The translations under genes were made by a program, and so were the position numbers. From a virus: a DNA stretch of 64,000 nt. Positions 1 through 64,000 of this stretch are shown here, piece after piece; positions within the stretch are counted from its first letter, which is position 1, and the number at the start of each line of letters is the position of its first letter. Location of the stretch: the IMG/VR virus record IMGVR_UViG_3300027996_000011, positions 31,728 to 95,727 of that record; one strand, given 5' to 3'. The notes under the pieces are model-generated. The model saw nothing but the letters and a program-made list of their open reading frames with translations. It searched no databases and was not told the DNA's origin.

Positions 1-2
1 CT

Positions 3-278
3 GATGAAGATAAGGACGTTATTTTTGAACAATTGGACGACATGAGTTATGTGGACTCTATAGAAGAGGCTGGTAATGATAAAGTATATATAGAAAATAA
101 CTATGAAACTTGGTTTGCTTTTAAGTTTGAGGCTTATGGTTCTTATGGTGAGCATAAGTTTATAGTTGAGGAGTATAGTGATGAACACGGTGGTGATGCC
201 ACTTTTGTAGAAGGTGAGGATAAATTTAGTGAAGAAGAACAAGAACTAATTTACGAAGCCGTAAACGAATATATGTAA
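3..278 (+). CDS. Acidic hypothetical protein, 5'-truncated
   Basis: Frame is open from position 3 (DEDKDVIFEQLDD...) to TAA at 278, so the true start lies before the window. Confidence 0.7.
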   Translation, partial: DEDKDVIFEQLDDMSYVDSIEEAGNDKVYIENNYETWFAFKFEAYGSYGEHKFIVEEYSDEHGGDATFVEGEDKFSEEEQELIYEAVNEYM

Positions 279-279
279 T

Positions 280-432
280 ATGGAAGTGTTAATGTGTTTG
301 TTTGTTGTTTTATTTATAATTTTTTTATGTAGATATGTTATGTCAGAGGGGTATAAACGGGAAAACGAAAAACAATTTCTTCATAACTTAGAAAACTTTG
401 ATAAAAAAGAAAAAGAAAATGAAACAAAGTAA
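280..432 (+). CDS. Small single-pass membrane protein (50 aa, not in ORF track)
   Basis: ATG280..TAA432 reads MEVLMCLFVVLFIIFLCRYVMSEGYKRENEK...; hydrophobic N-terminus; fills the gap between neighbours. Confidence 0.6.
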   Translation: MEVLMCLFVVLFIIFLCRYVMSEGYKRENEKQFLHNLENFDKKEKENETK

Positions 433-673
433 ATTACCAGTTTGGTTTGATGGGGAAACTTATAATGAAGGTGGTAAAGTAAGAAATAGGTTTTCAGGGG
501 AAGAATATGAATTAACACCAGAAGAATTGTCTATGTATGACTTTATAATGGGTAGCCAAATAGTTTTAGAAATGGGAATGATAGACAACCCTAAAATGGT
601 TGAAGACCTAAGAAAAGGACTAGAGTGGTTTAGGATAAATAATAGTAAGGCTTATATGGTCTTATTAGATTAA
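419..673 (+). CDS. Hypothetical phage protein (84 aa)
   Basis: ATG419 (MKQSKLPVWFDG) after an A-rich run is a better start than TTG398. Confidence 0.75.
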   Translation: MKQSKLPVWFDGETYNEGGKVRNRFSGEEYELTPEELSMYDFIMGSQIVLEMGMIDNPKMVEDLRKGLEWFRINNSKAYMVLLD

Positions 674-698
674 TTAATAAAAAATAAAAAATTAAAAA

Positions 699-878
699 AT
701 GGCAGTAGAGATTAATATTATGGAAAATGGACCTATCTTGGTCAAAGGAGAAACCACAGTAACAAAAGGTGGGGAAAAAGTAGTGGTAAGTGAAAATTAC
801 GCATTGTGTAGATGTGGGAAAAGTAAGTCCCAACCAATGTGTGATGGAACACATAAATTAGAAAATTTTAAAGGATAA
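699..878 (+). CDS. CDGSH iron-sulfur domain protein (59 aa, not in ORF track)
   Basis: MAVEINIMENGPILVKG...YALCRCGKSKSQPMCDGTHKLENFKG matches C-x-C-x2-S-x3-P-x-C-D-G-[ST]-H and the upstream NGP-x-L-V-x-G strand. Confidence 0.92.
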   Translation: MAVEINIMENGPILVKGETTVTKGGEKVVVSENYALCRCGKSKSQPMCDGTHKLENFKG

Positions 879-882
879 AAAT

Positions 883-1113
883 ATGTATTATCAAGCAATC
901 GTGGCATTCGAAACTGGAGTTATGGATAACGAAGGAAATGCTAAAGTTAAAAAATTTAAATATGTTGTGGAAGCTGAGTCTCTTTTTGAGGTTAATAAAA
1001 GGTTAGCATCTTACTTATCTGAAGACACTAGAGATTCAGAAATAGTATCAATTGCTAAGGCTCCTTTTGAGGATTTTTTACACCCGGAATTGACCCCTAA
1101 GTATTATGGATAA
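883..1113 (+). CDS. Hypothetical protein (76 aa)
   Basis: Clean ORF in operon; resembles small Bacteroidota DUF4494-like proteins only weakly. Confidence 0.7.
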   Translation: MYYQAIVAFETGVMDNEGNAKVKKFKYVVEAESLFEVNKRLASYLSEDTRDSEIVSIAKAPFEDFLHPELTPKYYG

Positions 1114-1711
1114 AGAAAGTAACACTTGGAAAGAGATAATGTCAATGGCTAAAAATAATCCAAAACAAATGGACGACACTTCACTATTAAAAAATTTGGG
1201 TTTGGATGGGGATACTTTAAAAAAAATCGAGGAGGACACTATTGAGTCCGCCAAAGAAGAGATTAAAGTTAAGGTTAGCTTTATGAATACCTCCACCAAC
1301 GAAGACCCAAAACACAAATATATAGATGACAGTGGGATGGATTTACGTGCTAATTTAGAAAATCAGGTACATCTTAAACCAAGCGAAATAAAATTAATCC
1401 CAACAGGACTACACTTTGAATTACCTGAAAGTATGGAAATACAAGTAAGACCTAGAAGTGGTTTGGCAGCAAAAAATGGTATTACTGTTTTAAATACACC
1501 AGGAACTGTAGATAGGGGTTATAGTGGAGAAATAAAAGTTATTTTAATTAATTTGGGTAAGGACACTTTTATAGTAAATCATGGTGATAGAATTGCACAA
1601 GCTGTAATTTCACCAGTAATATCTGGTAGGTGGTGTACACTAACTAAAAAAAATAAACTAGCAAATACCAAAAGAAGTGATGGGGGATTTGGTTCAACAG
1701 GTATAAATTAA
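1106..1711 (+). CDS. dut: Trimeric dUTPase with about 50-aa N-terminal extension
   Basis: Motifs SGMDLRA, RPRSGLA, GTVDRGYSGE, RIAQAV, RSDGGFGSTG. Confidence 0.97.
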   Translation: MDKESNTWKEIMSMAKNNPKQMDDTSLLKNLGLDGDTLKKIEEDTIESAKEEIKVKVSFMNTSTNEDPKHKYIDDSGMDLRANLENQVHLKPSEIKLIPTGLHFELPESMEIQVRPRSGLAAKNGITVLNTPGTVDRGYSGEIKVILINLGKDTFIVNHGDRIAQAVISPVISGRWCTLTKKNKLANTKRSDGGFGSTGIN

Positions 1712-1720
1712 AAATATATT

Positions 1721-3163
1721 ATGTCATTATCAGTAGTATTCAGTTCAAAAGAAATAAATAAAGATTTTATAGAGTTAATAAAAAAAACCTCTGGGGTACA
1801 TAAAATAGAAATTTTACCATATGAAAATCCAGGAAAATATTCTTTAACTGATGTCTACAATATGGGTTTGAAGGACTCAAAAAATGACATAGTTTTATTT
1901 TGTCATGACGATATTAAGTTTGATACTAAAAATTGGGGTAGAAAGTTACTTAAACATTTTGAAAAAAGTGATTATGGTATATTAGGTGTTGCTGGATGTA
2001 GGTATTTACCTGAATCTGGAAAATGGTGGGAAATACCATCAGAAATGATGGGTCAGGTTTACCACGAAAATGATGGTAAAAGATGGTTATCAACATATAA
2101 CCCTAAATTTGGTAATAATATATTACCCTCTGTTTTAGTTGATGGGTTATTTTTTGCTGTTAATAAGAATAACTTATCTAGGGATTTTGACGAGTCCGTT
2201 AGGGGGTTCCATTTTTATGATTTAAACTTCTGTGTACAAAACTTCTTGTCTGGTGTTAAAATTGGTGTTATCTCTAATATTGACATTACCCACTTATCTA
2301 TTGGTCAAACTAATCAAGAATGGGAAAGGAATAGGATTTTATTTAGTGAAAAGTATAGTGATAGTTTACCATTAATGGTTAGCTTAGTTATGCCCGAATT
2401 AAAACCTAAAAAAAGTAGTCCTTTAGTTTCTATTATAATTCCTGTTTATAATTATGGAAAAACTTTAGATAGGGCAATAACTTCAGTATTTTCCCAAACC
2501 TATAAAAATTTAGAAATTATTATAATAGATGATGGGTCTACAGATAATTTTACAAAGTTAAAACTTAAAAATTTAAAATTACCAAATACTAAAATCATAT
2601 TTCAAGAAAATGGAGGCCCTTCTAAAGCTAGGAATGAAGGTATAAAAATTTCTAGTGGTGAATATATTTTACCTTTGGATTCTGATGATTTGATGCACCC
2701 TACTTACGTAGAACAGTGTATAAAAATTATAACTACAGATAAAAAATATAGCCCTATATATTGTGATACAGTACATGAGGGACAAATGAGGGGTATAGAA
2801 AAAAGGCCTGAGTGGAGTAAAGAAAGATTAATTAATGGCCCTTTTATCGTTAATTGTTCTATGTTTAGTAGAGAAGCTTTTGATTCTATAAATGGTTATG
2901 ACGAAGAACTAAAAGGTTGGGAGGATTACGACATGTGGTTACGAATGATGCAAGAAGGTTATGTGGGTAAAAGAATCCCAAACCCTTTATTTATTTATTT
3001 CCACCATGAAAGTGAAGGGACGGTATCCACTATAGCAAATCAAGATACTAAATCACTACACGAAAAAATATTAATAAAAAACAAGTTAATAACTGACCCA
3101 GCTAAAACATCTATTTACACTCCTTTAACGAATAATAACACATCATTTAATTCATTTGTATAA
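1721..3163 (+). CDS. Two-domain GT-A glycosyltransferase (GT2-like + GT2)
   Basis: N-domain FCHDDI and GFHFYD; C-domain VSIIIPVYN, DDGSTD, SKARNEG, LDSDD, WEDYDMW. Confidence 0.9.
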   Translation: MSLSVVFSSKEINKDFIELIKKTSGVHKIEILPYENPGKYSLTDVYNMGLKDSKNDIVLFCHDDIKFDTKNWGRKLLKHFEKSDYGILGVAGCRYLPESGKWWEIPSEMMGQVYHENDGKRWLSTYNPKFGNNILPSVLVDGLFFAVNKNNLSRDFDESVRGFHFYDLNFCVQNFLSGVKIGVISNIDITHLSIGQTNQEWERNRILFSEKYSDSLPLMVSLVMPELKPKKSSPLVSIIIPVYNYGKTLDRAITSVFSQTYKNLEIIIIDDGSTDNFTKLKLKNLKLPNTKIIFQENGGPSKARNEGIKISSGEYILPLDSDDLMHPTYVEQCIKIITTDKKYSPIYCDTVHEGQMRGIEKRPEWSKERLINGPFIVNCSMFSREAFDSINGYDEELKGWEDYDMWLRMMQEGYVGKRIPNPLFIYFHHESEGTVSTIANQDTKSLHEKILIKNKLITDPAKTSIYTPLTNNNTSFNSFV

Positions 3164-3166
3164 AAT

Positions 3167-3862
3167 ATGGAAACACTAACAGTATTATGTTCAAACTACA
3201 ATTCAGATAGGTGGATTGATAACTACTTATTGTCACTTAACAACCAACTTCTTAAGGAGTTTACTATTATATTTGTTGACGCAAATTCTACTGACCACTC
3301 ACTTAAAACAATTAAAAATTATAAATTTAGAGAAGGTATCACCAAAAAAATTATAGAAAACGATAAAAGAATTACGATTTACGAAGCTTGGAATATGGCT
3401 ATAGAGGCTAGTAAAAGTGAGTTTGTAATTAATTTTAATACTGATGATAGATTGTTTCCCGGTGCCTTACTAACCCTATACCATTATATGGTACAAAATC
3501 CAAATGTTGACATTGCTTATGGTACTAGTTTAATTGTTGGTGATGAGGACCATAATAATATTAGAGGAATACAGAATTGGCCGGAACATAGCCACGAAAT
3601 ATTATTACAAAATTGTATTTGTGGACCATTTCCAATAGTAAAAAAATCAGTACTTGTAAATAATGGATTATTTAACCCAAAATATACTATATCAGGTGAT
3701 TATGAAATGTGGTTAAGACTATCTAAAAGAAATTACAAATTTAAAAAAATAATTGACTTTTTAGGTTCATACTACGACAACCCTAAAGGGGTTAGTTCCG
3801 ATAAATCCACACTACAAGAACACATAAAACAAGATACTGAAATAAGAAATTTACATAGATGA
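3167..3862 (+). CDS. GT2 glycosyltransferase
   Basis: DANSTD, YEAWNMAI, NTDDR, GDYEMWLR. Confidence 0.9.
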   Translation: METLTVLCSNYNSDRWIDNYLLSLNNQLLKEFTIIFVDANSTDHSLKTIKNYKFREGITKKIIENDKRITIYEAWNMAIEASKSEFVINFNTDDRLFPGALLTLYHYMVQNPNVDIAYGTSLIVGDEDHNNIRGIQNWPEHSHEILLQNCICGPFPIVKKSVLVNNGLFNPKYTISGDYEMWLRLSKRNYKFKKIIDFLGSYYDNPKGVSSDKSTLQEHIKQDTEIRNLHR

Positions 3863-4545
3863 AAAAATTAATCTGTTATAGTTTGTGGGGTGATAACCCT
3901 AGATATACTGAAGGAGCTATTAGAAATGCTGAATTAGCTAAAGTAGTATATCCTGATTGGATTTGTAGGTTTTATGTTGGTAATTGTGTTCCGATTGATA
4001 TAATGAATAGATTAACTTCTTTTGATAATGTTGAAATAGTTGAGATGGGTGTTGTTGGTGATTGGACTGGTATGTTTTGGCGTTTTACCGCTGCTAGTGA
4101 TAAAGATGTTAGTATTATGTTATCTAGAGATACTGATAGTAGATTAACTTTACGGGAAAAGTATTCTGTGGATGAGTGGTTAAATAGTAAGTTTAGTTTT
4201 CATATTATGAGAGACCACCCTTATCATTCTACCGAAATTTTAGGTGGTATGTGGGGTGTTAAAGGTGACATATTAGACGGTATAAGTAATTTAATAACTG
4301 ATTATGTAAAAGGTGATTTTTGGCAAGTAGACCAGAATTTTTTAAGAGAAAAAATTTGGCCTTTAGTTAAAGAAAATTCTTTTACTCACGATGAATTCTT
4401 TAGTCATGTTTTTGGTCCTGCTAACCCATATAAATTTAAAAGAGACCCCAAACACTTTATTGGTCAAGCTTACGATGGTGATGATAAAATATTAGACGAT
4501 AATGTATATTTTAATGATTACTTAGATAAGTCTAAAAAAATATAA
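3859..4545 (+). CDS. Putative GT-A glycosyltransferase
   Basis: YSLWG...Y..GA..N, MFWRF, SRDTDSR (DxD), MRDHP.H, GGMWG, DQ.FL pattern; lies inside the glycan locus. Confidence 0.65.
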   Translation: MKKLICYSLWGDNPRYTEGAIRNAELAKVVYPDWICRFYVGNCVPIDIMNRLTSFDNVEIVEMGVVGDWTGMFWRFTAASDKDVSIMLSRDTDSRLTLREKYSVDEWLNSKFSFHIMRDHPYHSTEILGGMWGVKGDILDGISNLITDYVKGDFWQVDQNFLREKIWPLVKENSFTHDEFFSHVFGPANPYKFKRDPKHFIGQAYDGDDKILDDNVYFNDYLDKSKKI

Positions 4546-4549
4546 CAAT

Positions 4550-5377
4550 ATGAGAGTTTACGCAAATATAATGACAAAAAATGAGGAGCTACTACTAAAC
4601 GAACTACTCCCAATATGGAATAACTACCCAGTAGAAAAATTTATCTTTTATAACGATAATTCTACAGACGGTAGCGTTAACCTTATAAAATCCTACTTAG
4701 GTGATAGAGCTGTTATTCTTAATGATAATTTAGAAGAATTTAATGAATCACACAATAGGTCTAGAATGTTAGAATATAGTAGAGAAGATGGGGCTACTCA
4801 TGTTATAGCTTTTGATTGTGACGAATTACTCTCAAATAATACTATAACTAATTTTAATGAGGTTATTAATATGTATGAAACTAAAGACGTTTATCTTTAC
4901 TGGTATAATGTTGTAAATAACACTTTAAGTGAGACTAGGAATGACCCTTCTTACATACATAACTATCGTAGTTTTATATTACCACTTAAAAATACTGGTA
5001 AATTTAACTTAGCTTTATGGAAATACCACACACCTAGAACACCACAAATCAACCTACCTAAAAGCACAACTAAAGATTATGGTGTTATACACCTACAATC
5101 AATTAATACAAAATTTTACGCCTTAAAACAATTATGGTATAAACACTATGAGTATGTTAAATATAACCACCCGGTAACATTTATTAATCAAAGATATGAC
5201 CCAGTAATTAATAATTTAAATTTTATGTCTGTACAAACACCAGAAGAAATTCTTGGTGATATAAAATTTGACCACACGGTATATGATAAGATGTGTGAAC
5301 ATAAAGGATATTTAAAATTTATAAAAGAAAATTATAATAGTGAGTTAGTTACTTTTGGTTCTGAGTTTTTAGATTAA
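4550..5377 (+). CDS. GT2-like glycosyltransferase
   Basis: KNEE, NDNSTDGS, FDCDE (DxD) motifs. Confidence 0.8.
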   Translation: MRVYANIMTKNEELLLNELLPIWNNYPVEKFIFYNDNSTDGSVNLIKSYLGDRAVILNDNLEEFNESHNRSRMLEYSREDGATHVIAFDCDELLSNNTITNFNEVINMYETKDVYLYWYNVVNNTLSETRNDPSYIHNYRSFILPLKNTGKFNLALWKYHTPRTPQINLPKSTTKDYGVIHLQSINTKFYALKQLWYKHYEYVKYNHPVTFINQRYDPVINNLNFMSVQTPEEILGDIKFDHTVYDKMCEHKGYLKFIKENYNSELVTFGSEFLD

Positions 5378-5415
5378 AATATTTACGAATATAAAAATAA
5401 TATGTATATTTTAGT

Positions 5416-6042
5416 ATGGACCATCACGATAAACTAAACTTCGAAGAAATCACTAAATTTATTAAAGATGATAGTGTTGTTGTAGATGTTGGGGCACATA
5501 TAGGTGGTTATTGTGATTTTTTTTTAGAGAAGTTGGGTAAGTCAGGTAAAATATACGCTTTAGAAATACACCCAAAGAACTACGCTAGACTGTATAATAA
5601 ATATAAATTATTAAATAATTTAGTTTTGATTCATAAAGCTGCTTCTAATAATGACGGGGTTGAGGATGTGTATCATAACGGTAGTCCCGGACATACCCAA
5701 ACTACTAATATATTAGGTAAAGACACTAATGAAGTAAGTGTGCCTAGAATTGGTTCGATACAGAGTATTAAATTGGACACACTATTACATAATGAAAATA
5801 GTATAGATTTAGTAAAGATTGATGTTGAGGGTGCTGAGATAAAAGTTTTAGAAGGATTATCTAAAATACATAATAGAATTAATCATTTACTTATTGAATG
5901 TCATTTTGATAAGGATTGGGGCAGGATAAAAGACCTTTTACTTAATGAGTATAATTTTTTGTGTTACGATTTAAGTGATAAAAACAATATAGATATTACC
6001 ACTGACAAACGAGCTTATCAGTGTTTATGTAAAAAAAAATAA
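5416..6042 (+). CDS. FkbM-family SAM methyltransferase
   Basis: VDVGAHIG, ALE, KIDVEGAE. Confidence 0.92.
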   Translation: MDHHDKLNFEEITKFIKDDSVVVDVGAHIGGYCDFFLEKLGKSGKIYALEIHPKNYARLYNKYKLLNNLVLIHKAASNNDGVEDVYHNGSPGHTQTTNILGKDTNEVSVPRIGSIQSIKLDTLLHNENSIDLVKIDVEGAEIKVLEGLSKIHNRINHLLIECHFDKDWGRIKDLLLNEYNFLCYDLSDKNNIDITTDKRAYQCLCKKK

Positions 6043-6048
6043 TTTAAT

Positions 6049-6963
6049 ATGAAAAAAGTAATAGTTACAGGAGGGGCTGGATTTATAGGTTCACATTTAG
6101 TGGATAAATTAATATCTAAAGGTGTGACAGTTATTGTATTAGATAACCTATCATCAGGTAAAGAAAAAAATATAAATCCCAAGGCTACACACATAAATGT
6201 GGATTTAAGTACTATGGATACCAAAAAATTTCATTGGGAGTTATATCCTATGAAGTTTTTTAAAAATGTCGACACCGTTTTTCATTTGGCAGCTACACCA
6301 CAAGTACAATATTCCATAGAGAACCCAACAGATAACAATAATTTAGACTCTTTAATTAATATTTTAGATTTAAGTAGGGTTATAGAAGCAAAAAGATTTG
6401 TATTCAGCAGTAGTTCTGCTGTTTATGGTAACCCAACTTACACACCAATAGATGAAAATCACCCACTAAACCCATTAAGTCCTTATGCTCTACACAAATT
6501 AATTGGTGAACAGTATTGTAAACTGTACTCGAACTTGTATAATTTAGATACAGCGTGTTTAAGGTATTTTAATGCATATGGTAATAGAATGCCTAACAAA
6601 GGAGCTTACAGAAGTGTAATATCTATTTTTATGGAACAAACTGAAAAAAAACAACTACTTAATATTGTAAATGACGGTGAACAAAAAAGAGATTTTGTAC
6701 ATGTAGAAGACATTGTCCAAGCAAACATTCTATGTGCTGAATCAAAAAATAATCTTAATGGTGAAATATTTAATGTGGGTACCGGTAAAGCTTTTACTGT
6801 TAATGAAATAGCTAATATGTTTGGTGGTGAAAAAAAATATGGTGAGCTTAGGATTGAACCCAAGGATTCGGTAGCTGAAAACGCAAAAATAATTTTAGAC
6901 TTGGGTTGGTCACCTACGGGAAACTTAAATAATTGGATAAATAAAATATTAAATAATGAATAG
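6049..6963 (+). CDS. NAD-dependent nucleotide-sugar epimerase/dehydratase (extended SDR)
   Basis: TGGAGFIG, SSSSAVYG, YALHK (YxxxK), RYFNAYG, RDFVHV. Confidence 0.93.
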   Translation: MKKVIVTGGAGFIGSHLVDKLISKGVTVIVLDNLSSGKEKNINPKATHINVDLSTMDTKKFHWELYPMKFFKNVDTVFHLAATPQVQYSIENPTDNNNLDSLINILDLSRVIEAKRFVFSSSSAVYGNPTYTPIDENHPLNPLSPYALHKLIGEQYCKLYSNLYNLDTACLRYFNAYGNRMPNKGAYRSVISIFMEQTEKKQLLNIVNDGEQKRDFVHVEDIVQANILCAESKNNLNGEIFNVGTGKAFTVNEIANMFGGEKKYGELRIEPKDSVAENAKIILDLGWSPTGNLNNWINKILNNE

Positions 6964-7606
6964 TAAGACCATATCTTTATGTATTACGTGTTATGATGGT
7001 GATTATCATTTACTTAATACATTATTAAATGAGTGTAAAAAACAAACTGTACCACCTAATGAGATTATAATATCTTCTAGTGGTTTGGGTAGTGAATCTT
7101 TGTTAGGTATTGGTATGATAAAAATAAAAGGAGTGGAGGTGCCGATTATTAGTGTGAATTTTTTAGATAGACATTCTGAAGGTAGAGCAAGAAATGAAGG
7201 CGGTTTAAAATCAAATATGGACATTATACAGTTTTTTGATGTAGATGATACCCCACACCCCCAAAGAATAGAAATAACCAAAAAAATATTCGAGACTACT
7301 AATTGTGACGCTTTAGTCCACAGTTACCAAACTAATAATAAAGGGTTTGAGTCTTTAACTTTTACACCTTCTAAAGTTTTTGATTGTAGGTGGAACCCTG
7401 ATAATGGTTTGGGTGGTGGCCAACTTATAGCTAACAAAGAATGTAATATAGCTCATGGCCCTATAACAATAAAAAAAGAGATTTCAGAAAGTATAAAATA
7501 CACTTTTGATAGTAGAGCTGCGGATTGTAAATTTGCTGGCAAATTAATGGAAAATAACTATAAAGTATTTTATTATGATGATATATTAATGAATTATAAT
7601 TTATAA
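6956..7606 (+). CDS. GT2-like glycosyltransferase
   Basis: QTVPPNEII, ARNEG, FFDVDD, HPQRIE. Confidence 0.75.
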   Translation: MNSKTISLCITCYDGDYHLLNTLLNECKKQTVPPNEIIISSSGLGSESLLGIGMIKIKGVEVPIISVNFLDRHSEGRARNEGGLKSNMDIIQFFDVDDTPHPQRIEITKKIFETTNCDALVHSYQTNNKGFESLTFTPSKVFDCRWNPDNGLGGGQLIANKECNIAHGPITIKKEISESIKYTFDSRAADCKFAGKLMENNYKVFYYDDILMNYNL

Positions 7607-7607
7607 C

Positions 7608-8363
7608 ATGGAAAACTACACTACATACTGTTGGTGGACAGGTGATAACGAACTATCAGAAAATAGAAAAAAGTCCTTAGAGACCATGAAAATAGCACCT
7701 GGGGGTAATATTGTCTTCATAGATAAGGACAATTTAAAAGATTATATATTACCGGAATCCCCATTACATGAAGGGTACCATTACCTTTCACCAATCCAAA
7801 AAGGTGATTATTTAAAATGTTATTTTATGCATCATTATGGTGGTGGTTATAGTGATATAAAACAAACTTCTAAACCGTGGACTGAATACTTTGATAGGTT
7901 AAATGAAAATAAAGATTTGTACGCTATAGGGTATGGTGAAAGGGAACCAAATCATGTAGCTTGTCTAGAAGATTGTAGGTTAGACCCTCAAGAATCAATT
8001 AAATGTAGAACCAACACACTTAGTGAAGATGGTAAATCGTGGACATCCCAACACCTAAGAAATAACTGGACTAAGTTAATTGGTTGTGGGTTAATGATTT
8101 GTAGAAAAAATACACCTTTTACTCGTGACTGGTGGGAAGCTTTAAATGAAAAAATGGATGGATACCTAGAAGAATTAAAAAAGTACCCCTCTCAATGGCC
8201 TCGAGATTCTCATAACCATGTAAACCCTAATACTGGTGAAAAATCTAAATATCCAATTGCGTGGGCGGTATTACACGGACATGTATATCATCCACTAACT
8301 TTAAAACACCATAAAAATATAGACCAGGATTTAACCTACCCTGTAATGAGTAATTACCAATAA
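7608..8363 (+). CDS. GT32-like (DxD sugar-binding) glycosyltransferase
   Basis: GDYLKCYFMHHYGGGYSDIK resembles the SD..R...LY.YGG.Y.D motif. Confidence 0.7.
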   Translation: MENYTTYCWWTGDNELSENRKKSLETMKIAPGGNIVFIDKDNLKDYILPESPLHEGYHYLSPIQKGDYLKCYFMHHYGGGYSDIKQTSKPWTEYFDRLNENKDLYAIGYGEREPNHVACLEDCRLDPQESIKCRTNTLSEDGKSWTSQHLRNNWTKLIGCGLMICRKNTPFTRDWWEALNEKMDGYLEELKKYPSQWPRDSHNHVNPNTGEKSKYPIAWAVLHGHVYHPLTLKHHKNIDQDLTYPVMSNYQ

Positions 8364-8365
8364 CT

Positions 8366-8926
8366 ATGAGTTCACATTCACACTGGTCTACGGCCACCGA
8401 TAAAATTTTTATTAAAAAAATATATGATAATATAGGGGCATACATCAATCAAGGAACTATCCTAGATTTAGGTGTTGAGGATTATAATTTTGATTGTAAT
8501 GGGTTTATTGATAACCAGTCTGTAAAATATTGGCAATTGGAACCTAATCGAGTTTGTGGAAATAATGATGGTTTTTTTAATTGTACCGTACAGGAATGTT
8601 TGGACAAGTATCCTGGTAATGAAAATAAATTTGATTCTATATTAGATTTTGGGGTTTTGGGTTGGAATGGAATTAGGTTTTCCCAAGAAGAACAAGAAAA
8701 ATATATTAGTGTTATCCTTAAACTCTTAAAACCTGGTGGTTTATATATTTTACATGGTGATAGAGTTGAGGAGGATGAAGAGTATAAAATTAATATAGAT
8801 AAATTTATATCTCCTAACTTTGAGTTGGTTTCGGTTATGGGGTTTAAGTCTCATGAGATTATAGAGTGCCCTAGATGGGGTACCGTATGGGATATAAGAT
8901 TTTTTAAGAAAAATATAAAAATATGA
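8366..8926 (+). CDS. Class I SAM-dependent methyltransferase
   Basis: ILDLGV, KFDSIL, LLKPGGLYI. Confidence 0.8.
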   Translation: MSSHSHWSTATDKIFIKKIYDNIGAYINQGTILDLGVEDYNFDCNGFIDNQSVKYWQLEPNRVCGNNDGFFNCTVQECLDKYPGNENKFDSILDFGVLGWNGIRFSQEEQEKYISVILKLLKPGGLYILHGDRVEEDEEYKINIDKFISPNFELVSVMGFKSHEIIECPRWGTVWDIRFFKKNIKI

Positions 8927-9504
8927 AAAAAGTATTACTAGACTGTGGTGCAAATCATTTTCAAGGACTTAAAAAATTAATAACTGACTTAGATGTTGAT
9001 TCAGGGTGGGTTGTGCATTCTTTTGAACCTAACCCTAACATTAGTGTTCCTGCACCCCCCAACGTCACACTTCATCGTAAAGCGATATGGATAGAAGATG
9101 GTATACAACCATTTGCTGTAGAATCTTCAAGAGCGGAGACGGGGTGTGATATTAATACTGGTGGTGGTTCCACACTAAACCAGAATGAGTTAATTCAAAA
9201 CCTTTCCTCACCAGTAAGTTTTACTAAAATAGATGTACCAACCATAGACTTCTCCGAATTTATAAAAAATAATTTTTCAAAAGAGGATTACATAGTGGTT
9301 AAAATGGACATTGAGGGGGCTGAGTTTGAGGTCATATCTAAATTAATAGATACCGGGGTGGTACATTATATTAATTACTTACTTATCGAATATCACGATA
9401 AAACTTTTAAAACAGCACCTATAACACCTAGACCATTTTCACGAATTAAGTGTGAACAAATAAAATTTTTTAACGATAATAATATTAAATTTGAATTATA
9501 CTAA
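8923..9504 (+). CDS. FkbM-family SAM methyltransferase
   Basis: LDCGAN, SFEPNP, KMDIEGAE, IEYH. Confidence 0.88.
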   Translation: MKKVLLDCGANHFQGLKKLITDLDVDSGWVVHSFEPNPNISVPAPPNVTLHRKAIWIEDGIQPFAVESSRAETGCDINTGGGSTLNQNELIQNLSSPVSFTKIDVPTIDFSEFIKNNFSKEDYIVVKMDIEGAEFEVISKLIDTGVVHYINYLLIEYHDKTFKTAPITPRPFSRIKCEQIKFFNDNNIKFELY

Positions 9505-10106
9505 TGAAATACAAAAACACAAATAAATTAATGATTGTGGCTCATGCAGATGATGAGTTAATTTGGGCTGGTGAAACACTACTAAAAGAGAAAGGACAGT
9601 GGGATATACTTTGTGTTGTTACACCAGACCACCAAAGTAAATTTAGGATACCAATGTTTTTAGAGAGTGTAAGTAACTACCTAGAATGCAACACTACAAT
9701 GTTAGACTTTATAGATACTGGATGGAGGAGTAACACTCAAGCAAACCCAATCCGTGGTGATATAAACATACCTATTTTAGAAAAGATTAAAAGTAAAGAA
9801 TGGTCTATGATTTTAACTCACGGTGAATCCGGTGAATATGGTCATTACCACCACACTCAAGTACACCAATCAGTAAAAAGTATATTAACTGAAATTAATA
9901 AACTAGAAAAGCTTTTTGTGTTCGACCCAATTAAACACCCACATCCTTTAGTTTTATCTAAAGAAAAATTATCTTTGTTCGAAACCACATACGATATTGA
10001 AAGTAACTTACCACCAAGTCACCCTAGACAATGGATACATGGATGGAACACTAGTATGGGTTGGGAGGAGAGAATAGTAAATTACAAAACTAAAAAAATA
10101 TTATGA
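9504..10106 (+). CDS. PIG-L/LmbE-family N-acetylsugar deacetylase
   Basis: VAHADDE and THG..GEYGHYHH Zn-binding motifs. Confidence 0.85.
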   Translation: MKYKNTNKLMIVAHADDELIWAGETLLKEKGQWDILCVVTPDHQSKFRIPMFLESVSNYLECNTTMLDFIDTGWRSNTQANPIRGDINIPILEKIKSKEWSMILTHGESGEYGHYHHTQVHQSVKSILTEINKLEKLFVFDPIKHPHPLVLSKEKLSLFETTYDIESNLPPSHPRQWIHGWNTSMGWEERIVNYKTKKIL

Positions 10107-10810
10107 AAAATGAATTATGTATACACCACCACTTAGGTTTAGGTGACCATTTTGATATGAACGGTATGGTTAGAAATTACCTTAAGGAATATGACAAAGT
10201 ACATATTTTTTCTAAACCAAATTACTACAAAATGATTGATTACATGTATAGGGATGAAGATAATATTTTAGTAGTTGAGATTCCTGGTGGTCCACAGGAG
10301 GTAATGCAGGCTGAGGAATATTATAGAAATAGTAATTGTGGTGAATTTTTGAGAATTGGTTTTGAGCATTATCCCTTTGGGCAAGAAGAATTATATGATA
10401 AGAATTGTTGGGAGTTTTTTTATGAACAGGTTGACGTTCCTTATGAAGTTAGAACTGATATGTTTCACGTGAAACGTGACAAAGAAGGTGAAAATACACT
10501 ACTTACTAAACTAAATCCAAACAAAGAAAAATTTATCTTTGTACATGATGATAAATCTAGGGGGTTCGAAGTTAGACGTAATTATTTTTTAGATAAAAAT
10601 TTATTAGTTTTAGAAAATGATGTTAGTGAAAATATTTTTCACTTTATAAAATTAATAGAAGAAGCTGAAGAAATACATTGTATGGAAAGTTCTATGAAGT
10701 CATTGATTGACCTTTATGCTAAAACTGATAATATTTTTTACCACGATTTTAGAAATCAGCCTATTGGTAACTTAACTCACAAAAAATGGAATGTCATAAA
10801 GTATGACTGA
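10103..10810 (+). CDS. Putative GT-B-like glycan-modifying protein
   Basis: HHHLGLGD N-terminal motif and EIHCMESS resemble the GT9-like GD and DS motifs; locus context. Confidence 0.5.
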   Translation: MKNELCIHHHLGLGDHFDMNGMVRNYLKEYDKVHIFSKPNYYKMIDYMYRDEDNILVVEIPGGPQEVMQAEEYYRNSNCGEFLRIGFEHYPFGQEELYDKNCWEFFYEQVDVPYEVRTDMFHVKRDKEGENTLLTKLNPNKEKFIFVHDDKSRGFEVRRNYFLDKNLLVLENDVSENIFHFIKLIEEAEEIHCMESSMKSLIDLYAKTDNIFYHDFRNQPIGNLTHKKWNVIKYD

Positions 10811-11639
10811 GTTAATAAATTATAACTTTATGACTAGACCCGCATCTCATTGTGTGGATTCTTCTGAAGAATTTTACAATTCTTGTGGTGTAAGTAGGGG
10901 GAACAAAAATGGGTTTTCCATAGAAACATTAAAAGATGGTGATGTTATTTTTGTAAAAACAGACTTTATACATAACGGTACGTTCCAAAAACAAATACTA
11001 CCACAAATAAAAACAAAATTTATTTTAGTTACTGGGGTATCTTCTTTTTCTGTTGACGAGGGGGATAGTTCGTACTTGGATATTTTAAATCACCCTAACT
11101 TAGTTAAATGGTTTTGTACTAACCCACCCATTAAACCCAACGAAAAAATAGTTTGGTTACCTATTGGGTTTGAGGAACGTGAACGTGATGGGGGTAATGT
11201 TAAAATTTTAAATAATTTTTACAAAAGCCACACGCCTTGGGATAAAAAAGAAAATAAAATTTACATACCTCACCATTCTAATACGTTTAAAGATAGAAAT
11301 TCTATAATAGAAAAATTATCTTTAGAGTCTTATGTAGTAACCGAACCAACTAGACTTTCTTTTGAGGAGTATCTAAAAAATATGGACAAGTATAAGTTTG
11401 TTTTGTCTTTGCGGGGTGCTGGGTGGGATTGTCATAGACACTATGAATGTTTACTAGTTGGTTCCGTGCCAATTATGGAAAAAGGCCCAATTCAAAAGTC
11501 TTTCGAAAGTAATGGTTTACCTAATTTAGAAATAGGTGAAATTTCACAGAATATATTTGATGACCATTATAATTTTTTATCAAGTAAGAATTTCTTGACA
11601 ATGGACCATCATTTTAATAAAATTAACAATATAAAATAA
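10803..11639 (+). CDS. Exostosin/GT47-like glycosyltransferase
   Basis: YKFVLSLRGAGWDCHRHYECLLVGSVPI. Confidence 0.7.
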   Translation: MTELINYNFMTRPASHCVDSSEEFYNSCGVSRGNKNGFSIETLKDGDVIFVKTDFIHNGTFQKQILPQIKTKFILVTGVSSFSVDEGDSSYLDILNHPNLVKWFCTNPPIKPNEKIVWLPIGFEERERDGGNVKILNNFYKSHTPWDKKENKIYIPHHSNTFKDRNSIIEKLSLESYVVTEPTRLSFEEYLKNMDKYKFVLSLRGAGWDCHRHYECLLVGSVPIMEKGPIQKSFESNGLPNLEIGEISQNIFDDHYNFLSSKNFLTMDHHFNKINNIK

Positions 11640-11646
11640 TAATACT

Positions 11647-12555
11647 ATGATAGACATATCTTTTGATAAAAACCCAATCCTTTATAGAGATTATGAAGCG
11701 TGTCAAAACATGCTATCTACTATAAAAAATGAAGACTATAATTACCCAGAAAACGTAACTTTATTTCACATATACACCGAATTTAGAACAGATAAAGAGG
11801 TAGAATGTTTAAAGTCTTTTTTGGCTACACAAAACCTAGATAAATGTAAGCTTATAATTTGGTCGGATTACGATATAAACGATAATCCACTAATCCAAAA
11901 ATATAAAAAATATTTAGATTTACGTTTATGGGACGCTAAAAAAGAAGCTGAGGGTACTGTTTTAGAAGGTATACCACATTTAGATGCTATAGATGATAAA
12001 CACTACCTACAAAGTGATTTATTAAGAATATTAGTTCTTTATAAGTATGGGGGTGTGTGGGTTGATATGGATATTATATTTTTAAGGGACTTTAGACCTA
12101 TCTTAGACCAAGAATATATGTACCAATGGGGTGGTGATACCGATTTTTCAAACCAGGGAGCTTGTGCTACGGTACTTTCCGGTTTTAAAGAAAGTGAGTT
12201 TATGTTTAAACTATTACAAGGAATAGTAGAGTCTAGAATTATTCCAGCTACTACAATATGGGGTAAAGATTTGTTCGCTACGTTATGGAAAAAATGGCCT
12301 AATTTTACTATTTTTCCATCACCATTTTTTAATACGGAATGGTTAATTAGTAAAAAAGATGTTAAATTAAGTGAAGATATAGAAAGTGGTTGGTTTATTA
12401 ATAATGGTGTTGGGGACAAACATTTATTTTTAGATTCATTTGCTTGGCACTGGCATAACTCAAGTAAAAAACATTTACCAATACAAGAGGGGTCTAAATT
12501 TTATGCTTTACAAAAATTAACAAATAAAAGATTAAAAGAAAAAGGAATATTATGA
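11647..12555 (+). CDS. GT32 (DxD) glycosyltransferase
   Basis: SDLLRILVLYKYGGVWVDMD, WG..L, WHWHN. Confidence 0.85.
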   Translation: MIDISFDKNPILYRDYEACQNMLSTIKNEDYNYPENVTLFHIYTEFRTDKEVECLKSFLATQNLDKCKLIIWSDYDINDNPLIQKYKKYLDLRLWDAKKEAEGTVLEGIPHLDAIDDKHYLQSDLLRILVLYKYGGVWVDMDIIFLRDFRPILDQEYMYQWGGDTDFSNQGACATVLSGFKESEFMFKLLQGIVESRIIPATTIWGKDLFATLWKKWPNFTIFPSPFFNTEWLISKKDVKLSEDIESGWFINNGVGDKHLFLDSFAWHWHNSSKKHLPIQEGSKFYALQKLTNKRLKEKGIL

Positions 12556-12938
12556 AAATAGAGGTTTCAATAGGAGAAGTGGTTGATAAGATTACCATAC
12601 TACAGATTAAAGAAGAAAAAATTATAGATTTATTAAAACTAGAACATATAAAGCATGAATTATTGGTTTTAGAAAATACGCTTACAGAATCAAAAATAGT
12701 GGTACCTATAAATCTAATAGAAAAACTTAAAGAAGTTAATTTAAAATTGTGGGATGCTGAAGATATTATACGTGATAGGGAAAATAGGAATTTATTTGAC
12801 GATGAATTTGTTAAATGTGCAAGACTAGACGCTAAGTTAAACGACGAAAGATTTTTAATTAAGAATGAAATAAATAATGCTTGTGAATCTAACATTAAAG
12901 AACAAAAATCATATGAGGGACTTTATTCCGCAAATTGA
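12552..12938 (+). CDS. DUF6165-like helical protein
   Basis: VSIGEVVDKITILQIK...VNLKLWDAED...NDERF..K..IN pattern. Confidence 0.7.
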   Translation: MKIEVSIGEVVDKITILQIKEEKIIDLLKLEHIKHELLVLENTLTESKIVVPINLIEKLKEVNLKLWDAEDIIRDRENRNLFDDEFVKCARLDAKLNDERFLIKNEINNACESNIKEQKSYEGLYSAN

Positions 12939-14013
12939 GCCTTGGATAGACGATAATGAATTAAAACACTTAAAGAGAGTGGTGGATTCTACCTATGTTG
13001 TGGAACACGAACTAACTAAGGAATTTGAGTCTGTAATTAAGGAGTATACTGGTAGTAAACACGCTGTAGCCATGACTAATGGTACTATGGCTTTATATTC
13101 TTGCCTATTAGCTTTAGGACTTAAACCTGGTGACGAAGTAATTGTACCTAATCTGACTTTTATAGCTAGTTCAAACGCTGTTTTAATGGCTAATGGGGTA
13201 CCTGTATTATGTGAGGTAACTAAAGACACTTTGTGTTTGGACCCTGTTGAATTAGAGAAATGCATAACTAAGAAAACTAAGATAATAATGCCAGTACACC
13301 TATATGGTCAAAGTGCTGATATGAAATCAATTACAGAAATAGCTAAAAAATATAATTTAAAAATATTAGAGGATGCGGCACAGGGTGTTGGTGTTTTTTC
13401 TGGTGGTAAACATGTTGGTACTTTTGGGGATTGCGGGATACTTTCTTTTTATGGTAATAAAACAATTACTTGTGGTGAAGGGGGTGTTATTTTAACAGAC
13501 GATGATGAAATAGCTAAAGAATGTTATAGGTTAAAAAATCACGGTAGGGATAGAAAGGGTATTTTTGAACACGAGCATATAGGTTTTAATTTTTGTTTTA
13601 CTGAAATGCAAGCCGCTATTGGGATATCTCAAATGGAAAAATTAGATAGAATAATAGATAGAAAAAATACTTGTCACGAAAAATACAAAAGTGGTTTAGT
13701 GGGTATTGGGGACCTATCTTTCTTTGAGTTTACTGAGTCTACCCGACCTGTTCACTGGTTTACATCGATATTAACTAGTTACAAAATAGAACTTTCTGAT
13801 TATCTTTTAGAAAAAGGGATACAAAGTAGGTTTTTCTTTTATCCCCTTAATTTACAACCTTGTTATAAAAACGTTTTAGATACTAGTGGGGACTTTAATA
13901 TTAGTAGTGAAATGTATGATAAAGGTTTGTCGTTACCATCCAGTTATAACTTAACAGATGAGGAACAAAATTATGTTATTAAAACAATTAAAGAATTTTT
14001 TAAAAAGAAATGA
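12913..14013 (+). CDS. perA: DegT/DnrJ aminotransferase, GDP-perosamine synthase-like
   Basis: NGTMAL, PVHLYG, EDAAQ, SFYGNKTITCGEGG with catalytic Lys retained; start ATG12913. Confidence 0.8.
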   Translation: MRDFIPQIEPWIDDNELKHLKRVVDSTYVVEHELTKEFESVIKEYTGSKHAVAMTNGTMALYSCLLALGLKPGDEVIVPNLTFIASSNAVLMANGVPVLCEVTKDTLCLDPVELEKCITKKTKIIMPVHLYGQSADMKSITEIAKKYNLKILEDAAQGVGVFSGGKHVGTFGDCGILSFYGNKTITCGEGGVILTDDDEIAKECYRLKNHGRDRKGIFEHEHIGFNFCFTEMQAAIGISQMEKLDRIIDRKNTCHEKYKSGLVGIGDLSFFEFTESTRPVHWFTSILTSYKIELSDYLLEKGIQSRFFFYPLNLQPCYKNVLDTSGDFNISSEMYDKGLSLPSSYNLTDEEQNYVIKTIKEFFKKK

Positions 14014-15164
14014 ATATACCATTAGTCAAAAATACAATAAATAAAGAAGATATAGATAAATTAATAGAGTGGTTAAAAACGTACCCTAGATTAACTAAAG
14101 GCGATTTAACAATAGAGTTTGAACAGTTATGGTCTAAATTTATGGGTGTAAAGCATTCTATTTTTGTTAATTCTGGTTCTTCTGCTAATCTAGTTATGGT
14201 TTATGCGTTAATAGAATCAGGTATTTTAAAAATAGGTGATGATATTATAATACCTTCACTATCCTGGTCTACAAGTTTAGCACCAGCTATACAGTTTGGA
14301 CTTAACCCAGTTTTATGTGATTGTAATAAGGAAGATTTATCGGTAGATTTAGAGCATCTGGTGTCTTTAATTAAAGATAGACAACCTAAATGTATGATGA
14401 TTGTACCTATATTAGGTCTAGTACCACAAATGGATAAAATAATGGATATCTGTGAAAAATATAACGTTGTTTTAATTGAGGATGCTTGTGAGTCTTTAGG
14501 TTCTAAATTTAATGATAAAAAATTAGGTTCTTTTGGGTTAATGTCGACTTTTTCAACTTATTTTGGTCATCACATATCTACTATCGAAGGTGGTATGGTT
14601 TGTACTAATGATGATGATTTTGCTAACTTATTAAAATCACTTAGAAGTCATGGTTGGGCTAGAGACATGGATACAAATGCTCAAGAAAAATTACGTAAAG
14701 AATATAATGTGGATGATTTTAATACACAATATACTTTTTACCACACTGGATTTAATTTACGGTCCACCGACCTTCAGGCTTTTCTTGGTATAGGTCAATT
14801 AGAAAAATTACCTATGGTGGTAAAAAATAGGTGTGATAATTTTAAACTATATTATGAATTATTGGATGACTCTTTTTGGAAACCAAAGCTAAGAGACACT
14901 GATTACATTTCAAATTTCGCTTTTCCAATAATACACGAAAAAAGAAATGAGTTAGTAAAACTATTAAATGATAATAATATAGAAAACAGACCATTACTAG
15001 CTGGTTCTTTAGGTAAACAACCCTATTGGTATAAAAAATATGGTATAAATAAGTTACCTAATGTAGATGATATAGATACCTTTGGATTATATCTACCTAA
15101 TAATCACGAAATGTCAGAAGAAGAAATAAAAAAAGTTTGTAACGTCTTAAACTCCATAGTATAA
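14010..15164 (+). CDS. colD: GDP-4-keto-6-deoxy-D-mannose 3-dehydratase (ColD-like)
   Basis: VNSGSSANL, EDACES, STYFGHHISTIEGG with His replacing the PLP Lys, SHGW, GFNLR; adjacent to gmm/gmd/fcl. Confidence 0.8.
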   Translation: MNIPLVKNTINKEDIDKLIEWLKTYPRLTKGDLTIEFEQLWSKFMGVKHSIFVNSGSSANLVMVYALIESGILKIGDDIIIPSLSWSTSLAPAIQFGLNPVLCDCNKEDLSVDLEHLVSLIKDRQPKCMMIVPILGLVPQMDKIMDICEKYNVVLIEDACESLGSKFNDKKLGSFGLMSTFSTYFGHHISTIEGGMVCTNDDDFANLLKSLRSHGWARDMDTNAQEKLRKEYNVDDFNTQYTFYHTGFNLRSTDLQAFLGIGQLEKLPMVVKNRCDNFKLYYELLDDSFWKPKLRDTDYISNFAFPIIHEKRNELVKLLNDNNIENRPLLAGSLGKQPYWYKKYGINKLPNVDDIDTFGLYLPNNHEMSEEEIKKVCNVLNSIV

Positions 15165-15607
15165 TGAGTGAGGCAAAACCAATACCCCAAGACTTATATA
15201 ATGAAATTTTGAGTACCATGCCTATAATTTGTGTAGATGGGATTATACAAAAAGGGGATGAGACACTTTTATTATTAAGGGATAATGAACCTGAAAAAGG
15301 TAAATGGTGGTTTCCTGGTGGTCGTGTTTTAAAAGGTGAAAGATTGGAAGATGCTATTATTAGAAAGATAAAAGAGGAGACTGGTTTACTTTGTGAAGTT
15401 TTAGAAATGTTAGACATCACCCAAACATCATTTACAACAGGACCTAATGATATACCAGTACACACAATTAATGTCTGCTTTACTTTAAAAATAAAAAGTG
15501 GTGTCGTATCTCTAGATAGTGAACATAATGAGTATGGTTGGTTTACAGAAGCTCCAGAGACCGCACATTCAGTAATAAAATATATTTTTAAAAAATTAAA
15601 AAAATGA
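15164..15607 (+). CDS. gmm: GDP-mannose mannosyl hydrolase-like Nudix
   Basis: PIICVD, LRDNEP, WFPGGRVLKGE, REIKEETG-type Nudix box, LDSEH. Confidence 0.8.
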   Translation: MSEAKPIPQDLYNEILSTMPIICVDGIIQKGDETLLLLRDNEPEKGKWWFPGGRVLKGERLEDAIIRKIKEETGLLCEVLEMLDITQTSFTTGPNDIPVHTINVCFTLKIKSGVVSLDSEHNEYGWFTEAPETAHSVIKYIFKKLKK

Positions 15608-16578
15608 AAACAGCACTAATAACAGGTATTAACGGTCAGGATGGTTCTTATCTTGCTGAATTTTTATTGGATAAGGGTTATGAGGTTTGGGGTATACTAA
15701 AACGTAATTCTGTGGCCGAAAATCAAACAGCTAGAATACCAGATAATATTTTTAAAGAGTTGAATTTAGTTTATGGTGATTTAACTGACCTTTCGTCTAT
15801 AATAAGTGTAATTCAAAAATGTGTACCTGATGAAATTTATAATCTAGCTGCACAATCTCATGTTAGGATTAGTTTTGACCAACCAATATATACTTCTAAT
15901 GTAACTGGTCTAGGTGTTTTAAATTTACTAGAAGCTGTTAGATTAACTGACCCTAAAATTAAAGTATACCAAGCCAGTTCTTCAGAAATGTTTGGTAATA
16001 GTATTGATGAGGATGGGTACCAACGAGAGACCACACCACTTAACCCTGTTTCACCATATGGTTGTGCTAAGGTTTTTGGTTACAACATATGTAGAAATTA
16101 TAGAAACTCGTATAATATGTTCATTTCTAATGGTATTTTATTTAACCACGAATCACCTAGAAGAGGAATTAATTTTGTAACAAATAAAGTCGCGAAAGAG
16201 GCTGTAAAAATAAAATTGGGGTTGTCTGATGAATTAAAATTAGGTAATTTAGATGCTAGTCGGGATTGGGGTCACGCTAAAGATTACGTTGAAGCGATGT
16301 GGTTAATGTTACAACAGGATAAACCTGGTGATTATGTTTGTTCGACTGGTGTTTCTCATAGTGTAAAAGACTTGGTAGAGTACGTGTTCAACTCATTAGG
16401 GTTGGATTGGTCCAAATATGTATCTGTGGATGAAAAATATCTTAGACCCGAAGAACTAAAACACTTAAAAGGTGATTGTTCTAAAATTAAAAAGGATTTG
16501 GGTTGGTCACCTAATTATAACTTCGAGTCTATGATGGACGAGATGATTGAGTATTGGGTAGAATATTATGAAAAATAA
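15604..16578 (+). CDS. gmd: GDP-mannose 4,6-dehydratase
   Basis: TGINGQDGSYLAE, NLAAQSHV, QASSSE, SPYGCAK, FNHESPRRG, RDWGHA. Confidence 0.98.
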   Translation: MKTALITGINGQDGSYLAEFLLDKGYEVWGILKRNSVAENQTARIPDNIFKELNLVYGDLTDLSSIISVIQKCVPDEIYNLAAQSHVRISFDQPIYTSNVTGLGVLNLLEAVRLTDPKIKVYQASSSEMFGNSIDEDGYQRETTPLNPVSPYGCAKVFGYNICRNYRNSYNMFISNGILFNHESPRRGINFVTNKVAKEAVKIKLGLSDELKLGNLDASRDWGHAKDYVEAMWLMLQQDKPGDYVCSTGVSHSVKDLVEYVFNSLGLDWSKYVSVDEKYLRPEELKHLKGDCSKIKKDLGWSPNYNFESMMDEMIEYWVEYYEK

Positions 16579-17482
16579 TTTAGTTACTTTAGTTACTGGT
16601 GGTAGTGGGTTAGTTGGTTCTTCAATAACCGGTAACACCCTTAAGGTTGGTAGTAGTTTTGATTTACGAGATACATCTGTAACCAATAAACTATTTTCGG
16701 ACCTACAACCAGATAATGTTATACATTGTGCTGGTAGGGTAGGTGGTTTAGGTGGTAATATGAATATGAAGGGAGAATTTTTCTACGATAACATAATGAT
16801 TAATACTAATGTTATAGAATCATGTAGGAAATACGGTGTAAAAAAATTAGTTTGTTTTTTATCTACTTGTGTGTTCCCTAATGATGTTGAGTATCCACTG
16901 ACTGAAAAGAAAATTCATTTGGGTCCACCACACACCTCAAACGATGCTTACTCATATGCAAAACGTATGGCTGATATACAAATTCGTGCATACAGAGAAC
17001 AATACGGTCTTAATTACGTATCAGTTATACCAACTAACATATATGGACCTAACGATAATTTTGATTTGGTTAATGGGCATGTTGTGCCTTCATTAATTCA
17101 TAAATGTTATTTGGCTAAAAAAAATAACACACCTTTTAAAATATGGGGTAGTGGTAAACCTTTAAGAGAATTTATTTTTTCTAAAGATGTAGGAAAATTA
17201 ACAGAATGGGTTTTAAAAAACTATGAAGAGGAAGAACCTATTATATTTTCTACCTCACAAGAAGTTTCAATAAGAGATGTGGTTGGTTTGATTGTTAAAC
17301 ACATGTCTTTTACTGGTGACGTAGTTTGGGAGGATGATAAACCTGATGGACAATTTAGAAAACCTAGTGATAATAGTAAATTATTATCTTACTTACCGGA
17401 TTTTAAATTTACTAGTTTAGATAAAGGTTTAAAAGAAACTATAGATTGGTTTATAGATAATTATGAAAATTGTAGAAAATAA
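16568..17482 (+). CDS. fcl: GDP-L-fucose synthase / GDP-colitose synthase (Fcl/ColC) epimerase-reductase
   Basis: TGGSGLVG, VGGLGGN, LSTCVFP, YSYAKR, PTNIYGPNDNF, HVVP, GSGKPLREF, KPDG. Confidence 0.93.
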   Translation: MKNNLVTLVTGGSGLVGSSITGNTLKVGSSFDLRDTSVTNKLFSDLQPDNVIHCAGRVGGLGGNMNMKGEFFYDNIMINTNVIESCRKYGVKKLVCFLSTCVFPNDVEYPLTEKKIHLGPPHTSNDAYSYAKRMADIQIRAYREQYGLNYVSVIPTNIYGPNDNFDLVNGHVVPSLIHKCYLAKKNNTPFKIWGSGKPLREFIFSKDVGKLTEWVLKNYEEEEPIIFSTSQEVSIRDVVGLIVKHMSFTGDVVWEDDKPDGQFRKPSDNSKLLSYLPDFKFTSLDKGLKETIDWFIDNYENCRK

Positions 17483-17500
17483 AAATTTAAATAAATAATA

Positions 17501-18238
17501 ATGGGAAGAAGAAGTAAAAAATTAAGTAGAGATGAACAACAAGAAGTAGAAGAGTGGATTTACCAAAATAACACTGAAGAAATTAGAATGACTGACACTA
17601 TGACCATAAATGTTAAGTGTAAAACAGAAAATCAAAAATCCTTAGTAAATTCTATAAAAGAAAAAGAAGTAACTATATGTTCTGGTCCAGCTGGAACGGG
17701 TAAAACATTTTTAGCTTGTGCCGAGGCTTTAAAATTAATTAAAAGATATGCAAAATATAAAAAGATTGTAATTGTAAAGTCAGTTACCACCCTAAAGAAT
17801 GAAGAAATTGGTTTTTTAAAAGGTAATTTAAGGGAGAAGATGGAACCGTTTATGTTTTCTTTTGTTCATAATTTTGAGAAGATTGTGGGACAAGCTATAA
17901 CATCAAGACTTAGGGAGTTAAAAACTATAGAAGAAATGCCTATCGCGTATATGAGGGGTATTAATCTAGATAAGTCAATTATAATTATAGATGAGGCTCA
18001 AAATATATCTCAAGAAAATATGAGGACAATACTAACTAGGTTAGGTAAGGATTCTAAAATGATATTCTTAGGTGATGAAAGACAACAAGATTCTAAAGGT
18101 GGTAATGGATTAACTTTTTTAATGGACCATTTTTCACACATTGATGAAATTGGGTGTGTCCAATTTAACAAATCTGATGTGGTTAGAAATCCATTAATAG
18201 CAAAAATAGAAAGAGTTTTTGATTCTTTACAAAAATAA
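17501..18238 (+). CDS. phoH: PhoH-family ATPase
   Basis: GPAGTGKT, IGFLKG, YMRG, DEAQN, LTRLG, GD..Q.D, DVVRN. Confidence 0.95.
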   Translation: MGRRSKKLSRDEQQEVEEWIYQNNTEEIRMTDTMTINVKCKTENQKSLVNSIKEKEVTICSGPAGTGKTFLACAEALKLIKRYAKYKKIVIVKSVTTLKNEEIGFLKGNLREKMEPFMFSFVHNFEKIVGQAITSRLRELKTIEEMPIAYMRGINLDKSIIIIDEAQNISQENMRTILTRLGKDSKMIFLGDERQQDSKGGNGLTFLMDHFSHIDEIGCVQFNKSDVVRNPLIAKIERVFDSLQK

Positions 18239-18259
18239 GATTTATAATTAGGTTTAAAT

Positions 18260-18838
18260 ATGAAAATTAGTGTAAATATAAATGGTGTACTTAGAAACGT
18301 ACTTTTAAAATTTCAACAGGTTTATGAGAAATACGAAGATAGGGATGTTAAGTCCGATGTCATCACACCAAACCTTATGGAATACACTCATTTTGACGAT
18401 GAAGAAAAACTATACAATTTTTTATATCAGGAAGCACCCATGGAGATATTTGGACAAGCTAAAGAAACATTCATTAATGTTATTTCTCACTTAGTAGAAC
18501 TTTACAAAAATATGCCATCTGATTATAAATTAAGGGTTGTAAGTGATGATTTAGGTAAAGCTAAACCCGCTACATTATGGTTTTTAGCAAAATATGGTTT
18601 AGTTTGTGATGAAATAGTATTTTACAACACAAAGACCTTAGAAAACATTTGGGACAATACTGATGTTTTTATAACAAGTGATGTTGATGTTATTGAGTCT
18701 AAGCCAAAAAATAAAAAATTAATAGTTGTTGACCAATCGTATAATAATTCATATGATTGTGACTTACGAATAACTAATTTAAAAGAATTAGATACATTAA
18801 ATATAGAAGATATATGGCGATTAAAAGAGATACATTAA
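18260..18838 (+). CDS. HAD-fold 5'(3')-nucleotidase-like protein with degenerate motif I
   Basis: ISVNINGVLRN aligns with I.IDIDGVLRD; ATLWFL..YG and SYN elements; catalytic Asp residues replaced by Asn. Confidence 0.6.
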   Translation: MKISVNINGVLRNVLLKFQQVYEKYEDRDVKSDVITPNLMEYTHFDDEEKLYNFLYQEAPMEIFGQAKETFINVISHLVELYKNMPSDYKLRVVSDDLGKAKPATLWFLAKYGLVCDEIVFYNTKTLENIWDNTDVFITSDVDVIESKPKNKKLIVVDQSYNNSYDCDLRITNLKELDTLNIEDIWRLKEIH

Positions 18839-19116
18839 CTAATTTAAAGTTAAATGTTGGTAATGAACGTCTTTACTTAGACGTTGATGAGATGCTGGGT
18901 AATGTGGAAATATTTACCCGTGACAAAGAAGGTAGAGATATCATTGAATTGAACTTACCAAAATTTGAATTTTTTAAAATGATGTTAGATACGGTTTGTA
19001 ATACTGTAGAAGATGTAGATGATAATTTGGGTGTGGTGTCCTTAAATAAATTACCTGTTTCGTCTAAATTGGCGATTAACACCTTAATAAAATATAAAAT
19101 AATAAAAAAATTATAA
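18814..19116 (+). CDS. Hypothetical protein
   Basis: 100-aa ORF in operon. Confidence 0.7.
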   Translation: MAIKRDTLTNLKLNVGNERLYLDVDEMLGNVEIFTRDKEGRDIIELNLPKFEFFKMMLDTVCNTVEDVDDNLGVVSLNKLPVSSKLAINTLIKYKIIKKL

Positions 19117-19122
19117 TTAAAT

Positions 19123-20184
19123 ATGGAACAACAATTAACTCAATTAGAGAACGGTTTAAAAAAAATTAAAAACAAAGAGAGTATGATTTATTTCTTAACT
19201 CAAGACACTAATGGGACTGCATCTGCTTCTGTTGCAAATACCTATCAGTATGTAAAATACCTAAGAGAAGCTGGTTACAAAGCAGAAATCTTGTATGAAA
19301 AGAAAGACTATAAAGGTGTGGGTGAATGGTTAGGTTCAGAATACACTGAATTACCACATTGTACTATAGAGGATGGTGAATTAAAAGTTGGTCCAGCAGA
19401 TGTTGTTGTGGTACCAGAATTGTACGGCCATGTATTAGAACAAATAACAAATATGCCTTGTACCAAAATAATGTTTAGTCAAGCTTATGATTACATTTTA
19501 GAAACTTTAAATCCTGGTTTTGGTTGGTCTAATTACGGTGTTACTAAATGTATAACAACATCTGATGCCCAAAAAGAAGAAATTAAAAAATTATTTCCAA
19601 CTGTAGAATCAACAGTAATCACACCCTCAATCCCAAGTTATTTTAAACCAAGTGAAAAACCTAAAAAGCCAATGATTGCTGTACATACTAGAGACCAAAG
19701 GGATACTATGAAGATTATTAAATCTTTTTACCTACAAAACCCACAATTTAAATGGATTACATTTAGAGATATGAGAGGTTTATCTAGAGAAGAATTTGCT
19801 AAAAATTTAGGTGAAGCATGTGCATCAATATGGGTGGATAGAATATCTAGTTTTGGTACTTTCCCATTGGAGTCTATGATGTGTAATACACCTTGTATCG
19901 GAACGCTTCCTATTATGAAACCTGAATGGTTAACTGAAGAGAATGGTATATGGGTTTTTGACGAATCTAAGGTTGTTGAGGTTATAGCTGGATTCTTAAA
20001 GAATTGGTTGGAGGATTCCGTACCAGTAAATTTATATGAAAAAATGAAAAAAACTACCGAAATGATATCGGAAGATAAAGAATCTAAGGAAGTGGTGAAA
20101 TTCTTTGACACTTTATTTGGTGAAAAATCTGTGGAGTTTGATTCCGCAATAAATAAACTTACACCTGTAAGTGAAAACTCTTAA
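19123..20184 (+). CDS. GT-B (GT4-like) glycosyltransferase
   Basis: VVVPE, SSFGTFPLESMMCNTPCIG (variant of E-x-FG-x3-LEAM). Confidence 0.8.
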   Translation: MEQQLTQLENGLKKIKNKESMIYFLTQDTNGTASASVANTYQYVKYLREAGYKAEILYEKKDYKGVGEWLGSEYTELPHCTIEDGELKVGPADVVVVPELYGHVLEQITNMPCTKIMFSQAYDYILETLNPGFGWSNYGVTKCITTSDAQKEEIKKLFPTVESTVITPSIPSYFKPSEKPKKPMIAVHTRDQRDTMKIIKSFYLQNPQFKWITFRDMRGLSREEFAKNLGEACASIWVDRISSFGTFPLESMMCNTPCIGTLPIMKPEWLTEENGIWVFDESKVVEVIAGFLKNWLEDSVPVNLYEKMKKTTEMISEDKESKEVVKFFDTLFGEKSVEFDSAINKLTPVSENS

Positions 20185-20196
20185 AAAAATATTAAA

Positions 20197-20994
20197 ATGA
20201 ATAGTAAAGACATTACAATTATACTTCCGGTACACGATGTATCTGACGATTTTAACAACTGGTTTCCTAAATCTCTTAAAAGTTTAGAACAATCACAAGC
20301 AAAACCAGGTAAACTATTAATAGTTTGTGCTGAAAATAACTCCATAAAAGAATACATGAGCTCTTTAGAAAATACTACTGGTATCGATACTGAAATTGTG
20401 TACAATGATGGTGACACAACATATTGTGGACAAATTAATTTAGGTGTGTCCAAATGTAAGACTGAATACATTTCAGTATTAGAGTACGATGATGAATATT
20501 CTAATATTTGGTTTAAACAGTTTGATTTGTATGTGCCACATTATAAAGACGTAGATATATTTTTACCTTTGGTAGTAGATACTGACCAAGTAGGTCAATT
20601 TTTAGGTTTTACTAATGAAGCTTTATGGGCTATGGGATTCTCAGAAGAAATTGGATTTCTAGATAATAATACCTTATTAAAATATCAAAATTTCCAAGTT
20701 AGTGGTATGATTATGAGAAAGGATAAATTTGAGGAGATTGGTGGTTTAAAAGCTTCTATGAAACTTACTTTTAATTACGAATTTTTATTACGTGCTACTT
20801 ACAATGACACTACTATTATGACAATACCTAAAATAGGTTATAAGCATGTAAACCAAAGAGACAAGTCCTTATTTTGGAATTATAAATTTAAAGACGATTT
20901 AAAAATTGGCCAGGACGAAGCTAAGTTCTGGGTGGAAACAGCTAAAAAAGAATATTTTTTCACTAAAGATAGACAGGTTGAATTTGAGGGGTAA
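20197..20994 (+). CDS. GT2 glycosyltransferase
   Basis: ITIILPVH, QINLG, LEYDDEY, IGGL, YEFLLR. Confidence 0.8.
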   Translation: MNSKDITIILPVHDVSDDFNNWFPKSLKSLEQSQAKPGKLLIVCAENNSIKEYMSSLENTTGIDTEIVYNDGDTTYCGQINLGVSKCKTEYISVLEYDDEYSNIWFKQFDLYVPHYKDVDIFLPLVVDTDQVGQFLGFTNEALWAMGFSEEIGFLDNNTLLKYQNFQVSGMIMRKDKFEEIGGLKASMKLTFNYEFLLRATYNDTTIMTIPKIGYKHVNQRDKSLFWNYKFKDDLKIGQDEAKFWVETAKKEYFFTKDRQVEFEG

Positions 20995-21698
20995 TGGGAA
21001 GAAAGCCACTTACTAAACAATATTTTGGTCCTGACCAAGAGTTTGCTGTTAGAGTTTTTTTAACAGCTACTACTTGGGATGAAAAAAATAAAGTTTATAA
21101 CACCTCTCTTCGTGACCCTCTTATAAAAATGATAGAAAGTATTATAAGAAGATATAGGTTATATAGACCAGGTATGGAGTTTACTGATATTCACACCGAT
21201 ACTCTTTCATTTTTAGTTACAAAAATGGAAAAATTTAAACCAGCTAAAGGTAAAAAAGCTTATTCCTATTTTGGTACTATTTGTAAAAATTATTTAATGG
21301 GTCAAATAATGAAGGATAATAGAGATAGGAATAGAAAAATTTCATACGAGGATATATCTGGTAGTATGGAACAAAATGAAAAATATTCATATAGTATGTT
21401 TGATGATGATTACCTACCTATTGAGAAGATTATAAAACGTTTAATTTTAGAAATTAAAGAATTTGTTTCTAATAATCGATTAAGTATTAATGAAGAAAAG
21501 ATTGGTTACTGTTTAATAGATGTTTTTGAAAATTACCAAACTATATTTATCGCGGGTAAAGGTAATAAATTTAACAAAAATATTATACTTTACCAATTAC
21601 GTGAAATGAGTGGGTTGACCACTAAAGAAATTAGGTCTGCTTTAAAACCATATAAAAACATATATAAAGATATACTGGGAACGATACTAAATCAGTAA
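20994..21698 (+). CDS. Phage late-transcription sigma factor (T4 gp55-like)
   Basis: KQYF near N-terminus; KFKPAKGKKAYSYFGTICKNYL matches sigma region 2 of gp55 homologues (F.P.K....F.YF..I). Confidence 0.75.
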   Translation: MGRKPLTKQYFGPDQEFAVRVFLTATTWDEKNKVYNTSLRDPLIKMIESIIRRYRLYRPGMEFTDIHTDTLSFLVTKMEKFKPAKGKKAYSYFGTICKNYLMGQIMKDNRDRNRKISYEDISGSMEQNEKYSYSMFDDDYLPIEKIIKRLILEIKEFVSNNRLSINEEKIGYCLIDVFENYQTIFIAGKGNKFNKNIILYQLREMSGLTTKEIRSALKPYKNIYKDILGTILNQ

Positions 21699-21703
21699 TT
21701 AGA

Positions 21704-21711
21704 TATTTATA
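21704..21711 (+). promoter_or_regulatory. Putative late promoter TATTTATA
   Basis: GATATTTATAGGT-ATG. Confidence 0.65.
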
Positions 21712-21714
21712 GGT

Positions 21715-22089
21715 ATGCCTAGACCAAAAAGAAAGGAAATAAAATTAACCCACGATAGTGCGGTATCCTTAATGCAGGAAATATACAATGAATGTGTGGA
21801 ACAAAGAACCACAGCTATACGTATACAAAATAAGATGATTGGGTTTATGAAAGAAGCTGCTGACATGGCTTTAATCGGTCCGGTACTTAAAGAACAACAA
21901 AAAATTATAGATTCTTCTATAGATAAAAAATTACAACTATCTAAACTATTAGCTACTATAGCTTCTAAAAATATGGAGGTTTCCGGCACTGGATTTACTA
22001 TCGACGGTGACATGAAAGAAGCTATTAATGAATTAGTAACAAAAACACAACAATCTCAAGAAGGTGATAATTTAAATTATAAAATTTAA
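21715..22089 (+). CDS. Helical hypothetical late protein
   Basis: 124 aa, coiled-coil character, TATTTATA motif immediately upstream. Confidence 0.7.
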   Translation: MPRPKRKEIKLTHDSAVSLMQEIYNECVEQRTTAIRIQNKMIGFMKEAADMALIGPVLKEQQKIIDSSIDKKLQLSKLLATIASKNMEVSGTGFTIDGDMKEAINELVTKTQQSQEGDNLNYKI

Positions 22090-22091
22090 TT

Positions 22092-24164
22092 ATGGCTGAC
22101 CCAATACAACAACAAAAAGACATATTTAGTAAAGTCCAAGGATTAATGGCATTTTTAGATGCTACCGATGAACAGCGTAATAGGGAAAATTTAGACCAGT
22201 GGAAACAAACTTTCGCCGCACTAAAAGACATAACTAACAACCCACTACCTTTTTTATTAGATTTATTAAAAAGTCTTAAATCACATAAAGGAAATAGAAT
22301 AAAATTTAAACGTAAAGGGTATACCATGTCTTCTGAGTTAGAAAAAGACAAAAAAGGAGTTAAAGGGGATGGTTTATACAAAAAAACTAAAAAAGCATTC
22401 AGTACTAGATTTGGTTTATCCACTAGTACCGACCCTTGGTTAAGACAATTAGACCAGATTATTAGAACTTCTATGTTAGAAGTTTTACCTAGGGTAGACG
22501 ATATTCTTTTTGAGGAATTGTTAAAGGCATTTAATTGTGATATGTCTATGTTAGTTCCTACCGTTGGTGATGGTTTAACTACAGCGTTACAAATAGATAT
22601 TGCTGAGGTAGACCTTTTAAAACAACTAAAGAATGACCCGTCTAGTAGTGTTGGTAAATATATGTATGAGCAAAGTCCTTGGGCTACTGGTTATCCTCCT
22701 GGGAGTACGCCATTCTCAATGAATAAATTTCTTCGTGATTTGTATTTTACAACACCTGGTGTAGCACAAACAGTATACGGTGCAAGTGGTAGGCCTTTAT
22801 TTGATATTACCGCTGCTGCTGGTGTGTATACAATATCACCATATTATAAAGAACAAACTGGTAACCCAGGAATTCAATCAGCACCTAACGCAGCTGACCC
22901 TCTTGCTACAAAATTTACTTTCGTTGAATTTCTTAAGGATTACTTTGATAGTATACGTGTGATAGAAATACAGAACATTTTAGGTGCTTTGATGGAGGTA
23001 CTTACTGGTTTTATGAGTGTTAGAAATAAATCTTTTAGTGTCGAAGATGCTTTGGGGTTAGAAAAATTTATGTCTGCTGTAGAAAATATGTTGGAGTCGT
23101 GTGATGGTGCGGACTTGTCAGGCCCTAACAGTGAATCGGTAAACTATTTATCTGAACTTTCTGATGACGATAGTTTTTTTGAATTTAATGTGGAGGAAGA
23201 AAGAAATATAATTCTTGAAGCGGAAAGAAAATCTAAAAATGTTTTGTCTTTGGTGAGTTGTGGTCAAGTTGATATTCCAGTAGATAACGGTGTAATTGAT
23301 GATGGGTGTGATGAAATACTAGCCACCCAAGTCTTAGATGAACAATTAAAAGCTTTTGACCTTGTATTACAAAAAGCGGCTTCATCCTCAGCTTCTAAAG
23401 CTGGGTATGATATAAGTTTAGGGTCTATAAGTTTACCAGTAGAAATAGATTTTAAAGAAAATTTAATTAAAAAATTACCACAAATATTAACTTATTGTGT
23501 ACTTAGTACTAAAGCTATTCTTCCTGTAGTACTTACTAGTAGACTATTAAATCAGAATGGTGCTTTAGCTACAAATATTGAGTTATTTGGTAAGTTATTT
23601 AAACGTGTTATTATAAGACTTGTTAAAGAGTTTTTAGCTAGAGTAGCTAGACATATATTAGTGTTAGTAAAAAACATATTACTTCGTTTAATTAGAGATT
23701 TAATAAAACGTAAGTTAGATGCTATGAATAAAAAGAAAATTCGATTACTTAGAAGATTGTTGGATATTTTACTACCTCTTATTATCGCCTTACAAAACGC
23801 TACAAGTTGTAAAGAAATATTTAACATTATTTTAGGTATTTTGGCTGCAAATATGCCAGATATACCTTTTGGTGTACCACCATTTTTACTAGCAGCTTCA
23901 AAATTAAAACCTGGGTCTAGTAATTTAGGTACTTTTGAAAAGTTTATAGGTAAAATGGAAGCTGCGGGTCTTCCTGTGGGTGATATGCCGGATGGGAGTA
24001 CCAACCAATTTACAAAAGCTTTATTTATGTATGGAGCTGCTCATGAAGAAGAAAGAGTAGATAATGAAAAGGTGAAAATAAGTATAATGTATGGACAGAC
24101 CTTACATTGGTCTGGTCCTGGATTATTAAAACCTGGAACTACCGGAGACGGTACATCATTTTAA
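22092..24164 (+). CDS. Large hypothetical protein, probably structural (tail/baseplate region)
   Basis: 690-aa ORF in a late operon upstream of the spike gene; no recognisable catalytic motif. Confidence 0.6.
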   Translation: MADPIQQQKDIFSKVQGLMAFLDATDEQRNRENLDQWKQTFAALKDITNNPLPFLLDLLKSLKSHKGNRIKFKRKGYTMSSELEKDKKGVKGDGLYKKTKKAFSTRFGLSTSTDPWLRQLDQIIRTSMLEVLPRVDDILFEELLKAFNCDMSMLVPTVGDGLTTALQIDIAEVDLLKQLKNDPSSSVGKYMYEQSPWATGYPPGSTPFSMNKFLRDLYFTTPGVAQTVYGASGRPLFDITAAAGVYTISPYYKEQTGNPGIQSAPNAADPLATKFTFVEFLKDYFDSIRVIEIQNILGALMEVLTGFMSVRNKSFSVEDALGLEKFMSAVENMLESCDGADLSGPNSESVNYLSELSDDDSFFEFNVEEERNIILEAERKSKNVLSLVSCGQVDIPVDNGVIDDGCDEILATQVLDEQLKAFDLVLQKAASSSASKAGYDISLGSISLPVEIDFKENLIKKLPQILTYCVLSTKAILPVVLTSRLLNQNGALATNIELFGKLFKRVIIRLVKEFLARVARHILVLVKNILLRLIRDLIKRKLDAMNKKKIRLLRRLLDILLPLIIALQNATSCKEIFNIILGILAANMPDIPFGVPPFLLAASKLKPGSSNLGTFEKFIGKMEAAGLPVGDMPDGSTNQFTKALFMYGAAHEEERVDNEKVKISIMYGQTLHWSGPGLLKPGTTGDGTSF

Positions 24165-24167
24165 GAT

Positions 24168-24356
24168 ATGGAAGAATTTTTTAAAGAATATAAAAACAAA
24201 CCAAATAAAGAACTATTAGATATGCTGATGGTTTTAAAAGAGGAGTTTGATAAGACCAAGTCGGTACTTATTAATTTAACTTTACATATAGAAGATATAG
24301 AAAAAAAATTTAATTTAATAAATAAAGAACTAGATAATCGTAAACCTAATAAATAA
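24168..24356 (+). CDS. Small coiled-coil protein
   Basis: 62 aa, coupled to next gene (TAATG). Confidence 0.65.
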   Translation: MEEFFKEYKNKPNKELLDMLMVLKEEFDKTKSVLINLTLHIEDIEKKFNLINKELDNRKPNK

Positions 24357-26071
24357 TGGCTGGAACACAACCTTTTGACCATAGAAAAAATTCTGGAGTT
24401 GGTATTAAAATAAGTCAAATAATTAAATTTGCTGTATGTGTTGATAATAAGGACCCTCAAAGAGCCGGTCGTATTAGGGCAGTAATAACCAAAGGTGAGG
24501 GGTTAACAAAAAGTAAGATTGTTGACCCATTAAATGCTATTATAGGATTTGACGCTCAAGGAGTTAAAGATAAAACTTATTTACCTTGGGGGGCTGACGA
24601 CCCATATACATTTGCTCCTTTTTTACCATTACATTTAAATATACAACCTATTCCTGGTGAAGCAGTTAAAATAGTTGGGTTTGGACAAAGGGAAGGTAAT
24701 TTTAATGAAGAGTACGTTGGTCCTATGATTTCACAACCAGGTGAAATACGTACGGATAATTATTCTAGTGGACAACAGAATACAAGTTTTGGTACACAAA
24801 ATAAACCTTTACCTGATTTTGCTCCGGGTGGAATACCGTTACCTCAAGGTAAGGGATGTTTTCCTAATCCTGATGATATAGCTTTAATAGGTAGGGAAAA
24901 TTGTGATATTATTCTTGGTATGCGAGAAAAGGCCATAGTAGATGAGACTGATGAAAAATTAAAAGATTGGTACCCACAGATATTAATTAGGTCTGGGCAA
25001 TTAATAAAAAACGATAAATTTAGTTCAAGACCTAGATTTAACCCAAAACAAACCTTTATACAACTAAATACTTTCCCAACTACATTAACTTCTACAGTAA
25101 TAGAATTAGAAAAGACAGTACTAGAAGACGTACCCTTAACTACTTTACTTGAGTATCATTTAGATGATGCTCCCCTACAAGCTGGAATACTTACTGGTTT
25201 TATAAGAATATTAAAGATACCATTTGACAATAACTCAAAAATATATATGTCTGGTGACTTTAATAAAGAAATACAACTCCCTCCTAACACTATAGAAGCC
25301 TGTAGACTTAGTTTTACCAACGCTCCGTCAGTTACTGAGTTAGGTGGTATTATAACTCAGTACATTGCAGAATATGACGGTGGAGAATGGAGTAAGTTTG
25401 TAAAACCACCACCTTCTTGGGCTACAAAAACATACCACCCACAAGTAGATTTAAACAATAATAATAATGTTGGGTCTTTTATGGGTAAAACCCACCCATT
25501 ATATTTTAGACCAGATAGTGTAACTTTAAGATATATGGATAAAGCTATACCTGTTGGTGCACCATTGGTGTGGCCTAATATGCAAACTATAGTTAATAAT
25601 TTAAAAGATTTAATTGTGTTAGATGGGGTAAAAACTGATGGTTGGGGTCTAGCGTTTACTAGTGATGTGGGAGAAAGAAAGGTTAAGGAAAACAAAGTTA
25701 AAGAAAGTAAAAACGAAATAACTAGTGAAGATATGCAACAAGGTATTATTACCGCTGGTTCAGAAAAAATATATTTATTATCCCATAACTCAGCTGAACT
25801 TAATGGGAGAATAACATTAAGCACTAATTACGGTATCGACCAAGAAAAATTTGTAGTAGATATAGATGGTAAAACTAATTCACTAGTAAGGGGAGAAAAA
25901 CTAATGGAGTTATTGACAAAAATAGTAAGTTTTGTTTCTAGTCATACACACGCTTTTCCAGGACTAGCTCCAGTACCTCAAGGTCACGACGGTACTAGAG
26001 TAGAAGATATCAGTAGATTACTCGCGGATGCACCTAATACAATATTAAATCAAAATATTAGGATTAACTAG
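24356..26071 (+). CDS. Baseplate central spike/hub protein (gp5/gpV-like)
   Basis: N-terminal OB-fold signature VDNKDPQRAGRIRA...P..GE.V; C-terminal LVRGEKL...SHTH (HxH metal tip). Confidence 0.7.
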   Translation: MAGTQPFDHRKNSGVGIKISQIIKFAVCVDNKDPQRAGRIRAVITKGEGLTKSKIVDPLNAIIGFDAQGVKDKTYLPWGADDPYTFAPFLPLHLNIQPIPGEAVKIVGFGQREGNFNEEYVGPMISQPGEIRTDNYSSGQQNTSFGTQNKPLPDFAPGGIPLPQGKGCFPNPDDIALIGRENCDIILGMREKAIVDETDEKLKDWYPQILIRSGQLIKNDKFSSRPRFNPKQTFIQLNTFPTTLTSTVIELEKTVLEDVPLTTLLEYHLDDAPLQAGILTGFIRILKIPFDNNSKIYMSGDFNKEIQLPPNTIEACRLSFTNAPSVTELGGIITQYIAEYDGGEWSKFVKPPPSWATKTYHPQVDLNNNNNVGSFMGKTHPLYFRPDSVTLRYMDKAIPVGAPLVWPNMQTIVNNLKDLIVLDGVKTDGWGLAFTSDVGERKVKENKVKESKNEITSEDMQQGIITAGSEKIYLLSHNSAELNGRITLSTNYGIDQEKFVVDIDGKTNSLVRGEKLMELLTKIVSFVSSHTHAFPGLAPVPQGHDGTRVEDISRLLADAPNTILNQNIRIN

Positions 26072-26095
26072 ATATTTATTATATAAAGATATTTC

Positions 26096-27601
26096 ATGTC
26101 AACACATAGGTCCTACTTTAGTAAAAATAACACAATAATAGCTAATAGTTATGTAAATACAGCAAAAAATCCTGTCACACAACTATTTTATGGTAAAAGT
26201 CCATTCCCTACATGCGTTTTTACTGGATTATCAGGTGATAGTTGTAATAATCAGAGTGGTTTTACTAGTACAGTAACAGAAGGTTTTAGTAGATTTATAT
26301 TTGACCTTGATTTGCGTGATTTGTCGGAAAAAGTAAATAATTGTTGTGTCGAGTTGAGTGATGTAGGAACTACTCACACTCTAAAAATGACAAATACATC
26401 TAGTTTTGATGATAAGTTATTAAATGATAAAGTTTTGGTTAATGACACTAGAAGGGCTACTTCTTTTGATTTAATTTTATTTAAATCGGTTAGTGGTCAT
26501 AGTTGGGATGAGGGGGTTGGTTATGACTACCTAGTACCTAACGGTATATTTGAACCAGAATTTGATATGACGTACTCTACACGACCTAGTCATTGGTTTT
26601 CTTGTACAACTCTTTCACATTGGACTTATCCTGGTACATACCTTAACACACTAAGTACTAGTTACGATATCTTAGATACTCAACATTTTGATAATGGTAA
26701 TGAGGATATCAACTTCTCTTCTCAGGCTTTAAAAGATGAGATTAATTTTTTATTAACGGCAAGTACTAGTCTTACTTCCGGTACAACTTATGGTATAGCT
26801 TTTAGTGGGGCGTATGAAAATATAACAGGTATAACAGAATCTTACTCTGTTGGGTTTTTTACAAAGTACACACAGACATTTTTTGAACCTTTTTTAGAGA
26901 CTTTGTGGGATGATGATATTATTGATAATAGAAATAATTTTAATTTATTTAAACTAAATAGGCTTTTTCTTTATGTTTCAGACCACAATGGTCAACCAAT
27001 ATGTTTAGATAAACTTCCTAAATGCCAAATATTTGACTGTAATGGTAATCCAGTTGCTAATTTAATTGTTAAGAAACTAACTTGTGGTGTTTATTATGTG
27101 GAACTAACACTCTCATCCCTACCACCGGGTCAATCAACACCAGTTTTATATGAAGATGTGTGGTCAAGTATTGATATTGGTGGTGTGACACAACCTAATG
27201 TCGAGAATGAGTTTATAATCTATGATAACGCTTTTTCTATAGGACCATCTGCAGCACAACCTAAAGTATATGGGTATTCTGTTTCTGGTATTAAAGAAGA
27301 TGAAAAAATAAGTAGTGGTGAAACAAGGAAAGTCTTTATTTCTACAAGAGTACCTTATACAACAGAAAAACAGGTCTTAGTGGATAATTTACAATACAGG
27401 GTTTATGTTACACAAGGAACAACACAAGTAGAGGTAATTCCATGGTCACAAGTAAACATGGGTAACGAACATAATTACTTACTTATAGACACTGGGTGGA
27501 TGATTCCTAACGAATATTACCTAGACATTAAAGCGACTTCTAATCAACAAGTAGATACTTATAGAAAAGCAATAAAATTCCAAATAATTAATCAATTATG
27601 A
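26096..27601 (+). CDS. Putative virion structural protein (beta-rich)
   Basis: S/T/G-rich, SRFIFDLD, WDEG.G, T.TFFEP.LE..WDD elements; late motif upstream. Confidence 0.6.
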   Translation: MSTHRSYFSKNNTIIANSYVNTAKNPVTQLFYGKSPFPTCVFTGLSGDSCNNQSGFTSTVTEGFSRFIFDLDLRDLSEKVNNCCVELSDVGTTHTLKMTNTSSFDDKLLNDKVLVNDTRRATSFDLILFKSVSGHSWDEGVGYDYLVPNGIFEPEFDMTYSTRPSHWFSCTTLSHWTYPGTYLNTLSTSYDILDTQHFDNGNEDINFSSQALKDEINFLLTASTSLTSGTTYGIAFSGAYENITGITESYSVGFFTKYTQTFFEPFLETLWDDDIIDNRNNFNLFKLNRLFLYVSDHNGQPICLDKLPKCQIFDCNGNPVANLIVKKLTCGVYYVELTLSSLPPGQSTPVLYEDVWSSIDIGGVTQPNVENEFIIYDNAFSIGPSAAQPKVYGYSVSGIKEDEKISSGETRKVFISTRVPYTTEKQVLVDNLQYRVYVTQGTTQVEVIPWSQVNMGNEHNYLLIDTGWMIPNEYYLDIKATSNQQVDTYRKAIKFQIINQL

Positions 27602-27933
27602 AAAAAATAAAAATTAAAGAAAATGAACTAGTAGAATTAATAGAAAAACTAGTAAAAGAAAATATAGGTTTTGCTTCTTCAGCTATAGGTAATGGTAATG
27701 GGCAAAACTTTGGTTTAATGGGTACCCCAACGGCAAAATACAAAGACCTTTTAGAAAAAGAAGATATTGAGGAAGATGATATGGACGACAATGAAAATGA
27801 AGTTAGTGAAGAAACACTAAATCTTAATGTGGATGACGAAACTCAAGATGGGTTAAATCAAGAAGATTATATGGAAAGTGTAAAAGAATCACGATTAATC
27901 TCTAGAATTAGAAAAAATTTAAATAAAAAATAA
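27598..27933 (+). CDS. Acidic protein with KIKIKENELVELIEKLVKE leader (putative head-internal protein)
   Basis: Shared leader type A (see findings). Confidence 0.65.
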   Translation: MKKIKIKENELVELIEKLVKENIGFASSAIGNGNGQNFGLMGTPTAKYKDLLEKEDIEEDDMDDNENEVSEETLNLNVDDETQDGLNQEDYMESVKESRLISRIRKNLNKK

Positions 27934-27945
27934 AAAATAAAAACT

Positions 27946-28008
27946 ATGTGTGATTGTCAAATATGTAAATGTGGTACAAAGTGTGATTGTAGTTGTTGCG
28001 ATTGTTAA
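27946..28008 (+). CDS. Metallothionein-like micropeptide MCDCQICKCGTKCDCSCCDC (20 aa, 9 Cys)
   Basis: ATG27946..TAA28008, A-rich leader TAAAAAATAAAAACT, CxC/CC pattern, last ORF before a terminator. Confidence 0.75.
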   Translation: MCDCQICKCGTKCDCSCCDC

Positions 28009-28027
28009 AACACTAAAATATAGATAT

Positions 28028-28059
28028 AAAAAAAACCACCTAATAAGTGGTTTTTTTTT
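28028..28059. terminator. Bidirectional intrinsic terminator
   Basis: A-run, CCAC, loop, GTGG, T9 between convergent genes. Confidence 0.75.
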
Positions 28060-28061
28060 GT

Positions 28062-28370
28062 TTAAATATCTTCGTCACTTTCGTCAACGTAATCATTGTC
28101 ATAATCATATTCGTGAGTTACAACAGTTCTACTAGGTGGCTCTGGTTCCTCAACAACCTCACCTTTCGGTGAGAAATTTTCTGAAGCTGTAAAACCAAGT
28201 CCAGCCATTACAATCCATTGTAAAGACTCAAATATATTATCGTCAATTGTGAAATCCCAAAAAAGATTTGCTGTATAACCAATTAACATAAATAGAAGAC
28301 ATACAAAGGTAACAAATCTTTTACTAGATACTTTACCTTCACTACTTAACATGTTTTTAAAAAAGTTCAT
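28062..28370 (-). CDS. Small two-TM membrane protein, holin-like
   Basis: Start ATG28370 (MNFFKNML); VSSKRFVTFVCLLFMLIGY and LQWIVMAGLGF hydrophobic segments, acidic tail, late motif upstream. Confidence 0.55.
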   Translation of the reverse strand: MNFFKNMLSSEGKVSSKRFVTFVCLLFMLIGYTANLFWDFTIDDNIFESLQWIVMAGLGFTASENFSPKGEVVEEPEPPSRTVVTHEYDYDNDYVDESDEDI

Positions 28371-28398
28371 AATTGTTTTTATTATAAATATCAGTACA

Positions 28399-28430
28399 TA
28401 AAAAAAAGCCCTCATAAAGAGGGCTTTTTT
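28399..28430 (-). terminator. Intrinsic terminator after major capsid gene
   Basis: A-run, GCCCTC-ATAAA-GAGGGC, T-run. Confidence 0.88.
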
Positions 28431-28452
28431 AAATATATAACTTATTCAGTTA

Positions 28453-30249
28453 CTAGAATCTTTTCAATTCTCTAATATCAAATGTTCTAACTCCATCAAC
28501 AGTGATTCTTCCGTAGAATCTATTGTTCACCATTTTCTTAGCGTATCTAGTCATGATACCTTTGATTGGTGTAAAGTTGAATGGGTTATACATTGTTGGA
28601 GTTAACTGTAATGGTACATACGGTGCGTAAACGTACCCAGTATCCAATAAAGATGTTCCTTTATGTCCAATTAACACTTGGTTAGCTGGGAAGTAAGGGT
28701 CTCTATATACAGTAAATCTTCCTGATAATGTTCCAATTTTCTCAATACCCATGTTATATGAATCTTGTTCTGGTGACGCATTTGATACGTGGAAGTATTC
28801 CAAGTCATCAAAAATTGCAGAAACCTCTGAAGAACATACAATCCAGTTAGCCCCACCTCTTAAAGTAGACTTGTGAATTTGAGCAGAAATTTGGTTTATA
28901 GTTGTAATCAATGTTTGATTCCAATCTTTTTGAGTATATGGAGCTTGACCAGCTGAGAATCTCTTCCAACCGTTGTAGTCCCATCTTAAGTCCCATGCTG
29001 CACCTTTTCTAAGGTCTCTCAAGATTTCTCTATCGATTTCAGCTGCAACTTCTTCAGATAATAAAGCTGTTAATTCAGCTTCAGCATCAATATTATGGAA
29101 TGCAGAAACATCTTGTGCAAGTTCTGGTGACCATTGAGCTCTTAACTTTCTTTCAGTAACAGAAACTGTAACCGCTTGTAAGTCAAAAGAAACTTCTCCC
29201 ATTTGGTCTTCGAATTCAAGACTGTTATACTGTCTCCATTTAGCCGTCATAACATAAGCTGTATCACCTGATGAACCAACATAACCGTCAACTGATGTAC
29301 AAGATACACAAGCTGGACAAGATAAGTCTAATTCAAGGAATACTGTTCCTGTAGAGTCACAAACATCAGTTCTATCAACAATACCAAATCCGTATTTTTG
29401 TGTAACTACACGGAATAAGATTGCTGATTCAGCAGCGTAAGTAACACCAGTAGTTACTGAACCACCTGCAGTTCCGTCAGTATCACAACAGTTAATTATT
29501 GTTGAGTTAGATACAACTAATGAAGATAAAAAGTCTTCATTATCCATCTCGTTACCTTTAGCGTCAGTTAATTTACCAGCTCCAGTAGTACTAAATCCAG
29601 TTAAAGAAACAACAATTGTTCTTCTACAAGCAACGTGATAAGTTGCCCAATTTGCAGCGTCAGTAACTAATTGGTTTCCTGACCATGCGTAAGGATATAA
29701 TACTTGTTGTGCTACAGTAAAACTTCCTTTTGAGTAGTCATATAAACCATCATTTGCTTCTTGTGGTGCATTTCCAGCGTAAAAATCATCATATAAAGAT
29801 GATGATGCTGCTGAGAATGAAGCTCCTGGAGTTTGTTGATACCCATCAGCTACCGTAGTACCTTCATTTTGAGGTGCTCCGTAAGGTGAGAATTGTACTC
29901 CTGTTGCAGCGTAAGCTGCGATTTTAGGTACAAAGTAAAATAACTTACCAATTGGTAAATTCATAGCTTGTACAGAAACGATGTCGTTTGCTAATAATTT
30001 AGAGAATACTCTCCTAATTATTGGAAAAACGACTGTTTCGAATGAACCTGAATCAGCAGCTGTAGTAGCTTCGTTGATTAGGTGTGTTGCTTGGTTTTCA
30101 TATAGCTGAGCTATATTTTCTTTAACGTGTCCTTTAAGACCGTCTAGGAATCCAAGTTTGTTCCATTTGTTTAAGGTATCTTCTTTAATAACTTTAAGGT
30201 GTTTTAACCCAATGTTACCGACCATACCTGATTCTAATAGTGCTCCCAT
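28453..30249 (-). CDS. Major capsid protein (T4 gp23-like) with Cys-rich insertion
   Basis: PIIRRVF...DIVSVQAM..P.G, RKLRAQWSPELAQD, DAEAELTALLSEE..AEIDREI, YAPYVPL, GIMTRYA. Confidence 0.96.
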   Translation of the reverse strand: MGALLESGMVGNIGLKHLKVIKEDTLNKWNKLGFLDGLKGHVKENIAQLYENQATHLINEATTAADSGSFETVVFPIIRRVFSKLLANDIVSVQAMNLPIGKLFYFVPKIAAYAATGVQFSPYGAPQNEGTTVADGYQQTPGASFSAASSSLYDDFYAGNAPQEANDGLYDYSKGSFTVAQQVLYPYAWSGNQLVTDAANWATYHVACRRTIVVSLTGFSTTGAGKLTDAKGNEMDNEDFLSSLVVSNSTIINCCDTDGTAGGSVTTGVTYAAESAILFRVVTQKYGFGIVDRTDVCDSTGTVFLELDLSCPACVSCTSVDGYVGSSGDTAYVMTAKWRQYNSLEFEDQMGEVSFDLQAVTVSVTERKLRAQWSPELAQDVSAFHNIDAEAELTALLSEEVAAEIDREILRDLRKGAAWDLRWDYNGWKRFSAGQAPYTQKDWNQTLITTINQISAQIHKSTLRGGANWIVCSSEVSAIFDDLEYFHVSNASPEQDSYNMGIEKIGTLSGRFTVYRDPYFPANQVLIGHKGTSLLDTGYVYAPYVPLQLTPTMYNPFNFTPIKGIMTRYAKKMVNNRFYGRITVDGVRTFDIRELKRF

Positions 30250-30275
30250 AGTTTTTTTTTTAGTTTAAAAAGCGT

Positions 30276-31751
30276 TTATTTAATTTTAGACATTAAGTCT
30301 TTCATCCTACTAAATTGTGGATTTTCGTAAACTTTTGATTCTAACAGTTTACCTCCACTAGTAGGAGTCTTAGTAATTTTCTTTTCCACTGACTCAGCAA
30401 TTGTTTTTGTAGGTTTAACTACTTCCTGAGTTAGTTCTTCTTTGATTACCTTGTACAAATCTTTAGAACCTTTTAATGAATTAACTCCATCAAAACGTCT
30501 TAAAACTTTGATTTTTTCCTGCTTGGTAGTTGAATGTTCTGTAAATAGACGTGTTACGTAAGCTAAATTTGAATTAAACACACCTACTTCATTCAGTTTA
30601 TCTTTAAAAGTTGTTAATGCTTTCTTATAATCAGAATTTTTAACTTTTAAAGTTTCTACCTCTTCTTTAAGAAGATTGTAGGACTTTCTAATACGACTTT
30701 CACCTAGGTTACGATTTGGTGTAATAGCTTTTCTAATACCAGAAGGTTTATGTTTACCACCAGACTCTCTTCCCAACCCTAAAGTTCTTGAAGCTTCTGT
30801 TGTATCATACTTTCTAGTACCTCTTGCCATTCTTGCTCTGGTTTTTAAAGACATTTTATCGTCTTCATGACCATGTTCTCCACCTAACATATCAGCCTCT
30901 CTATCCAAGTAACCTTGGTTAGAGTGTCCTTTATGGTTTTTGAGTCCATAGTCACCTTCTTCCATTTCGTGTTCACCTTCTCCCATTTCATCTTCAGGAC
31001 CTAAATCCATATCAGACTCTTCCCCCATTCTTTGTTTATTAATATCCGAATCTACACCGACTACTTCTGAATCACTACCGTCAAAGTCATCTCTGTCTTC
31101 GTGGTCTTCTTCTTCATAGTCTTCAGACAATTCAATTTCATAAACAACATCATCCATTTCGTCCATTTCTTTGTAACCTTCGTCCATGTTATCCATTTCC
31201 TCCATGTCCATTTCGTCCATTTTGTCCATTTCTTCCATGTCCATTTCGTCCATGTCCATTTCCTTAATTGATTTTTTCATTGTTTTTGATTTTTTTTCTT
31301 CGTCTAGTTTAATGATGTATTCAGTGTCTGTAGTAGTATCAGTCAACTCAATTTCTTCATCATCTTTTTGGATAATGATTCCATCTTCGTCTCCCATTGC
31401 TTTAAATACTTTTAACACTTCTTCATCGGATGCTAATGTTAAGTCTAGAGGTGGCAGTTCAGGTAACTCTACGTCGTCTGTCTCGTCCTCAATATCAAGT
31501 TCCATACTATCTAACACATCTAAATCCATTTCAGGTTCATCACCTTCCATTTCATCATCAACATCGATAATATCAACTTCTTCTTCTTCTTCTTGCTCCT
31601 TAAGGTAATCGTCTTCGTTTAACGATTCTTTTACTAATTCTTGAATTTCTTCCTTCATAGTTGAAGAAAGTATTTCTTTTGCATTAGACTTCATAGTTTC
31701 TTCCAACTGTTCCGCCTCGAGCAACGCTTTTTCTAAAATTGATTCACTCAC
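30276..31751 (-). CDS. Prohead core/scaffold protein (gp22-like)
   Basis: Between protease and capsid genes; very acidic coiled coil with many (I/L)-x-E sites; likely GTG start at 31751 (MSESILEKALLEA). Confidence 0.8.
   Translation of the reverse strand: MSESILEKALLEAEQLEETMKSNAKEILSSTMKEEIQELVKESLNEDDYLKEQEEEEEVDIIDVDDEMEGDEPEMDLDVLDSMELDIEDETDDVELPELPPLDLTLASDEEVLKVFKAMGDEDGIIIQKDDEEIELTDTTTDTEYIIKLDEEKKSKTMKKSIKEMDMDEMDMEEMDKMDEMDMEEMDNMDEGYKEMDEMDDVVYEIELSEDYEEEDHEDRDDFDGSDSEVVGVDSDINKQRMGEESDMDLGPEDEMGEGEHEMEEGDYGLKNHKGHSNQGYLDREADMLGGEHGHEDDKMSLKTRARMARGTRKYDTTEASRTLGLGRESGGKHKPSGIRKAITPNRNLGESRIRKSYNLLKEEVETLKVKNSDYKKALTTFKDKLNEVGVFNSNLAYVTRLFTEHSTTKQEKIKVLRRFDGVNSLKGSKDLYKVIKEELTQEVVKPTKTIAESVEKKITKTPTSGGKLLESKVYENPQFSRMKDLMSKIK
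31150..31265 (-). repeat. Coding tandem repeat (MDEMDMEEMD[K/N]) in scaffold
   Basis: Repeated tccat/gtccatttc units; 33-nt unit present twice plus partial copies. Confidence 0.8.
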
Positions 31752-31814
31752 GTTTTTTTTATTTTTTTTAAAAAGTTTATTATCAAAAAGCCACAAGCAT
31801 AAATGCGGTTTTAT

Positions 31815-31822
31815 TATAAATA
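31815..31822 (-). promoter_or_regulatory. Putative late promoter TATTTATA (scaffold/capsid)
   Basis: Sense-strand TATTTATA upstream of scaffold. Confidence 0.65.
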
Positions 31823-31869
31823 TAATAGTATTGTAAAAAAACCCAATTTAAATGGCTTTAGTGATAGAT

Positions 31870-32568
31870 TTATCTATTTAAGAAATTGTCCAACTTAGAC
31901 ATCATAGATAAAGATTTATTTAATTTTTGTTCTGGAGCTTTAGAAGATTCCAAAACTTCACCAGTTTCATCTACGCTATCTGGTGATTCTGTCTCTTGGA
32001 ATAGGTAAGAGCCTGGTGTTGAGGGGGATGATACTAAGTCAAAACAAATTAACTCAAAGTCTTCTTGGACTTGGTTGTAGTCTCCGTTTTTTGTTAGTGA
32101 ACCAACACCTCTAGAAGATATACCTAGAGTAACACCCTGCCTTAATAAATTAGCTGCTTGGTCACCAACACATGAAATAACCCCTTCTTTAATATATCCT
32201 GGTGATGTAAGTAGCTTAAGTTTACCAATTAATCTATTTCCATCCCACCAAGTTTCTGTGATTATATGAGAAGCTCTATCTAAGTCTATTAAAGATGATT
32301 CTGGATGATTAAGTTCAGATATCGCACCACCTTTTTTTATTACTTCTTGGTATCTTTCGTTTTCTCTTCTTAGTATTTGTTCTGGATATATTCTTCCGTT
32401 CCTGTTTGGGGTGTCGTATTTTTGTAAAATAGCTAACATATAAATCTCCCCACCGAAATCAGCATTTTTCATTTCTGAAATAATAGCTTTATTTTCGTCT
32501 GGTGATATGTACCCATCATGTTCTACTAAAATACCATGACCACTTTCTTTGGCTTCTAAAACTCTCAT
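31870..32568 (-). CDS. Prohead protease (T4 gp21-like)
   Basis: NRNGRIYP, SELNHP, SH.I, GISSRGVGS, FDLVSSPS. Confidence 0.95.
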   Translation of the reverse strand: MRVLEAKESGHGILVEHDGYISPDENKAIISEMKNADFGGEIYMLAILQKYDTPNRNGRIYPEQILRRENERYQEVIKKGGAISELNHPESSLIDLDRASHIITETWWDGNRLIGKLKLLTSPGYIKEGVISCVGDQAANLLRQGVTLGISSRGVGSLTKNGDYNQVQEDFELICFDLVSSPSTPGSYLFQETESPDSVDETGEVLESSKAPEQKLNKSLSMMSKLDNFLNR

Positions 32569-32581
32569 AAATTACTTTTAT

Positions 32582-32589
32582 TATAAATA
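32582..32589 (-). promoter_or_regulatory. Putative late promoter TATTTATA (protease)
   Basis: 13 nt before ATG32568. Confidence 0.65.
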
Positions 32590-32617
32590 TGATGCTATCT
32601 AAAAAAACCTTAGTGTT

Positions 32618-33055
32618 CTATTTTTTAGAACTATGAAATTTAAATATTTTTGATGTTAGGAAGGACTCTTCTATAACTTTATTGGTTATTTGGTGTATTG
32701 GTTCTGATAATTCTATAGATTTCATATCTATTTTTTGTTTTGGTTGTAGGAATAAGGTTATTTCACATCTAATAAAACTTCTTTTACCTTTTCTTATACC
32801 ACTAGCTCGTAAATCTAAGTCTATTATAGATATATCTTTAAACATAGAACTTTTTATGTTACCATGTACCGTAGTCTTTATTCTACTTTTAAATTTTTTT
32901 ACTCGTCTATTCCAGTTTTCATGGTCTTCATTTGGTTCTGCCCATGTTGATAGATTTATAAATAATGATTTTAGTGAACTAACATCTACAGTACCGTATG
33001 ATGTCCTAAATAACTTTGAAACTTGTGTTTTTACTTCCCTTCCTTGTTTTAACAT
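32618..33055 (-). CDS. Basic hypothetical protein
   Basis: 145-aa ORF within head module. Confidence 0.7.
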   Translation of the reverse strand: MLKQGREVKTQVSKLFRTSYGTVDVSSLKSLFINLSTWAEPNEDHENWNRRVKKFKSRIKTTVHGNIKSSMFKDISIIDLDLRASGIRKGKRSFIRCEITLFLQPKQKIDMKSIELSEPIHQITNKVIEESFLTSKIFKFHSSKK

Positions 33056-33096
33056 ATTAAATATTTTGTATAATAAAATATAAAAAATGTAGAAAC

Positions 33097-33840
33097 TTAC
33101 TTCAAGTCCTCTAACAAGCCCCTAACCCTGATATAAGATTTTTTGCTGTTTTTTAATGACTTAATTTCGTTTTTTACTTGTACTAACTTTCCGGAAAGTG
33201 ACTCATCTTGGGATTCTTTAATTAGGGAATTAATTCTATTTAAGGAAATATCTTTAATATTTTTAAATTCTGTTTCTAGTGTTTCCTCTGTCATAAGTAG
33301 AGTGTTTTTAAGAATTTCTTGTTCACCCTCTGAAAGTTGTTTACCATATACTTCACTGTAATTTTTACTTAATACGTGTGAAAGTATTTTAGGGTTATTA
33401 ATTTTACTTATAACTTTTTTTCTTTCTGTTATTAGGTGAGTTGTTAGTTTTTGTTTTGCTTCTGTAACAACATCTAATTTAGTAACGTCTTGGTTAAAAA
33501 CTACATCATCAATATTTTCATATATAGAATTTTTTCTTTCTATACAAAGTTCTTTTCTATCCTCTATTATTTTATCTAGTATTGGTTTTACTTTTTTTAA
33601 TTCACCCTTTCTATCTTTTAGGTAATTAAATGCTTCATTAAGATATGATGTACTTTTTTCTTTATTTGTGATAGTTTTACTTTCTATTTCGTTATATAAC
33701 GTAAAAAATTCTCTAAGAACTTTAGAGTATTTCATTGTACCCATTATAATCGACAGATTTTTTTTAAATTTATTACTATCTTTAAAAGAATTTTCTAATA
33801 TAGAATCTATACTATTTTTGTAGTGTGAGAAGTTTTTCAT
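33097..33840 (-). CDS. Hypothetical head-assembly protein
   Basis: Helical 247 aa directly after portal (position of T4 gp67/gp68); late motif upstream. Confidence 0.6.
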   Translation of the reverse strand: MKNFSHYKNSIDSILENSFKDSNKFKKNLSIIMGTMKYSKVLREFFTLYNEIESKTITNKEKSTSYLNEAFNYLKDRKGELKKVKPILDKIIEDRKELCIERKNSIYENIDDVVFNQDVTKLDVVTEAKQKLTTHLITERKKVISKINNPKILSHVLSKNYSEVYGKQLSEGEQEILKNTLLMTEETLETEFKNIKDISLNRINSLIKESQDESLSGKLVQVKNEIKSLKNSKKSYIRVRGLLEDLK

Positions 33841-33865
33841 AAAGTTACTTTTATAATAAATATAC

Positions 33866-35701
33866 TTAATCCTTTAATAATGTGTCAACCTCATCATTAA
33901 TACTATCAATATTATTTTTTGTTCTATTAAATAACTCATCTAAACCATCTTTAGATAACCCTCTACCTTCTAAAATTAAAGGTAGTTCAGAGTCAACATT
34001 AAAACCTTCAGCAGCCGCTACAGGGTCGGTTATCTCTTCACCAGCACCAGGAGCTTCAGTTTCTGAGTCACCCATATCAAAATTAGCGTCTTCTTCACTT
34101 CCCATATCTAATCCTGGTTCCTCACCTTCTGAATCAGTAGTATTTGTTACGGTCGGTGGTTCTCCATATAGTTTATCAACAGTATTAAATAACCCAGTCT
34201 TTTTAATTACATCACCCGTACTTTCTAATTCTGTAGATACTGCTTTTTCAAATCTTTGTTGTTGTAAGTCTAATTTAATTTCTTCATCACTCATACCTAA
34301 AATAAACTTTTTTGCCCATGTAGCTGAAACTGGTGCTATACCACTTCCTGGGTCACCCACAGCATCTTTATATAATGTTATTTTAGTTTGCCATTGTTCT
34401 AGTTTTAGTAGTTCTGATTGGGTTGATGGGTTAGTTAGACCTAAGGAAAAGTTTTCTAGTTCATCCTCGAACCCTAAAACATATAAATGAATTATAGCTA
34501 TTTTATTTAACTCTTGGATGATAGCTTTCTGAATCCTATTTATGGTTCTTGCGAATCTAATATCTAAAAGAGCTAGATTTTTACCTTCACCCACCACCTC
34601 CTCAAAACCTAAAAACGCTTTTGGTATTCTAAGAGAAGCTAGTAATTTTTTTTGTATATATTCTATATCTGCAATTTCACTTAAATTTGTTGCTCCAGGT
34701 AAAGTTTCTATAGGACTTGGAGCTGCTTGGTCTCTTACTGGTATAAAATAATCTTGGTCCACAGCCATTTGATTCATTCTTAAGTCCACATTTCCATTTT
34801 GTGGGTCTACTACTGGGTCCCTTTTAAACTTATTGGCTACTTTACCAATATAAGCTTCGACATCTTTGTCATCCATATTACCAACAAAGACTTTAAAAAC
34901 TCTTCTTTCTGGAGCTCTAGATGTTCTATATACTAACATAGCATCCTCAGCTAACAACAACTGTTTCCATATTCTTCTAGCTTTTTCCAACATAGAGGTA
35001 CCATAAGGTAATCTTCTATCATCACCTAAAAGTCTAAAATGTGCTATCTCCCAAGAATTAAATGTTAAGTCTTTTTCTCTCCATTTAAATTCTACTTGGT
35101 GAGCTTTGGCATCACTATTATCCATTTGGTTTAAGTAACTATGACCTTCTGTTCTTTCCATTTCAATATTAGGTAGCTGGTTGCACCCTATAACTCCTTT
35201 TTCTGGGTCAATTTTTAAATAAACAAAATTATCTCCGTATTTACAAGCATTACGAATCCACATGATTAAATTTGTGTCAACGTCTAATATGTTATTAAAT
35301 AAATCACCTAGAATTGACTTTATTCTAGTGGATTCAGACTGTATAGATAAAATGTAACCTTTTTCTGACGGGGTTGTGGATTCTTCTGCATATATATCCA
35401 AAGCAGCAGATATTTCCGGTGTAAACTCCATGGACTCATAGTCATAATAAGAAGCTAATCTAGTTGGTTCGTAATAAATAGATTTAGTATATAGTTCATT
35501 ATCTATTTTTTGCCATTGACTTGATAGGTACATGGATTGTTGCATTTGCAACTTCTTCTCCTCATAGTCTTTTTTAGAATCAGTTTTTAGTATTTCTTGT
35601 GAACCAAGTTTAAATTTTTGGAATGTTGGTTCTTGAGCTGTAGGTCCAGCAGGACCAAATAATTTTCCTAGTCTTTGATATATTGTTAAGTTTTCTGCCA
35701 T
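33866..35701 (-). CDS. Portal protein (T4 gp20-like)
   Basis: Y..M...PEI..A.D....E, LLAEDAMLVYRTSRAPERRVF...VGN, DYFIP.R, IETLPG..NL, DIEY..KKL. Confidence 0.95.
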   Translation of the reverse strand: MAENLTIYQRLGKLFGPAGPTAQEPTFQKFKLGSQEILKTDSKKDYEEKKLQMQQSMYLSSQWQKIDNELYTKSIYYEPTRLASYYDYESMEFTPEISAALDIYAEESTTPSEKGYILSIQSESTRIKSILGDLFNNILDVDTNLIMWIRNACKYGDNFVYLKIDPEKGVIGCNQLPNIEMERTEGHSYLNQMDNSDAKAHQVEFKWREKDLTFNSWEIAHFRLLGDDRRLPYGTSMLEKARRIWKQLLLAEDAMLVYRTSRAPERRVFKVFVGNMDDKDVEAYIGKVANKFKRDPVVDPQNGNVDLRMNQMAVDQDYFIPVRDQAAPSPIETLPGATNLSEIADIEYIQKKLLASLRIPKAFLGFEEVVGEGKNLALLDIRFARTINRIQKAIIQELNKIAIIHLYVLGFEDELENFSLGLTNPSTQSELLKLEQWQTKITLYKDAVGDPGSGIAPVSATWAKKFILGMSDEEIKLDLQQQRFEKAVSTELESTGDVIKKTGLFNTVDKLYGEPPTVTNTTDSEGEEPGLDMGSEEDANFDMGDSETEAPGAGEEITDPVAAAEGFNVDSELPLILEGRGLSKDGLDELFNRTKNNIDSINDEVDTLLKD

Positions 35702-35725
35702 ATTGTTTAATAATACTGATTATTT

Positions 35726-35733
35726 TATAAATA
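35726..35733 (-). promoter_or_regulatory. Putative late promoter TATTTATA (portal)
   Basis: 24 nt before ATG35701. Confidence 0.65.
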
Positions 35734-35745
35734 GTAAATCATTTA

Positions 35746-37485
35746 CTATCGGATTTTACCGAATAGCCAAGCGTTCTGTTTATATTGTTCTTTAGTGTCT
35801 GAAGGTGTATTACCTGGTAATCCAAACATAGGTTTATTCTGTTGAGGTTTTCTATAGTCAGGTTCTTCGTTAGTAGAATTACTACTATTAATCCAACCGT
35901 CTAACATTGCTTTTGTCATACTGTCAGCTTTATGTAATTGACTAAAAGAGTTTTCACCAACATACAATGCCATGGCTATTGCCATAATTAAATCATCATG
36001 TTTACCTTTCATGTGATTTGGTTTTCCGTTTATATAGACAAATGTATACATCTCATTTAACAACCTTTTAGACCTTATTACAAATTTATGTCTAAGAGCC
36101 TCCTCAAAGGCTGCTATTATCTGAGTTCTTTTATTATTAAAGGCTAATCCAGGTGTTTTAGTACCTTCGTTTGGGTTATACTTCCATTTATCTGCCGTAT
36201 TCATACCCTCCACATATAAATCTTTATATCCTAATTCTTGTAATTTTCTAGATGTCGCTACACCCATACCCCCTGTTATATCAGTAACTACATAGGCATT
36301 ATACATACTTCCCCATTTATACACTATATCAGCGGCTAAATCTGGTGGAATTTTACCTAGATATTCAGCTACTTGACATCTAGAGTCAAAATCTATAATT
36401 ATTATAGATGTAAAATCTTCCGAATCACCCCTACTTACATCACACCCCAGAATATAACGATGACCCTCTATTGGCTTTTCCCAAATCCACATTTGGTTAC
36501 CCACAAACATTTCTTCAGGGTCCCTAATATCTTCATGTTTTATTTTTTCAATAGTTTCTACAGGTATAACGTTATCCCCCGAACCTAAAAAAGCACTTTC
36601 TAACTCTTGTGATATTTTTCTTCTATCATACTTAAGTTTTTTAACCATACTCTCAAACCAAGAAGAACAAGGTTTATAACCATCCCTAGATAATTCTTCA
36701 AATTTACTTAATTCTTTTTCATATAAAAACCCATCTTCATCATAATCCTCCCTATTTAATAAAAAATGTACAATATCTTTAGTCTTAACCCAAAAAATAT
36801 CTTTTGTAAATCTGGGGTCGTTTTGCCAATGAAGTTCTGAAATATGAAAACTATTTAAACCTTTTATAGATTGTTCGTATATTTCATAATAAATCTTATC
36901 GTACCCATTTGGTGTTGATATTACTATTACTTTACCTCCTGTAGATAATGATGCCATACATGCAGCCCAAAAATCGTCTCCCGCTTCTATGTATGCGGCC
37001 TCGTCAAATATTAATGTTGTTGGTGTAAACCCTCTAAGTGCATCTACGGAAGTAGCCACAGCTTTTACTTCACTACCATTATTTAATTTAAAATGCTTTT
37101 GTGAATCTTTTTCTTTTGAGAACCCAACGTTAATCCAATCAGGCCACTGATTTATAAAACCTCTAACTTTATTAGCGAATTCTGACGCGGTGTCCAGTTT
37201 GTTCGCAATTATAAGAATTTTTTCTGGTTTATTTTTAGAAGCGAATTGTAATTTTTTTGATACCCAAGCTGCAGTTGCTGTGGAAACACCCGCCTGTCTA
37301 TACTTTTTTGTGATGTTATCGTTATATACCTCAAAATTCCTTAACATCATCTTTTGTTCTGGAAACAAAATAAATGGTACGTACTTAGATTGGGTATTGT
37401 CGTAAGTTTCTAAATAGGTTTCAATAGCGTAATTTGTGTCTTGTAAGCACCTAGCATAGTCCTTTATTAAATCTTCTTTATTCAT
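35746..37485 (-). CDS. terL: Terminase large subunit (T4 gp17-like)
   Basis: KYRQAGVST (Walker A), IFDEAA (Walker B), ISTPNG, GCDVSRG..ED, HDDLIMA nuclease motifs. Confidence 0.95.
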   Translation of the reverse strand: MNKEDLIKDYARCLQDTNYAIETYLETYDNTQSKYVPFILFPEQKMMLRNFEVYNDNITKKYRQAGVSTATAAWVSKKLQFASKNKPEKILIIANKLDTASEFANKVRGFINQWPDWINVGFSKEKDSQKHFKLNNGSEVKAVATSVDALRGFTPTTLIFDEAAYIEAGDDFWAACMASLSTGGKVIVISTPNGYDKIYYEIYEQSIKGLNSFHISELHWQNDPRFTKDIFWVKTKDIVHFLLNREDYDEDGFLYEKELSKFEELSRDGYKPCSSWFESMVKKLKYDRRKISQELESAFLGSGDNVIPVETIEKIKHEDIRDPEEMFVGNQMWIWEKPIEGHRYILGCDVSRGDSEDFTSIIIIDFDSRCQVAEYLGKIPPDLAADIVYKWGSMYNAYVVTDITGGMGVATSRKLQELGYKDLYVEGMNTADKWKYNPNEGTKTPGLAFNNKRTQIIAAFEEALRHKFVIRSKRLLNEMYTFVYINGKPNHMKGKHDDLIMAIAMALYVGENSFSQLHKADSMTKAMLDGWINSSNSTNEEPDYRKPQQNKPMFGLPGNTPSDTKEQYKQNAWLFGKIR

Positions 37486-37489
37486 ACGC

Positions 37490-37497
37490 TATAAATA
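37490..37497 (-). promoter_or_regulatory. Putative late promoter TATTTATA (terminase)
   Basis: GATATTTATAGCGT-ATG. Confidence 0.65.
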
Positions 37498-37516
37498 TCG
37501 GAAAAATATTAACCTT

Positions 37517-38845
37517 TTACAAGTTATATAAAAAGTCTTTTTCTGCTTTTGTTAAAGAGCCCATTCCACTCTTATTAATCTTGTCTAGAATTGTGTCCAT
37601 ATCTAGTTCTGGTTCTGTTTGAGTTGTAGTGTCGTCTGATGTGTCTGGTGTTTGGGTTATTTCACCACTAGCGTCTTCGTAATCTTCTTGCTTTAATTGG
37701 TTTACTATGCCGTCAATCATTTTCTTAACTTGGTTTTTACCTTCCTGACTACCCGATAGTATTTCTTTAGCTAATTTAAGGAATTCTTCAGCTTCTAAAC
37801 TTACAAATTTAAAATAAAAATAATTTTTAATTCTTTTTTGTTCATCAGTGTTAAAAAAGTCTTCTGGATATACCTCTAAAAATTTTTCCCAAATTACTGG
37901 TCCTAATCGTAAATCCCAAATTTCAGCTGGTAAAGTATCCTCCATACCAATTACTTCTTGAGCCATGTCTGGGTCAGATGGTAGTCCGTGAGCAGAAACA
38001 TACTCCATAACACCTTTATATAATTCATGCACTAATATAGGAAACATTAATCCCTTTGCTTTAATTGTAGGTGGGTCTGTTTCTAAGTCTAATTCTTCTT
38101 TTCCAGCCATAGCTTGTTCTGCACCACCCCCACCAATCATACCTTCCATATCTGGCATTACCCAATACATTAAATCGTTAACTGACATTACTATAGAGTA
38201 TAACCCAACTAAATCTGGGTTTATATCATTTAATCTTTCATTTACTAAGTGGTACATGTAGTGAGCTTTTTTTGCTGACCCCTGTATTAAAGAATTTATA
38301 AATCTTCTTTTTTGTTTTTCTAAATCTAATTTTTGTAACCTTTTAGCAGCTTCATCCTCCATTTCAAAATTAGGAAATTCAAGCTCCTTCTTTTTCTTTT
38401 TTTCTTTAGGTTTTTGTTGCATTCCCGACATATTAGGTTTTTCCAGTTTTGCGTCAAACTGTAAATCACCTTCAGGTATACCCATTTCACCAACAACCAA
38501 CTCTACTGCGAGATTTTCTAAAACTTCTTTATTTTGTGATTCTATTTGTAATATTCTTTGAGCTGCTTGCATTAACATTGGTTGTAGAGACATGAAAGTT
38601 TGTGGGTCTATATTTTCTACCCCTGTCGCATCTTTTACTTTTTGTACAACATCTTGAAATCTTTGGGATGCTATTAACTCTTCGAAATTGTCTGGAATCC
38701 CATCTTTATCTACGTCTGGGAAAGCTTGATGCTTACCTAAAGGATGGTCTTGTGATTTTAATTTTGATTCTATGTCTGGTGACATTCTTTCTCTACCATC
38801 ACCATAATCAATCGGAGGTGCCTCATTTAACTTTTTCTTATCCAT
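37517..38845 (-). CDS. Hypothetical protein with C-terminal DUF6576-like helical motif
   Basis: C-terminus DTILDKINKSGMGSLTKAEKDFL; N-terminal KKLNE-A processing-like site. Confidence 0.6.
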   Translation of the reverse strand: MDKKKLNEAPPIDYGDGRERMSPDIESKLKSQDHPLGKHQAFPDVDKDGIPDNFEELIASQRFQDVVQKVKDATGVENIDPQTFMSLQPMLMQAAQRILQIESQNKEVLENLAVELVVGEMGIPEGDLQFDAKLEKPNMSGMQQKPKEKKKKKELEFPNFEMEDEAAKRLQKLDLEKQKRRFINSLIQGSAKKAHYMYHLVNERLNDINPDLVGLYSIVMSVNDLMYWVMPDMEGMIGGGGAEQAMAGKEELDLETDPPTIKAKGLMFPILVHELYKGVMEYVSAHGLPSDPDMAQEVIGMEDTLPAEIWDLRLGPVIWEKFLEVYPEDFFNTDEQKRIKNYFYFKFVSLEAEEFLKLAKEILSGSQEGKNQVKKMIDGIVNQLKQEDYEDASGEITQTPDTSDDTTTQTEPELDMDTILDKINKSGMGSLTKAEKDFLYNL

Positions 38846-39833
38846 GTTGTGTTAATGCTTTACCTAGGTTAGTTGATGTTAACCAATCTGGTAATGAAGA
38901 TTTATTACCTTTAGCTTTTGGGTTTGGTTTTGTTTTTGGTTTTTGGAATGGGCCTCTTCTTTTTTTCTCTCCTGGTCTAGATGGTGCAATAGTAGGTGTT
39001 TTTAGTGGTGCTGGTGCAGTAGTTGCTTCTGGAGCTCCTATATATTCACCTTCATTATCTCTGTCGGTTTCATTTAAATCTATTTCACCAAGACCAAGAC
39101 CATTTAATTTTATATTACCTGAAGGACAAATATTTAAATCTATAACGTTATTATCCCCTTTTAAATATCCGTTAATGTGTCCGTCATCATCAAAACCGTC
39201 TACCTCAACACTCATAGGTGGGTCCATTTCTTCACCTATTTCTACCATAGTAGTAAATGATTCGTTTTGGTCTTCAGTTCCTACTATTTTTGATTTTTTA
39301 ATATTTGTTGATAAATTTTCTTTTATAGTTTTTATAAAGTTTTTTTTGGATATCTCCGGGTTTTCGTTAGCCTCAACTAGTGACATAACCCAATCTTCCA
39401 ATATCTTAGACTCGTCTACTTTTTCTGGTAAGTTTTCATAGTCTTCTGGTGTCATCTTTGACCCTAATTTTTCAGCAGCAGCAGGATTTACAGCGTATAG
39501 ATATTTTTGTTGTGCTTTACTAGCAAATTTTTCATCTATTTCCTTCTCCCTCAATAAAGGGGTACCGTCAATATCTACATCTGGATTTCCAGTCTTATCC
39601 GTTTCAATATCTAATTCTTCCTCCGTTTCATACTCCTCTAATTCTGCAGCTTTTGCCATATATAAAGTAGCTAATTCTTTTTCTTTACTTTTAATATCCT
39701 TGTCAGATACTTGCTCTTTAAAAATTTTATTATTTAATTGTTGTAGCTGTTGGTTGGAAAATAAAGATAGGGTTCTATGTGTGAACCCTTCATTTAAAAA
39801 CTTATCTATTAAATTTTTTCTAGTTTGTGGCAT
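38838..39833 (-). CDS. Hypothetical head/core-type protein
   Basis: Multiple (I/L)-x-E sites, EKFASKAQQKY module, Pro/Lys-rich tail. Confidence 0.6.
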   Translation of the reverse strand: MPQTRKNLIDKFLNEGFTHRTLSLFSNQQLQQLNNKIFKEQVSDKDIKSKEKELATLYMAKAAELEEYETEEELDIETDKTGNPDVDIDGTPLLREKEIDEKFASKAQQKYLYAVNPAAAEKLGSKMTPEDYENLPEKVDESKILEDWVMSLVEANENPEISKKNFIKTIKENLSTNIKKSKIVGTEDQNESFTTMVEIGEEMDPPMSVEVDGFDDDGHINGYLKGDNNVIDLNICPSGNIKLNGLGLGEIDLNETDRDNEGEYIGAPEATTAPAPLKTPTIAPSRPGEKKRRGPFQKPKTKPNPKAKGNKSSLPDWLTSTNLGKALTQHG

Positions 39834-40230
39834 TTGTTAAAATTTTATCAAATTCTAATATTATATCTCTAGCATATAATTTGTCTTGGGTTTTTTTACC
39901 GTCTTCCCCAAAATGGAAAACTAATCTTTCTTCCTCATCATTTTCATAAGATTCTTCATAAGTTTCCCATCCTAACGCTACTACATTGTCTAAAGCATGT
40001 TCCATAGAAAAATAATCTGAATTTTGTACTAATTCTAACTTAATATTTTTTCCTTTTAACACACCCACTTTTTTTATAAATTGTATTTCTGGTGGACCTG
40101 GTTTACCGTGTGCCGGATTAGAGTCCCAATCCTCACCCCACATTTCTTCTAAACTGTCTCCAAAGATAAACTCATAAATGTTCTCATTTTTGTAATCTGG
40201 CCCAAGTTCATTTATAAATAAAAGTTTCAT
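39820..40230 (-). CDS. Hypothetical protein
   Basis: 136 aa, overlaps neighbours in operon. Confidence 0.7.
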   Translation of the reverse strand: MKLLFINELGPDYKNENIYEFIFGDSLEEMWGEDWDSNPAHGKPGPPEIQFIKKVGVLKGKNIKLELVQNSDYFSMEHALDNVVALGWETYEESYENDEEERLVFHFGEDGKKTQDKLYARDIILEFDKILTNATN

Positions 40231-41379
40231 TTATTTTATAAACCCATTGGTTAGTATCCAAACCTTTTTATTTTTACTTTCTAATATTATTTTACCAGAA
40301 TCTGTTTTTCTTTTAAACTTAAAAGATTTATTTTCTTTTAAAAACTTTTCACAACTAAGTTCTTGTTCTACAGTCTTATATTTTTTTTTTAATTTTTTTG
40401 TCTCCTGTAAGTGTTTAATTTTAGATTTTAAGTATTGTTCTGCTGTATTAGGTGAGGACTTTGTTTTTTTACCAGTCTCAATATAAGATTCTAGTAAATT
40501 ACCAACCCTTTCTTTTAAAGACTCCATAGCTACTTCTTCATCATCCATATCAAGGTCCATACTATCTTCATCACCAACCTCTGTATCTAAATCCATATCT
40601 TCGTCACCCATATCGATATCAACATCAACATCTTCTTCATCACCATAAGCTGCTTCATCCTCATCAAATCTATCTAAAACATCGTCTTTGTCGTCTTCAT
40701 CTAAATTGTCTAAATCTACAGCTGATATTATAGAATTTAAAACATACTTAATGTCAGCACTCCCTAACTCCTCCTCAACGTCTCTAAGTTTTTGTCCTAA
40801 TTTACCAGTTAGTTTTTGGATTGGTTTCATAAACCCTTCCATTTCTTCTTCATCACCACCCTCTAAATCAACATCTAAATCTTCTTCTTCATCATCCATA
40901 TCCATATCCAAATCTTCATCTTCATCTCCCATGTCAAGGTCCATATCCACATCCACAGATTCTTCATCACCACCTTCATCTGGGACATTTAATACAAATT
41001 TTTCTTGTTCATCCATTTCACTTTCATCATACATAGACATTCCAGTACCTTCATTATATTCTTCATTTAAAGGTTTAAATATTAGATTCATTCTTTTTAA
41101 AGCTTTACCGTAACTTTTAAACCTGTCTCTTTTTTTGTTTTGGGGTCCACTAACGTATTCTAGTTCGGATTCGTTAATACCAGATTTTAGATAATACCCG
41201 TCACGTTCTAGTACTATAGAATAAACTCGTCCATCCGCACCTTTTTTAGTGAAATGATTTGTTTCTACCTGTAATTCTTTATTTCTAGTTGTTTCTCCAA
41301 AACGTGCTATTTCCATTATTCTTTGTACTTTAGCATCTCCTTGTAATTTTTCACTACCTATTGGTTTTAATCCTGACAT
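40231..41379 (-). CDS. Acidic prohead-core-like protein
   Basis: QRIMEIA leader, long D/E/M low-complexity tracts. Confidence 0.6.
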   Translation of the reverse strand: MSGLKPIGSEKLQGDAKVQRIMEIARFGETTRNKELQVETNHFTKKGADGRVYSIVLERDGYYLKSGINESELEYVSGPQNKKRDRFKSYGKALKRMNLIFKPLNEEYNEGTGMSMYDESEMDEQEKFVLNVPDEGGDEESVDVDMDLDMGDEDEDLDMDMDDEEEDLDVDLEGGDEEEMEGFMKPIQKLTGKLGQKLRDVEEELGSADIKYVLNSIISAVDLDNLDEDDKDDVLDRFDEDEAAYGDEEDVDVDIDMGDEDMDLDTEVGDEDSMDLDMDDEEVAMESLKERVGNLLESYIETGKKTKSSPNTAEQYLKSKIKHLQETKKLKKKYKTVEQELSCEKFLKENKSFKFKRKTDSGKIILESKNKKVWILTNGFIK

Positions 41380-41406
41380 GTTAATTTGTTTTTTATTTTA
41401 TTTTAT

Positions 41407-41754
41407 TTAACTATTTAATCCACCACCACCAATTATGGTTGGTCTGAACATAGCTGTTGTTCCTGAATAATTATCTGAACGTGTTATACCTGACATAGGG
41501 TCACTACAACTACAATCATAACATAAGAAAATAGCTTTATCAGACGCTGTTACACCACCAGGATTTATAACAAGTTCCATAGTTGTTCCAGCAGCAAGAC
41601 CTAATATTAATCCTTGGTAGGTAAATGTAGCCGCTGCACCAGATGTAACAACTGACGTACATTTATACCCATCATAAGTTGTGGTGTTTACAAACTCATA
41701 ACCCTCAATAGCAATTGTAGGTATCGAGTTACCTCCGTAATTTCCTCCAGCCAT
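41407..41754 (-). CDS. Small G/T/S-rich putative virion protein
   Basis: 115 aa, CYDCSC, late motif upstream. Confidence 0.6.
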   Translation of the reverse strand: MAGGNYGGNSIPTIAIEGYEFVNTTTYDGYKCTSVVTSGAAATFTYQGLILGLAAGTTMELVINPGGVTASDKAIFLCYDCSCSDPMSGITRSDNYSGTTAMFRPTIIGGGGLNS

Positions 41755-41791
41755 AATTAATTAATTAATTTTTATTTATTTATAAATATAT

Positions 41792-42538
41792 CTAAATATC
41801 AGAAACTTTTTCTTCGACAGTAAGAGTTTTGTCGATTAATTCATTTCTAACATCATTTATTTTCTTTAAATACTCATTTCTTCTTAAAAATTTAAAAGTA
41901 AGATTTTCATACGAATACTCACCCTCATCTTTTAAACCATCTCCACGATATTTTTTAAGTTTATTTTTTAGTTTTTCTATAGTATCTAAAACCACTAGTG
42001 GTTCTTTTCTTTTTGCATCGGTTTCTATGTTGTCTATTTTTTTCATCCACTCTCTAGATTTACTTAATAGTTTTTGGGTATCTATTTCAACATCTTCACT
42101 TTTAGTAGGATTTACAATCCAATCATCATATAAAACAGAGTATACTCCACTAGCAAAATGAGGTTCGTCAATGTCTTGTGCATAAACCTCAACGTCAAAA
42201 TCTTTAACGGTAACATCTCTAAGAGAATTCCATATAATCCTTCTACTATCTAAATATTTTTTAAGTAATTCATTAGACTCTGAAAAATCCATTATAATAT
42301 GTAAGTCTACGTCCGAAAAATCTGACCAATTAAAATTAGATAAAGAACCAGTAAGTGTAATATCTTCTATATCTAAATCTAAATCCGTAAAATCTTTATA
42401 ATTTTCTACTACCTCTAATAAGGCTTTCCTTATTTCTGGTTTCATTTTATAAATGTCACCATCTAAAAACCAAATTTTTGGGTTTAGTTCGTTTTGGACC
42501 TTGAAGCTTTTTACTATTTGTGTATTGGTTTTTGCCAT
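41792..42538 (-). CDS. Pol-beta-superfamily nucleotidyltransferase
   Basis: LTGSLSNFNWSDFSDVDLHI (GS...DxD) and VEVY third acidic residue. Confidence 0.85.
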   Translation of the reverse strand: MAKTNTQIVKSFKVQNELNPKIWFLDGDIYKMKPEIRKALLEVVENYKDFTDLDLDIEDITLTGSLSNFNWSDFSDVDLHIIMDFSESNELLKKYLDSRRIIWNSLRDVTVKDFDVEVYAQDIDEPHFASGVYSVLYDDWIVNPTKSEDVEIDTQKLLSKSREWMKKIDNIETDAKRKEPLVVLDTIEKLKNKLKKYRGDGLKDEGEYSYENLTFKFLRRNEYLKKINDVRNELIDKTLTVEEKVSDI

Positions 42539-42564
42539 ATTCTATAAATATATGGAAATATAGT

Positions 42565-42810
42565 CTATGACAATTTTTTATATTTATAGTTTTTAGATAT
42601 TTTTTTGGCAAAGAAGGAACCCTGACTTTCAGCTAGTCTCATTTTAGTAAAAATAGAGATAGGTACTTTTTCATAAGAATATTTACCCCCCTTTTTAAAC
42701 TCAACAATTAACTCACTTGTTTCTGTGTTATATTCTGAAGATTTTAAATTTGAGGAGTCGTATTCATTTATTATTAACCTACCTTCTATTTTTTCTTTTT
42801 TAATAGCCAT
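42565..42810 (-). CDS. KTSC-domain protein
   Basis: SSNL...EY......L.VEF..G..Y.Y..VP........A.SQG.FF...I. Confidence 0.9.
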   Translation of the reverse strand: MAIKKEKIEGRLIINEYDSSNLKSSEYNTETSELIVEFKKGGKYSYEKVPISIFTKMRLAESQGSFFAKKISKNYKYKKLS

Positions 42811-43259
42811 TACCCTTGTGCTTGTGGTTGAGCTGTTGATGGGTTAGGTTGTGGGTTGTTACCTTGTGGGTTATTAGCGATATTAGGTGTTCCAGCTGTT
42901 TGTTGTTGAATTTGTTGGATTTGTTGACCCATATTATTAAGTAGTAAAGCTATATTTTTTGTAGCATTTAGTACTTGTTCCATTCTTTCTTCTAATTTTA
43001 GTGCAGGCATTGGGTGGTCTACAAAATGTTTAACTCTAGCCACTAGTTCTTCTGGTGTTCTAAAGTCTCTATTTGGTAACCAAACTTCTTCTTGAAATTT
43101 AATTGTTGGTGTTACTGCGAGTCCAGTTATTCTTAATAGGTCGTTCCACTCATCGAAGTTTTCACTAGTAATAACTTCCTCAAAGTCAATTTGGTTTTCA
43201 ATTAATGCGTCTTTTACTTTTTTACAGTAGTGACATGATGGGTTTGTGTATAATTTCAT
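42810..43259 (-). CDS. Glutaredoxin/NrdH-like protein with coiled-coil and Q/N/P-rich tail
   Basis: LYTNPSCHYC, VTPTI cis-Pro motif. Confidence 0.85.
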   Translation of the reverse strand: MKLYTNPSCHYCKKVKDALIENQIDFEEVITSENFDEWNDLLRITGLAVTPTIKFQEEVWLPNRDFRTPEELVARVKHFVDHPMPALKLEERMEQVLNATKNIALLLNNMGQQIQQIQQQTAGTPNIANNPQGNNPQPNPSTAQPQAQG

Positions 43260-43288
43260 AATGTTTTTTTTTTAATTATAGGTATTTT

Positions 43289-43322
43289 AATAATGAAAGG
43301 AAACTTAATTCCTTTCATTATT
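43289..43322 (-). terminator. 14-bp hairpin after dnaK (terminator or mRNA stabiliser)
   Basis: AATAATGAAAGGAA-ACTTAA-TTCCTTTCATTATT perfect inverted repeat; no strong U tract. Confidence 0.6.
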
Positions 43323-43329
43323 GATAAAT

Positions 43330-45195
43330 TTATTTAACTTCTTCGAACTCAACATCAGTAGTGTTTTCTCCCTCTGAAGGTGGTGGTGTCTCATCACCCC
43401 CACTTTCTTCATATAGTTGGGTTGATACTTCCTGCCATTTTTGGTTTATCTCCTCCATTGTAGTGTCTATAGACTCTAGATTTTTTTCTTCAATTGATTT
43501 TTTTAACCTACCTACAATCTCAGTCAATTTTTCTTTTGAGTCCTGGTCTAATTTATCTTCATACTCTTTTAATTGTTTTTCTGTTTGAAAAACCATCGAG
43601 TCTGCTTCATTTAACTTTTCCACCTCTTCTTTTTTCTTAGCGTCTTCTGATGCATTTACTTCTGCTTCTTTTTTCATTCTTTCAATTTCATCATCAGACA
43701 AACTACTACCAGACTCTATTTTAATATTATGTTCTTTTCCAGTACCTTTATCTAAAGCTTTAACATCAATAATCCCATTTGCATCAATATCAAACGTAAC
43801 CTCAATCTGAGGTATTCCTCTTGGTGATGGTGGGATATCTGTTAGTTGGAATCTGCCTAAGGTTCTATTATCTGGAGCCATTGGTCTTTCACCTTGTAAA
43901 ACATGGATGTCCACAGATGGTTGGTTATCTACAGCGGTAGAAAATATTTGGGATTTAGATGTTGGTATTGTGGTGTTAGATTCAATTAATGGTGTCATTA
44001 CCCCACCCATTGTTTCTATACCTAATGAAAGTGGTGTTACATCTAATAATAATACGTCTTTAACATCTCCAGCTAAAACACCACCTTGTATTGCGGCTCC
44101 CATAGCAACAACCTCATCTGGGTTAACTCCTTTTGATGGTTTTTTCTTAAATAGTTTTTCTACAGCTTCTTGTATTACTGGAATTCTTGTAGAACCACCA
44201 ACTAATAAAATTTCATCAATGTCTGTTACTTTTAATCCAGCATCTTTAATTGCTTTTCTACAAGGGGTAAGACTTTTTTTAACTAAATCCTCCACCATAG
44301 ACTCAAATTTAGCTTTAGATAATGTACGTACAAGGTGTTTTGGTCCTGTATTATCTGCGGTAATATAAGGTAGGTTTATTTCTGTTGTTGTTGAGTTAGA
44401 TAATTCTACTTTGGCTTTTTCTGCTGCTTCTCTTAGTCTTTGTAATGCGGAAGGGTCATTACTTAAGTCCATATTATTTTCTCCTTTAAACTCGTCTAGT
44501 AACCAGTCTATAATTTTTTCATCAAAATTATCACCACCAAGATGTGTGTCACCATTTGTTGACATAACCTCAAATATCCCATCACCAATTTCAAGAATAG
44601 AAATATCAAAGGTACCACCACCTAAATCATATACAGCAACCACTTTGTCTTCATTTTCATTCAACCCATAAGCTAGTGCCGCAGCTGTCGGTTCATTTAT
44701 AATTCTTAGTACTTTTAATCCAGCTATTTCTCCAGCTTCTTTTGTTGCATTTCTTTGTTCGTCATTAAAATAAGCTGGTACTGTAATTACAGCTTCAGTT
44801 ACTTTAGTACCTAAATAATCTTCAGCTGTTTTTTTCAAATTTTGTAAAACTACAGCTGAAATTTCTTGTGGTACATAGGACTTATCGTCTACTTTAATTG
44901 TAACAATGCCCTTACTACCTTTAACAACATCGTAAGACATTTTTTTAGCTTCTTTAGTTATTTCACTAAATTTACTACCTATAAATCTTTTTACCGAATA
45001 AATTGTATTTTTAGGGTTTGTAACACCTTGTCTTTTTGCTGGGTCACCAACAGACCTATCACCTTCTTTATACGATACTACAGAAGGGGTGGTTCTTTTA
45101 CCCTCTGAATTTACAATTATTACGGGTACACCCGCTTCAACCACCGAAACACACGAATTCGTTGTTCCTAAATCAATTCCAATTACTTTTGTCAT
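43330..45195 (-). CDS. dnaK: Hsp70 chaperone DnaK
   Basis: [54 protein letters not shown]. Confidence 0.99.
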
Positions 45196-45255
45196 TTTTA
45201 TTTAATTTTCTTTATTTTTATTTGTTTATGAAATTATTTTCATTAGTTTTGTAGT

Positions 45256-45270
45256 ACAATTACCGTACCA
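45256..45270 (-). promoter_or_regulatory. sigma54-like -24/-12 promoter for dnaK
   Basis: Minus strand TGGTACG-GTAA-TTGT versus consensus TGGCACG-N4-TTGC; exact GG-N10-G spacing. Confidence 0.55.
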
Positions 45271-45292
45271 AAAGTAATAAAGAATAATTCAA

Positions 45293-45327
45293 ATGTCAAA
45301 CCTGACATAATATATGTCACTTTGTCA
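45293..45327. promoter_or_regulatory. Cluster of four TGTCA/TGACA half-sites (putative regulator operator) between dnaK and clpC
   Basis: ATGTCA-AACC-TGACAT and TGACATA-ATA-TATGTCA palindromes plus a fourth TGTCA. Confidence 0.6.
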
Positions 45328-45374
45328 GTTGTTGATTATTATAAGAAATATGTTAACTTTAAATAAAAAATAAT

Positions 45375-47414
45375 ATGATAGATTTTAGTGCAGACTCAGA
45401 TATGGAAGAAATAAATAGTGGTGGTGAAAAACAAAAACCAAGTGTAGCGGATAGTGGTACACCAATTCTCGATAATTTTTCTCGTGATTTAACAGCTATA
45501 GCAGCTAGAGGTGAATTAGACCCAGTTATAGGTCGTGAAGATGAAGTTAAAAGAATAGTGCAAATTTTAGCTAGACGTAAGAAAAATAACCCAGTGTTAA
45601 TTGGTGAACCTGGAGCTGGAAAGACTTCAGTAGTGGAAATGTTGGCTACTATGATTCATCTTGGTAAATGTCCTAGAACGCTATTAAATAAAAGAATAGT
45701 ATTGTTGGAGTTATCCTCATTAGTTGCTGGTACTAAGTACCGAGGTCAATTTGAGGAAAGGATGAAAGCTATAATAGATGAATTAAGGGAAAATAAAGAA
45801 GTTATTATTTTTATAGATGAAATTCATACTGTGGTAGGTACTGGAAATTCTTCTGGTAATTTAGATGCTGCAAATATATTTAAACCGCCTTTAGCTAGAG
45901 GTGAAGTACAATGTATAGGGGCAACTACTATGGATGAGTATAGAGAAAAAATTGAAAAAGACGGTGCATTAGAGAGAAGATTTCAAAAAGTAACTATTGA
46001 CCCACCTTCTTTGTTTGATACCGTAAAAATTCTAAAAAATATAAAACATGTTTATGAGGAACACCATAATGTTAGTTATAGTAATGAAGTGGTTGAGTTA
46101 TGTGTTAAATTGGCTGACAGATATATAAGTGACAGGGCTTTTCCTGATAAAGCAATAGATGTACTTGATGAGGTTGGGTCCATGGTTCAGATAGAGGTTA
46201 AAACACCAAAAACGTTGGAAAAATTAAAAGGTGAGATTGATAATCTTAAATTAGAAAAGATTGAGGTTGTGAAGTCTCAAATGTATGAAAAAGCCGCTGA
46301 TTTAAGAGATGGTGAAAGAAAATTAACTGAGAAGTTACGTAAATTAACAACTGATTGGGAAGAAAAGCAATCCCTAAATAAGATAGATATTACTATTGAA
46401 AACGTTATGGATGTTGTATCTAAAATAACTAGGATACCTTTAAGTAGGATGAATAGAAATGAGAAAAAAAATCTTTTAAATCTAGATGGTCAATTAAAGA
46501 AAGAAGTTATAGGGCAAGATGAAGCTATAAACACTATTGTAAAAGCTGTAAGACGTAACTCTATAGGGATAAAAGAATTGGATAAACCAATAGGTTCCTT
46601 TATCTGTCTGGGACCTACTGGTGTTGGTAAAACTCATTTAGCTAAAAAATTATCTGAATTACTTTTTGGTAGTGAGGAGTCTTTAATAAGGGTAGACATG
46701 TCTGAGTACCAAGAAAAACACTCAGTTTCTAGACTAATAGGTTCACCTCCAGGATATGTTGGGTACAATGAAGGTGGTCAGTTTACTGAAAAAGTAAGAC
46801 AGAAGCCATATTCTTTAATACTCTTTGATGAGATAGAGAAAGGTCATAGGGATATTTTTAATATTCTTTTACAGATTTTAGATGATGGTTATGTAACAGA
46901 TGCTGCGGGTAGAAAAATTAATTTTAGAAATACTTTAATTATGATGACTTCTAATATTGGTGTTAAAAACTCCCAGGATTTTAGTAGAGGTCTAGGGTTT
47001 ACTACTAAATCATCCGAACAAACAGATAAAGAAAGAATTAGAAGTATTATATCAAAATCACTTAAAAATACATTTAATCCTGAATTTTTAAATCGTTTAG
47101 ATGATGTAATTATGTTCGAAACTTTGGATAGGTCTAGTGTGAAGAAAATAGTTAAAATAGAGTTGTCTTTTTTAACTTCTAGATTACTGGAAAAAAACTA
47201 TAGTATTAAATTTAGTCCTAGTGTTATTGACCATATTTGCGAGGTAGGTTATGACGAAAAGTTTGGTGCTAGACCACTAAAAAGAGCCATCCAATCAGAA
47301 GTTGAGGACTATATTTCATCTCAGATACTAAAAGATGGTATTATAGAAGGTAACAAATACAACTTAAGTTATTCTAAAAAATCTAATAAGTTTAAAATTG
47401 TCGACAAAGGTTAG
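45375..47414 (+). CDS. clpC: ClpC-type Hsp100 ATPase lacking the N-terminal Clp-repeat domain
   Basis: Two AAA modules (GEPGAGKT, GPTGVGKT), UVR-type M domain (YEKAADLRD), RGLGF ClpP-docking loop; only about 28 aa before TPILDNF. Confidence 0.9.
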   Translation: MIDFSADSDMEEINSGGEKQKPSVADSGTPILDNFSRDLTAIAARGELDPVIGREDEVKRIVQILARRKKNNPVLIGEPGAGKTSVVEMLATMIHLGKCPRTLLNKRIVLLELSSLVAGTKYRGQFEERMKAIIDELRENKEVIIFIDEIHTVVGTGNSSGNLDAANIFKPPLARGEVQCIGATTMDEYREKIEKDGALERRFQKVTIDPPSLFDTVKILKNIKHVYEEHHNVSYSNEVVELCVKLADRYISDRAFPDKAIDVLDEVGSMVQIEVKTPKTLEKLKGEIDNLKLEKIEVVKSQMYEKAADLRDGERKLTEKLRKLTTDWEEKQSLNKIDITIENVMDVVSKITRIPLSRMNRNEKKNLLNLDGQLKKEVIGQDEAINTIVKAVRRNSIGIKELDKPIGSFICLGPTGVGKTHLAKKLSELLFGSEESLIRVDMSEYQEKHSVSRLIGSPPGYVGYNEGGQFTEKVRQKPYSLILFDEIEKGHRDIFNILLQILDDGYVTDAAGRKINFRNTLIMMTSNIGVKNSQDFSRGLGFTTKSSEQTDKERIRSIISKSLKNTFNPEFLNRLDDVIMFETLDRSSVKKIVKIELSFLTSRLLEKNYSIKFSPSVIDHICEVGYDEKFGARPLKRAIQSEVEDYISSQILKDGIIEGNKYNLSYSKKSNKFKIVDKG

Positions 47415-47422
47415 TAATATGA

Positions 47423-47430
47423 TATTTATA
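47423..47430 (+). promoter_or_regulatory. Putative late promoter TATTTATA
   Basis: GATATTTATAGGTG-ATG. Confidence 0.65.
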
Positions 47431-47434
47431 GGTG

Positions 47435-48535
47435 ATGAAATTAATAATAACACAAAAACAGTCTAGGCGACTAATCAAAGAAGCTTTAGGTGTGCCTAAA
47501 TCTATTGAGTTTTGGGTTGACACGTTTTCTGAAGTTATTAATGATGGTTTAATGATGTTATTATCTTCTGATGATAAAGAAGTTTTTTTTACTGGAAATG
47601 ACATACAAGAAAAAGCTGTTTCTGGTGGCTGGAATAGTTCTAATGACAAATTTTTAGATTTTCCATTAGCAGAACCACAATTAAACCTAAAGTTAAATAT
47701 TGTACCTGATGAAAGTATAAATAGTGGTGATGATTATATTGATGCAGCTTCTTTTGATACTAGTGGAATTGATTTAATTGATGCTACTTTTGATGATGGT
47801 AAAACTTTACCTTTGGTAGTTGGTGGGATTATAAATATAGAAATTAATGTCCCCGAATCTTCATATGAAAATGGTTCATTTGTAGAACTTTATAATTCTG
47901 AAATAAAACCATATGCTGAATCTATTTTGTTTCATGAACTAACTCATGTTTATGAATTTTATAAAAGAATACTGAGTAATTCGGCAAAACCTAACTTTGA
48001 ACAGGTTGCTAATCTGACCCAGATGATGAATAAAATGGGTTCGGTTGATGATTGGGATGAGTTAATGTTTATGATTTATTTACATTTGAGTTTTGAACTT
48101 AATGCTAGAATATCTGAAGTTTATGGTTTATTAAGAAATAAAAATATTAGCTCTAAAGAAGAGTTTATAGAATTTTTAAAGACTTCTAGAGCTTTTTCTT
48201 ACGCTAAAAGACTTAATAACTTTAGTGCTGAAAAGTTTTTCGAAGATTTTGAGCTTTCTCAAGAAACAATAGATAGAGTTAGAGAGTACGATGGTAAAAA
48301 AACACCAATAGATGAAATAAAGAATGTGGTATTAGACCAACTAATTCAGAACTGGTCGGTAACATATGAAGATTTCTTAAAAGATTTTTCTGCTGATGAA
48401 ACTATAAAAATACCTAACTTACCTAGTAAAGTATTATCCTCACCACAAAACTTTCTTAAATTCTGGGAAAAACGCTTTAATAAAGCGGGACAAGATTCTT
48501 TAAGAAAAATTTCACGTTTATATTCGGCCATTTAA
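47435..48535 (+). CDS. Zincin-motif protein with KLIITQKQSRRLIKE leader
   Basis: HELTH plus downstream ELNAR; late motif upstream. Confidence 0.65.
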   Translation: MKLIITQKQSRRLIKEALGVPKSIEFWVDTFSEVINDGLMMLLSSDDKEVFFTGNDIQEKAVSGGWNSSNDKFLDFPLAEPQLNLKLNIVPDESINSGDDYIDAASFDTSGIDLIDATFDDGKTLPLVVGGIINIEINVPESSYENGSFVELYNSEIKPYAESILFHELTHVYEFYKRILSNSAKPNFEQVANLTQMMNKMGSVDDWDELMFMIYLHLSFELNARISEVYGLLRNKNISSKEEFIEFLKTSRAFSYAKRLNNFSAEKFFEDFELSQETIDRVREYDGKKTPIDEIKNVVLDQLIQNWSVTYEDFLKDFSADETIKIPNLPSKVLSSPQNFLKFWEKRFNKAGQDSLRKISRLYSAI

Positions 48536-48546
48536 TATTTTTTTCT

Positions 48547-48554
48547 TATCTTTG
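48547..48554 (+). promoter_or_regulatory. Bacteroidota housekeeping-sigma -7 element
   Basis: TATCTTTG, 4 nt before ATG48559. Confidence 0.6.
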
Positions 48555-48558
48555 TAGT

Positions 48559-49059
48559 ATGAATTTAGAAAGAACAAGAAATATTGCAATTGACTTAATG
48601 AGACAACATGGTCTAACTGGTTACACTTTTAAGTGGGACAAAGCTGTTAGAAGATTTGGTTCTTGTAATGGTAGAACTAAAACCATAACTCTTTCTAGAC
48701 CAATGACTCAACACGAAACTAACGAAAAAAGAGTTATAAACACAATTCTTCACGAAATCGCTCACGGACTAGATTATAAAAATAGAGGGTACTCTAATCA
48801 CGACTCTCAATGGAAAAGAGTGGCTAGGTCTATCGGTTGTAGTGGTGAAAGATGTAGTAGTGGTTCTGGTGTTGACAAATCTAAATTTATGAAGTGGGTA
48901 GCTACCTGTCCTAATTGTGAAAAAGACGTTTATTACGCAAGAAAAACAAAAGTAGATAAAGCATGTGGTGTGTGTTGTAAAAAACACAACAATAACAAGT
49001 ACACATCAGAATATAAGTTTAACTGGGAATTAAATCCTAAAGTTGTAAAATATAAATAA
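48559..49059 (+). CDS. SprT-like Zn metalloprotease with Zn ribbon
   Basis: R.FG.C, TILHEIAH, H...WK, CPNC/CGVC. Confidence 0.9.
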   Translation: MNLERTRNIAIDLMRQHGLTGYTFKWDKAVRRFGSCNGRTKTITLSRPMTQHETNEKRVINTILHEIAHGLDYKNRGYSNHDSQWKRVARSIGCSGERCSSGSGVDKSKFMKWVATCPNCEKDVYYARKTKVDKACGVCCKKHNNNKYTSEYKFNWELNPKVVKYK

Positions 49060-49589
49060 TGGAAAAATTAGAATATAAAATAAAAAATGGACCAAGGGTA
49101 GAATCTGTAAATGAATTTACCCTTAGTGATGACACTAAAGTAGCGATGTTTCAGGGATTTAGAGGTTCTTACCCCGAATTAGACTTTATTGTGAAATATA
49201 AGGAGCCAACGAATAGATTGAGGACCCCTTCTCACACACATTGGATTGTAGACCTATTAGTTAAAGCAGAATTTAACAAGGAGATGGTTAGAGACTTTGT
49301 ACAGAAGTATTTGGATTTATATGACGTTATGACCCCTTTTGAGACTCAGGAGGAACGCAATAACTACCAACTACAACACATAGGAGGGTCTCTAACAGAC
49401 TTTCAAGGTATAGATGGTTGTGGGTATCTAAGTGTGGAGTTTCTCTCTAGTATCTTAGAATTATTCATTTTATGTGAAAAAAGGTCTGATGATGCGTTTA
49501 TGTTTAAAGGTTTATTACAATTAGTAATTGACTTCTGTGATGGTAAAAGAGATTACTATCAAGTGGTGGGTTACTCTAAAAGAGTTTAA
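49059..49589 (+). CDS. Hypothetical protein
   Basis: 176 aa, coupled to SprT gene; RTPSHTHWIVD motif. Confidence 0.75.
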   Translation: MEKLEYKIKNGPRVESVNEFTLSDDTKVAMFQGFRGSYPELDFIVKYKEPTNRLRTPSHTHWIVDLLVKAEFNKEMVRDFVQKYLDLYDVMTPFETQEERNNYQLQHIGGSLTDFQGIDGCGYLSVEFLSSILELFILCEKRSDDAFMFKGLLQLVIDFCDGKRDYYQVVGYSKRV

Positions 49590-49590
49590 T

Positions 49591-50397
49591 ATGAAAGAAA
49601 AATTAAAAGAATTGTTATCGATACCAACTAAGACTTGGGAAGAGGAAAGATTAATAAATTATCTTATGTCACATTTTGAAGAAATGGGATATGATTATGA
49701 AAAAGATGATTTGGGAAATTTGTATGTAACTAAAGGAGTTTCTGACTACTACCCTTTGGTCCTAGCTCACACAGATAGTGTTCATGATATTGTGGAGATG
49801 GAAGTTAGAGAAGAGTATTTACCTAATTCCCAGGGGGAAAGTAAATTAGCTCTAAAGGCTTATACAAAAGAAGATGGGACACCTACAGGGATAGGTGGTG
49901 ATGACAAAGCTGGGGTTTTTATATGCTTACAACTGTTGGAAAAATTCGATGTGATTAAAGCATTTTTCCCGGTTGCTGAAGAAACTGGGTGTCATGGAAG
50001 TAGGGGTGCTAAAGAGGAATTTTTTAAGGATGTTGGCTACGCCATACAATTTGACTCTACAGAAAATGATACGATGTCACTTTCTTTAATGGGAGTGAGG
50101 TTGTTTGAACAAAAATCCGAGTTCTTTAGTAAGACTCGTAATATAATTTTAGAGCATGGCTTTACTGAGTGGAGACATCACCCATATACCGACACTATGA
50201 TTCTTAAAGATAAATTTAATTTTGCTTGTTTAAACTTTGCTGCTGGATATTACAATTATCACACTTCTAATGAGTATGTTATTGTTGAGGATGTGAAAAA
50301 TTCTATAAAATTAGGTGAAAATGTTATAAGTAAGTTAGGTAACTCTTTTTATGAATTTAAGTCCAAGCAGAAAGAGTCTGATTTTTGGTTCGATTAG
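49591..50397 (+). CDS. M20/M28-family Zn peptidase-like hydrolase
   Basis: AHTDSVH, GGDDKAG, EETG, QFD, YH; start ATG49591. Confidence 0.85.
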   Translation: MKEKLKELLSIPTKTWEEERLINYLMSHFEEMGYDYEKDDLGNLYVTKGVSDYYPLVLAHTDSVHDIVEMEVREEYLPNSQGESKLALKAYTKEDGTPTGIGGDDKAGVFICLQLLEKFDVIKAFFPVAEETGCHGSRGAKEEFFKDVGYAIQFDSTENDTMSLSLMGVRLFEQKSEFFSKTRNIILEHGFTEWRHHPYTDTMILKDKFNFACLNFAAGYYNYHTSNEYVIVEDVKNSIKLGENVISKLGNSFYEFKSKQKESDFWFD

Positions 50398-51032
50398 TAC
50401 CCTCCGTCCTCATCTCTATCATACTCACCTGTAGGGGTAACATCAAAAAAGTGTCTTGAGCTTTTTCCTCTATCAATTCTGTCTTGTGAATTTTGTTGTA
50501 CTACTAGACCATCTTTTTCTTCTGATTTAACTACACCGTGTAACCAATCAACAAAGGGACCATAAAGAAACATACTACTGTCACCAAATAATTGTTTATA
50601 ATCTTTAAACCCTGCACCACTTGTTCCACCTCCTAGTCCTTCATCTGGGTATAAACCTAGTTTAGTAACATCATCTACAATTACATCTACGATGGGTGAT
50701 AACCAAGTAGAGACAAAATTAAGACCTTTAGCTGCCCTTAACCTTTTTATTACCAAGTCTTTCCAATTCTTATCTAAATACTTTAAAAGGTAAAAATCCA
50801 TTTTTTCTTGACCCATCCCATCAGTTAATTTTTCTTCTTTTAGAACGTCTTCTAGAAACGTAAGTGTGTGTGGGTTCCAACCACTATCTTTATTTACAAA
50901 ATGTAAAACAGTAGCTACTTTACCATTCACCTCCAAAATATCAGAAATATTTTTGATTTCAGTTAATGTGTCCGGTTCGGAATTTTTAACTATATTGTCT
51001 ACTCGACTTAAAAGTTTTTTTATTTTACTCAC
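50394..51032 (-). CDS. Hypothetical late protein
   Basis: 212 aa, GTG start, TATTTATA upstream. Confidence 0.65.
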   Translation of the reverse strand: MSKIKKLLSRVDNIVKNSEPDTLTEIKNISDILEVNGKVATVLHFVNKDSGWNPHTLTFLEDVLKEEKLTDGMGQEKMDFYLLKYLDKNWKDLVIKRLRAAKGLNFVSTWLSPIVDVIVDDVTKLGLYPDEGLGGGTSGAGFKDYKQLFGDSSMFLYGPFVDWLHGVVKSEEKDGLVVQQNSQDRIDRGKSSRHFFDVTPTGEYDRDEDGGY

Positions 51033-51052
51033 TTATTTTTTATTATAAATAT

Positions 51053-51083
51053 TTTGATTATTAGAATAAGATACTTATATTTG
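51053..51083 (+). promoter_or_regulatory. Bacteroidota housekeeping-sigma promoter for the basic ORF and tmRNA
   Basis: TTTG (51053-56), N19, TATATTTG (51076-83). Confidence 0.75.
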
Positions 51084-51109
51084 TAGAGAATTAAATATTA
51101 AATAGAATT

Positions 51110-51295
51110 ATGCCAAAATCAAGAAATAGAAAAAATCACAAGAAAAAAGTGTCTGCACGTAAACTTAGGGTAGAGTCCCAACAAAAACAGATGATTAAAC
51201 AGTTAGAGGAAATAAAAACTAAGTACGCGGAAGAACAACAATCAAAAGAATCGGAATCTACTGGTGAGGTACCTTTTACTTTAGATAAAAAATAA
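51110..51295 (+). CDS. Small protein with very basic N-terminus, abutting tmRNA
   Basis: MPKSRNRKNHKKKVSARKLR...; stop codon 3 nt before tmRNA 5' end. Confidence 0.7.
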   Translation: MPKSRNRKNHKKKVSARKLRVESQQKQMIKQLEEIKTKYAEEQQSKESESTGEVPFTLDKK

Positions 51296-51298
51296 TAT

Positions 51299-51707
51299 GG
51301 GGGTGACTGGAATTGATTGGCATCCGTCGATTAGTGTCAGCACGTCGAGCCTGAGTTAAGCTCGTAAAATCTGATTCATTTTTTTAACTGGCAAAACAAT
51401 TGCTAAGTTGGCAACTCTAGGACTTGTCCGTGAAACGTCAACAGTGGCTGTAGCGTAACTAAGTTACGATATAGCTCCACTCCTTCTAAAGAATTTAAGA
51501 TTTGTGTCTTTAGTTTTTGGAGTGTCAAATAGACAAATCGAACCCGGCAATAATTGTTCCGTCGGAAAGTTGGAGAACAATTGCGAAGGTCCCCAAGGTT
51601 GTTTATTCTATAAGGGCATTCAAAGACAAAGGAATAAACTAAACGTGTAGGATAGACGTTAGTAGAAGATGAACAAGACGGGGGTTCGATACCCCCCACC
51701 TCCACCA
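51299..51707 (+). ncRNA. ssrA: tmRNA (409 nt); encoded tag GKTIAKLATLGLVRETSTVAVA* at 51390-51458
   Basis: Acceptor stem GGGGGTG/CACCTCC with G3:U70, ACCA end, T arm GGGGG-TTCGATA-CCCCC, UAACU resume context before GGC. Confidence 0.95.
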
Positions 51708-51712
51708 AAAAG

Positions 51713-51737
51713 AAAAGGACCACTAGGTCCTTTTTTT
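51713..51737. terminator. Bidirectional intrinsic terminator
   Basis: AAAA-GGACC-ACTA-GGTCC-T7 between tmRNA and the convergent operon. Confidence 0.85.
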
Positions 51738-53118
51738 ATTTTAATATTTTTTCCAAACCTATTGGTTTATTTTCCAATACTTTAGATAAACCAAGTTCAC
51801 TTTCTAATTTTAAATTACCGTTACGGTCAATTATTATATCATCTTCTTTACCATCTTCACTTAACTTACCATTAATATAACTATTAAATTTAACAATTAT
51901 ATTTTCTGGTACTTTGTGTTCTGTACCACTTTCTTCATCCAACTCATCAAACATTAGTTGTTTTAATCTAATTTGTAAAATTTCTCCACTTTCCCAAGCT
52001 TGTAACCCCCCAAAATTAGAAATACAATTAGTTCCGTTTTTTTGTGTTATATCAAATTGTCCGAGAGGTGTTGATTTACTGTCTCCTTCATATATAGTTA
52101 ATTCTCTAGGTATTGAGGTTCCTTTCATACAGTGACGACTTAACATTAAGACTAAAGCGTTATTTAAATCACTTCTTAAATTATCTACTCGTTCAAAAAA
52201 TTCATTATTGTAAAAACCTGGTGCGTTAGTGATAGGTGGGTACGACCCTGTTATTGGACTGTTTTCTATTTTTTCTCTAATTCTTTTTAGCGTGTTTTTT
52301 CTTGGTGCTTTTATAGTGTGAATACCAGAATCAAGTGTTTTACCTGGACCAGCAAACACATAAGTATTTTCTAACACTATTGTTTCTTCATAAGTACAAC
52401 CAGTGTGTATGTATGTAACACCATCAATATCTACTCTAGTAGAAATTCCAGTAAAATCAGAATCGTCTAATCCTTCTGGACATGTATTCGTTTTACACCA
52501 GTAAGATGGACTAGTACTATCAAAACAACCATAAATCTTACCAACTGTTGGAGTTGTGTCTATTACCGATTCGTCTTCACTTTCGTCTTTTTCGTATTTT
52601 GGTTTAAATTTATCACATATTTGTTTCCAATACTTTAATGCTGTTTTTGGTTTAAGTGAATTTTCGTTTTTTGCATAATTTAATAGTGTTGCTTTTACGT
52701 GACAAATATATTCGAGAGTTTCTGCTTCCTTACCAGTTAAAGGTTTATAGTTGTCCTTTTCTTTATCACTTAGAGAGTCCAACGGTTCTTTCGTGGTATC
52801 CACATCAAATAATACATCCTTAAGAAGGATTCTTTTTAACTCATCTTCTAAGTTTATAAGGTTACCCCCTTTTTTCATGTAAATGTCAGCAAAAGGTAAA
52901 TTATCAGAAGATTTAGTACCATCTTCGTTTTTTAATGCATAGAACATATTATCTTCTATTCTATCACTACACGTTATACATTTTTGACTTTCTGTAAGAC
53001 TTACATTAAATTGGGTTAGTACGGTTTGTACTTCTGAACTTTGCGTCTGTTTTTCTAGATACTCTTTAATCTTATCTAGATTTTGTTCTAAAATTATACT
53101 TAACCCTTCCTTTTTCAT
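51736..53118 (-). CDS. Hypothetical protein (460 aa), putative head-packaged
   Basis: GLSIILEQ N-terminus and GLSKVLEN C-terminus; IYGCFD...GCTY Cys module. Confidence 0.65.
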   Translation of the reverse strand: MKKEGLSIILEQNLDKIKEYLEKQTQSSEVQTVLTQFNVSLTESQKCITCSDRIEDNMFYALKNEDGTKSSDNLPFADIYMKKGGNLINLEDELKRILLKDVLFDVDTTKEPLDSLSDKEKDNYKPLTGKEAETLEYICHVKATLLNYAKNENSLKPKTALKYWKQICDKFKPKYEKDESEDESVIDTTPTVGKIYGCFDSTSPSYWCKTNTCPEGLDDSDFTGISTRVDIDGVTYIHTGCTYEETIVLENTYVFAGPGKTLDSGIHTIKAPRKNTLKRIREKIENSPITGSYPPITNAPGFYNNEFFERVDNLRSDLNNALVLMLSRHCMKGTSIPRELTIYEGDSKSTPLGQFDITQKNGTNCISNFGGLQAWESGEILQIRLKQLMFDELDEESGTEHKVPENIIVKFNSYINGKLSEDGKEDDIIIDRNGNLKLESELGLSKVLENKPIGLEKILK

Positions 53119-55229
53119 TATTGTCCTGGTCTTAATTTACAATTATCATCACCTCCACCAGCGGCCGCAGCAGTATCGTATATTTTCTTTAAATTATCAA
53201 AACCATCTTTTCCTTTACAATACTCAACAAAATCTGAATTAGTTTTTACGCCCGCATTGTTTAATGCTATCCCAACATCCTTACTTACAAGTGTACCACC
53301 TATCTTACAACCACCATCATTACAATTACAATCATCACTACCAGATTTACAACCAGTACCACATTTTGCTAAAGGAATAGTTACTTCAAAATCACCATCA
53401 TCATATTTTATACTTTGTGGGTACTTTAATAGATACTTCTTATTTTCTTCTACTATTTCCATCCATGTATCATAATTTACGTCTGACGTGTCTGGGTCTA
53501 AATAAGGAAGTTTATTTATTTTTGTTTTAATGTCATCCCAGGTTGCTCCTTTGAATAGAGCAGCCCACTGATTCATATTTTGCATGTCATCGTATAAACT
53601 AGCGTTAAAGTTAGTTTCGTAGTAATCGGAAATTTGTGACATTTTTAAGATATCGGTTGCGTCTTTGTCCAGTATATTTTCTACAACCTCCTCGTCTGGT
53701 CTAAAAGTACCAGCCATATCCAAAATTACTTTGGTTATAGAGGGGACACCTAGTTCAAATTTATATTCACCAACAGTGTAATCTACTTCGTCATCACCTA
53801 AAATTGTCCACCAATTACCACCCGCGGCATTATTATTTAGTGTTGCGTATAAAGCTTCAGCTAACATTTTTACAGTATTTTCATCTTGTATAGAATACCT
53901 TTTTAAAAATGCTCTACTAAATTCTACATCATTACAGGTTACAACTGTGCTTGATTTATCAGCTTCTTGTGGAGTCCCGATTACATTTCTATATAATTTA
54001 CCTGTTAATGCATCACTAACCTTATCTGTACCCACACAATTTGAGAATGACTCAATAACTGATTTAAACCATTGCACCGGTGACAGTTGTGCTATATCTT
54101 TATCCCTTATACTACGATAGGTACCAAATATCCCCACCCCTATCATTAGAGCATAGGCTGAATCCCATACTTTATCTTTTGTTTTAATATTTCTGTTAAA
54201 TATTTTCGTAACATAGTTATACAAACCTTTTAAGACTGCACCTCCCATAACATAGTTATAGAATCCGGAAAGTAGTATTTCACCAGTTATTACTTTAAAC
54301 CACTGCTTATTTCCTACTACATTACCATACTTAATATTTCTAAACACTTTCATTGGGTCTACCGCTTTAGTTAAAAAACTAAAGTATTTTTCTAATGATT
54401 CACCTTCTTTACTTAGTAGTATACCTAAGTCATTTATTAACCTACTAGTTTTTTCCAACCCTAGAGTGTCTGCTACAGTTTCTATTAACTCATCGATTGT
54501 ATCTTTGTATTGAGCATATTTAACTCTTTTTGTAAAATCTGAACTAGACATTAAAGCTTTTTTTATAATTTTGGTAAATTGTGGGTTTGCTCCCATTAAA
54601 GCTATTATTGCTTTTTTAAGTCCGTCTGTTAACGGACCTCCTTTTAAGAAGGATTGTAGACTTCTCATAAATTCTTCTACAGTACTTATGGAACCATTTG
54701 TTACCTGCTTAAAGTATGATTCTAGTTCGTTAGTTGGTAGTCTTAGAAATGGTGGTATGGAGTAATATTCAGTATTATTCTCCACAATCTCTCTGTAAGT
54801 TTTTTCGTCTATTAATTGGTCTGGCTGGTTTGGAACTACTCGGTAGTAGTCCGTTTCTATTGCAATTTTTTCTCCCTGTTTGGTTGCTATCGTGGCTGAG
54901 TCCTTACCAAGTTCCTCACCTAACTCATTAAAATATCTAGTTATTGTCTTAATTTCAGTTCCTTTTTGTATTATCTCATTCCATTCGTCTTTACCCTTAG
55001 CAAAAATAATCAAGTCATCAAATTTGTTTAAGAAACTAGGTATCACACCATCAGTTTCAAAACCTAAATCATCCATGATTTTTACTAGTCCTTGTGGTGT
55101 TATAGCATCATCTAAAACTTTATTAATAATTTTAGCCTCAACTTGTTCCGATAATATATTACTAGAACTATTAACCATTATTTGGTTGATTCTATATAAC
55201 TCTTCGTTTAATGTTTTTTTACCTCGCAT
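53118..55229 (-). CDS. Large protein with leader type B, hydrophobic segments and Cys-rich C-terminus
   Basis: LNEELYRINQIM...ILSEQ; ALMIGVGIFG; CGTGCKSGSDDCNCNDGGC. Confidence 0.65.
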   Translation of the reverse strand: MRGKKTLNEELYRINQIMVNSSSNILSEQVEAKIINKVLDDAITPQGLVKIMDDLGFETDGVIPSFLNKFDDLIIFAKGKDEWNEIIQKGTEIKTITRYFNELGEELGKDSATIATKQGEKIAIETDYYRVVPNQPDQLIDEKTYREIVENNTEYYSIPPFLRLPTNELESYFKQVTNGSISTVEEFMRSLQSFLKGGPLTDGLKKAIIALMGANPQFTKIIKKALMSSSDFTKRVKYAQYKDTIDELIETVADTLGLEKTSRLINDLGILLSKEGESLEKYFSFLTKAVDPMKVFRNIKYGNVVGNKQWFKVITGEILLSGFYNYVMGGAVLKGLYNYVTKIFNRNIKTKDKVWDSAYALMIGVGIFGTYRSIRDKDIAQLSPVQWFKSVIESFSNCVGTDKVSDALTGKLYRNVIGTPQEADKSSTVVTCNDVEFSRAFLKRYSIQDENTVKMLAEALYATLNNNAAGGNWWTILGDDEVDYTVGEYKFELGVPSITKVILDMAGTFRPDEEVVENILDKDATDILKMSQISDYYETNFNASLYDDMQNMNQWAALFKGATWDDIKTKINKLPYLDPDTSDVNYDTWMEIVEENKKYLLKYPQSIKYDDGDFEVTIPLAKCGTGCKSGSDDCNCNDGGCKIGGTLVSKDVGIALNNAGVKTNSDFVEYCKGKDGFDNLKKIYDTAAAAGGGDDNCKLRPGQ

Positions 55230-57672
55230 ACTTCAGTTTTAATTGTTCTTCTCTTTGATTAATTTCTTCTTTCTTATTTATAAATACTTGGTCAGTATCC
55301 ATTAATAAATCTATCATCGTATCTAAATCATCCTCGTTACCACTATAAATACCTTTTAGTATTTTTTCAAGTTCTATTTCTCCTTTTTCTAAGTCATTGT
55401 CACCAAGTGTGAACAACCAATATTCCAATATTTCTTCATCTTCTGCATGGGCTTCTATTGTAGCTCTCCATAAACCATTAATATTATCAGTATAAGCGTT
55501 ATTTATTTCTTCAACAATTTCATTCACCTCTACTATTGAGAGGTCCTCACCCTCAACATTTACGGTAATTTCAGTACCATCATCAGATACGGTTACATCA
55601 CCATCAATTTCTTGGTTTAATATATCCTCTAATTCTCGTACTTCATCTAGGTTTTTACTCATAAAATTCTTTTGTAGGACAGCAAATAAAGTACATGTAG
55701 CACTTTCACCTATTTGTTCGGAGTCCAACTTAATTTTTATTGTTTTTAGTCCCACTATAGGTGCAGTATTTGATGCGACTGCAAGTGTGTCCAATAACAC
55801 ATTTTTACCATTTATATTTAAAGTTAAATCGAAACAACTTACTGTGTTTTTTATAGCAACACCCGCTAAAGTCGCTAAAATCATTTTAAATGGTACACCT
55901 AAATTATATTTCATTTTACCAACAAAACTTCTCCAAGCTTTTCTATTTGCAAATAATACTGATGACAGTTCATCTGCCCCTTTACTAAACTCAGTATAAG
56001 GTAAATTTTGTGTAGATTTTTTAAATGCTGGATTAAGTCTTCTTAAAGCATGAAATTCAACAACGTCTAGTGTTGAGAATCTTTTTAGAAAATCTATACT
56101 GGTTTTAGTATCTATATCCAACAATTTCATCATTTCCTCTTTGTTTTCTTTTAAAGCCTTAAACACTACCTGGCCATTTTTACCATATTTCGCAACCATC
56201 GATTTTTTACCATTTTCTAAACCATATGTTAAAATTTTAGCTAATTTTTTATCACTAATTTTAGCCACTTTAATAATATTTGATAGTTTTAGTACTTTTA
56301 AGAATGGTATAGTTTCTAATGCTATACCTAACACACCCCAGGCTGTTTGTCCTTGATGTAAGTCAAAAGCACCACTTGCTACACCCATTCCTGTAGATAA
56401 AGCTATTAGTGCAACCCCAACCGGTGCACCAACACCTGTAGCGGTAAGTACGAAACCTACGACTACCATCGCAACTGAAACCATATCCCACCAAAATTGA
56501 ATTTCGTCTTCTTCTTCTATTGTCATTTCTCTTTGTTCGAACTCACTTTCTGTTTTATCCATCCAGTCACTTTTTTCCTTTTCACTCATCGAGTCCCAAT
56601 TTTCTGGTCTTTCCTCGATAAACGCAAATACATCTCCAAATTTTTCCCTAATGTCTACCTCTTCATTTGATAGGGATTTTTTTCCAACACCAAACCCACA
56701 ATTTGTTTGTAGTAACATCTCAGCAAAATTTCTCATATCTTTAAAATAACGTCTATGTTGTTCTTCGTTAAGTGGGTAAGATTCAGATTCTTCTTTTTTA
56801 CCTCCAACCATATAAGCCCACTGTCCTGAGTTATAATCTTTTTCTTGGTTGTTAGTTCTATTCTTTATATAATTGGATACTAACTTTAGTACGTCATAAT
56901 CGTTAGAATCGGATAATTTTTTTTGTAATGCTTGTAATGTTTGTTCTTTACCACTATACCAATCTTTTTTATTAACACCTAAATCTTTTCCTGTTTTTGT
57001 GGAATAAGCTTTTTGTAGGTACATTAGGACTTTTGGTTTTACATTTTCTGGTATTTCAGCATCACCCACCAGATAAGGTCTACAAAAATATTTTGTATTC
57101 ATTTTTTCTCCACCCTCAAAAGCAAAAAGTGAGGGTATAACAACTTGACTGTCATCAACCTCAAACCCTGACATTTCATGTGTACCATCTAAAGCTAAAC
57201 CTGTTTTACAATTTATTTTTTTACCTGTTTGTCGATTAAAACAAACCTCTACTTCACCCAACATTACTGTTTTAATACCTGGTATGTACTGGTATAGTGC
57301 TTGTCCTTCAGCAATAGCATTATTTCTAAAAAAACCTTCTTTAGCGTTAAAGGGGTATAGATAACCTTGTAAATATATTTTAACTCTGGATGGTAATTTT
57401 TCATAGGTTGTATGAGGAATAACCGAAAATGGTTGTATGCCTAACTTTGTCAAAGCATTTTTAACCCCACTATCTAAATTTTGCCAAGCTTTCATAGCTT
57501 CTTCTTTAGTTCCACCATAACTTTTGATTGGTTCACTGGCTTTTACCGTAAGGTAAGAAAATTGAGGTTCTGTTTGTTCTTTTATTCTTTGAGCACGAAA
57601 TTCCATAATAGTTTCAGCTATAAACTTTACCATTTCGTGATGTGGTAATTGTATTTTTTTCTTTTTTACCAT
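55219..57672 (-). CDS. Large protein with membrane-inserting hydrophobic hairpin (putative ejection/channel protein)
   Basis: WWDMVSVAMVVVGFVLTATGVGAPVGVALIALSTGMGVASG...GVLGIALETIPFLK; no signal peptide. Confidence 0.6.
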   Translation of the reverse strand: MVKKKKIQLPHHEMVKFIAETIMEFRAQRIKEQTEPQFSYLTVKASEPIKSYGGTKEEAMKAWQNLDSGVKNALTKLGIQPFSVIPHTTYEKLPSRVKIYLQGYLYPFNAKEGFFRNNAIAEGQALYQYIPGIKTVMLGEVEVCFNRQTGKKINCKTGLALDGTHEMSGFEVDDSQVVIPSLFAFEGGEKMNTKYFCRPYLVGDAEIPENVKPKVLMYLQKAYSTKTGKDLGVNKKDWYSGKEQTLQALQKKLSDSNDYDVLKLVSNYIKNRTNNQEKDYNSGQWAYMVGGKKEESESYPLNEEQHRRYFKDMRNFAEMLLQTNCGFGVGKKSLSNEEVDIREKFGDVFAFIEERPENWDSMSEKEKSDWMDKTESEFEQREMTIEEEDEIQFWWDMVSVAMVVVGFVLTATGVGAPVGVALIALSTGMGVASGAFDLHQGQTAWGVLGIALETIPFLKVLKLSNIIKVAKISDKKLAKILTYGLENGKKSMVAKYGKNGQVVFKALKENKEEMMKLLDIDTKTSIDFLKRFSTLDVVEFHALRRLNPAFKKSTQNLPYTEFSKGADELSSVLFANRKAWRSFVGKMKYNLGVPFKMILATLAGVAIKNTVSCFDLTLNINGKNVLLDTLAVASNTAPIVGLKTIKIKLDSEQIGESATCTLFAVLQKNFMSKNLDEVRELEDILNQEIDGDVTVSDDGTEITVNVEGEDLSIVEVNEIVEEINNAYTDNINGLWRATIEAHAEDEEILEYWLFTLGDNDLEKGEIELEKILKGIYSGNEDDLDTMIDLLMDTDQVFINKKEEINQREEQLKLKYAR

Positions 57673-58367
57673 AGTGGGTTTCCTTTTCCTCTTGTTGTTT
57701 GGTAAGAGTCACCCCATTTAGTATTTGCTACTTGGTTGGCTACTCCTCTGGCTATACCAGAATCCCAAACACCAACTGAAGCTGTACCAGCACCAGCACC
57801 ATCATCTGACTCACCACTCTCAGTCCCTTCCTGTTCACCCAGTTCATACCCTAATTCCATATTATATTCATCAGAAGAGTCCATATAACTATCTTCAGGA
57901 CCATCACTATTAAAATTATAACCTTTTTTAATTTTAGAGTAGTTAGTTGGGGCTTCTTCAAAACCTTCACCATCTAATTCGGGTTGTGAACCTAAGGCTC
58001 CTTTACTATTAAAATCGTAACTTGACACGTCATCTGTGTCTGGGTATCCACCCTGTAGTCCAGACATGATATCCTCCTCAATAGTACCACCACAAGACAT
58101 TTGTTTTTCTTCTACTTCATCATAATCAAAAGAATTTACAACACTATCTATGTTGTCAGCCATTTGGGCGATTTTAGATTCCATCCAGTCATCTAATTCT
58201 TCACCTTTATCTAACCTATCATACATACTCTGAGATTTTTTAGCTATATTGTAAAGCTGACTTTTAGCCATATATGACTTTTGGTGGTTACCTTCTTTTA
58301 ATGGTTCTTTCTGTGAAATACCCATTATTTCTTTTACACGATTTATTTGTTCTTGTATTTTTGGCAT
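57666..58367 (-). CDS. Acidic head-associated-type protein with leader type B
   Basis: IQEQINRVKEIMG; MAKSQL...L..WMESKI module seen in T4-like phage hypothetical proteins; late motif upstream. Confidence 0.65.
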   Translation of the reverse strand: MPKIQEQINRVKEIMGISQKEPLKEGNHQKSYMAKSQLYNIAKKSQSMYDRLDKGEELDDWMESKIAQMADNIDSVVNSFDYDEVEEKQMSCGGTIEEDIMSGLQGGYPDTDDVSSYDFNSKGALGSQPELDGEGFEEAPTNYSKIKKGYNFNSDGPEDSYMDSSDEYNMELGYELGEQEGTESGESDDGAGAGTASVGVWDSGIARGVANQVANTKWGDSYQTTRGKGNPLW

Positions 58368-58380
58368 AACTAGTTCTTTA

Positions 58381-58388
58381 TATAAATA
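58381..58388 (-). promoter_or_regulatory. Putative late promoter TATTTATA (four-gene operon 58367-51736)
   Basis: 13 nt before ATG58367. Confidence 0.65.
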
Positions 58389-58423
58389 TAAATATACCGA
58401 TATTGGTGTTAAAGCCTATGTTT

Positions 58424-58702
58424 TTACCCTTCTAAAACATCAGGATTATCTTCGATATATCGATTTAACCCTTCTTGTAGTTCTAATGTGTCTACATTTT
58501 TTTGTATCGTTACAGTTGAGGTGTAGTCTTCTTCGTAATCTACCCAATCTACATTATCAAATAATTCACAATATTCTTCTAAATCATCTAAAAATATTTC
58601 TAGGTTTATTAATTTTTTTGTGTCTTTTTCCGAATATAATAATTCTACAAAAATGCTACCTCTATAGTCATCTATTGTGTGGGAAATAATTTCTTCTACC
58701 AT
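58424..58702 (-). CDS. Acidic hypothetical protein
   Basis: 92-aa ORF. Confidence 0.65.
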   Translation of the reverse strand: MVEEIISHTIDDYRGSIFVELLYSEKDTKKLINLEIFLDDLEEYCELFDNVDWVDYEEDYTSTVTIQKNVDTLELQEGLNRYIEDNPDVLEG

Positions 58703-58749
58703 AATATAAAATCTTTGTTGATTAAATATTAGGTTAAGTGTGAAAAGTA

Positions 58750-59163
58750 CTAGAGTCTACGTGATTTTAACCAGAAAATTTCTCTACCAGCTCTAGTTTC
58801 TAAAGCTCTTAGTTTTTGTTTAGATTTTCTTAGTTCTGAATTTTCGTTTTTTTCCAGGTCGGCCATTAAAAAAGAAACAAACTCTAACATATCTGCATTT
58901 AATTCTTCTACGTATTGTACTCTAGATTGCAGTTGTGTAATTTGTTCTTCCATTAAACCAACTATTTCTTCTGGTGAAAGAATTTGTTCTATTTCATCTT
59001 CCAAATCAGATAAAGTATTTTCATCTTCTAAATCCTCATCACCCATATCTACATCCAGGTCATCCATATTAAATAAAGTTTCATCAGCATCCATATCCTG
59101 TTCTAATATGTTTTTGATAACTTTTGTTAATTCTTCTTCCGATAGTGTTATTTTTTTTGCCAT
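58750..59163 (-). CDS. Acidic coiled-coil protein with leader type A
   Basis: KKITLSEEELTKVIKNILEQ; late motif upstream. Confidence 0.7.
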   Translation of the reverse strand: MAKKITLSEEELTKVIKNILEQDMDADETLFNMDDLDVDMGDEDLEDENTLSDLEDEIEQILSPEEIVGLMEEQITQLQSRVQYVEELNADMLEFVSFLMADLEKNENSELRKSKQKLRALETRAGREIFWLKSRRL

Positions 59164-59198
59164 AATCTTTTTTTTATATAAATATACAGATAATTATA

Positions 59199-59229
59199 TT
59201 TGGTATGTGTTTTATTTTTGTTACCTTTG
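59199..59229 (+). promoter_or_regulatory. Bacteroidota housekeeping-sigma promoter
   Basis: TTTG (59199-202), N19, TACCTTTG (59222-29). Confidence 0.7.
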
Positions 59230-59233
59230 TGGG

Positions 59234-59395
59234 GTGAAAGAAAAACTTAAAACACATAAACTGATTGGGGTCTCTAGTAGTGACCAAATAAAATTAGTTA
59301 GTGTTGGTAAATTAAAACAACGAGGTTTGGCTCATGTGGCTTACTGGAGTATGGGTAAAACTTATTTTTGGGTAAAACGTGGAAATAAAATTTAA
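59234..59395 (+). CDS. Small basic hypothetical protein (53 aa)
   Basis: GTG59234 just after the promoter; the track's upstream extension overlaps an opposite-strand gene. Confidence 0.55.
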   Translation: MKEKLKTHKLIGVSSSDQIKLVSVGKLKQRGLAHVAYWSMGKTYFWVKRGNKI

Positions 59396-59407
59396 ATAAC
59401 TAAAACT

Positions 59408-59605
59408 ATGGGACATTACGAAGATTTATTTTATGAAATACATGATGATATTAAGAGCAAAGGACTAAATAAGGAATTTCAAGCTCAATTAGAAAAAATG
59501 AAACACCAACCTAAACACCAATATAAGGAAGTTAGGGATAGGTGGAGTTATGCTCACAATAAAGTTACTACCAAATCTATAAGCAATAAAAAAGCCCTGA
59601 ATTAA
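59408..59605 (+). CDS. Small hypothetical protein
   Basis: 65 aa with A-rich leader. Confidence 0.7.
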   Translation: MGHYEDLFYEIHDDIKSKGLNKEFQAQLEKMKHQPKHQYKEVRDRWSYAHNKVTTKSISNKKALN

Positions 59606-59617
59606 CAGAGCTTTTTT
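59588..59617. terminator. Bidirectional intrinsic terminator
   Basis: A6-GCCCTG-AATTAA-CAGAGC-T6 between convergent genes. Confidence 0.7.
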
Positions 59618-59638
59618 ATTAATAAGTAATTTAGTTAC

Positions 59639-60064
59639 TTAGAATTTGTATGATAAACCTAGGTTGAAAGTTCCCTCTCTGTCCCCAGCTTCGTCTTCTT
59701 TTAATCCCATACTATAGTTTGGTTCAACATTAAGACCTTTCCAAACATTGAAAGAGTATCCAAGTCCAACCGTTAGGTTGTCCATTAAATCTTCTTGTGG
59801 TGCTTGTAAGGAAACATACAAATCATTCTTCATGTTGTATCTTGCCCATAAGTCATAAATAGTTTCACCATCTACGTCCTCACCATTTTGTATTAAACCC
59901 AAAGTCCATGTACTGTTAACAGCGTAACCAAAACCAAAGTTTTGAGTTAACATGTCCATAGTTTCTTCTTGGTCACCGTCATAAGTAGACACAACCATAA
60001 AGTTTTGAGCTGAAGCAAATAATGTTGATAGTGCTATAGCGGATGTTAAAAATAATTTTTTCAT
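59639..60064 (-). CDS. Small outer-membrane beta-barrel protein (Bacteroidota type)
   Basis: Signal peptide MKKLFLTSAIALSTLFASA-Q, alternating strands (FGFGYAV, VGLGYSF, VEPNY), C-terminal LGLSYKF beta-signal. Confidence 0.85.
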   Translation of the reverse strand: MKKLFLTSAIALSTLFASAQNFMVVSTYDGDQEETMDMLTQNFGFGYAVNSTWTLGLIQNGEDVDGETIYDLWARYNMKNDLYVSLQAPQEDLMDNLTVGLGYSFNVWKGLNVEPNYSMGLKEDEAGDREGTFNLGLSYKF

Positions 60065-60147
60065 TTTATAATTTTCTTTTAACTTTTATACTTTCTAGTT
60101 ATTTTTTACGAGATGTTGGAAAGTCTTCATCTCCTATTTTCACCTAT

Positions 60148-60375
60148 TTACTTTTTAGTAGTGAAAAATGATGCTAACAACACTAATACTACTAGACCAA
60201 CAAAACCTCCATTTCCTAGAGAGTTGATAAGAGCAGTAAGGTTACCTACCACATCCATGTTAAAAATAGCACCGCCTGATAATACGAACCAAAGAATTGA
60301 TACTGGGATTACTGCCATTAAAATTGACCCTAATCCACCAAAAAATCCTGTGATGTATTTAATTACTGAATCCAT
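60148..60375 (-). CDS. Small hydrophobic inner-membrane protein
   Basis: 75 aa, two TM segments, Gly-rich, upstream of the barrel gene. Confidence 0.75.
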   Translation of the reverse strand: MDSVIKYITGFFGGLGSILMAVIPVSILWFVLSGGAIFNMDVVGNLTALINSLGNGGFVGLVVLVLLASFFTTKK

Positions 60376-60625
60376 ATTTTTTATTTTTTTTTTCAGTTTA
60401 TATCTCTTTAGTTCCGGTAACTTAAGAGATGACTTCTTTCTTTTGGATACCCATTTTTAGGAAGTCTTGTTAATATGTACGATTAAATAATGAAAAGTCA
60501 ATATTTTTAAGAAAATAGGTGTTTTAAGTATAAAACATGGTATAAATTTATGGGTTAGGTGTGGTATTTACGACAAAACTACCTTGATTCTAAGCCAAAT
60601 TTGTATTATTTTTATAAAAAATGTT

Positions 60626-61606
60626 ATGGGATTAAAGAAAATAAAACTACAAAATAAAGAATATGATGTGTCAATTTTAGATTTACTAAGATTATTAGAC
60701 CCATCTAAAACAGGTAAATTTATGTCGATTTTACTTAATGAACTTAAAAATATTCCAGCGTATGAATATGGTGATGACACCCAAAATCTAAATTTAAATG
60801 TAGATTCCTTACCTGGAGTTAATAAAGTAATTCTTAATTACTTAGTTGAGTTAGTTGGTGGTGTTGAGGTTATTGAGTCTTTGAATAAGTTTAATGACTT
60901 TCTAGATAGAAAGTTAATTTCTAAAAATGATGTACAACAATATTTGGATTTATCTGAAATTGTTGATGTAACTTACAAGAAAGAGTTAGAGTTAAAAAAC
61001 TTCCCTACAACACCGCATACTCAAATAGTTAAAGATGGTGATTACCTTATTTTAAAACCATTAAACATTATATCTAGTAGAAAATATGGGTCCTTAACTA
61101 AGTGGTGTACTTCTAGTAATAACCCAGAAACTTTTTACAGTTATTCTAAAAAAGGTATATTACTTTATGTTATTCCTAGGTCTAGTAAAGATAAGTGGGC
61201 GGTCTATTATGAACTTAGTAGTAAAGAATTGTCTTGGTGGGATAGTAAAGATAATAGGGTAGATGGTTTAATGGTTAACATACCTAAAACCGTGAAAAAC
61301 CACATTTTAGAGTGTGTTTTAAACGAAAAAAACCCTAATAGTTATTACTTTAATGAAGAAACTAAAAAATTAACTAATAAACCAACAAATGAAATGGTTA
61401 TAGTAGATGGTGAGGGTGATAATCAAGAAGTTGTGGTTAACCCACAACCTTTTACAGGTGTTTGGAGGAGAGACGTTAATGGCCAATCTTGGGGTTCAAC
61501 TACCACACTTAATAATCATGATAGGATTGATGAGTTAATAAACAAGACCTTACAGTACCATTACACTATAAATGCTTTAAATAAGGGTGGGGAAGAAATT
61601 AGTTAG
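60626..61606 (+). CDS. Hypothetical protein with KYG..TKWC motif (PcfJ-like module)
   Basis: ILKPL...SRKYGSLTKWCTS...F..Y...G.L.Y; start ATG60626. Confidence 0.55.
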   Translation: MGLKKIKLQNKEYDVSILDLLRLLDPSKTGKFMSILLNELKNIPAYEYGDDTQNLNLNVDSLPGVNKVILNYLVELVGGVEVIESLNKFNDFLDRKLISKNDVQQYLDLSEIVDVTYKKELELKNFPTTPHTQIVKDGDYLILKPLNIISSRKYGSLTKWCTSSNNPETFYSYSKKGILLYVIPRSSKDKWAVYYELSSKELSWWDSKDNRVDGLMVNIPKTVKNHILECVLNEKNPNSYYFNEETKKLTNKPTNEMVIVDGEGDNQEVVVNPQPFTGVWRRDVNGQSWGSTTTLNNHDRIDELINKTLQYHYTINALNKGGEEIS

Positions 61607-61913
61607 TGTAGTACTTTAATTTTTCTGAATAAACTGATTCTGGTTGTACACCTTGTAATGTTTCTTGTACTTCACCGTTTTTAAATATTTTTACACTAGG
61701 AATACCTCTAATACCAAATCTTTGAGCTATTTCTTTTTGTACGTCCACATTTACTTTAAATACGTTTTTTGGGTAGGTTTCTGACAGTTTACTTATTGTT
61801 GGTGTCAACATTCTACATGGCCCACACCAAGGAGCCCAAAAATCTATAAGGACAGCTTTCCTTTCCTTATCGTTAATAATTGTGTCAAACTCTTTTGTTG
61901 TTGTAATATCCAT
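61599..61913 (-). CDS. trxA: Thioredoxin
   Basis: DFWAPWCGPC, KVNVD, IRGIP. Confidence 0.97.
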   Translation of the reverse strand: MDITTTKEFDTIINDKERKAVLIDFWAPWCGPCRMLTPTISKLSETYPKNVFKVNVDVQKEIAQRFGIRGIPSVKIFKNGEVQETLQGVQPESVYSEKLKYYTN

Positions 61914-61967
61914 AGTTAATTTTTTATAATAGTAAGAATAGTTTATTCCATAATAAATAGACTTTTA

Positions 61968-61999
61968 GTTGTGTAAGTCCTTTTTTTTGTTTATCTTTG
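61968..61999 (+). promoter_or_regulatory. Bacteroidota housekeeping-sigma promoter
   Basis: GTTG, N20, TATCTTTG (61992-99). Confidence 0.6.
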
Positions 62000-62095
62000 T
62001 AGTACAAACAAAGGACATAATGTAACCACCAAGATAAATTTTACGTATACTATAATATAACAACCAAGTCTCTAACCAATTAAAATAAAAATAAA

Positions 62096-62605
62096 ATGAA
62101 AAACCTACTCCTAACACTTCTAAGTATCTTAACTCTAACAGTTTATGGTCAAGATTTTACTACTTGTACAAAATTAGATTCTTTAATCTGGGAAAAAGTT
62201 AACGAGTATAGAACAACAGAAGATGCAATAACTAAAGGTTATGGTACACCAAATACTATAACTAAGTTTGGTTTAGGTGATATGAGAGAATATTGTTATG
62301 ACGTAACAAAGATGAACGCTAAACTTTCATTCGAGACAATGAGACACTCAACTTACGAAGAACTTACACCTACAGCTAATGGTGAGTGTTTATATAAGTT
62401 AGTAAGAAATAAATGTATATTGGACTTATCAGATGATGAAACTTTGGAGTATTTAGCTTCTAAGGTAGTTAATGGTTGGATTAATTCCTGGACTCACCGT
62501 ACAGTTATTGGTTGGTTGGATAGAGTTGAGTCTACTGTAACTACGGTATTTCATTTCCCTACTGAGGGAGGTACTCATATGAATGTTACATTTCATGCAA
62601 AATAA
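62096..62605 (+). CDS. Exported CAP/SCP-like protein
   Basis: Signal peptide ending VYG-Q; KVNEYR, MRHS, GE, VNGWINSWTHR CAP motifs. Confidence 0.7.
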   Translation: MKNLLLTLLSILTLTVYGQDFTTCTKLDSLIWEKVNEYRTTEDAITKGYGTPNTITKFGLGDMREYCYDVTKMNAKLSFETMRHSTYEELTPTANGECLYKLVRNKCILDLSDDETLEYLASKVVNGWINSWTHRTVIGWLDRVESTVTTVFHFPTEGGTHMNVTFHAK

Positions 62606-62627
62606 AAAAGACCCGAAAGGGTCTTTT
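62604..62627. terminator. Bidirectional intrinsic terminator
   Basis: A6-GACCC-GAAA-GGGTC-T4. Confidence 0.88.
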
Positions 62628-62652
62628 ATTATTTTATTAAAAATGATTTTTA

Positions 62653-63846
62653 CTATTGTAATCCAATAACATAACTAAATATGTTTGATTTTCCTGATTT
62701 AACCACCTTATCACCTTCTATAGAAGTTTTAATAATAATAGTTTTAATCTTATCTTTTTTATCTACATTTAACATTAAATCTATAAATTGGTCTGACTGA
62801 TTTTGACCTTCAACTTTCCAGTTTACAACATAATTATCAAATCCTGGATGTCCTTTAGCTTTTAATCCTTTGTTAACAGCCATCATAAAGTTATTACCTC
62901 TATCAAAAGCTAATTTTTGGTTTTTACCTTCATTACCTTCAGCGTATCCAGTATCACCTTTACCATCACTGTTAGGTAATTTTTCTGACCCCCAGTTAGC
63001 ACTTGCACCAGCTTGTAATGTAAACACGTCTATATCAACTTCCGGTGGGAACATTTGGGAAATCTCATTAACAGCTTTAGTTACAAGTTTAGAATCTGGT
63101 GTAGAATCTCCCGCTCTATAATCTGTGTCATATTTTCCAGTTGCCTCATACCCTTTTTCTACAACATCTTCAGTACCTGTTTCTGCTGTTTGTTTCATAC
63201 CTTTTGTTAAAGAGTAGATTACTAATAACCCACCTGGGTCATTAGGTCCTTGCATAAAGTTTAAGAACCCACCATCATCCATAGTCTCTACATCATATAT
63301 TTCACGGTCATTTGCATATGCTGTCATATTAAAACCATTTAAGTACGTTACTAATGTACTAGGTGGTGTACTATTATTCATCGCTCTCCTACCGTCAGTC
63401 TTAACCTGACTTTGCATTACATTACCATGTGTTGCTATTGCACCACCCTTAAGATTAACTGGTAATGTTTTTTGGTCAACAAAAAGTGATTGTCCTTGCT
63501 CTTTAATAGCTCTTAAGAATGCTTTAGCACCCGTCTTTATATTACCACCACCCATATGTTGTACTATAGCTGATATAATATTTTCCGGTATTAACTTTCT
63601 ACCTTTACTACCACCTATTGTAACCGGGAATGTCACAAATCTAGCTGACTGCATTAATGTTTGTAGTTCATTGTATCCTGGTATTGCCTTAAGACCTCTA
63701 ATGCCTTTTTTTCTTAAATACTTATCGATTTTCTCTCCAGCATCTTTAACCATACCTTCTGATTTTATTTCGTAAGCTTCACTGATTAAATCTAAACCCA
63801 TTATTTCACGGTTTCTGTTTATTTCAACTAATATATTCTTTTCCAT
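62653..63846 (-). CDS. Late protein with leader type B and possible OmpA-C-like domain
   Basis: ILVEINRNREIMGLDLISE-A; LQAGAS...NQKLAFDRGNN resembles N..LS..RA. Confidence 0.6.
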   Translation of the reverse strand: MEKNILVEINRNREIMGLDLISEAYEIKSEGMVKDAGEKIDKYLRKKGIRGLKAIPGYNELQTLMQSARFVTFPVTIGGSKGRKLIPENIISAIVQHMGGGNIKTGAKAFLRAIKEQGQSLFVDQKTLPVNLKGGAIATHGNVMQSQVKTDGRRAMNNSTPPSTLVTYLNGFNMTAYANDREIYDVETMDDGGFLNFMQGPNDPGGLLVIYSLTKGMKQTAETGTEDVVEKGYEATGKYDTDYRAGDSTPDSKLVTKAVNEISQMFPPEVDIDVFTLQAGASANWGSEKLPNSDGKGDTGYAEGNEGKNQKLAFDRGNNFMMAVNKGLKAKGHPGFDNYVVNWKVEGQNQSDQFIDLMLNVDKKDKIKTIIIKTSIEGDKVVKSGKSNIFSYVIGLQ

Positions 63847-63892
63847 AATTCTTTTTTATTTTATTTATAAATACTTAACAATAGTTAAATAT

Positions 63893-64000
63893 CTAATTCC
63901 ACATAACTGATATGTGTTTATCGTTTAAATCTATTTGTAGAGCTGTTGGTAGTATGGTGTGATACCTCATGTCTTCTTTTTCGTCTTCGTAGTGCCACTT
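63893..64000 (-). CDS. 3' end of a gene entering from beyond the window
   Basis: Open frame KWHYEDEKEDMRYHTILP...VMWN* ending TAG at 63893. Confidence 0.55.
   Translation of the reverse strand, partial: KWHYEDEKEDMRYHTILPTALQIDLNDKHISVMWN

What the first reader, a model, noticed from the sequence alone, without database searches (positions are those of the whole stretch)
1721..20994. 19-kb phage glycan-building locus with no export or polymerase genes
Seen: about 10 glycosyltransferases from several families (GT2, GT32-like, GT47-like, GT4-like), 3 methyltransferases, an LmbE deacetylase, an epimerase and nucleotide-sugar enzymes, mostly with overlapping stop/start codons. No Wzx, Wzy, ABC exporter, lipid-carrier priming transferase or membrane protein is present, and the last GT overlaps the late sigma gene. 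Inference: a soluble cytoplasmic pathway building a complex methylated oligosaccharide on a phage substrate (virion proteins or DNA), not host O-antigen conversion.
Basis: partly seen in the sequence, partly recalled or inferred. Interest (0 to 1): 0.8.

Follow-up and report, generated by a model that had tools for sequence, protein, structure and literature searches.

The report
Export-less sugar-building island in jumbo phage
A large uncultured marine phage carries about 19 kb of soluble sugar-building genes framed by three sugar-transferase domains shared by its whole lineage; similar clusters are known in ocean cyanophages, and what the sugars are attached to (most likely the phage's own particle proteins) is still untested.

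Summary
Window 1721-20994 is one co-directional, gap-free array with about 10-11 glycosyltransferase genes, two firm FkbM methyltransferases (one more weak), a PIG-L/LmbE deacetylase, an SDR epimerase and a GDP-mannose block (Gmd, ColD-like 3-dehydratase, perosamine-synthase-like transaminase, Fcl/ColC-like reductase, NUDIX). None of these proteins is a polytopic membrane protein. Priming transferase, Wzx and Wzy/WaaL families are absent from ten related records, three of them 91-100% complete.

New here: the locus has two layers. All nine relatives compared share the frame dUTPase, GT-A domain, [island], PhoH, HAD, 100-aa ORF, GT-B, GT2, sigma-like gene. The 4-22 genes in the middle differ between phages but are always sugar enzymes. 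The core GT-B is closest to AmGGT/Agt, soluble enzymes that extend glycans on oligosaccharides or glycopeptides.

The kind is known: cyanophage S-SCSM1 has a similar export-less cluster, read in the literature as host cell-wall modification. The substrate is unresolved: phage proteins about 0.45, host envelope about 0.3, DNA about 0.05. The scan had already noted this stretch in another window. Moderate interest.

The parts
311..318 (+). Late-promoter-like octamer TATTTATA, the only one on the + strand upstream of the locus. It is not conserved in the closest relative.
1106..1711 (+). dUTPase; the conserved left flank of the island in all 9 phages compared.
   Evidence: Pfam dUTPase E 5e-24; cluster 1
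1721..3163 (+). Two-domain glycosyltransferase. The N-terminal Glyco_tranf_2_5 domain (residues ~8-217) is a lineage core; the C-terminal GT2 domain varies between phages.
   Evidence: best solved relative is chondroitin polymerase K4CP, E 7e-36; invariant residues lie only in the N-terminal domain
3167..3862 (+). GT2 glycosyltransferase (variable island).
   Evidence: Pfam E 3e-16
3859..4545 (+). Probable GT-A glycosyltransferase with no Pfam match.
   Evidence: ESM Atlas 0.99 to viral 'hexosyltransferase/glycosyltransferase' clusters; TM 0.92 to the N-terminus of viral GT2 proteins; dN/dS 0.20
4550..5377 (+). GT2-type glycosyltransferase (Glyco_tranf_2_4).
5416..6042 (+). FkbM-family methyltransferase; a sugar O-methyltransferase type (RfbT-like).
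   Evidence: Pfam Methyltransf_21 E 3e-18
6049..6963 (+). SDR nucleotide-sugar epimerase/dehydratase (GalE-like; below the equivalog cut-offs).
6956..7606 (+). GT2 glycosyltransferase.
7608..8363 (+). GT32-like transferase (Caps_synth, at the cut-off).
8366..8926 (+). Possible methyltransferase (weak match).
   Evidence: Methyltransf_31 E 0.0015, below the cut-off
8923..9504 (+). FkbM methyltransferase; the only locus gene missing from the closest relative.
9504..10106 (+). PIG-L/LmbE-type de-N-acetylase.
   Evidence: Pfam 30.4 bits against a cut-off of 28.2
10103..10810 (+). Unknown protein found only in viral clusters.
   Evidence: no Pfam or NCBIfam match; atlas; dN/dS 0.04
10803..11639 (+). 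Possible exostosin/RXYLT1-like transferase (weak match).
   Evidence: RXYLT1_C E 1.7e-4, below the cut-off
11647..12555 (+). GT32 glycosyltransferase with the DXD region.
   Evidence: Gly_transf_sug E 8e-11
12552..12938 (+). DUF6165 protein of unknown role.
12877..14013 (+). GDP-perosamine-synthase-like PLP aminotransferase; the catalytic Lys is kept.
   Evidence: best solved relatives 3DR7/3BN1/3DR4 (perosamine synthetase), E 1e-72
14010..15164 (+). ColD-like GDP-4-keto-6-deoxymannose 3-dehydratase; His-His stands in place of the aminotransferase Lys.
   Evidence: best solved relative ColD 2GMS, E 4e-61, with the alignment at the active site; RfbH is the best NCBIfam match
15164..15607 (+). 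NUDIX hydrolase, GDP-mannose mannosyl hydrolase-like.
15604..16578 (+). GDP-mannose 4,6-dehydratase (Gmd).
   Evidence: TIGR01472 412 bits (cut-off 415), Pfam E 2e-121; 73-76% identical to Saprospiraceae Gmd
16568..17482 (+). Fcl/ColC-like GDP-4-keto-6-deoxyhexose epimerase/reductase.
   Evidence: GDPFucSynFcl E 1e-67, below the equivalog cut-off
17501..18238 (+). PhoH-like ATPase; start of the conserved right flank.
   Evidence: present in 71 related loci
18260..18838 (+). HAD/NT5C-like phosphatase; lineage core.
   Evidence: NT5C E 6e-4, below the cut-off; 78 loci
18814..19116 (+). Conserved acidic ~100-aa protein of unknown role; lineage core.
19123..20184 (+). Core retaining-type GT-B glycosyltransferase of the AmGGT/Agt family.
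   Evidence: PDB 8XSG: E 3.5e-13 (single sequence) and 7e-17 (profile); AF2 pLDDT 89.9; Foldseek TM 0.76 against <=0.63 for other GT-B enzymes; 79 loci; 1947 homologues
20197..20994 (+). Core GT2 (GT-A) glycosyltransferase; its stop shares one base with the next gene's start.
20994..21698 (+). Sigma-like protein (region-2-like segment); right border of the frame.
   Evidence: Sigma70_r2 E 0.004; hhalign against T4 gp55 E 0.011
21704..21711 (+). Late-promoter-like octamer TATTTATA, 11 nt before the next gene. It marks the start of the following late block.

Best explanation
The locus is a phage-owned, fully soluble glycan assembly line with two layers.

The frame (shown). Every member of this jumbo-phage lineage has it: the N-terminal GT-A domain of gene 1721-3163, the AmGGT/Agt-like GT-B 19123-20184, and the GT2 20197-20994.

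The island (shown). It differs between phages, much as sugar loci differ between bacterial serotypes, and supplies rare donors and decorations. In this phage those are GDP-colitose and/or GDP-fucose and GDP-perosamine made from host GDP-mannose, extra transferases, O-methylation and de-N-acetylation.

The mechanism (inferred). The frame lays down a common inner glycan in the cytoplasm, the island enzymes elaborate it, and the acceptor is one or more phage-made proteins, most plausibly outward-facing virion proteins glycosylated before or during assembly. This is the mode of chloroviruses, mimiviruses and some mycobacteriophages.

Shown: the enzyme families, the donor chemistry at the level of active-site signatures, solubility, the lack of lipid-carrier and export genes, the core/variable architecture, and purifying selection. 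Inferred: the acceptor, the order of steps and the timing.
For: 1. Enzyme assignments. ColD-like His-His and a Lys-bearing perosamine-synthase-like enzyme sit next to Gmd, Fcl/ColC and NUDIX.
2. No polytopic membrane protein among 210 island ORFs of 9 phages. Bac_transf, Glycos_transf_4, Wzx and Wzy_C are absent from 10 records, including 3 that are 91-100% complete, and the control genomes did match. Bacterial O-antigen loci normally carry a wzx that matches their own sugar unit (my own knowledge). Here the islands vary freely with no flippase at all, which argues against a flipped product.
3. The frame genes are present in about 70-80 of about 80 related loci, in fixed order beside the late-gene block. 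The middle is almost wholly genome-specific yet always made of sugar enzymes. Core status fits a phage function better than an optional host-metabolism gene.
4. The core GT-B is closest, by sequence and by fold, to AmGGT. Its homologue ApAgt extends glucose on cytoplasmically N-glycosylated peptides (PMC12159676).
5. dN/dS is 0.04-0.21 for 21 genes, the unknowns included.
6. A lead only: an [ST][GA]xT motif is over-represented (z 4.4-9.8) in four large proteins, none of which I identified as a virion protein. One of them is the 501-aa protein of the adjacent late block, where the excess persists across homologues.
Against: - No glycan chemistry exists for any member, and no protein-priming transferase was identified. 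GT41 NGT is absent.
- The transferase families, colitose and perosamine are classic O-antigen features.
- The literature reads the analogous cyanophage clusters as host cell-wall or LPS modification (PMC9602691).
- Timing is unresolved. No late motif lies within 319-21703, and the one at 311 is not kept in the closest relative. The array is also contiguous with a sigma-like gene that, if it is the late sigma, must be made before late genes.
- The AmGGT match is distant (about 20% identity), and AmGGT itself prefers free oligosaccharides.
- The motif enrichment may be purely structural.
Confidence: 0.45

Rival explanations
1. Host envelope remodelling. The soluble phage transferases act at the inner face of the membrane on a host undecaprenyl-linked acceptor primed by a host enzyme. 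Host Wzx or an ABC transporter, plus a ligase or O-oligosaccharyltransferase, then put the altered glycan on LPS or on Bacteroidota surface glycoproteins. The effect would be to block superinfection or progeny loss on debris.
For: - GT2/GT32 transferases, FkbM methyltransferases, Gmd, ColD, Per and Fcl are typical O-antigen genes.
- The nearest cellular Gmd-Fcl pair lies in Saprospiraceae genomes.
- O-antigen transferases are commonly soluble, so a lack of membrane spans does not discriminate.
- The same reading is given for the S-SCSM1, P-SSM2 and S-SSM7 clusters.
- Hypervariability is what selection by competing phages would produce.
Against: - Not one priming, flipping, polymerising or ligating gene occurs in 10 records, although the islands differ greatly. 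Host flippases would have to accept many foreign units.
- Three transferase domains are lineage-core in fixed synteny, which is unusual for optional host-modifying genes.
- Replacing surface glycan within one lytic cycle is slow (inference).
- The core GT-B groups with a soluble-acceptor family.
Confidence: 0.3
2. DNA hypermodification. The transferases build sugars on a modified base of phage DNA, as in T4 (glucosyl-hmC), RB69/DLP3 (arabinosyl-5hoC) or the MT/TET-dependent clusters.
For: - T4-like phages do carry sugar-nucleotide genes and transferases for DNA, up to trisaccharides (PMC13326640; bioRxiv 10.1101/2023.12.21.572611).
- The frame sits among nucleotide-metabolism-type genes (dUTPase, NT5C-like, PhoH).
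- In T4, a-gt lies near gene 55.
Against: - Thymidylate-synthase-family genes occur in only 2 of 10 records and are missing from a 93%-complete, island-bearing genome.
- No Tet_JBP match was found, but the control was silent, so this point is weak.
- The methyltransferases are of the FkbM sugar type, not DNA methyltransferases.
- The core GT-B profile shows no relation to T4 alpha-glucosyltransferase (probability 0.14%).
- About 10 transferases plus methyl, amino and dideoxy sugars far exceed any known DNA glycan.
Confidence: 0.05
3. A free cytoplasmic glycan or a glycosylated small molecule. Examples of the type are mycobacterial polymethylated polysaccharides or a K4CP-type polymer made without export, acting inside the infected cell or released at lysis.
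For: - Soluble transferases plus methyltransferases without exporters also describe methylmannose and methylglucose polysaccharide pathways. A methylmannose polysaccharide mannosyltransferase is the third fold hit of the core GT-B.
- AmGGT elongates free oligosaccharides (PMC12159676).
- The first gene resembles the bifunctional polymerase K4CP.
Against: - No primer-forming enzyme or obvious benefit is identified.
- Serotype-like hypervariability is hard to explain for an internal metabolite that no outside partner sees.
- The fold hit is generic (TM 0.56).
Confidence: 0.08
4. Two unrelated functions that happen to be neighbours. The three frame transferases serve one conserved phage task. The variable middle is a recombination hotspot collecting host-derived sugar genes with a separate, optional role.
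For: - The frame and the island have sharply different conservation.
- Some near-complete relatives have only 4-6 island genes.
- Island gene clusters are shared in mosaic fashion between non-sister phages.
Against: - The island always lies between the frame transferases and is always made of sugar enzymes, with overlapping reading frames across the borders. This is simplest if they form one pathway.
Confidence: 0.1

Closest known systems
'LPS / cell-wall modification' gene clusters of large T4-like cyanophages (Synechococcus phage S-SCSM1 ORF113-135; also P-SSM2 and S-SSM7, as cited in PMC9602691)
   Same: - A large marine myovirus with a co-directional block of about 17 kb.
- The block holds Gmd, Fcl, a NUDIX GDP-mannose hydrolase elsewhere in the genome, about 9 glycosyl/fucosyltransferases and 2 methyltransferases.
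- No exporter, polymerase or priming gene is annotated.
- Gmd is found in 89 deposited phage records, 64 of them cyanophages. A DegT homologue lies next to Gmd in ACG-2014f.
- The substrate is untested there too.
   Different: - A different phage lineage: TerL <=29% identical to any deposited phage, and no deposited homologue of the frame transferases.
- Probably a Bacteroidota rather than a cyanobacterial host.
- Here a conserved three-transferase frame around a hypervariable middle is documented.
- The ColD and perosamine-synthase branches are not described for the cyanophages.
Virus-encoded virion glycosylation of giant viruses (chlorovirus PBCV-1 capsid glycans; Megavirinae fibril glycans; reviews PMC9614988, PMC5408694)
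   Same: - The virus itself encodes soluble transferases, methyltransferases and GDP-sugar enzymes (GMD and others).
- There is no ER-type or lipid-carrier route.
- A conserved inner glycan carries clade-specific outer decoration (my own knowledge of those reviews).
   Different: - Eukaryotic hosts and unrelated virions.
- There the glycans were determined chemically. Here nothing is measured.
Mycobacteriophage virion glycosylation (Freeman et al. 2023, as cited in PMC12619734 and PMC11256854)
   Same: A tailed phage encodes its own transferases, and glycans sit on capsid and tail-tube subunits.
   Different: - There only 1-3 transferase genes beside the structural genes, in Actinobacteria hosts.
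- Here about 10 transferases plus donor synthesis.
- No sequence relation was tested, because that paper is not held in the library.
Actinobacillus Agt / AmGGT alpha-glucosyltransferases (PDB 8XSG; PMC12159676)
   Same: The core GT-B 19123-20184 is a homologue (E 7e-17 with the profile; TM 0.76). Both are soluble, metal-independent GT-B enzymes acting on the non-reducing end of oligosaccharides or of glycopeptides.
   Different: - About 20% identity.
- The partner N-glycosyltransferase (GT41) is absent from the phages.
- Donor and acceptor of the phage enzyme are unknown.
Bacterial O-antigen pathways for colitose (E. coli O55/O111 ColD/ColC) and perosamine (Caulobacter, V. cholerae O1 Per)
   Same: Gmd, a ColD-type His-containing dehydratase, a Per-type transaminase, an Fcl/ColC-type reductase and a Gmm-type NUDIX lie in one block.
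   Different: - No wzx/wzy, wzm/wzt or initiating transferase.
- No N-acyltransferase for perosamine was found.
- The block is carried by a lytic-type phage.
Phage DNA glycosylation clusters (T4 a-gt/b-gt; RB69/DLP3 arabinosyl-5hoC, PMC13326640; MT/5mYOX-dependent clusters, bioRxiv 10.1101/2023.12.21.572611)
   Same: Phage transferases related to LPS or teichoic-acid enzymes, sometimes with sugar-nucleotide genes.
   Different: The defining base-hydroxylating enzyme does not co-occur with the frame. Glycans there are 1-3 sugars.
'Moraphages', large aquatic phages with predicted Bacteroidota hosts (PMC12619734)
   Same: - 200-307 kb aquatic phages with Flavobacteriia-type DnaK, and four putative glycosyltransferase orthogroups among the near-core genes.
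- The present lineage is 272-322 kb, has DnaK in 9 of 10 records, and carries three core transferase genes.
   Different: - Identity of the two lineages could not be tested, because their genomes are not in the collections.
- That paper places moraphages outside the T4 group and gives no analysis of the transferase locus.

Membership tests
Wzx/Wzy- or ABC-transporter-dependent O-antigen/capsule gene cluster | Nucleotide-sugar synthesis genes and several glycosyltransferases in one block | tested here: met
Wzx/Wzy- or ABC-transporter-dependent O-antigen/capsule gene cluster | Initiating polyprenyl-phosphate transferase (WbaP/PglC Bac_transf or WecA/MraY Glycos_transf_4) | tested here: not met
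   0 of 10 records, and the control genomes did match. The host copy could substitute.
Wzx/Wzy- or ABC-transporter-dependent O-antigen/capsule gene cluster | Flippase plus polymerase/ligase (Wzx, Wzy/WaaL) or a membrane ABC exporter | tested here: not met
   Polysacc_synt and Wzy_C are in 0 of 10 records. No polytopic membrane protein among 210 island ORFs. ABC permease families were not searched genome-wide.
Cyanomyovirus-type export-less glycan ('LPS') cluster | A large myovirus carrying a co-directional block with Gmd/Fcl, many transferases and methyltransferases, and no export genes | tested here: met
   Compared side by side with S-SCSM1.
Cyanomyovirus-type export-less glycan ('LPS') cluster | Descent from the Kyanoviridae clusters (shared synteny or close homology) | tested here: not met
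   No megablast match. The frame transferases have no deposited homologue. Gmd is only 53% identical.
Phage DNA glycosylation system | An enzyme making a hydroxylated or hydroxymethylated pyrimidine (ThyA homologue, or DNA methyltransferase plus TET/JBP) that co-occurs with the transferases | tested here: not met
   ThyA family in 2 of 10 records only. Tet_JBP in 0 of 10, but no control matched, so that half is inconclusive.
Phage DNA glycosylation system | A transferase related to known DNA glucosyltransferases | tested here: not met
   hhalign of the core GT-B profile against T4 a-gt gives probability 0.14%. No DNA glucosyltransferase appears among the listed top fold hits.
NGT/Agt cytoplasmic protein N-glycosylation system | An Agt-type GT-B that extends the glycan | tested here: met
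   Homology to AmGGT (8XSG) by sequence, profile and fold. Activity was not tested.
NGT/Agt cytoplasmic protein N-glycosylation system | A GT41 HMW1C/NGT-type priming enzyme | tested here: not met
   Glyco_transf_41 in 0 of 10 records.
Virus-encoded virion glycosylation (chlorovirus / mimivirus / mycobacteriophage type) | The virus encodes soluble transferases and donor-sugar enzymes independent of host membrane pathways | tested here: met
Virus-encoded virion glycosylation (chlorovirus / mimivirus / mycobacteriophage type) | Glycans covalently attached to virion proteins | not testable with these tools
   Needs virions or recombinant proteins. There is only a motif-enrichment lead.
GDP-colitose pathway (Gmd, ColD, ColC) | A ColD-type PMP-dependent 3-dehydratase with His replacing the Schiff-base Lys | tested here: met
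   Aligned to 2GMS: the query has His-His where ColD has His-His, and the H188N mutant entry 3B8X marks the site.
GDP-colitose pathway (Gmd, ColD, ColC) | A ColC-specific reductase/epimerase as opposed to Fcl | tested here: inconclusive
   16568-17482 matches the Fcl model at 228 bits, below the 500 cut-off. ColC and Fcl were not separated.

The most novel reading that the evidence does not exclude
This uncultured, globally distributed jumbo-phage lineage (probably on Bacteroidota) runs an autonomous cytoplasmic protein-glycosylation system. Three conserved transferase domains would prime and build a common inner glycan on virion proteins. A recombining, serotype-like island would then give each phage strain its own outer glycan (here with colitose, perosamine and methyl sugars). 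That would make it a bacterial-virus counterpart of giant-virus glycan coats, with a new protein-priming enzyme hidden among the frame transferases.
Probability: 0.4. Interest if true: 0.8.

Novelty: new variant of a known kind. Interest (0 to 1): 0.55.

Why it matters
Sugar-gene clusters in marine phages are usually filed as host-metabolism genes that alter host LPS, and this has never been tested. Here the cluster has a lineage-wide core of three transferase domains and a serotype-like variable centre. No lipid-carrier or export gene is present, even in near-complete genomes.

That turns 'what do phage sugar clusters glycosylate?' into a concrete experiment with named candidate enzymes and candidate acceptor proteins.

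If the virions are coated with strain-specific glycans, this would affect:
- how marine phages stick to particles and mucus,
- how they resist proteases and grazers,
- how they are recognised.

It would also add a new soluble protein-glycosylation toolkit, including phage routes to GDP-colitose and GDP-perosamine.

Tried and rejected
1. Close relatives among deposited phages. Megablast of the locus, and tblastn of the 690-aa neighbour, the core GT-B and the core GT2, all gave nothing.
2. DNA-glycosylation reading. Rejected as the main model after the ThyA and TET searches and hhalign against T4 a-gt.
3. NGT/Agt system membership. Rejected because no GT41 is present.
4. Fold of the core GT2. 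It gave only generic GT-A neighbours and said nothing about the acceptor. The BFVD search of the GT-B gave only generic GT-B hits.
5. Timing from promoters.
   - The late octamer TATTTATA precedes structural genes, but none lies properly placed inside any of 9 islands.
   - The one at 311 is absent from the closest relative.
   - Bacteroidota-type -7 motifs occur elsewhere in the window but not before the array.
   - Sigma-70-like and terminator scans were at chance level.
   - Timing stays unresolved.
6. The seven ORFs upstream of the window, and the three small ORFs before dUTPase, gave no informative Pfam match except a CDGSH finger.
7. The conserved 100-aa ORF was inspected as a possible carrier or acceptor. 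Nothing suggestive was found.
8. In the dN/dS script the two DegT and two of the SDR paralogues were mispaired. Those four values are discarded.
9. 'Late sigma'. phmmer and a profile search against PDB found nothing, BLASTP against gp55 found nothing, and hhalign gave only E 0.011.
10. Freeman et al. 2023 could not be read, because it is not held.

Full report
**What the window is.** The window is bases 31728-95727 of a 95.7-kb IMG/VR virus record that CheckV rates about 30% complete.
- It encodes a major head protein (28453-30249), a portal (33866-35701) and a large terminase (35746-37485).
- The terminase is at most 29% identical to anything deposited. The nearest are an uncultured 484-kb phage, Microcystis phage Mel-JY01 and Flavobacterium 'immuto' phages, followed by classical T4-like phages.
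- G+C is an even 29-35% across the window, including the locus.
- The phage is therefore a distant T4-like jumbo myovirus with no cultured relative.

**The observation.** From 1721 to 20994 every ORF is on the + strand. The largest gap is 38 nt and 14 of 25 junctions overlap.

Pfam and NCBIfam give, in order:

| Coordinates | Assignment |
|---|---|
| 1721-3163 | two-domain glycosyltransferase |
| 3167-3862 | GT2 |
| 3859-4545 | no Pfam match; a probable GT-A transferase by the ESM Atlas |
| 4550-5377 | GT2 type |
| 5416-6042 | FkbM methyltransferase |
| 6049-6963 | SDR epimerase |
| 6956-7606 | GT2 |
| 7608-8363 | GT32-like |
| 8366-8926 | weak methyltransferase match |
| 8923-9504 | FkbM methyltransferase |
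| 9504-10106 | PIG-L/LmbE deacetylase |
| 10103-10810 | unknown |
| 10803-11639 | weak RXYLT1-like match |
| 11647-12555 | GT32 |
| 12552-12938 | DUF6165 |
| 12877-14013, 14010-15164 | two DegT-family enzymes |
| 15164-15607 | NUDIX |
| 15604-16578 | Gmd |
| 16568-17482 | Fcl-like |
| 17501-18238 | PhoH |
| 18260-18838 | HAD/NT5C-like |
| 18814-19116 | 100-aa ORF |
| 19123-20184 | GT-B |
| 20197-20994 | GT2 |

The stop of the last GT2 shares a base with the start of a sigma-like gene (20994-21698).

**Sugar chemistry.**
- Protein 14010-15164 is closest to ColD (PDB 2GMS, E 4e-61). It keeps the His-His pair that replaces the Schiff-base lysine in 3-dehydratases.
- Protein 12877-14013 is closest to GDP-perosamine synthase (3DR7/3BN1/3DR4, E about 1e-72) and keeps the lysine.
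- With Gmd, an Fcl/ColC-like reductase and a GDP-mannose-hydrolase-like NUDIX, the block can make GDP-perosamine and GDP-colitose and/or GDP-fucose from host GDP-mannose. This is inferred from the established pathways.
- ColC and Fcl could not be told apart.
- No N-acyltransferase for perosamine was found.

**No membrane machinery.**
- A Kyte-Doolittle scan finds no hydrophobic segment at 1.6 or above in any locus ORF. Among 210 island ORFs of nine phages there is at most one lone segment at 1.5 or above.
- Bac_transf, Glycos_transf_4 (WecA/MraY), Polysacc_synt (Wzx) and Wzy_C (polymerase/ligase) are absent from ten related records. Three of these are 91-100% complete, and the control genomes matched.
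- 'No polymerase' needs one caveat. The best solved relative of the first gene is the two-domain chondroitin polymerase K4CP (E 7e-36).

**Relatives and architecture.**
- The 501-aa protein 26096-27601 has 255 relatives in IMG/VR, on contigs up to 322 kb.
- The core GT-B has 1947 homologues in the large protein collection. Nearly all are unnamed and metagenomic, Tara Oceans included.
- The closest relative keeps the whole locus in order at 70-91% amino-acid identity and lacks only the FkbM gene 8923-9504. dN/dS is 0.04-0.21 for 21 genes (four paralogues were mispaired and are ignored).
- Nine phages share this order: dUTPase, first transferase, variable middle, PhoH, HAD-like, 100-aa ORF, GT-B, GT2, sigma-like gene.
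- The distance from dUTPase to the sigma-like gene ranges from about 8.5 to 24 kb, and the middle holds 4-22 genes.
- Almost every middle gene belongs to a genome-specific cluster. A few clusters are shared in mosaic fashion.
- PhoH, the HAD-like protein, the GT-B and the GT2 occur in 71-79 of the related loci fetched.
- Within the first gene only the N-terminal Glyco_tranf_2_5 domain is invariant.
- The middles of seven relatives (92 ORFs) are again sugar enzymes: 19 SDR epimerases/dehydratases, 7 DegT, 6 GT2, 3 GT11 and 2 NodZ fucosyltransferases, 6 methyltransferases, 2 sulfotransferases, plus HAD, nucleotidyltransferase and kinase domains.
- Near-complete relatives have only 2-5 GT2 matches genome-wide. 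The big island is a trait of this sub-lineage, while the frame is universal.

**The core transferases.**
- The GT-B profile hits one solved protein well: AmGGT of Actinobacillus minor (8XSG). The match is E 7e-17 with the profile and E 3.5e-13 with the single sequence.
- An AlphaFold model (pLDDT 89.9) matches AmGGT at TM 0.76-0.78. Other GT-B enzymes reach at most 0.63.
- AmGGT and its homologue ApAgt are soluble retaining glucosyltransferases. ApAgt extends the glucose that a cytoplasmic N-glycosyltransferase puts on peptides, and AmGGT elongates free oligosaccharides (PMC12159676).
- The partner GT41 enzyme is absent from the phages, so this is not an NGT/Agt system.
- The core GT2 gives only generic GT-A neighbours.

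**What is glycosylated?**

*DNA is unlikely.*
- Known systems need a thymidylate-synthase homologue or a methyltransferase plus TET (PMC13326640; bioRxiv 10.1101/2023.12.21.572611).
- ThyA-family genes occur in only 2 of 10 records and are missing from a 93%-complete genome that has an 18-gene island.
- No Tet_JBP was found, although no control matched either.
- The methyltransferases are of the sugar type.
- The GT-B is unrelated to T4 alpha-glucosyltransferase.

*Host envelope remodelling cannot be excluded.*
- These are O-antigen-type enzymes, and such enzymes are normally soluble.
- Against it: the islands vary freely without any matching flippase, polymerase or ligase, and three transferase domains are lineage core. 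Both fit a cytoplasmic, phage-owned acceptor better.

*Leads towards phage proteins.*
- An [ST][GA]xT motif noted earlier in this scan is over-represented in four large proteins (z 4.4-9.8).
- In the 501-aa late protein one site is kept in 47 of 53 homologues. The other sites turn over, yet the excess persists.
- This is suggestive only.

*My estimate.* Phage proteins about 0.45, host envelope about 0.3, two unrelated functions about 0.1, free glycan about 0.08, DNA about 0.05.

**Timing.**
- The octamer TATTTATA lies 9-30 nt before many structural genes and resembles a T4-type late promoter.
- Around the locus it occurs on the + strand only at 311 and 21704. None is properly placed inside any of nine islands, and the one at 311 is absent from the closest relative.
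- Bacteroidota-type -7 motifs (TAnnTTTG, extended TTTGTAGTA) precede other genes at 45244, 48547 and 61992, but not this array.
- The sigma-like protein is only weakly tied to sigma region 2 and to T4 gp55.
- Expression time is therefore open.

**Host.**
- The -7 motifs point to Bacteroidota.
- The nearest cellular Gmd (73-76%) and adjacent Fcl (60-65%) are in Saprospiraceae genomes whose flanks lack phage genes.
- DnaK is present in 9 of 10 lineage records.

**What is known.**
- Large T4-like cyanophages have the same kind of cluster. S-SCSM1 ORF113-135 holds Gmd, Fcl, a GDP-mannose epimerase, about nine transferases and two methyltransferases, and no exporter is annotated. It is interpreted, without test, as host cell-wall modification, as are the clusters of P-SSM2 and S-SSM7.
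- Gmd occurs in 89 deposited phage records.
- Giant viruses and some mycobacteriophages glycosylate their own virions with their own enzymes (PMC9614988; PMC12619734, citing Freeman 2023).
- The 'moraphage' paper reports four near-core transferase orthogroups in aquatic Bacteroidota jumbo phages. Whether that is this lineage could not be tested.
- The locus is thus a new variant of a known kind. What is new is the conserved frame around a hypervariable island, the lineage-wide absence of carrier and export genes, the Agt-family core enzyme, and the ColD and perosamine branches.

**Limits.**
- Only 30% of this genome is in hand.
- All functional claims rest on homology.
- ABC exporters were not searched genome-wide.
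- The membrane scan is a simple hydropathy test.

Noticed in passing
window 699-878 (+): An unlisted 59-aa ORF with a clear CDGSH iron-sulfur zinc-finger domain (E 1.6e-16), just upstream of the dUTPase. My greedy ORF picker had wrongly chosen an antisense ORF here.
   Followed up: partly
window 43330-45195 (-): A full-length DnaK/HSP70 (E 2e-259). It is present in 9 of 10 related phage records, so it is a lineage-wide chaperone gene.
   Followed up: partly
window 45244, 48547, 61992 (+): Intergenic TAnnTTTG motifs extended to TTTGTAGTA. They look like Bacteroidota-type -7 promoter elements: candidate early promoters and a clue to the host.
   Followed up: partly
window-wide, e.g. 21704, 31815, 35726, 37490, 42543, 58381, 63866: The octamer TATTTATA on the coding strand 9-30 nt before many structural genes, as a T4-type late promoter would be. 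27 copies against about 17.5 expected.
   Followed up: partly
G000 contig 21146-22177, 25358-27544, 12279-15773; window 26096-27601: [ST][GA]xT is 4-14 times over-represented in four large proteins (z 4.4-9.8). In the 501-aa protein one site is kept in 47 of 53 homologues while the others turn over.
   Followed up: partly
window 51299-51707 (+): ARAGORN calls a tmRNA gene with a long tag peptide.
   Followed up: no
window 45375-47414 (+): A 679-aa AAA+ ATP-dependent protease (phrog_4871, E 5e-234) next to DnaK.
   Followed up: no
window 12877-12938: The perosamine-synthase-like ORF, as listed, overlaps the DUF6165 ORF by 62 nt. The true start is probably a later ATG.
   Followed up: no
G005:C1:5332-7607 (relative): The thymidylate-synthase-family gene of one complete relative is split into three pieces in different ORFs. 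This could be an intron, an intein or a homing-endonuclease insertion.
   Followed up: no
phage collection: Gmd homologues also occur in Sulfolobales viruses (Alphaspiravirus) and in one Mycobacterium phage and one Escherichia phage record.
   Followed up: no

Follow-up and report, generated by a model that had tools for sequence, protein, structure and literature searches.

In phage T4, targeting propeptides of 10–20 residues are removed by the protease gp21 (PMC5694885). The propeptides of the T4 internal proteins IPI, IPII, and IPIII, and those of Alt and gp24, resemble the leaders described here in that the same short N-terminal peptide, ending in (L/I)-x-E, is carried by unrelated, fast-evolving proteins. 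In the phiKZ-like giant phages SPN3US, phiKZ, and 201phi2-1, head and ejection proteins carry N-terminal propeptides that are considered to direct them into the prohead; a prohead protease related to that of T4 processes many of the inner-head proteins, and the N-termini of the paralogues gp53 and gp54 are identical (PMC5694885). Most of these propeptides exceed 100 residues, with (A/S/G)-x-E as the cleavage motif (PMC5694885), whereas the present leaders span 16–28 residues and have, like those of T4, an (I/L/V)-x-E ending. For the phage P1 protein DarB, the N-terminal ~30 residues are sufficient to bring a foreign protein into the capsid (PMC9024508); this signal is known on one protein, with no family of tags and no tie to a protease motif. 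As a case outside the phages, encapsulin systems differ from the leaders in the shell concerned, which here belongs to a tailed phage with a portal, a terminase, and a maturation protease. Encapsulin cargo-loading peptides are short, lie at either terminus of unrelated cargo proteins, and attach to the inner surface of an HK97-fold shell; they stay uncleaved, and the compartments are non-viral.

Here, we examined a 64,000-nucleotide stretch of DNA (the window; positions 31,728–95,727 of IMG/VR record IMGVR_UViG_3300027996_000011). Its source is an uncultured marine giant phage related to T4. An initial annotation of the window had listed eight N-terminal peptides as two leader families, types A and B, forming a modular address-tag system for the loading of the prohead. 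The comparisons reported below suggest that many unrelated, putatively late proteins of this phage begin with one of three interchangeable short leaders, which probably load them into the capsid and undergo T4-like trimming.

T4-type head-assembly genes

The head genes follow the T4 order of portal, two small genes, protease, scaffold-like gene, and capsid (Table 1), and the phage encodes a large terminase in addition to the Portal_T4 and S77 protease genes. When the protease was aligned with T4 gp21, His85 and Ser140 (T4 numbering) were invariant. The acidic scaffold-like protein has 3.2 (I/L)xE motifs per 100 residues against a background of 1.37, contains the sequence KVIKE, and has a C-terminus that is invariant in five genomes. 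In tblastn searches, the capsid gene matched gp23-type capsid proteins. The capsid propeptide site assigned in the initial annotation coincides with the T4 gp23 cleavage site, with FLTE/AEIGG of gp23 aligning on LINE/AT in five of five relatives; the propeptide also contains KVIKE, ending at residue 23. The phage shares with T4 a protease of the gp21 family, a scaffold resembling gp22, and a capsid protein of the gp23 type whose propeptide site is homologous.

The heptamer TATTTAT preceded 134 of 885 genes, compared with 7.1 expected, which bears out the earlier description of units marked by this motif. It stood before 33 of the 53 leader genes and before 182 of the 832 others (Fisher p 1.3e-9), occurred before structural genes, and was missing from the glycan locus. 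The start codon often lies just 10–14 nt 3′ of TATTTAT, a short spacing that makes the reading of the motif as a promoter, and as a late one, tentative.

Table 1. Head-assembly genes, leaders, and TATTTAT copies in the window
Feature	Position	Strand	Remarks
Type A leader, 21 aa	27598–27660	+	Ends LVKE; start of 111-aa acidic protein (27598–27933)
Predicted 60-aa propeptide of gp23-type major capsid protein (28453–30249)	30070–30249	-	Ends LINE60/A; from T4 alignment
Acidic scaffold-like protein	30276–31796	-	In gp22 position; T4-like gene order
T4 gp21-type prohead protease	31870–32568	-	Pfam Peptidase_S77, E 5.7e-25; PHROG head maturation protease, E 5e-45
T4-type portal protein	33866–35701	-	Pfam Portal_T4, E 1.3e-77
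382-aa very acidic conserved protein	40231–41379	-	N-terminal KVQRIMEIA not a shared leader
Third-class leader MKLIITQKQSRRLIKE	47435–47482	+	Start of 366-aa HExxH protein (47435–48535)
Type B leader, 28 aa	55146–55229	-	Ends LSE; start of 703-aa protein (53118–55229); regex match
817-aa hypervariable protein with hydrophobic hairpin	55219–57672	-	N-terminus KKIQLPHHEMVKFIAE at most a degenerate type A leader
Type B leader, 25 aa	58293–58367	-	Ends LKE; start of 233-aa protein (57666–58367)
Type A leader, 21 aa	59101–59163	-	Ends ILE; start of 137-aa acidic protein (58750–59163)
Type B leader, 23 aa	63778–63846	-	Ends ISE; start of 397-aa protein (62653–63846)
TATTTAT	58388–58394	-	5′ of 233-aa leader gene
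TATTTAT	59178–59184	-	5′ of 137-aa leader gene
TATTTAT	63867–63873	-	5′ of 397-aa leader gene
TATTTAT, (+) copies	26073–26079, 47423–47429	+	
TATTTAT, further (-) copies	31816–31822, 32583–32589, 35727–35733	-	

Three classes of shared leaders

All eight listed peptides translate as originally quoted at their start codons. Three leader classes were distinguished, each 16–28 residues long and ending in (I/L/V)-x-E: type A (KLTESDL..IVKRVIKE), type B (..EEI.RIKE(I/L)MG...(I/L/V)xE), and a third class (MKIIITESQ..LIKE, also written MK(I/L)IIT(E/Q)xQ..LIKE). In five related genomes, regular expressions for three motifs gave 22, 17, and 14 matches versus 0, 0, and 0.24 in shuffled sequences (17 versus 0 for the third class). 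The 53 motif bearers fell into 31 clusters unrelated by BLAST, in agreement with the earlier view that the remainders of these proteins are unrelated, and the motif was N-terminal in 45 of the 53. When a type A profile was searched against 1.84 billion proteins, it matched 8,569 protein clusters (E ≤ 0.001), none of which carried an annotation; nearly all of the best 150 matches started at residue 1, and the final Glu was kept in at least 90% of the best 114. The leaders are real, common to unrelated proteins, and interchangeable. In a complete relative, 33 of 391 ORFs (about 8% of the genes) bear a leader, a proportion that we counted against capsid loading because it implies much cargo.

Six of the eight peptides are supported as shared leaders. 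In the leave-one-out comparisons, 2 of 2,140 shuffled proteins scored as high as the type A leader at 27598 and none reached the score of that at 59163 (11.1), while the corresponding numbers for the type B leaders were 1 at 58367, 12 at 63846, and a marginal 128 at 55229. The NEELYR core of the last recurs in the leader of an unrelated 410-aa family. The peptide at 47435, originally placed in type A, belongs to the separate third class. The other two assignments did not hold: KKIQLPHHEMVKFIAE (57672), also placed in type A, was missed by the leave-one-out profile and by a profile built from the other genomes only, and KVQRIMEIA (41379), regarded as partly type B, is conserved in five orthologues but scored no better than shuffled proteins with the type B core profile and is common to no other family.

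Among 90 distinct homologues of the 111-aa protein, the leader was the best-conserved part (3.79 bits per position versus 1.8 for the tail). The leader of the 137-aa protein was kept in the orthologues of two related genomes, G001 and G002, and the orthologues of the 233-aa protein kept the leader and a conserved C-terminal domain on either side of a linker of variable length. The gene position of the 397-aa protein is occupied in G002 by a 615-aa protein with the same leader and a body that is otherwise barely related. The cargo is hypervariable inside conserved synteny. The T4 internal proteins are likewise hypervariable inside conserved synteny (PMC3012670).

As for the cargo types named at the outset, an HExxH motif, the membrane hairpin, and acidic tails were confirmed, but "OmpA-like" amounts to a weak lead only. 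The hairpin of the 817-aa protein lies at residues 391–436, and a related-locus search with this protein found no relative. Pfam and PHROGs gave a weak metalloprotease match for the HExxH protein and otherwise no match for the eight listed proteins. HExxH was invariant among 91 homologues; Foldseek and a wide VIA-align search gave no fold match (best Z 4.5), so the earlier label "zincin" derives solely from the motif. Distant members of this family have other N-termini that likewise end in (I/L)xE directly before GVP, and the family as a whole shows three different N-termini with this ending. In the AlphaFold model of this protein, whose leader was the single one modeled, residues 1–17 have pLDDT values below 50 and the fold begins at about residue 20, so that the leader is predicted to be detached from the folded cargo. 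The gene sits in a cluster of DnaK, ClpB-like, and SprT-like genes, and a role in protein quality control would therefore fit as well.

Exchange of leaders and selection at the peptide level

Leaders have been exchanged between paralogues and between genes at equal positions. The 111-aa family carries either a type A or a type B leader, and identity begins at the Asn directly after (V/L)KE; a paralogue upstream on the contig joins a type B leader to the same core, with the shared sequence again beginning directly after the Glu. A paralogue family of another genome, G003, has either a type A or a third-class leader, and at the gene position of the 817-aa protein, G001 has a type A-like start where G002 has a type B leader. 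The occurrence of either type A or type B on one and the same core favors a single destination. The two docking sites that had been considered possible are not supported, and the likeness of type B to the C-terminus of the scaffold was not above chance: 79–92 of 2,140 shuffled proteins scored equally well, leaving the idea that type B is a copy of that C-terminus unsupported. A pairing of types A and B on one protein was also rejected, since the best 150 type A and the best 120 type B matches were without the other motif.

Synonymous codons were identical at 60% of sites, compared with 48% expected, and are thus nearly randomized, so that a repeated DNA cassette does not account for most of the sharing; the exception is one G003 pair that is nearly identical at the DNA level. 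The leaders are selected as peptides, not as DNA.

Candidate cleavage sites and proposed mechanism

The ending in (I/L/V)-x-E that the initial annotation had recognized was present in all nine N-terminal type B leaders, 4–12 residues after the core. Each leader contains about two (I/L/V)xE motifs, twice the number in within-leader shuffles, and the observed count was reached by none of 2,000 shuffles. The extended site (K/R)(V/I/L)(I/L)xE occurred 102 times, compared with 22.8 expected, and both the capsid propeptide and the scaffold contain it. An amphipathic, K/E-rich helix could give rise to part of the (I/L/V)xE content as a by-product, and because the leader copies are related to one another, the shuffle tests rest on non-independent samples. 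Judged from their sequences, the leaders appear to end at the protease consensus (L/I)-x-E. Taken with the swapped leaders, the selection at the peptide level, and the occurrence in structural-gene units, this richness in protease motifs supports the proposition of a modular address tag carried by diverse proteins that evolve fast, in a phage whose head-assembly genes are of the T4 type.

On balance, we lean toward the reading that the leaders are portable, T4-like capsid-targeting propeptides. The amphipathic helix of 16–28 residues at the protein start, and sometimes before an internal module, would bind the assembling prohead core, docking on the scaffold or on the inner face of the shell, and closure of the gp23-type shell would enclose the leader-bearing protein. 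The gp21-type serine protease would then cut after (I/L/V)-x-E at the leader end, and probably inside the leader too, freeing the cargo within the head, from which at least part of it may exit with the DNA. We thus infer a path of prohead loading, cleavage, and injection. Compared with T4, there are three leader classes of 16–28 residues, and dozens of bearers per genome instead of a handful. To our knowledge, the sequences of the leaders do not visibly resemble the T4 tag.

Alternative explanations

The leaders may instead be uncleaved docking or oligomerization helices, short and placed at protein ends or in linkers, by which many proteins attach to a common partner or associate among themselves, whether in the virion or in an intermediate of assembly. 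They would then work in the manner of scaffold helices or of the cargo peptides of encapsulins, without proteolytic removal. We regard this as unlikely, yet deserving of serious weight. The hydrophobic stripe of the leaders is typical of helix–helix packing, and the tag is neither strictly N-terminal nor limited to one per protein: although most leaders start at residue 1, as first described, further copies are found at C-termini and between modules, in contrast to the strictly N-terminal T4 targeting sequence, and 63 of the best 150 type A matches have two or three copies. In a 151-aa family, a C-terminal type B helix is kept across four genomes, and the scaffold and the protease each have a conserved C-terminal helix. 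These C-terminal and internal copies, together with the failure to find cultured relatives with leaders, keep docking without cleavage among the candidates. Searches by tblastn with the 111-aa protein, the 233-aa protein, and one canonical type A protein against 50,697 phage records found no leader-carrying relative. The type A profile likewise had no match in the two cultured phages whose capsid proteins are closest (42% identity), Flavobacterium phage immuto and Microcystis phage Mel-JY01; a full-text literature search with the motif strings and related terms retrieved no paper describing these leaders. Docking alone, however, leaves three features unexplained, namely the near-invariant Glu at the junction, the exact onset of paralogue identity directly after it, and the presence of about two protease motifs per leader in each of the three classes.

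It is less probable still that the tag addresses a hub other than the capsid, such as a chaperone of the phage itself (DnaK or ClpB-like), the membrane, or some complex of the host, and that the likeness to protease sites is incidental. A phage Hsp70 gene (E 1.5e-257) and a gene for a ClpB-like double AAA+ ATPase adjoin the HExxH leader gene, and peptidoglycan-binding domains or membrane segments are present on some of the cargo, as such a hub might predict. However, leader genes are enriched in structural-gene units and adjoin the capsid gene in many relatives, and the extended site is common to the leaders, the capsid propeptide, and the scaffold; the helices are, moreover, too charged for insertion into a membrane. 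A likeness by chance, arising because the genome is AT-rich and its amphipathic N-termini are rich in K, E, and I, is very improbable. It would account for the two peptides at 57672 and 41379, which were no better than chance, but is refuted for the other six by the motif counts relative to shuffled sequences and by the breadth and residue-1 onset of the type A profile matches.

Implications for giant-phage biology

With the leaders read as capsid-targeting propeptides, a broader picture can be drawn, which we put forward tentatively: uncultured giant phages of an abundant aquatic clade may use a small code of interchangeable leaders to bring a large and hypervariable protein set into the capsid, where the head protease would free them for delivery with the DNA, scaling up the principle of the T4 internal proteins ten- to hundred-fold. 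In a 296-kb genome this set amounts to about 8% of the genes, and worldwide to more than 8,500 protein clusters; part of it consists of leader–module–leader–module polyproteins. If the tags do load cargo, sequence alone would suffice to list the proteins that are injected together with the DNA of these very common aquatic phages. These would be thousands of unannotated proteins, likely including counter-defense and envelope-active factors, and the leaders would offer a compact tag set of natural origin with which foreign proteins could be packed into large capsids. The T4 internal-protein system would then represent the small end of a much wider strategy.

Leader families at the N-termini of unrelated proteins

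Gene calling covered the contig and four related genomes (G001–G004) in full, and three tests were then applied to the motifs. All eight candidate leader peptides of the initial annotation, named here by their start in the window, were found at their positions. Leave-one-out profiles within the contig recovered 27598, 59163, 58367, and 63846, with no more than 12 of 2140 shuffled proteins reaching their scores, and did not recover 47435 or 57672. In the five genomes, loose regular expressions matched type A 22 times, "MKIIITESQ" 17 times, and type B 14 times, compared with 0, 0, and 0.24 times per shuffled proteome set; 20/22, 16/17, and 9/14 of these matches, respectively, lay within the first 25 residues. 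When the motif was masked, the 53 bearers formed 31 clusters without a BLAST relation. Six of the eight listed peptides belong to leader families that stand well above shuffled proteins.

The grouping proposed earlier required revision. Type A comprises two classes, because 47435 belongs to the separate "MKIIITESQ" class; 27598 and 59163 stay in type A, and 57672, which a profile built only from other genomes also missed, is not supported as a shared leader. The type B assignment of 58367 and 63846 was confirmed by their recovery, and that of 55229 was marginal in the leave-one-out test, although its NEELYR core recurs at the head of a 410-aa family unrelated to it. Peptide 41379 proved to be the conserved N-terminus of one orthologous group, common to no other family.

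A type A profile of 35 leaders, searched against 1.84 billion cluster representatives, matched 8,569 clusters at E ≤ 0.001, of which 60 reached E ≤ 1e-10. As listed, the best 150 matches almost all begin at residue 1, and on rescoring, the first copy lay inside the first 25 residues in 148 of them. Two or three copies occurred in 63 of these 150; the extra copies were mostly internal (58), some had their own Met-Lys-Lys, and the proteins resemble fused leader-module units. Pfam recognized almost none of the bodies, which their sources call hypothetical. A word-based search with the type B profile gave 240 hits, with the motif N-terminal in 119 of the best 120; some carry a source annotation as peptidoglycan-binding proteins. 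ORFs with one of the three leaders numbered 33 of 391 in the complete relative G003 and 9 of 107 on this contig. Selection acts on the peptide: among ten G003 leaders of type A, residues that are identical share their codon at a rate of 60%, where codon usage predicts 48%, and in the 111-aa family (27598; 90 distinct homologues), conservation is highest in the leader. Small leader-bearing genes are also densely arrayed in G003 (L089–L090, about 107–128 kb; L096, 238–246 kb), with a series of 148-aa paralogues among them, an arrangement that recalls the variable internal-protein locus of T4-type phages.

Exchange of leaders between proteins

A paralogue of the 111-aa protein, upstream on the contig, carries a type B leader, and identity begins at the Asn directly after (V/L)KE; the same swap occurs among its metagenome homologues. 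Among the 148-aa paralogues of G003, ten members have the third-class ("MKIIITESQ") leader and one has type A. In the position of the 817-aa gene (57672), the gene of G001 begins with a type A-like peptide and that of G002 with a type B leader. In the YAFDWDDN-motif family, encoded upstream of the window, the leader is present in this contig and G001 and absent in G003 and G004, and in relatives, a type A leader heads a domain that pelagiphage podoviruses carry without any leader. The suggestion of two docking sites found no support: type A and type B substitute for one another on shared cores and never occur together among the best matches of either profile.

The operon containing the 817-aa gene has conserved flanks, but its 600–800-aa genes have diverged beyond BLAST among genomes with 74–76% identical capsid proteins. 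A Gly/Ala-rich hydrophobic hairpin spans residues 391–436 of the 817-aa protein. Of two genes upstream of the window, one encodes a 199-aa acidic repeat protein with a type A motif at residues 28–47 and a type B-like helix at its extreme C-terminus, and the other belongs to a 151-aa family whose C-terminal type B helix is kept in four genomes.

Features of the contig (window coordinates unless a genome is named)
Feature	Coordinates	Strand	Detail
gp23-type major capsid protein	28453-30249		nearest cultured relatives Microcystis phage Mel-JY01 and Flavobacterium phage immuto, ~42% identity
Scaffold-like protein, C-terminus	30279-30338	-	YENPQF(S/L)RMKDLMSKI
Protease	31870-32568	-	C-terminal helix K(S/T).x(L/M)M..L..FL
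Glutaredoxin	42810-43259		close to quality-control cluster
Protein quality-control cluster	43330-49059
tmRNA gene	51299-51707	+	ARAGORN; tag AKLATLGLVRETSTVAVA
Hypervariable operon (51.7-59.2 kb)	51736-59163		flanks kept in G001 and G002; syntenic stretches G001:83471-90000 and G002:49919-54672
Thioredoxin gene and two small neighbours	61599-61913; 59639-60064; 62096-62605	-; -; +	all three conserved in G001 and G002
Genes of the 199-aa protein and 151-aa family	G000:C1:11658-12257; 28439-28894	-; +	this contig, upstream of the window

Head genes, lineage, and the protease motif

The 95.7-kb contig (G+C ~31%), of which the window is the right-hand 64 kb, encodes besides the capsid protein a Peptidase_S77 (T4 gp21-type) prohead protease, a T4-type portal, and a large terminase, in the T4-like order of portal, two small genes, protease, acidic scaffold-like gene, and capsid. 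Because at least 598 IMG/VR contigs have a capsid protein of this type (the best 80 kept are 64–76% identical) and one of them, G003 (296,330 bp), is rated complete, the contig is a fragment (about 28%, judging by its nearest relatives) from an abundant lineage of uncultured giant phages.

The catalytic residues His85 and Ser140 (T4 numbering) are retained in the protease. The T4 gp23 cleavage site FLTE/AEIGG aligned with LINE60/AT in 5/5 capsid proteins, in agreement with the proposed propeptide site. The scaffold-like protein contains 3.2 (I/L)xE per 100 residues, against 1.37 overall. Its C-terminus is unchanged in the five genomes while the rest differs, and the C-terminal helix of the protease, which T4 gp21 lacks, is conserved; both are possible prohead-docking elements. 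A likeness between type B and the scaffold C-terminus was not above chance.

Leaders hold about two (I/L/V)xE each, double what shuffling their own residues gives (observed count reached in 0/2000, the copies not being independent). The (I/L/V)-x-E ending attributed to the leaders was present 4–12 residues past the core in 9/9 N-terminal type B leaders, whereas a 21-residue window in other proteins holds one with probability 0.37. The family of the 366-aa HExxH protein (47435) has three different N-termini, each ending in (I/L)xE immediately before a conserved GVP. The extended site (K/R)(V/I/L)(I/L)xE was seen 102 times against 22.8 expected, and also occurs in the capsid propeptide (KVIKE23) and scaffold.

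TATTTAT was the most enriched upstream word (134/885 genes vs 7.1 expected). It lies before the genes for scaffold, protease, portal, terminase, and sheath; the 20-kb glycan locus has none. In line with the initial proposal, it is enriched before leader genes (33/53 vs 182/832 others, p 1.3e-9). Because many copies lie just 10–14 nt before the start codon, we infer rather than observe that TATTTAT is a promoter, and likewise its timing.

The HExxH protein and its surroundings

An AlphaFold2 model of the HExxH protein (39 sequences; mean pLDDT 85.7) had residues 1–17 as a detached helix with pLDDT < 50 and a confident fold from about residue 20; fold comparison of this model matched no known fold. 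Its quality-control cluster comprises a full-length Hsp70/DnaK (E 1.5e-257), a ClpB/ClpC-like double AAA+ ATPase, the HExxH protein, and an SprT-like metalloprotease. The predicted tmRNA gene lies between the hypervariable operon and a conserved block around 50.4–51.3 kb; at the same position, G002 has a tRNA-like remnant that appears as a spurious ORF in the gene list. The two small genes around thioredoxin (E 1.3e-27) encode products whose starts, MKKLFLTSAIALSTLFASAQ and MKNLLLTLLSILTLTVYGQ, resemble those of lipoproteins or signal peptides.

Proposed capsid targeting and its alternatives

T4 internal proteins are loaded via an N-terminal targeting sequence of 10–20 residues, which is cleaved off by gp21; the proteins are diverse and only this sequence is conserved (PMC3012670; PMC5694885). 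Unlike it, the motifs described here also have C-terminal and internal copies, which counts as a reservation on a capsid-targeting reading, as does the adjacency of the HExxH gene to DnaK, ClpB-like, and SprT-like genes. A further reservation is that no cultured phage carrying the leaders was found by tblastn against 50,697 phage records or with the type A profile against immuto and Mel-JY01. Rather unlikely, in our judgment, is that the leaders are plain docking helices, and that they tag proteins for another partner appears more doubtful still. Our literature search found no paper describing these motifs. All measurements fit the reading that we hold with moderate confidence, by analogy with T4: the leaders would represent a much expanded version of the internal-protein targeting scheme.

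Follow-up and report, generated by a model that had tools for sequence, protein, structure and literature searches.

The window, a 64,000-nucleotide stretch of viral DNA (bases 31728-95727 of an IMG/VR virus record that measures 95,727 bp and has an estimated CheckV completeness of 30%), encodes a tmRNA that, judging from comparison with its relatives, is very probably a functional and expressed phage tmRNA with a conserved tag of 22 codons. The source of this DNA is a fragment of a roughly 300-kb jumbo phage. It carries the following phage genes:

28453-30249: major head protein
33866-35701: portal
35746-37485: large terminase

IMG/VR contains more than 598 relatives of the capsid protein, with identities of 64-76%, among them a protein from a 296,330-bp genome rated 100% complete (G005). 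Among phage records, the nearest capsids are those of an uncultured 484-kb phage (45%), Microcystis phage Mel-JY01 (43%), and Flavobacterium phage 'immuto' (42%). Capsid, portal, and terminase, together with the complete 296-kb relative, rule out a bacterial contig misfiled as viral. Flavobacteriaceae (Bacteroidota) are the likely hosts. This assignment draws mainly on the phage-encoded DnaK, which is 64-69% identical to DnaK from Flavobacteriaceae/Bacteroidota (the other matches found were less similar), and in addition on the distant match to the Flavobacterium phage capsid; the GC content of ~31% agrees with it.

The original prediction placed a phage tmRNA at positions 51299-51707 on the plus strand. 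ARAGORN finds a full-length, one-piece tmRNA (ssrA) with exactly this span, and Rfam model RF00023 returns the same coordinates with a score of 108.2 bits (E 2.4e-41; gathering score 47), aligning over model positions 1-374 of 374. The elements of the gene and its 3′ border are as follows:

51299-51305, plus strand: 5′ strand of the acceptor stem, GGGGGUG, including G3 of the G3:U70 pair (from the sequence)
51385-51389, plus strand: frame-setting pentanucleotide UAACU, with the A at −4 of the resume codon at 51386 (from the clade comparison)
51390-51455, plus strand: tag frame of 22 sense codons, GKTIAKLATLGLVRETSTVAVA, starting with GGC and followed by TAA at 51456-51458
51408-51431, plus strand: conserved core of the tag, L-A-T-L-G-L-V-R, corresponding to [LM]-x-x-[LV]-G-L-[VILT] in the clade, usually then R
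51456-51458, plus strand: tag stop codon UAA, in the apical part of helix 5 (from the Rfam alignment)
51677-51707, plus strand: T-arm, 3′ acceptor strand, discriminator A, and encoded CCA (from the Rfam alignment, posterior '*' throughout)
51697-51703, plus strand: 3′ strand of the acceptor stem, CACCUCC, the partner of GGGGGUG (from the sequence)
51710-51737, both strands: hairpin of 12 pairs with a T-run, directly 3′ of the CCA end (from a terminator scan)

As predicted, the tRNA-like domain reads as complete, comprising an acceptor stem with the G3:U70 pair (the identity mark for alanine), the T-arm (GGGGGUUCGAUACCCCC), and an encoded ACCA end. All 10 tmRNAs compared possess the G3:U pair, and pairs 4-7 of the acceptor stem show compensatory changes, as exemplified by the stem GGGUCCG/CGGAUCC of one relative (L085). 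The Rfam alignment also spans the regions of pseudoknots PK1-PK4, where the middle has low posterior probability and the MAFFT alignment is poor. The segment 51380-51485 folds with a z-score of −2.9. The hairpin and U-tract at 51710-51737 are likely a bidirectional terminator.

Two further features were seen at the ends of these genes. The tmRNA genes of four relatives (L085, L090, L127, and L128) end in ACAA and that of L089 in ACCG, instead of ACCA, so that repair by a CCA-adding enzyme would be needed in these five members of the clade. On the 5′ side of the tmRNA in the window, an ORF for a very basic 61-amino acid protein (MPKSRNRKNHKKK...) occupies 51110-51295, and only 3 nt separate its end from the tmRNA. 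Counterparts with 49-56% identity occur in the five nearest relatives, and none was detected in more distant members. The transcript of this ORF may be the precursor from which the tmRNA is processed.

The tag frame was defined by comparison of 15 tmRNA genes with 13 distinct tag regions, namely the tmRNA of the window and 14 from related phage contigs. Nine of the 14 were retrieved with RF00023 from 20 longer records of the capsid clade, nine of which thus contain a full-length tmRNA; the other five came from loci anchored on the neighboring Clp ATPase. In each of the 15 genes, a G[GA][CA] codon stands in this register, and the frame that it opens comprises 21-22 codons before a stop. The consensus resume codon of the Rfam alignment falls on GGC 51390, and tmRNAs from Flavobacteriaceae/Bacteroidota exhibit the same resume context (UAAAU followed by GGC GAA...). 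Clade register, Rfam alignment, and Bacteroidota context therefore all support the predicted 22-codon frame that opens with GGC after UAACU. The A at −4 of the resume codon is invariant in the clade (15/15), which fits the U85-A86 rule of Escherichia coli, where A86 sets the frame four nucleotides downstream (PMC2481249).

The tag region evolves as a coding sequence in this frame. Over 14 gapless codons, the first, second, and third codon positions have mean column entropies of 0.90, 0.47, and 1.10 bits, respectively, and the excess of position 3 over position 2 has a permutation p of 0.00035. Pooled Nei-Gojobori pN/pS amounts to 0.58 in the tag frame versus 0.76 and 1.47 in the other two frames, a contrast kept modest by the shortness and saturation of the region; codon-position entropy is the clearer test. 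The 22-codon tag is thus established by comparison across the clade. The same comparative criterion was used by Hudson, Lau and Williams for the Carsonella tag (PMC4131195).

Two other readings of the tag region were considered. ARAGORN itself starts the tag later in the same frame, at GCT 51402, which would leave 18 codons (AKLATLGLVRETSTVAVA). In its favor, this codon too is preceded by an A at −4 in the window, and GCN is the commonest resume codon. However, relatives carry GAT, AAC, TCA, or AGT (Asp, Asn, or Ser) at this position, and both the Rfam alignment and the Bacteroidota tmRNAs put the resume codon at GGC. Moreover, the four preceding codons, which ARAGORN omits, exhibit the same codon-position periodicity as the rest of the tag (0.70/0.42/1.14 bits). 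Based on the comparison with relatives we rejected the late start, which we regard as highly improbable. The second reading, the +1 frame AKQLLSWQL, was already judged the poorer candidate in the original prediction and is ruled out, as it is not kept in relatives, which give ATY, AMC, or ETF before a stop. ARAGORN missed five of the nine clade tmRNAs detected with Rfam (L082-L090, 66-120 bits) and placed the tag start too late in those that it did find; surveys with ARAGORN alone would thus under-count such tmRNA genes.

The tags of the relatives, all in the same register, are exemplified by GDVLDTMATLGLIREESTVAVA; GNVLNKMETLGLVRGSEVTVA; GNTFAKMAALGLTREASVVAA; and GETIAKLQAVGLLRTEEVTVA, and further tags of the clade are DNTLSKMALLGLIVEEAVVEA; GNVLNKMALVGLVRQDELVNVA; and GNVYSEMAVLGLVSDNVAVNA. 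The 15 genes share the pattern G-x-x-[ILFY]-x-[KTE]-[LM]-x-x-[LV]-G-L-[VILT]-(R)-...-A, with the stop codon after the alanine. Within the core, Gly-Leu is invariant as a peptide while its codons vary (GGA, GGG, GGT, or GGC for this Gly; CTT or TTA for this Leu). Across the tag, conserved Leu residues are encoded by CTT, TTA, CTA, or CTC and Arg by CGT, AGA, or CGC. The last residue is alanine in all 15 tags. The two residues before it vary, with the endings AVA (the window), AIA, TVA, VAA, VEA, NVA, and VNA. As shown by this comparison of sequences, selection acts on the tag peptide and not on the RNA across the clade, and it is therefore plausible that the middle motif has a specific reader.

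The tag of the window contains neither Asn nor Tyr; the NY motif is thus missing, as the original prediction had stated, and the N-terminal part that binds SspB (AANDENY-like) is absent. Compared with the features of a Mycoplasma-type, Lon-directed tag, the length of 22 codons fits, aromatic residues are absent, and the candidate hosts carry Clp ATPases. The tag had also been called unusually long. It is indeed long with 22 codons, but not unprecedented, since tags measure 27 residues in Mycoplasma pneumoniae, where the tag is read by Lon, 14 in Bacillus subtilis, and 11 in E. coli (PMC8403727). The description of its middle segment as amphipathic fared poorly. The core contains the invariant glycine, and the best helical hydrophobic moment falls outside it, in the less conserved N-terminal part; an amphipathic helix was therefore rejected as the conserved feature. 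A site of the T4 type for prohead protease or capsid targeting, (I/L/V)-x-E (LVRE in the window), was likewise rejected: the pattern occurs in only 8 of 15 tags and hence is not the conserved tag feature.

The phage tag is, by sequence comparison within Bacteroidota, unrelated to the 9-residue tags of the probable hosts. Four of five Flavobacteriaceae/Bacteroidota genomes yielded tags with ARAGORN, namely GENNYALAA (twice), GESNYALAA, and GENKFALAA, which bears out the claim that the phage tag is unlike the GE.NYALAA type. When the phage tmRNA was compared with 401 Bacteroidota genomes by blastn, a single match of 31 nt was returned, at the 3′ end and in one genome only, and a captured host ssrA was rejected on this basis. 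The same search against 50,697 phage records gave no match.

The tmRNA was also found in marine RNA. The 3.7 kb around the gene are present almost whole in 14 seawater or marine metagenome runs, and ~5-7% of the words sampled from the same 3.7 kb occur in six marine metatranscriptomes. In four libraries from four studies, RNA contigs lie on 51307-51707, while 3.3 kb of flanks are almost empty. These contigs include one of 363 nt and one of 212 nt, both with 0 mismatches, and in the contigs of two runs an adapter follows directly after 51707, the CCA end. Variants within the tag are mostly synonymous or conservative (GCA to GCG, CTA to TTA, GAA to GAG, Ile to Leu, and Thr to Ser). The cover of the tmRNA next to near-empty flanks within RNA libraries argues for accumulated RNA, with the flanks serving as an internal contrast and not as proof of silence. 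Accumulation of the tmRNA as a stable RNA in the sea is thus strongly supported; the contigs give neither levels nor proven ends. In four runs, the RNA contigs have a common start at 51307, which lies 8 nt into the gene, behind the GGGGGUGA run, and in one run an adapter lies directly before 51307. This start could be an artefact of G-run trimming or reverse transcription rather than a true end.

Upstream of the tmRNA, the window encodes a cluster of proteostasis genes (43330-50397) in the order DnaK, ClpC, a 367-amino acid protein, SprT-like protease, a 176-amino acid protein, and M20/PepT-like peptidase. Its assigned members are:

43330-45195, minus strand: DnaK (Hsp70; Pfam HSP70, E 1.5e-257; NCBIfam DnaK)
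45375-47414, plus strand: ClpC-type double AAA+ unfoldase that lacks the N-terminal domain (by comparison with Staphylococcus aureus ClpC, 6em8)
48559-49059, plus strand: homologue of SprT-like zinc metalloproteases (Pfam PF10263, E 4e-13)
49528-50397, plus strand: short homologue of M20/PepT-like peptidases, a weak match (NCBIfam aa-his-dipept, 3e-9; PepT-like, 6e-9)

The best solved relative of the phage ClpC is S. aureus ClpC (PDB code 6em8), to which it aligns over residues 155-807 (E 2e-220). The protein comprises two AAA+ modules and a UVR-type motif at residues 287-317 that corresponds to a short M-domain. In the ClpP-docking LGF loop, GLGF of the phage protein lies over AGF of 6em8. 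The retained docking loop suggests that the phage ClpC is a protease partner and not a ClpB-type disaggregase. The Clp_N domain, the site for adaptors and phospho-arginine, is absent, as the phage protein begins at the equivalent of ClpC residue ~150. Accordingly short frames (675-696 amino acids) are found in all clade members, whereas ClpC of Flavobacteriaceae, which is 52-55% identical, comprises 846-875 amino acids.

All 10 tmRNA-bearing records compared have the short ClpC upstream of the tmRNA, on the same strand and at a distance of 2.4-4.9 kb, although the intervening genes turn over. Two further contigs (L129 and L130, ClpC 57% identical) showed no tmRNA within 7 kb downstream. A conserved order of ClpC and tmRNA can be inherited without functional coupling. 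The M20/PepT-like gene lies near the tmRNA even in the distant clade members L082, L085, L086, and L089. SmpB and ClpP are absent from the 95.7-kb record, which represents ~30% of the genome. The complete relative G005 encodes both ClpP and an SmpB of 136 amino acids with a basic C-terminal tail; ClpP is also found in a second relative (G006), and in a third (G013) SmpB lies within 1 kb of the tmRNA. DnaK is absent from G005.

The surroundings vary in other respects as well. In G005 (C1:149248-152885, L099/L100), ClpC seems to be split, as the part for residues 16-81 lies ~1.7 kb ahead of the remaining gene. This arrangement points to an insertion, for instance of an intron or a homing endonuclease gene. 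Downstream of ClpC, one relative (L126:8385-11671) has at least 17 tRNA genes in an array, and several others keep tRNA-Ile(UAU), tRNA-Leu(UAA), and tRNA-Arg(UCU) there. Directly downstream of the tmRNA in the window, an operon of four genes (460, 703, 817, and 233 amino acids) occupies 51736-58367 on the minus strand. The proteins tested from it had no Pfam or PHROG match. The operon is weakly kept in near relatives and has no counterpart in G005, and a search for relatives of the phage by way of the 460-amino acid gene found none.

From these features, we propose the following mechanism. Host alanyl-tRNA synthetase would charge the phage tmRNA by means of the conserved identity elements G3:U70 and ACCA. 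The charged tmRNA would then enter stalled ribosomes together with SmpB; at least two relatives encode this protein themselves, and otherwise it would come from the host, whose SmpB is presumably available. Translation would resume at GGC 51390 and proceed for 22 codons to UAA 51456, so that stalled chains would receive (A)GKTIAKLATLGLVRETSTVAVA, that is, 23 residues including the alanine of the charged tmRNA. The tag itself would act as a two-part degradation signal, composed of a nonpolar C terminus and a clade-specific internal motif with a dedicated reader. The invariant terminal alanine and the nonpolar end suggest a degron, and conservation of [LM]xx[LV]GL[VILT](R) inside the tag points to a second site of recognition. 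The original prediction had rescued proteins routed to a different protease, adaptor, or fate, which is a plausible hypothesis.

Among single candidates for this reader, we tentatively favor the phage ClpC without N-terminal domain, acting with ClpP that is encoded by the phage (as in relatives) or by the host. It is a candidate on account of its linkage to the tmRNA in 10 of 10 records, its docking loop, and the behavior of truncated ClpA, which, like other Clp ATPases without an N-terminal domain, still threads ssrA-tagged substrates through its pore. Extended to all steps, this would give a private circuit that leads from the phage tmRNA (with its own SmpB in some members) via the clade-specific degron to the phage ClpC-ClpP, independent of the host's GENNYALAA/ClpXP route. 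We put this circuit forward tentatively and regard it in its entirety as somewhat unlikely. If it exists, the phage could, during infection and under its own control, clear ribosomes and reuse truncated proteins, most of them from the host.

About as likely as a reading by the phage ClpC-ClpP is one by host ClpXP, Lon, or FtsH. The tag might then be an ordinary ssrA-type degron handled wholly by host proteases (ClpXP, Lon, FtsH, or Tsp), with the long middle part acting as a binding site for a host adaptor or as a hydrophobic patch of the Lon type and the phage ClpC serving general proteostasis unrelated to the tag. A private reader is not required, since a C-terminal x-A end is compatible with ordinary recognition by host ClpXP. 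All 15 tags end in alanine after nonpolar residues, like canonical tags, and genomes of the host lineage possess their own ClpC, ClpB, and a ClpX-like match. There is also a precedent in the long hydrophobic Mycoplasma tag that is read by Lon (PMC8403727), although the phage tag differs from it by having no aromatic residues. On the other hand, the host's own tag has 9 residues and ends in YALAA, and reading by host ClpXP offers no obvious reason why a different peptide of 21-22 residues should be retained throughout the depth of the clade. The linkage with ClpC in 10/10 records likewise speaks against host proteases as the sole readers.

It is unlikely that the tag is no degradation signal at all and that the phage tmRNA mainly frees ribosomes. 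In this case the peptide could be captured by DnaK through its Lys-hydrophobic core-Arg arrangement, be sequestered, or protect the tagged protein from host ClpXP/SspB. The Leu-rich hydrophobic core between Lys and Arg, which we take to resemble the general DnaK binding pattern, would agree with such a fate, as would the phage DnaK encoded 6 kb upstream. However, G005 keeps the tag without a DnaK, and the invariant terminal alanine with its nonpolar end looks like a degron. The remaining weight falls on other possibilities.

Hardly credible is a decoy or leftover, that is, a host ssrA captured from an integration site, or a tRNA-like domain competitor that ties up SmpB and inhibits trans-translation in the host while tagging nothing productively. 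The frequent integration of prophages at ssrA is a point in its favor. A phage tmRNA that consists of the tRNA-like domain only (DS6A) has been proposed to inhibit tmRNA (PMC4131195), but here the gene is full-length, selection on the peptide conserves its reading frame, SmpB is encoded by relatives themselves, and the 401 Bacteroidota genomes gave nothing beyond the one 3′-terminal match of 31 nt.

Proposed roles for phage tmRNAs are keeping ribosomes free, recycling host proteins, and sensing the state of the host (PMC9004378, PMC7162821). The present case offers an unusually clean handle on this question, as it combines a clade-specific tag, RNA in ocean metatranscriptomes, and an adjacent candidate unfoldase. 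If the phage ClpC-ClpP reads the tag, the two would form a natural orthogonal pair of degron and protease and possibly a tool for protein degradation in Bacteroidota. If host proteases read it, the tag would be an ordinary, well-documented addition to the diversity of tmRNA tags.

The phage gene shares with ssrA of Bacteroidota and the RF00023 family the tRNA-like domain, the G3:U70 pair, the CCA end, the GGC resume codon after a UAA-type context with an A at −4, the stop codon in helix 5, and a length near 400 nt. In contrast to ssrA of Bacteroidota, it is phage-encoded, its tag comprises 22 codons instead of 9 and lacks N-Y-A-L-A-A, and outside the 3′ end there is no detectable nucleotide similarity. 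The ssrA tag of E. coli, AANDENYALAA, is bipartite, with an SspB site and a ClpX site. The phage tag may share this two-part logic in the form of an internal motif and a nonpolar C terminus, with no relation in sequence.

With the tag of Mycoplasma, which co-evolved with a particular protease (PMC8403727), the phage tag has its length and an internal hydrophobic part in common. However, it lacks aromatic residues and any sequence similarity to the Mycoplasma tag, its candidate reader is the phage-encoded ClpC-ClpP, and the probable host is not a minimal bacterium without ClpXP.

Phage tmRNAs and long tags are already known. A tmRNA was found in 402 of 18,146 phage genomes, reported as 2.3%, and OM43/SAR11 phages possess a two-piece tmRNA (PMC9004378), in contrast to the one-piece tmRNA described here. 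Huge phages can carry tmRNA together with SmpB (PMC7162821), Bacillus phage G combines a tmRNA with the tag AKLNITNNELQVA with ClpP and ClpX (PMC12484599), and mycobacteriophages of the Bxz1 group also carry tmRNA (PMC4131195). The present gene has in common with these a phage-borne ssrA that is sometimes accompanied by genes for SmpB and Clp proteases, but it belongs to another phage clade (42-45% capsid identity to the nearest phage records) and its tag to another family. Compared with the phage tmRNA papers cited here, the new elements are a tag conserved across a whole clade, its contrast to the host-type tag, and the constant pairing of the tmRNA with a ClpC that lacks the N-terminal domain.
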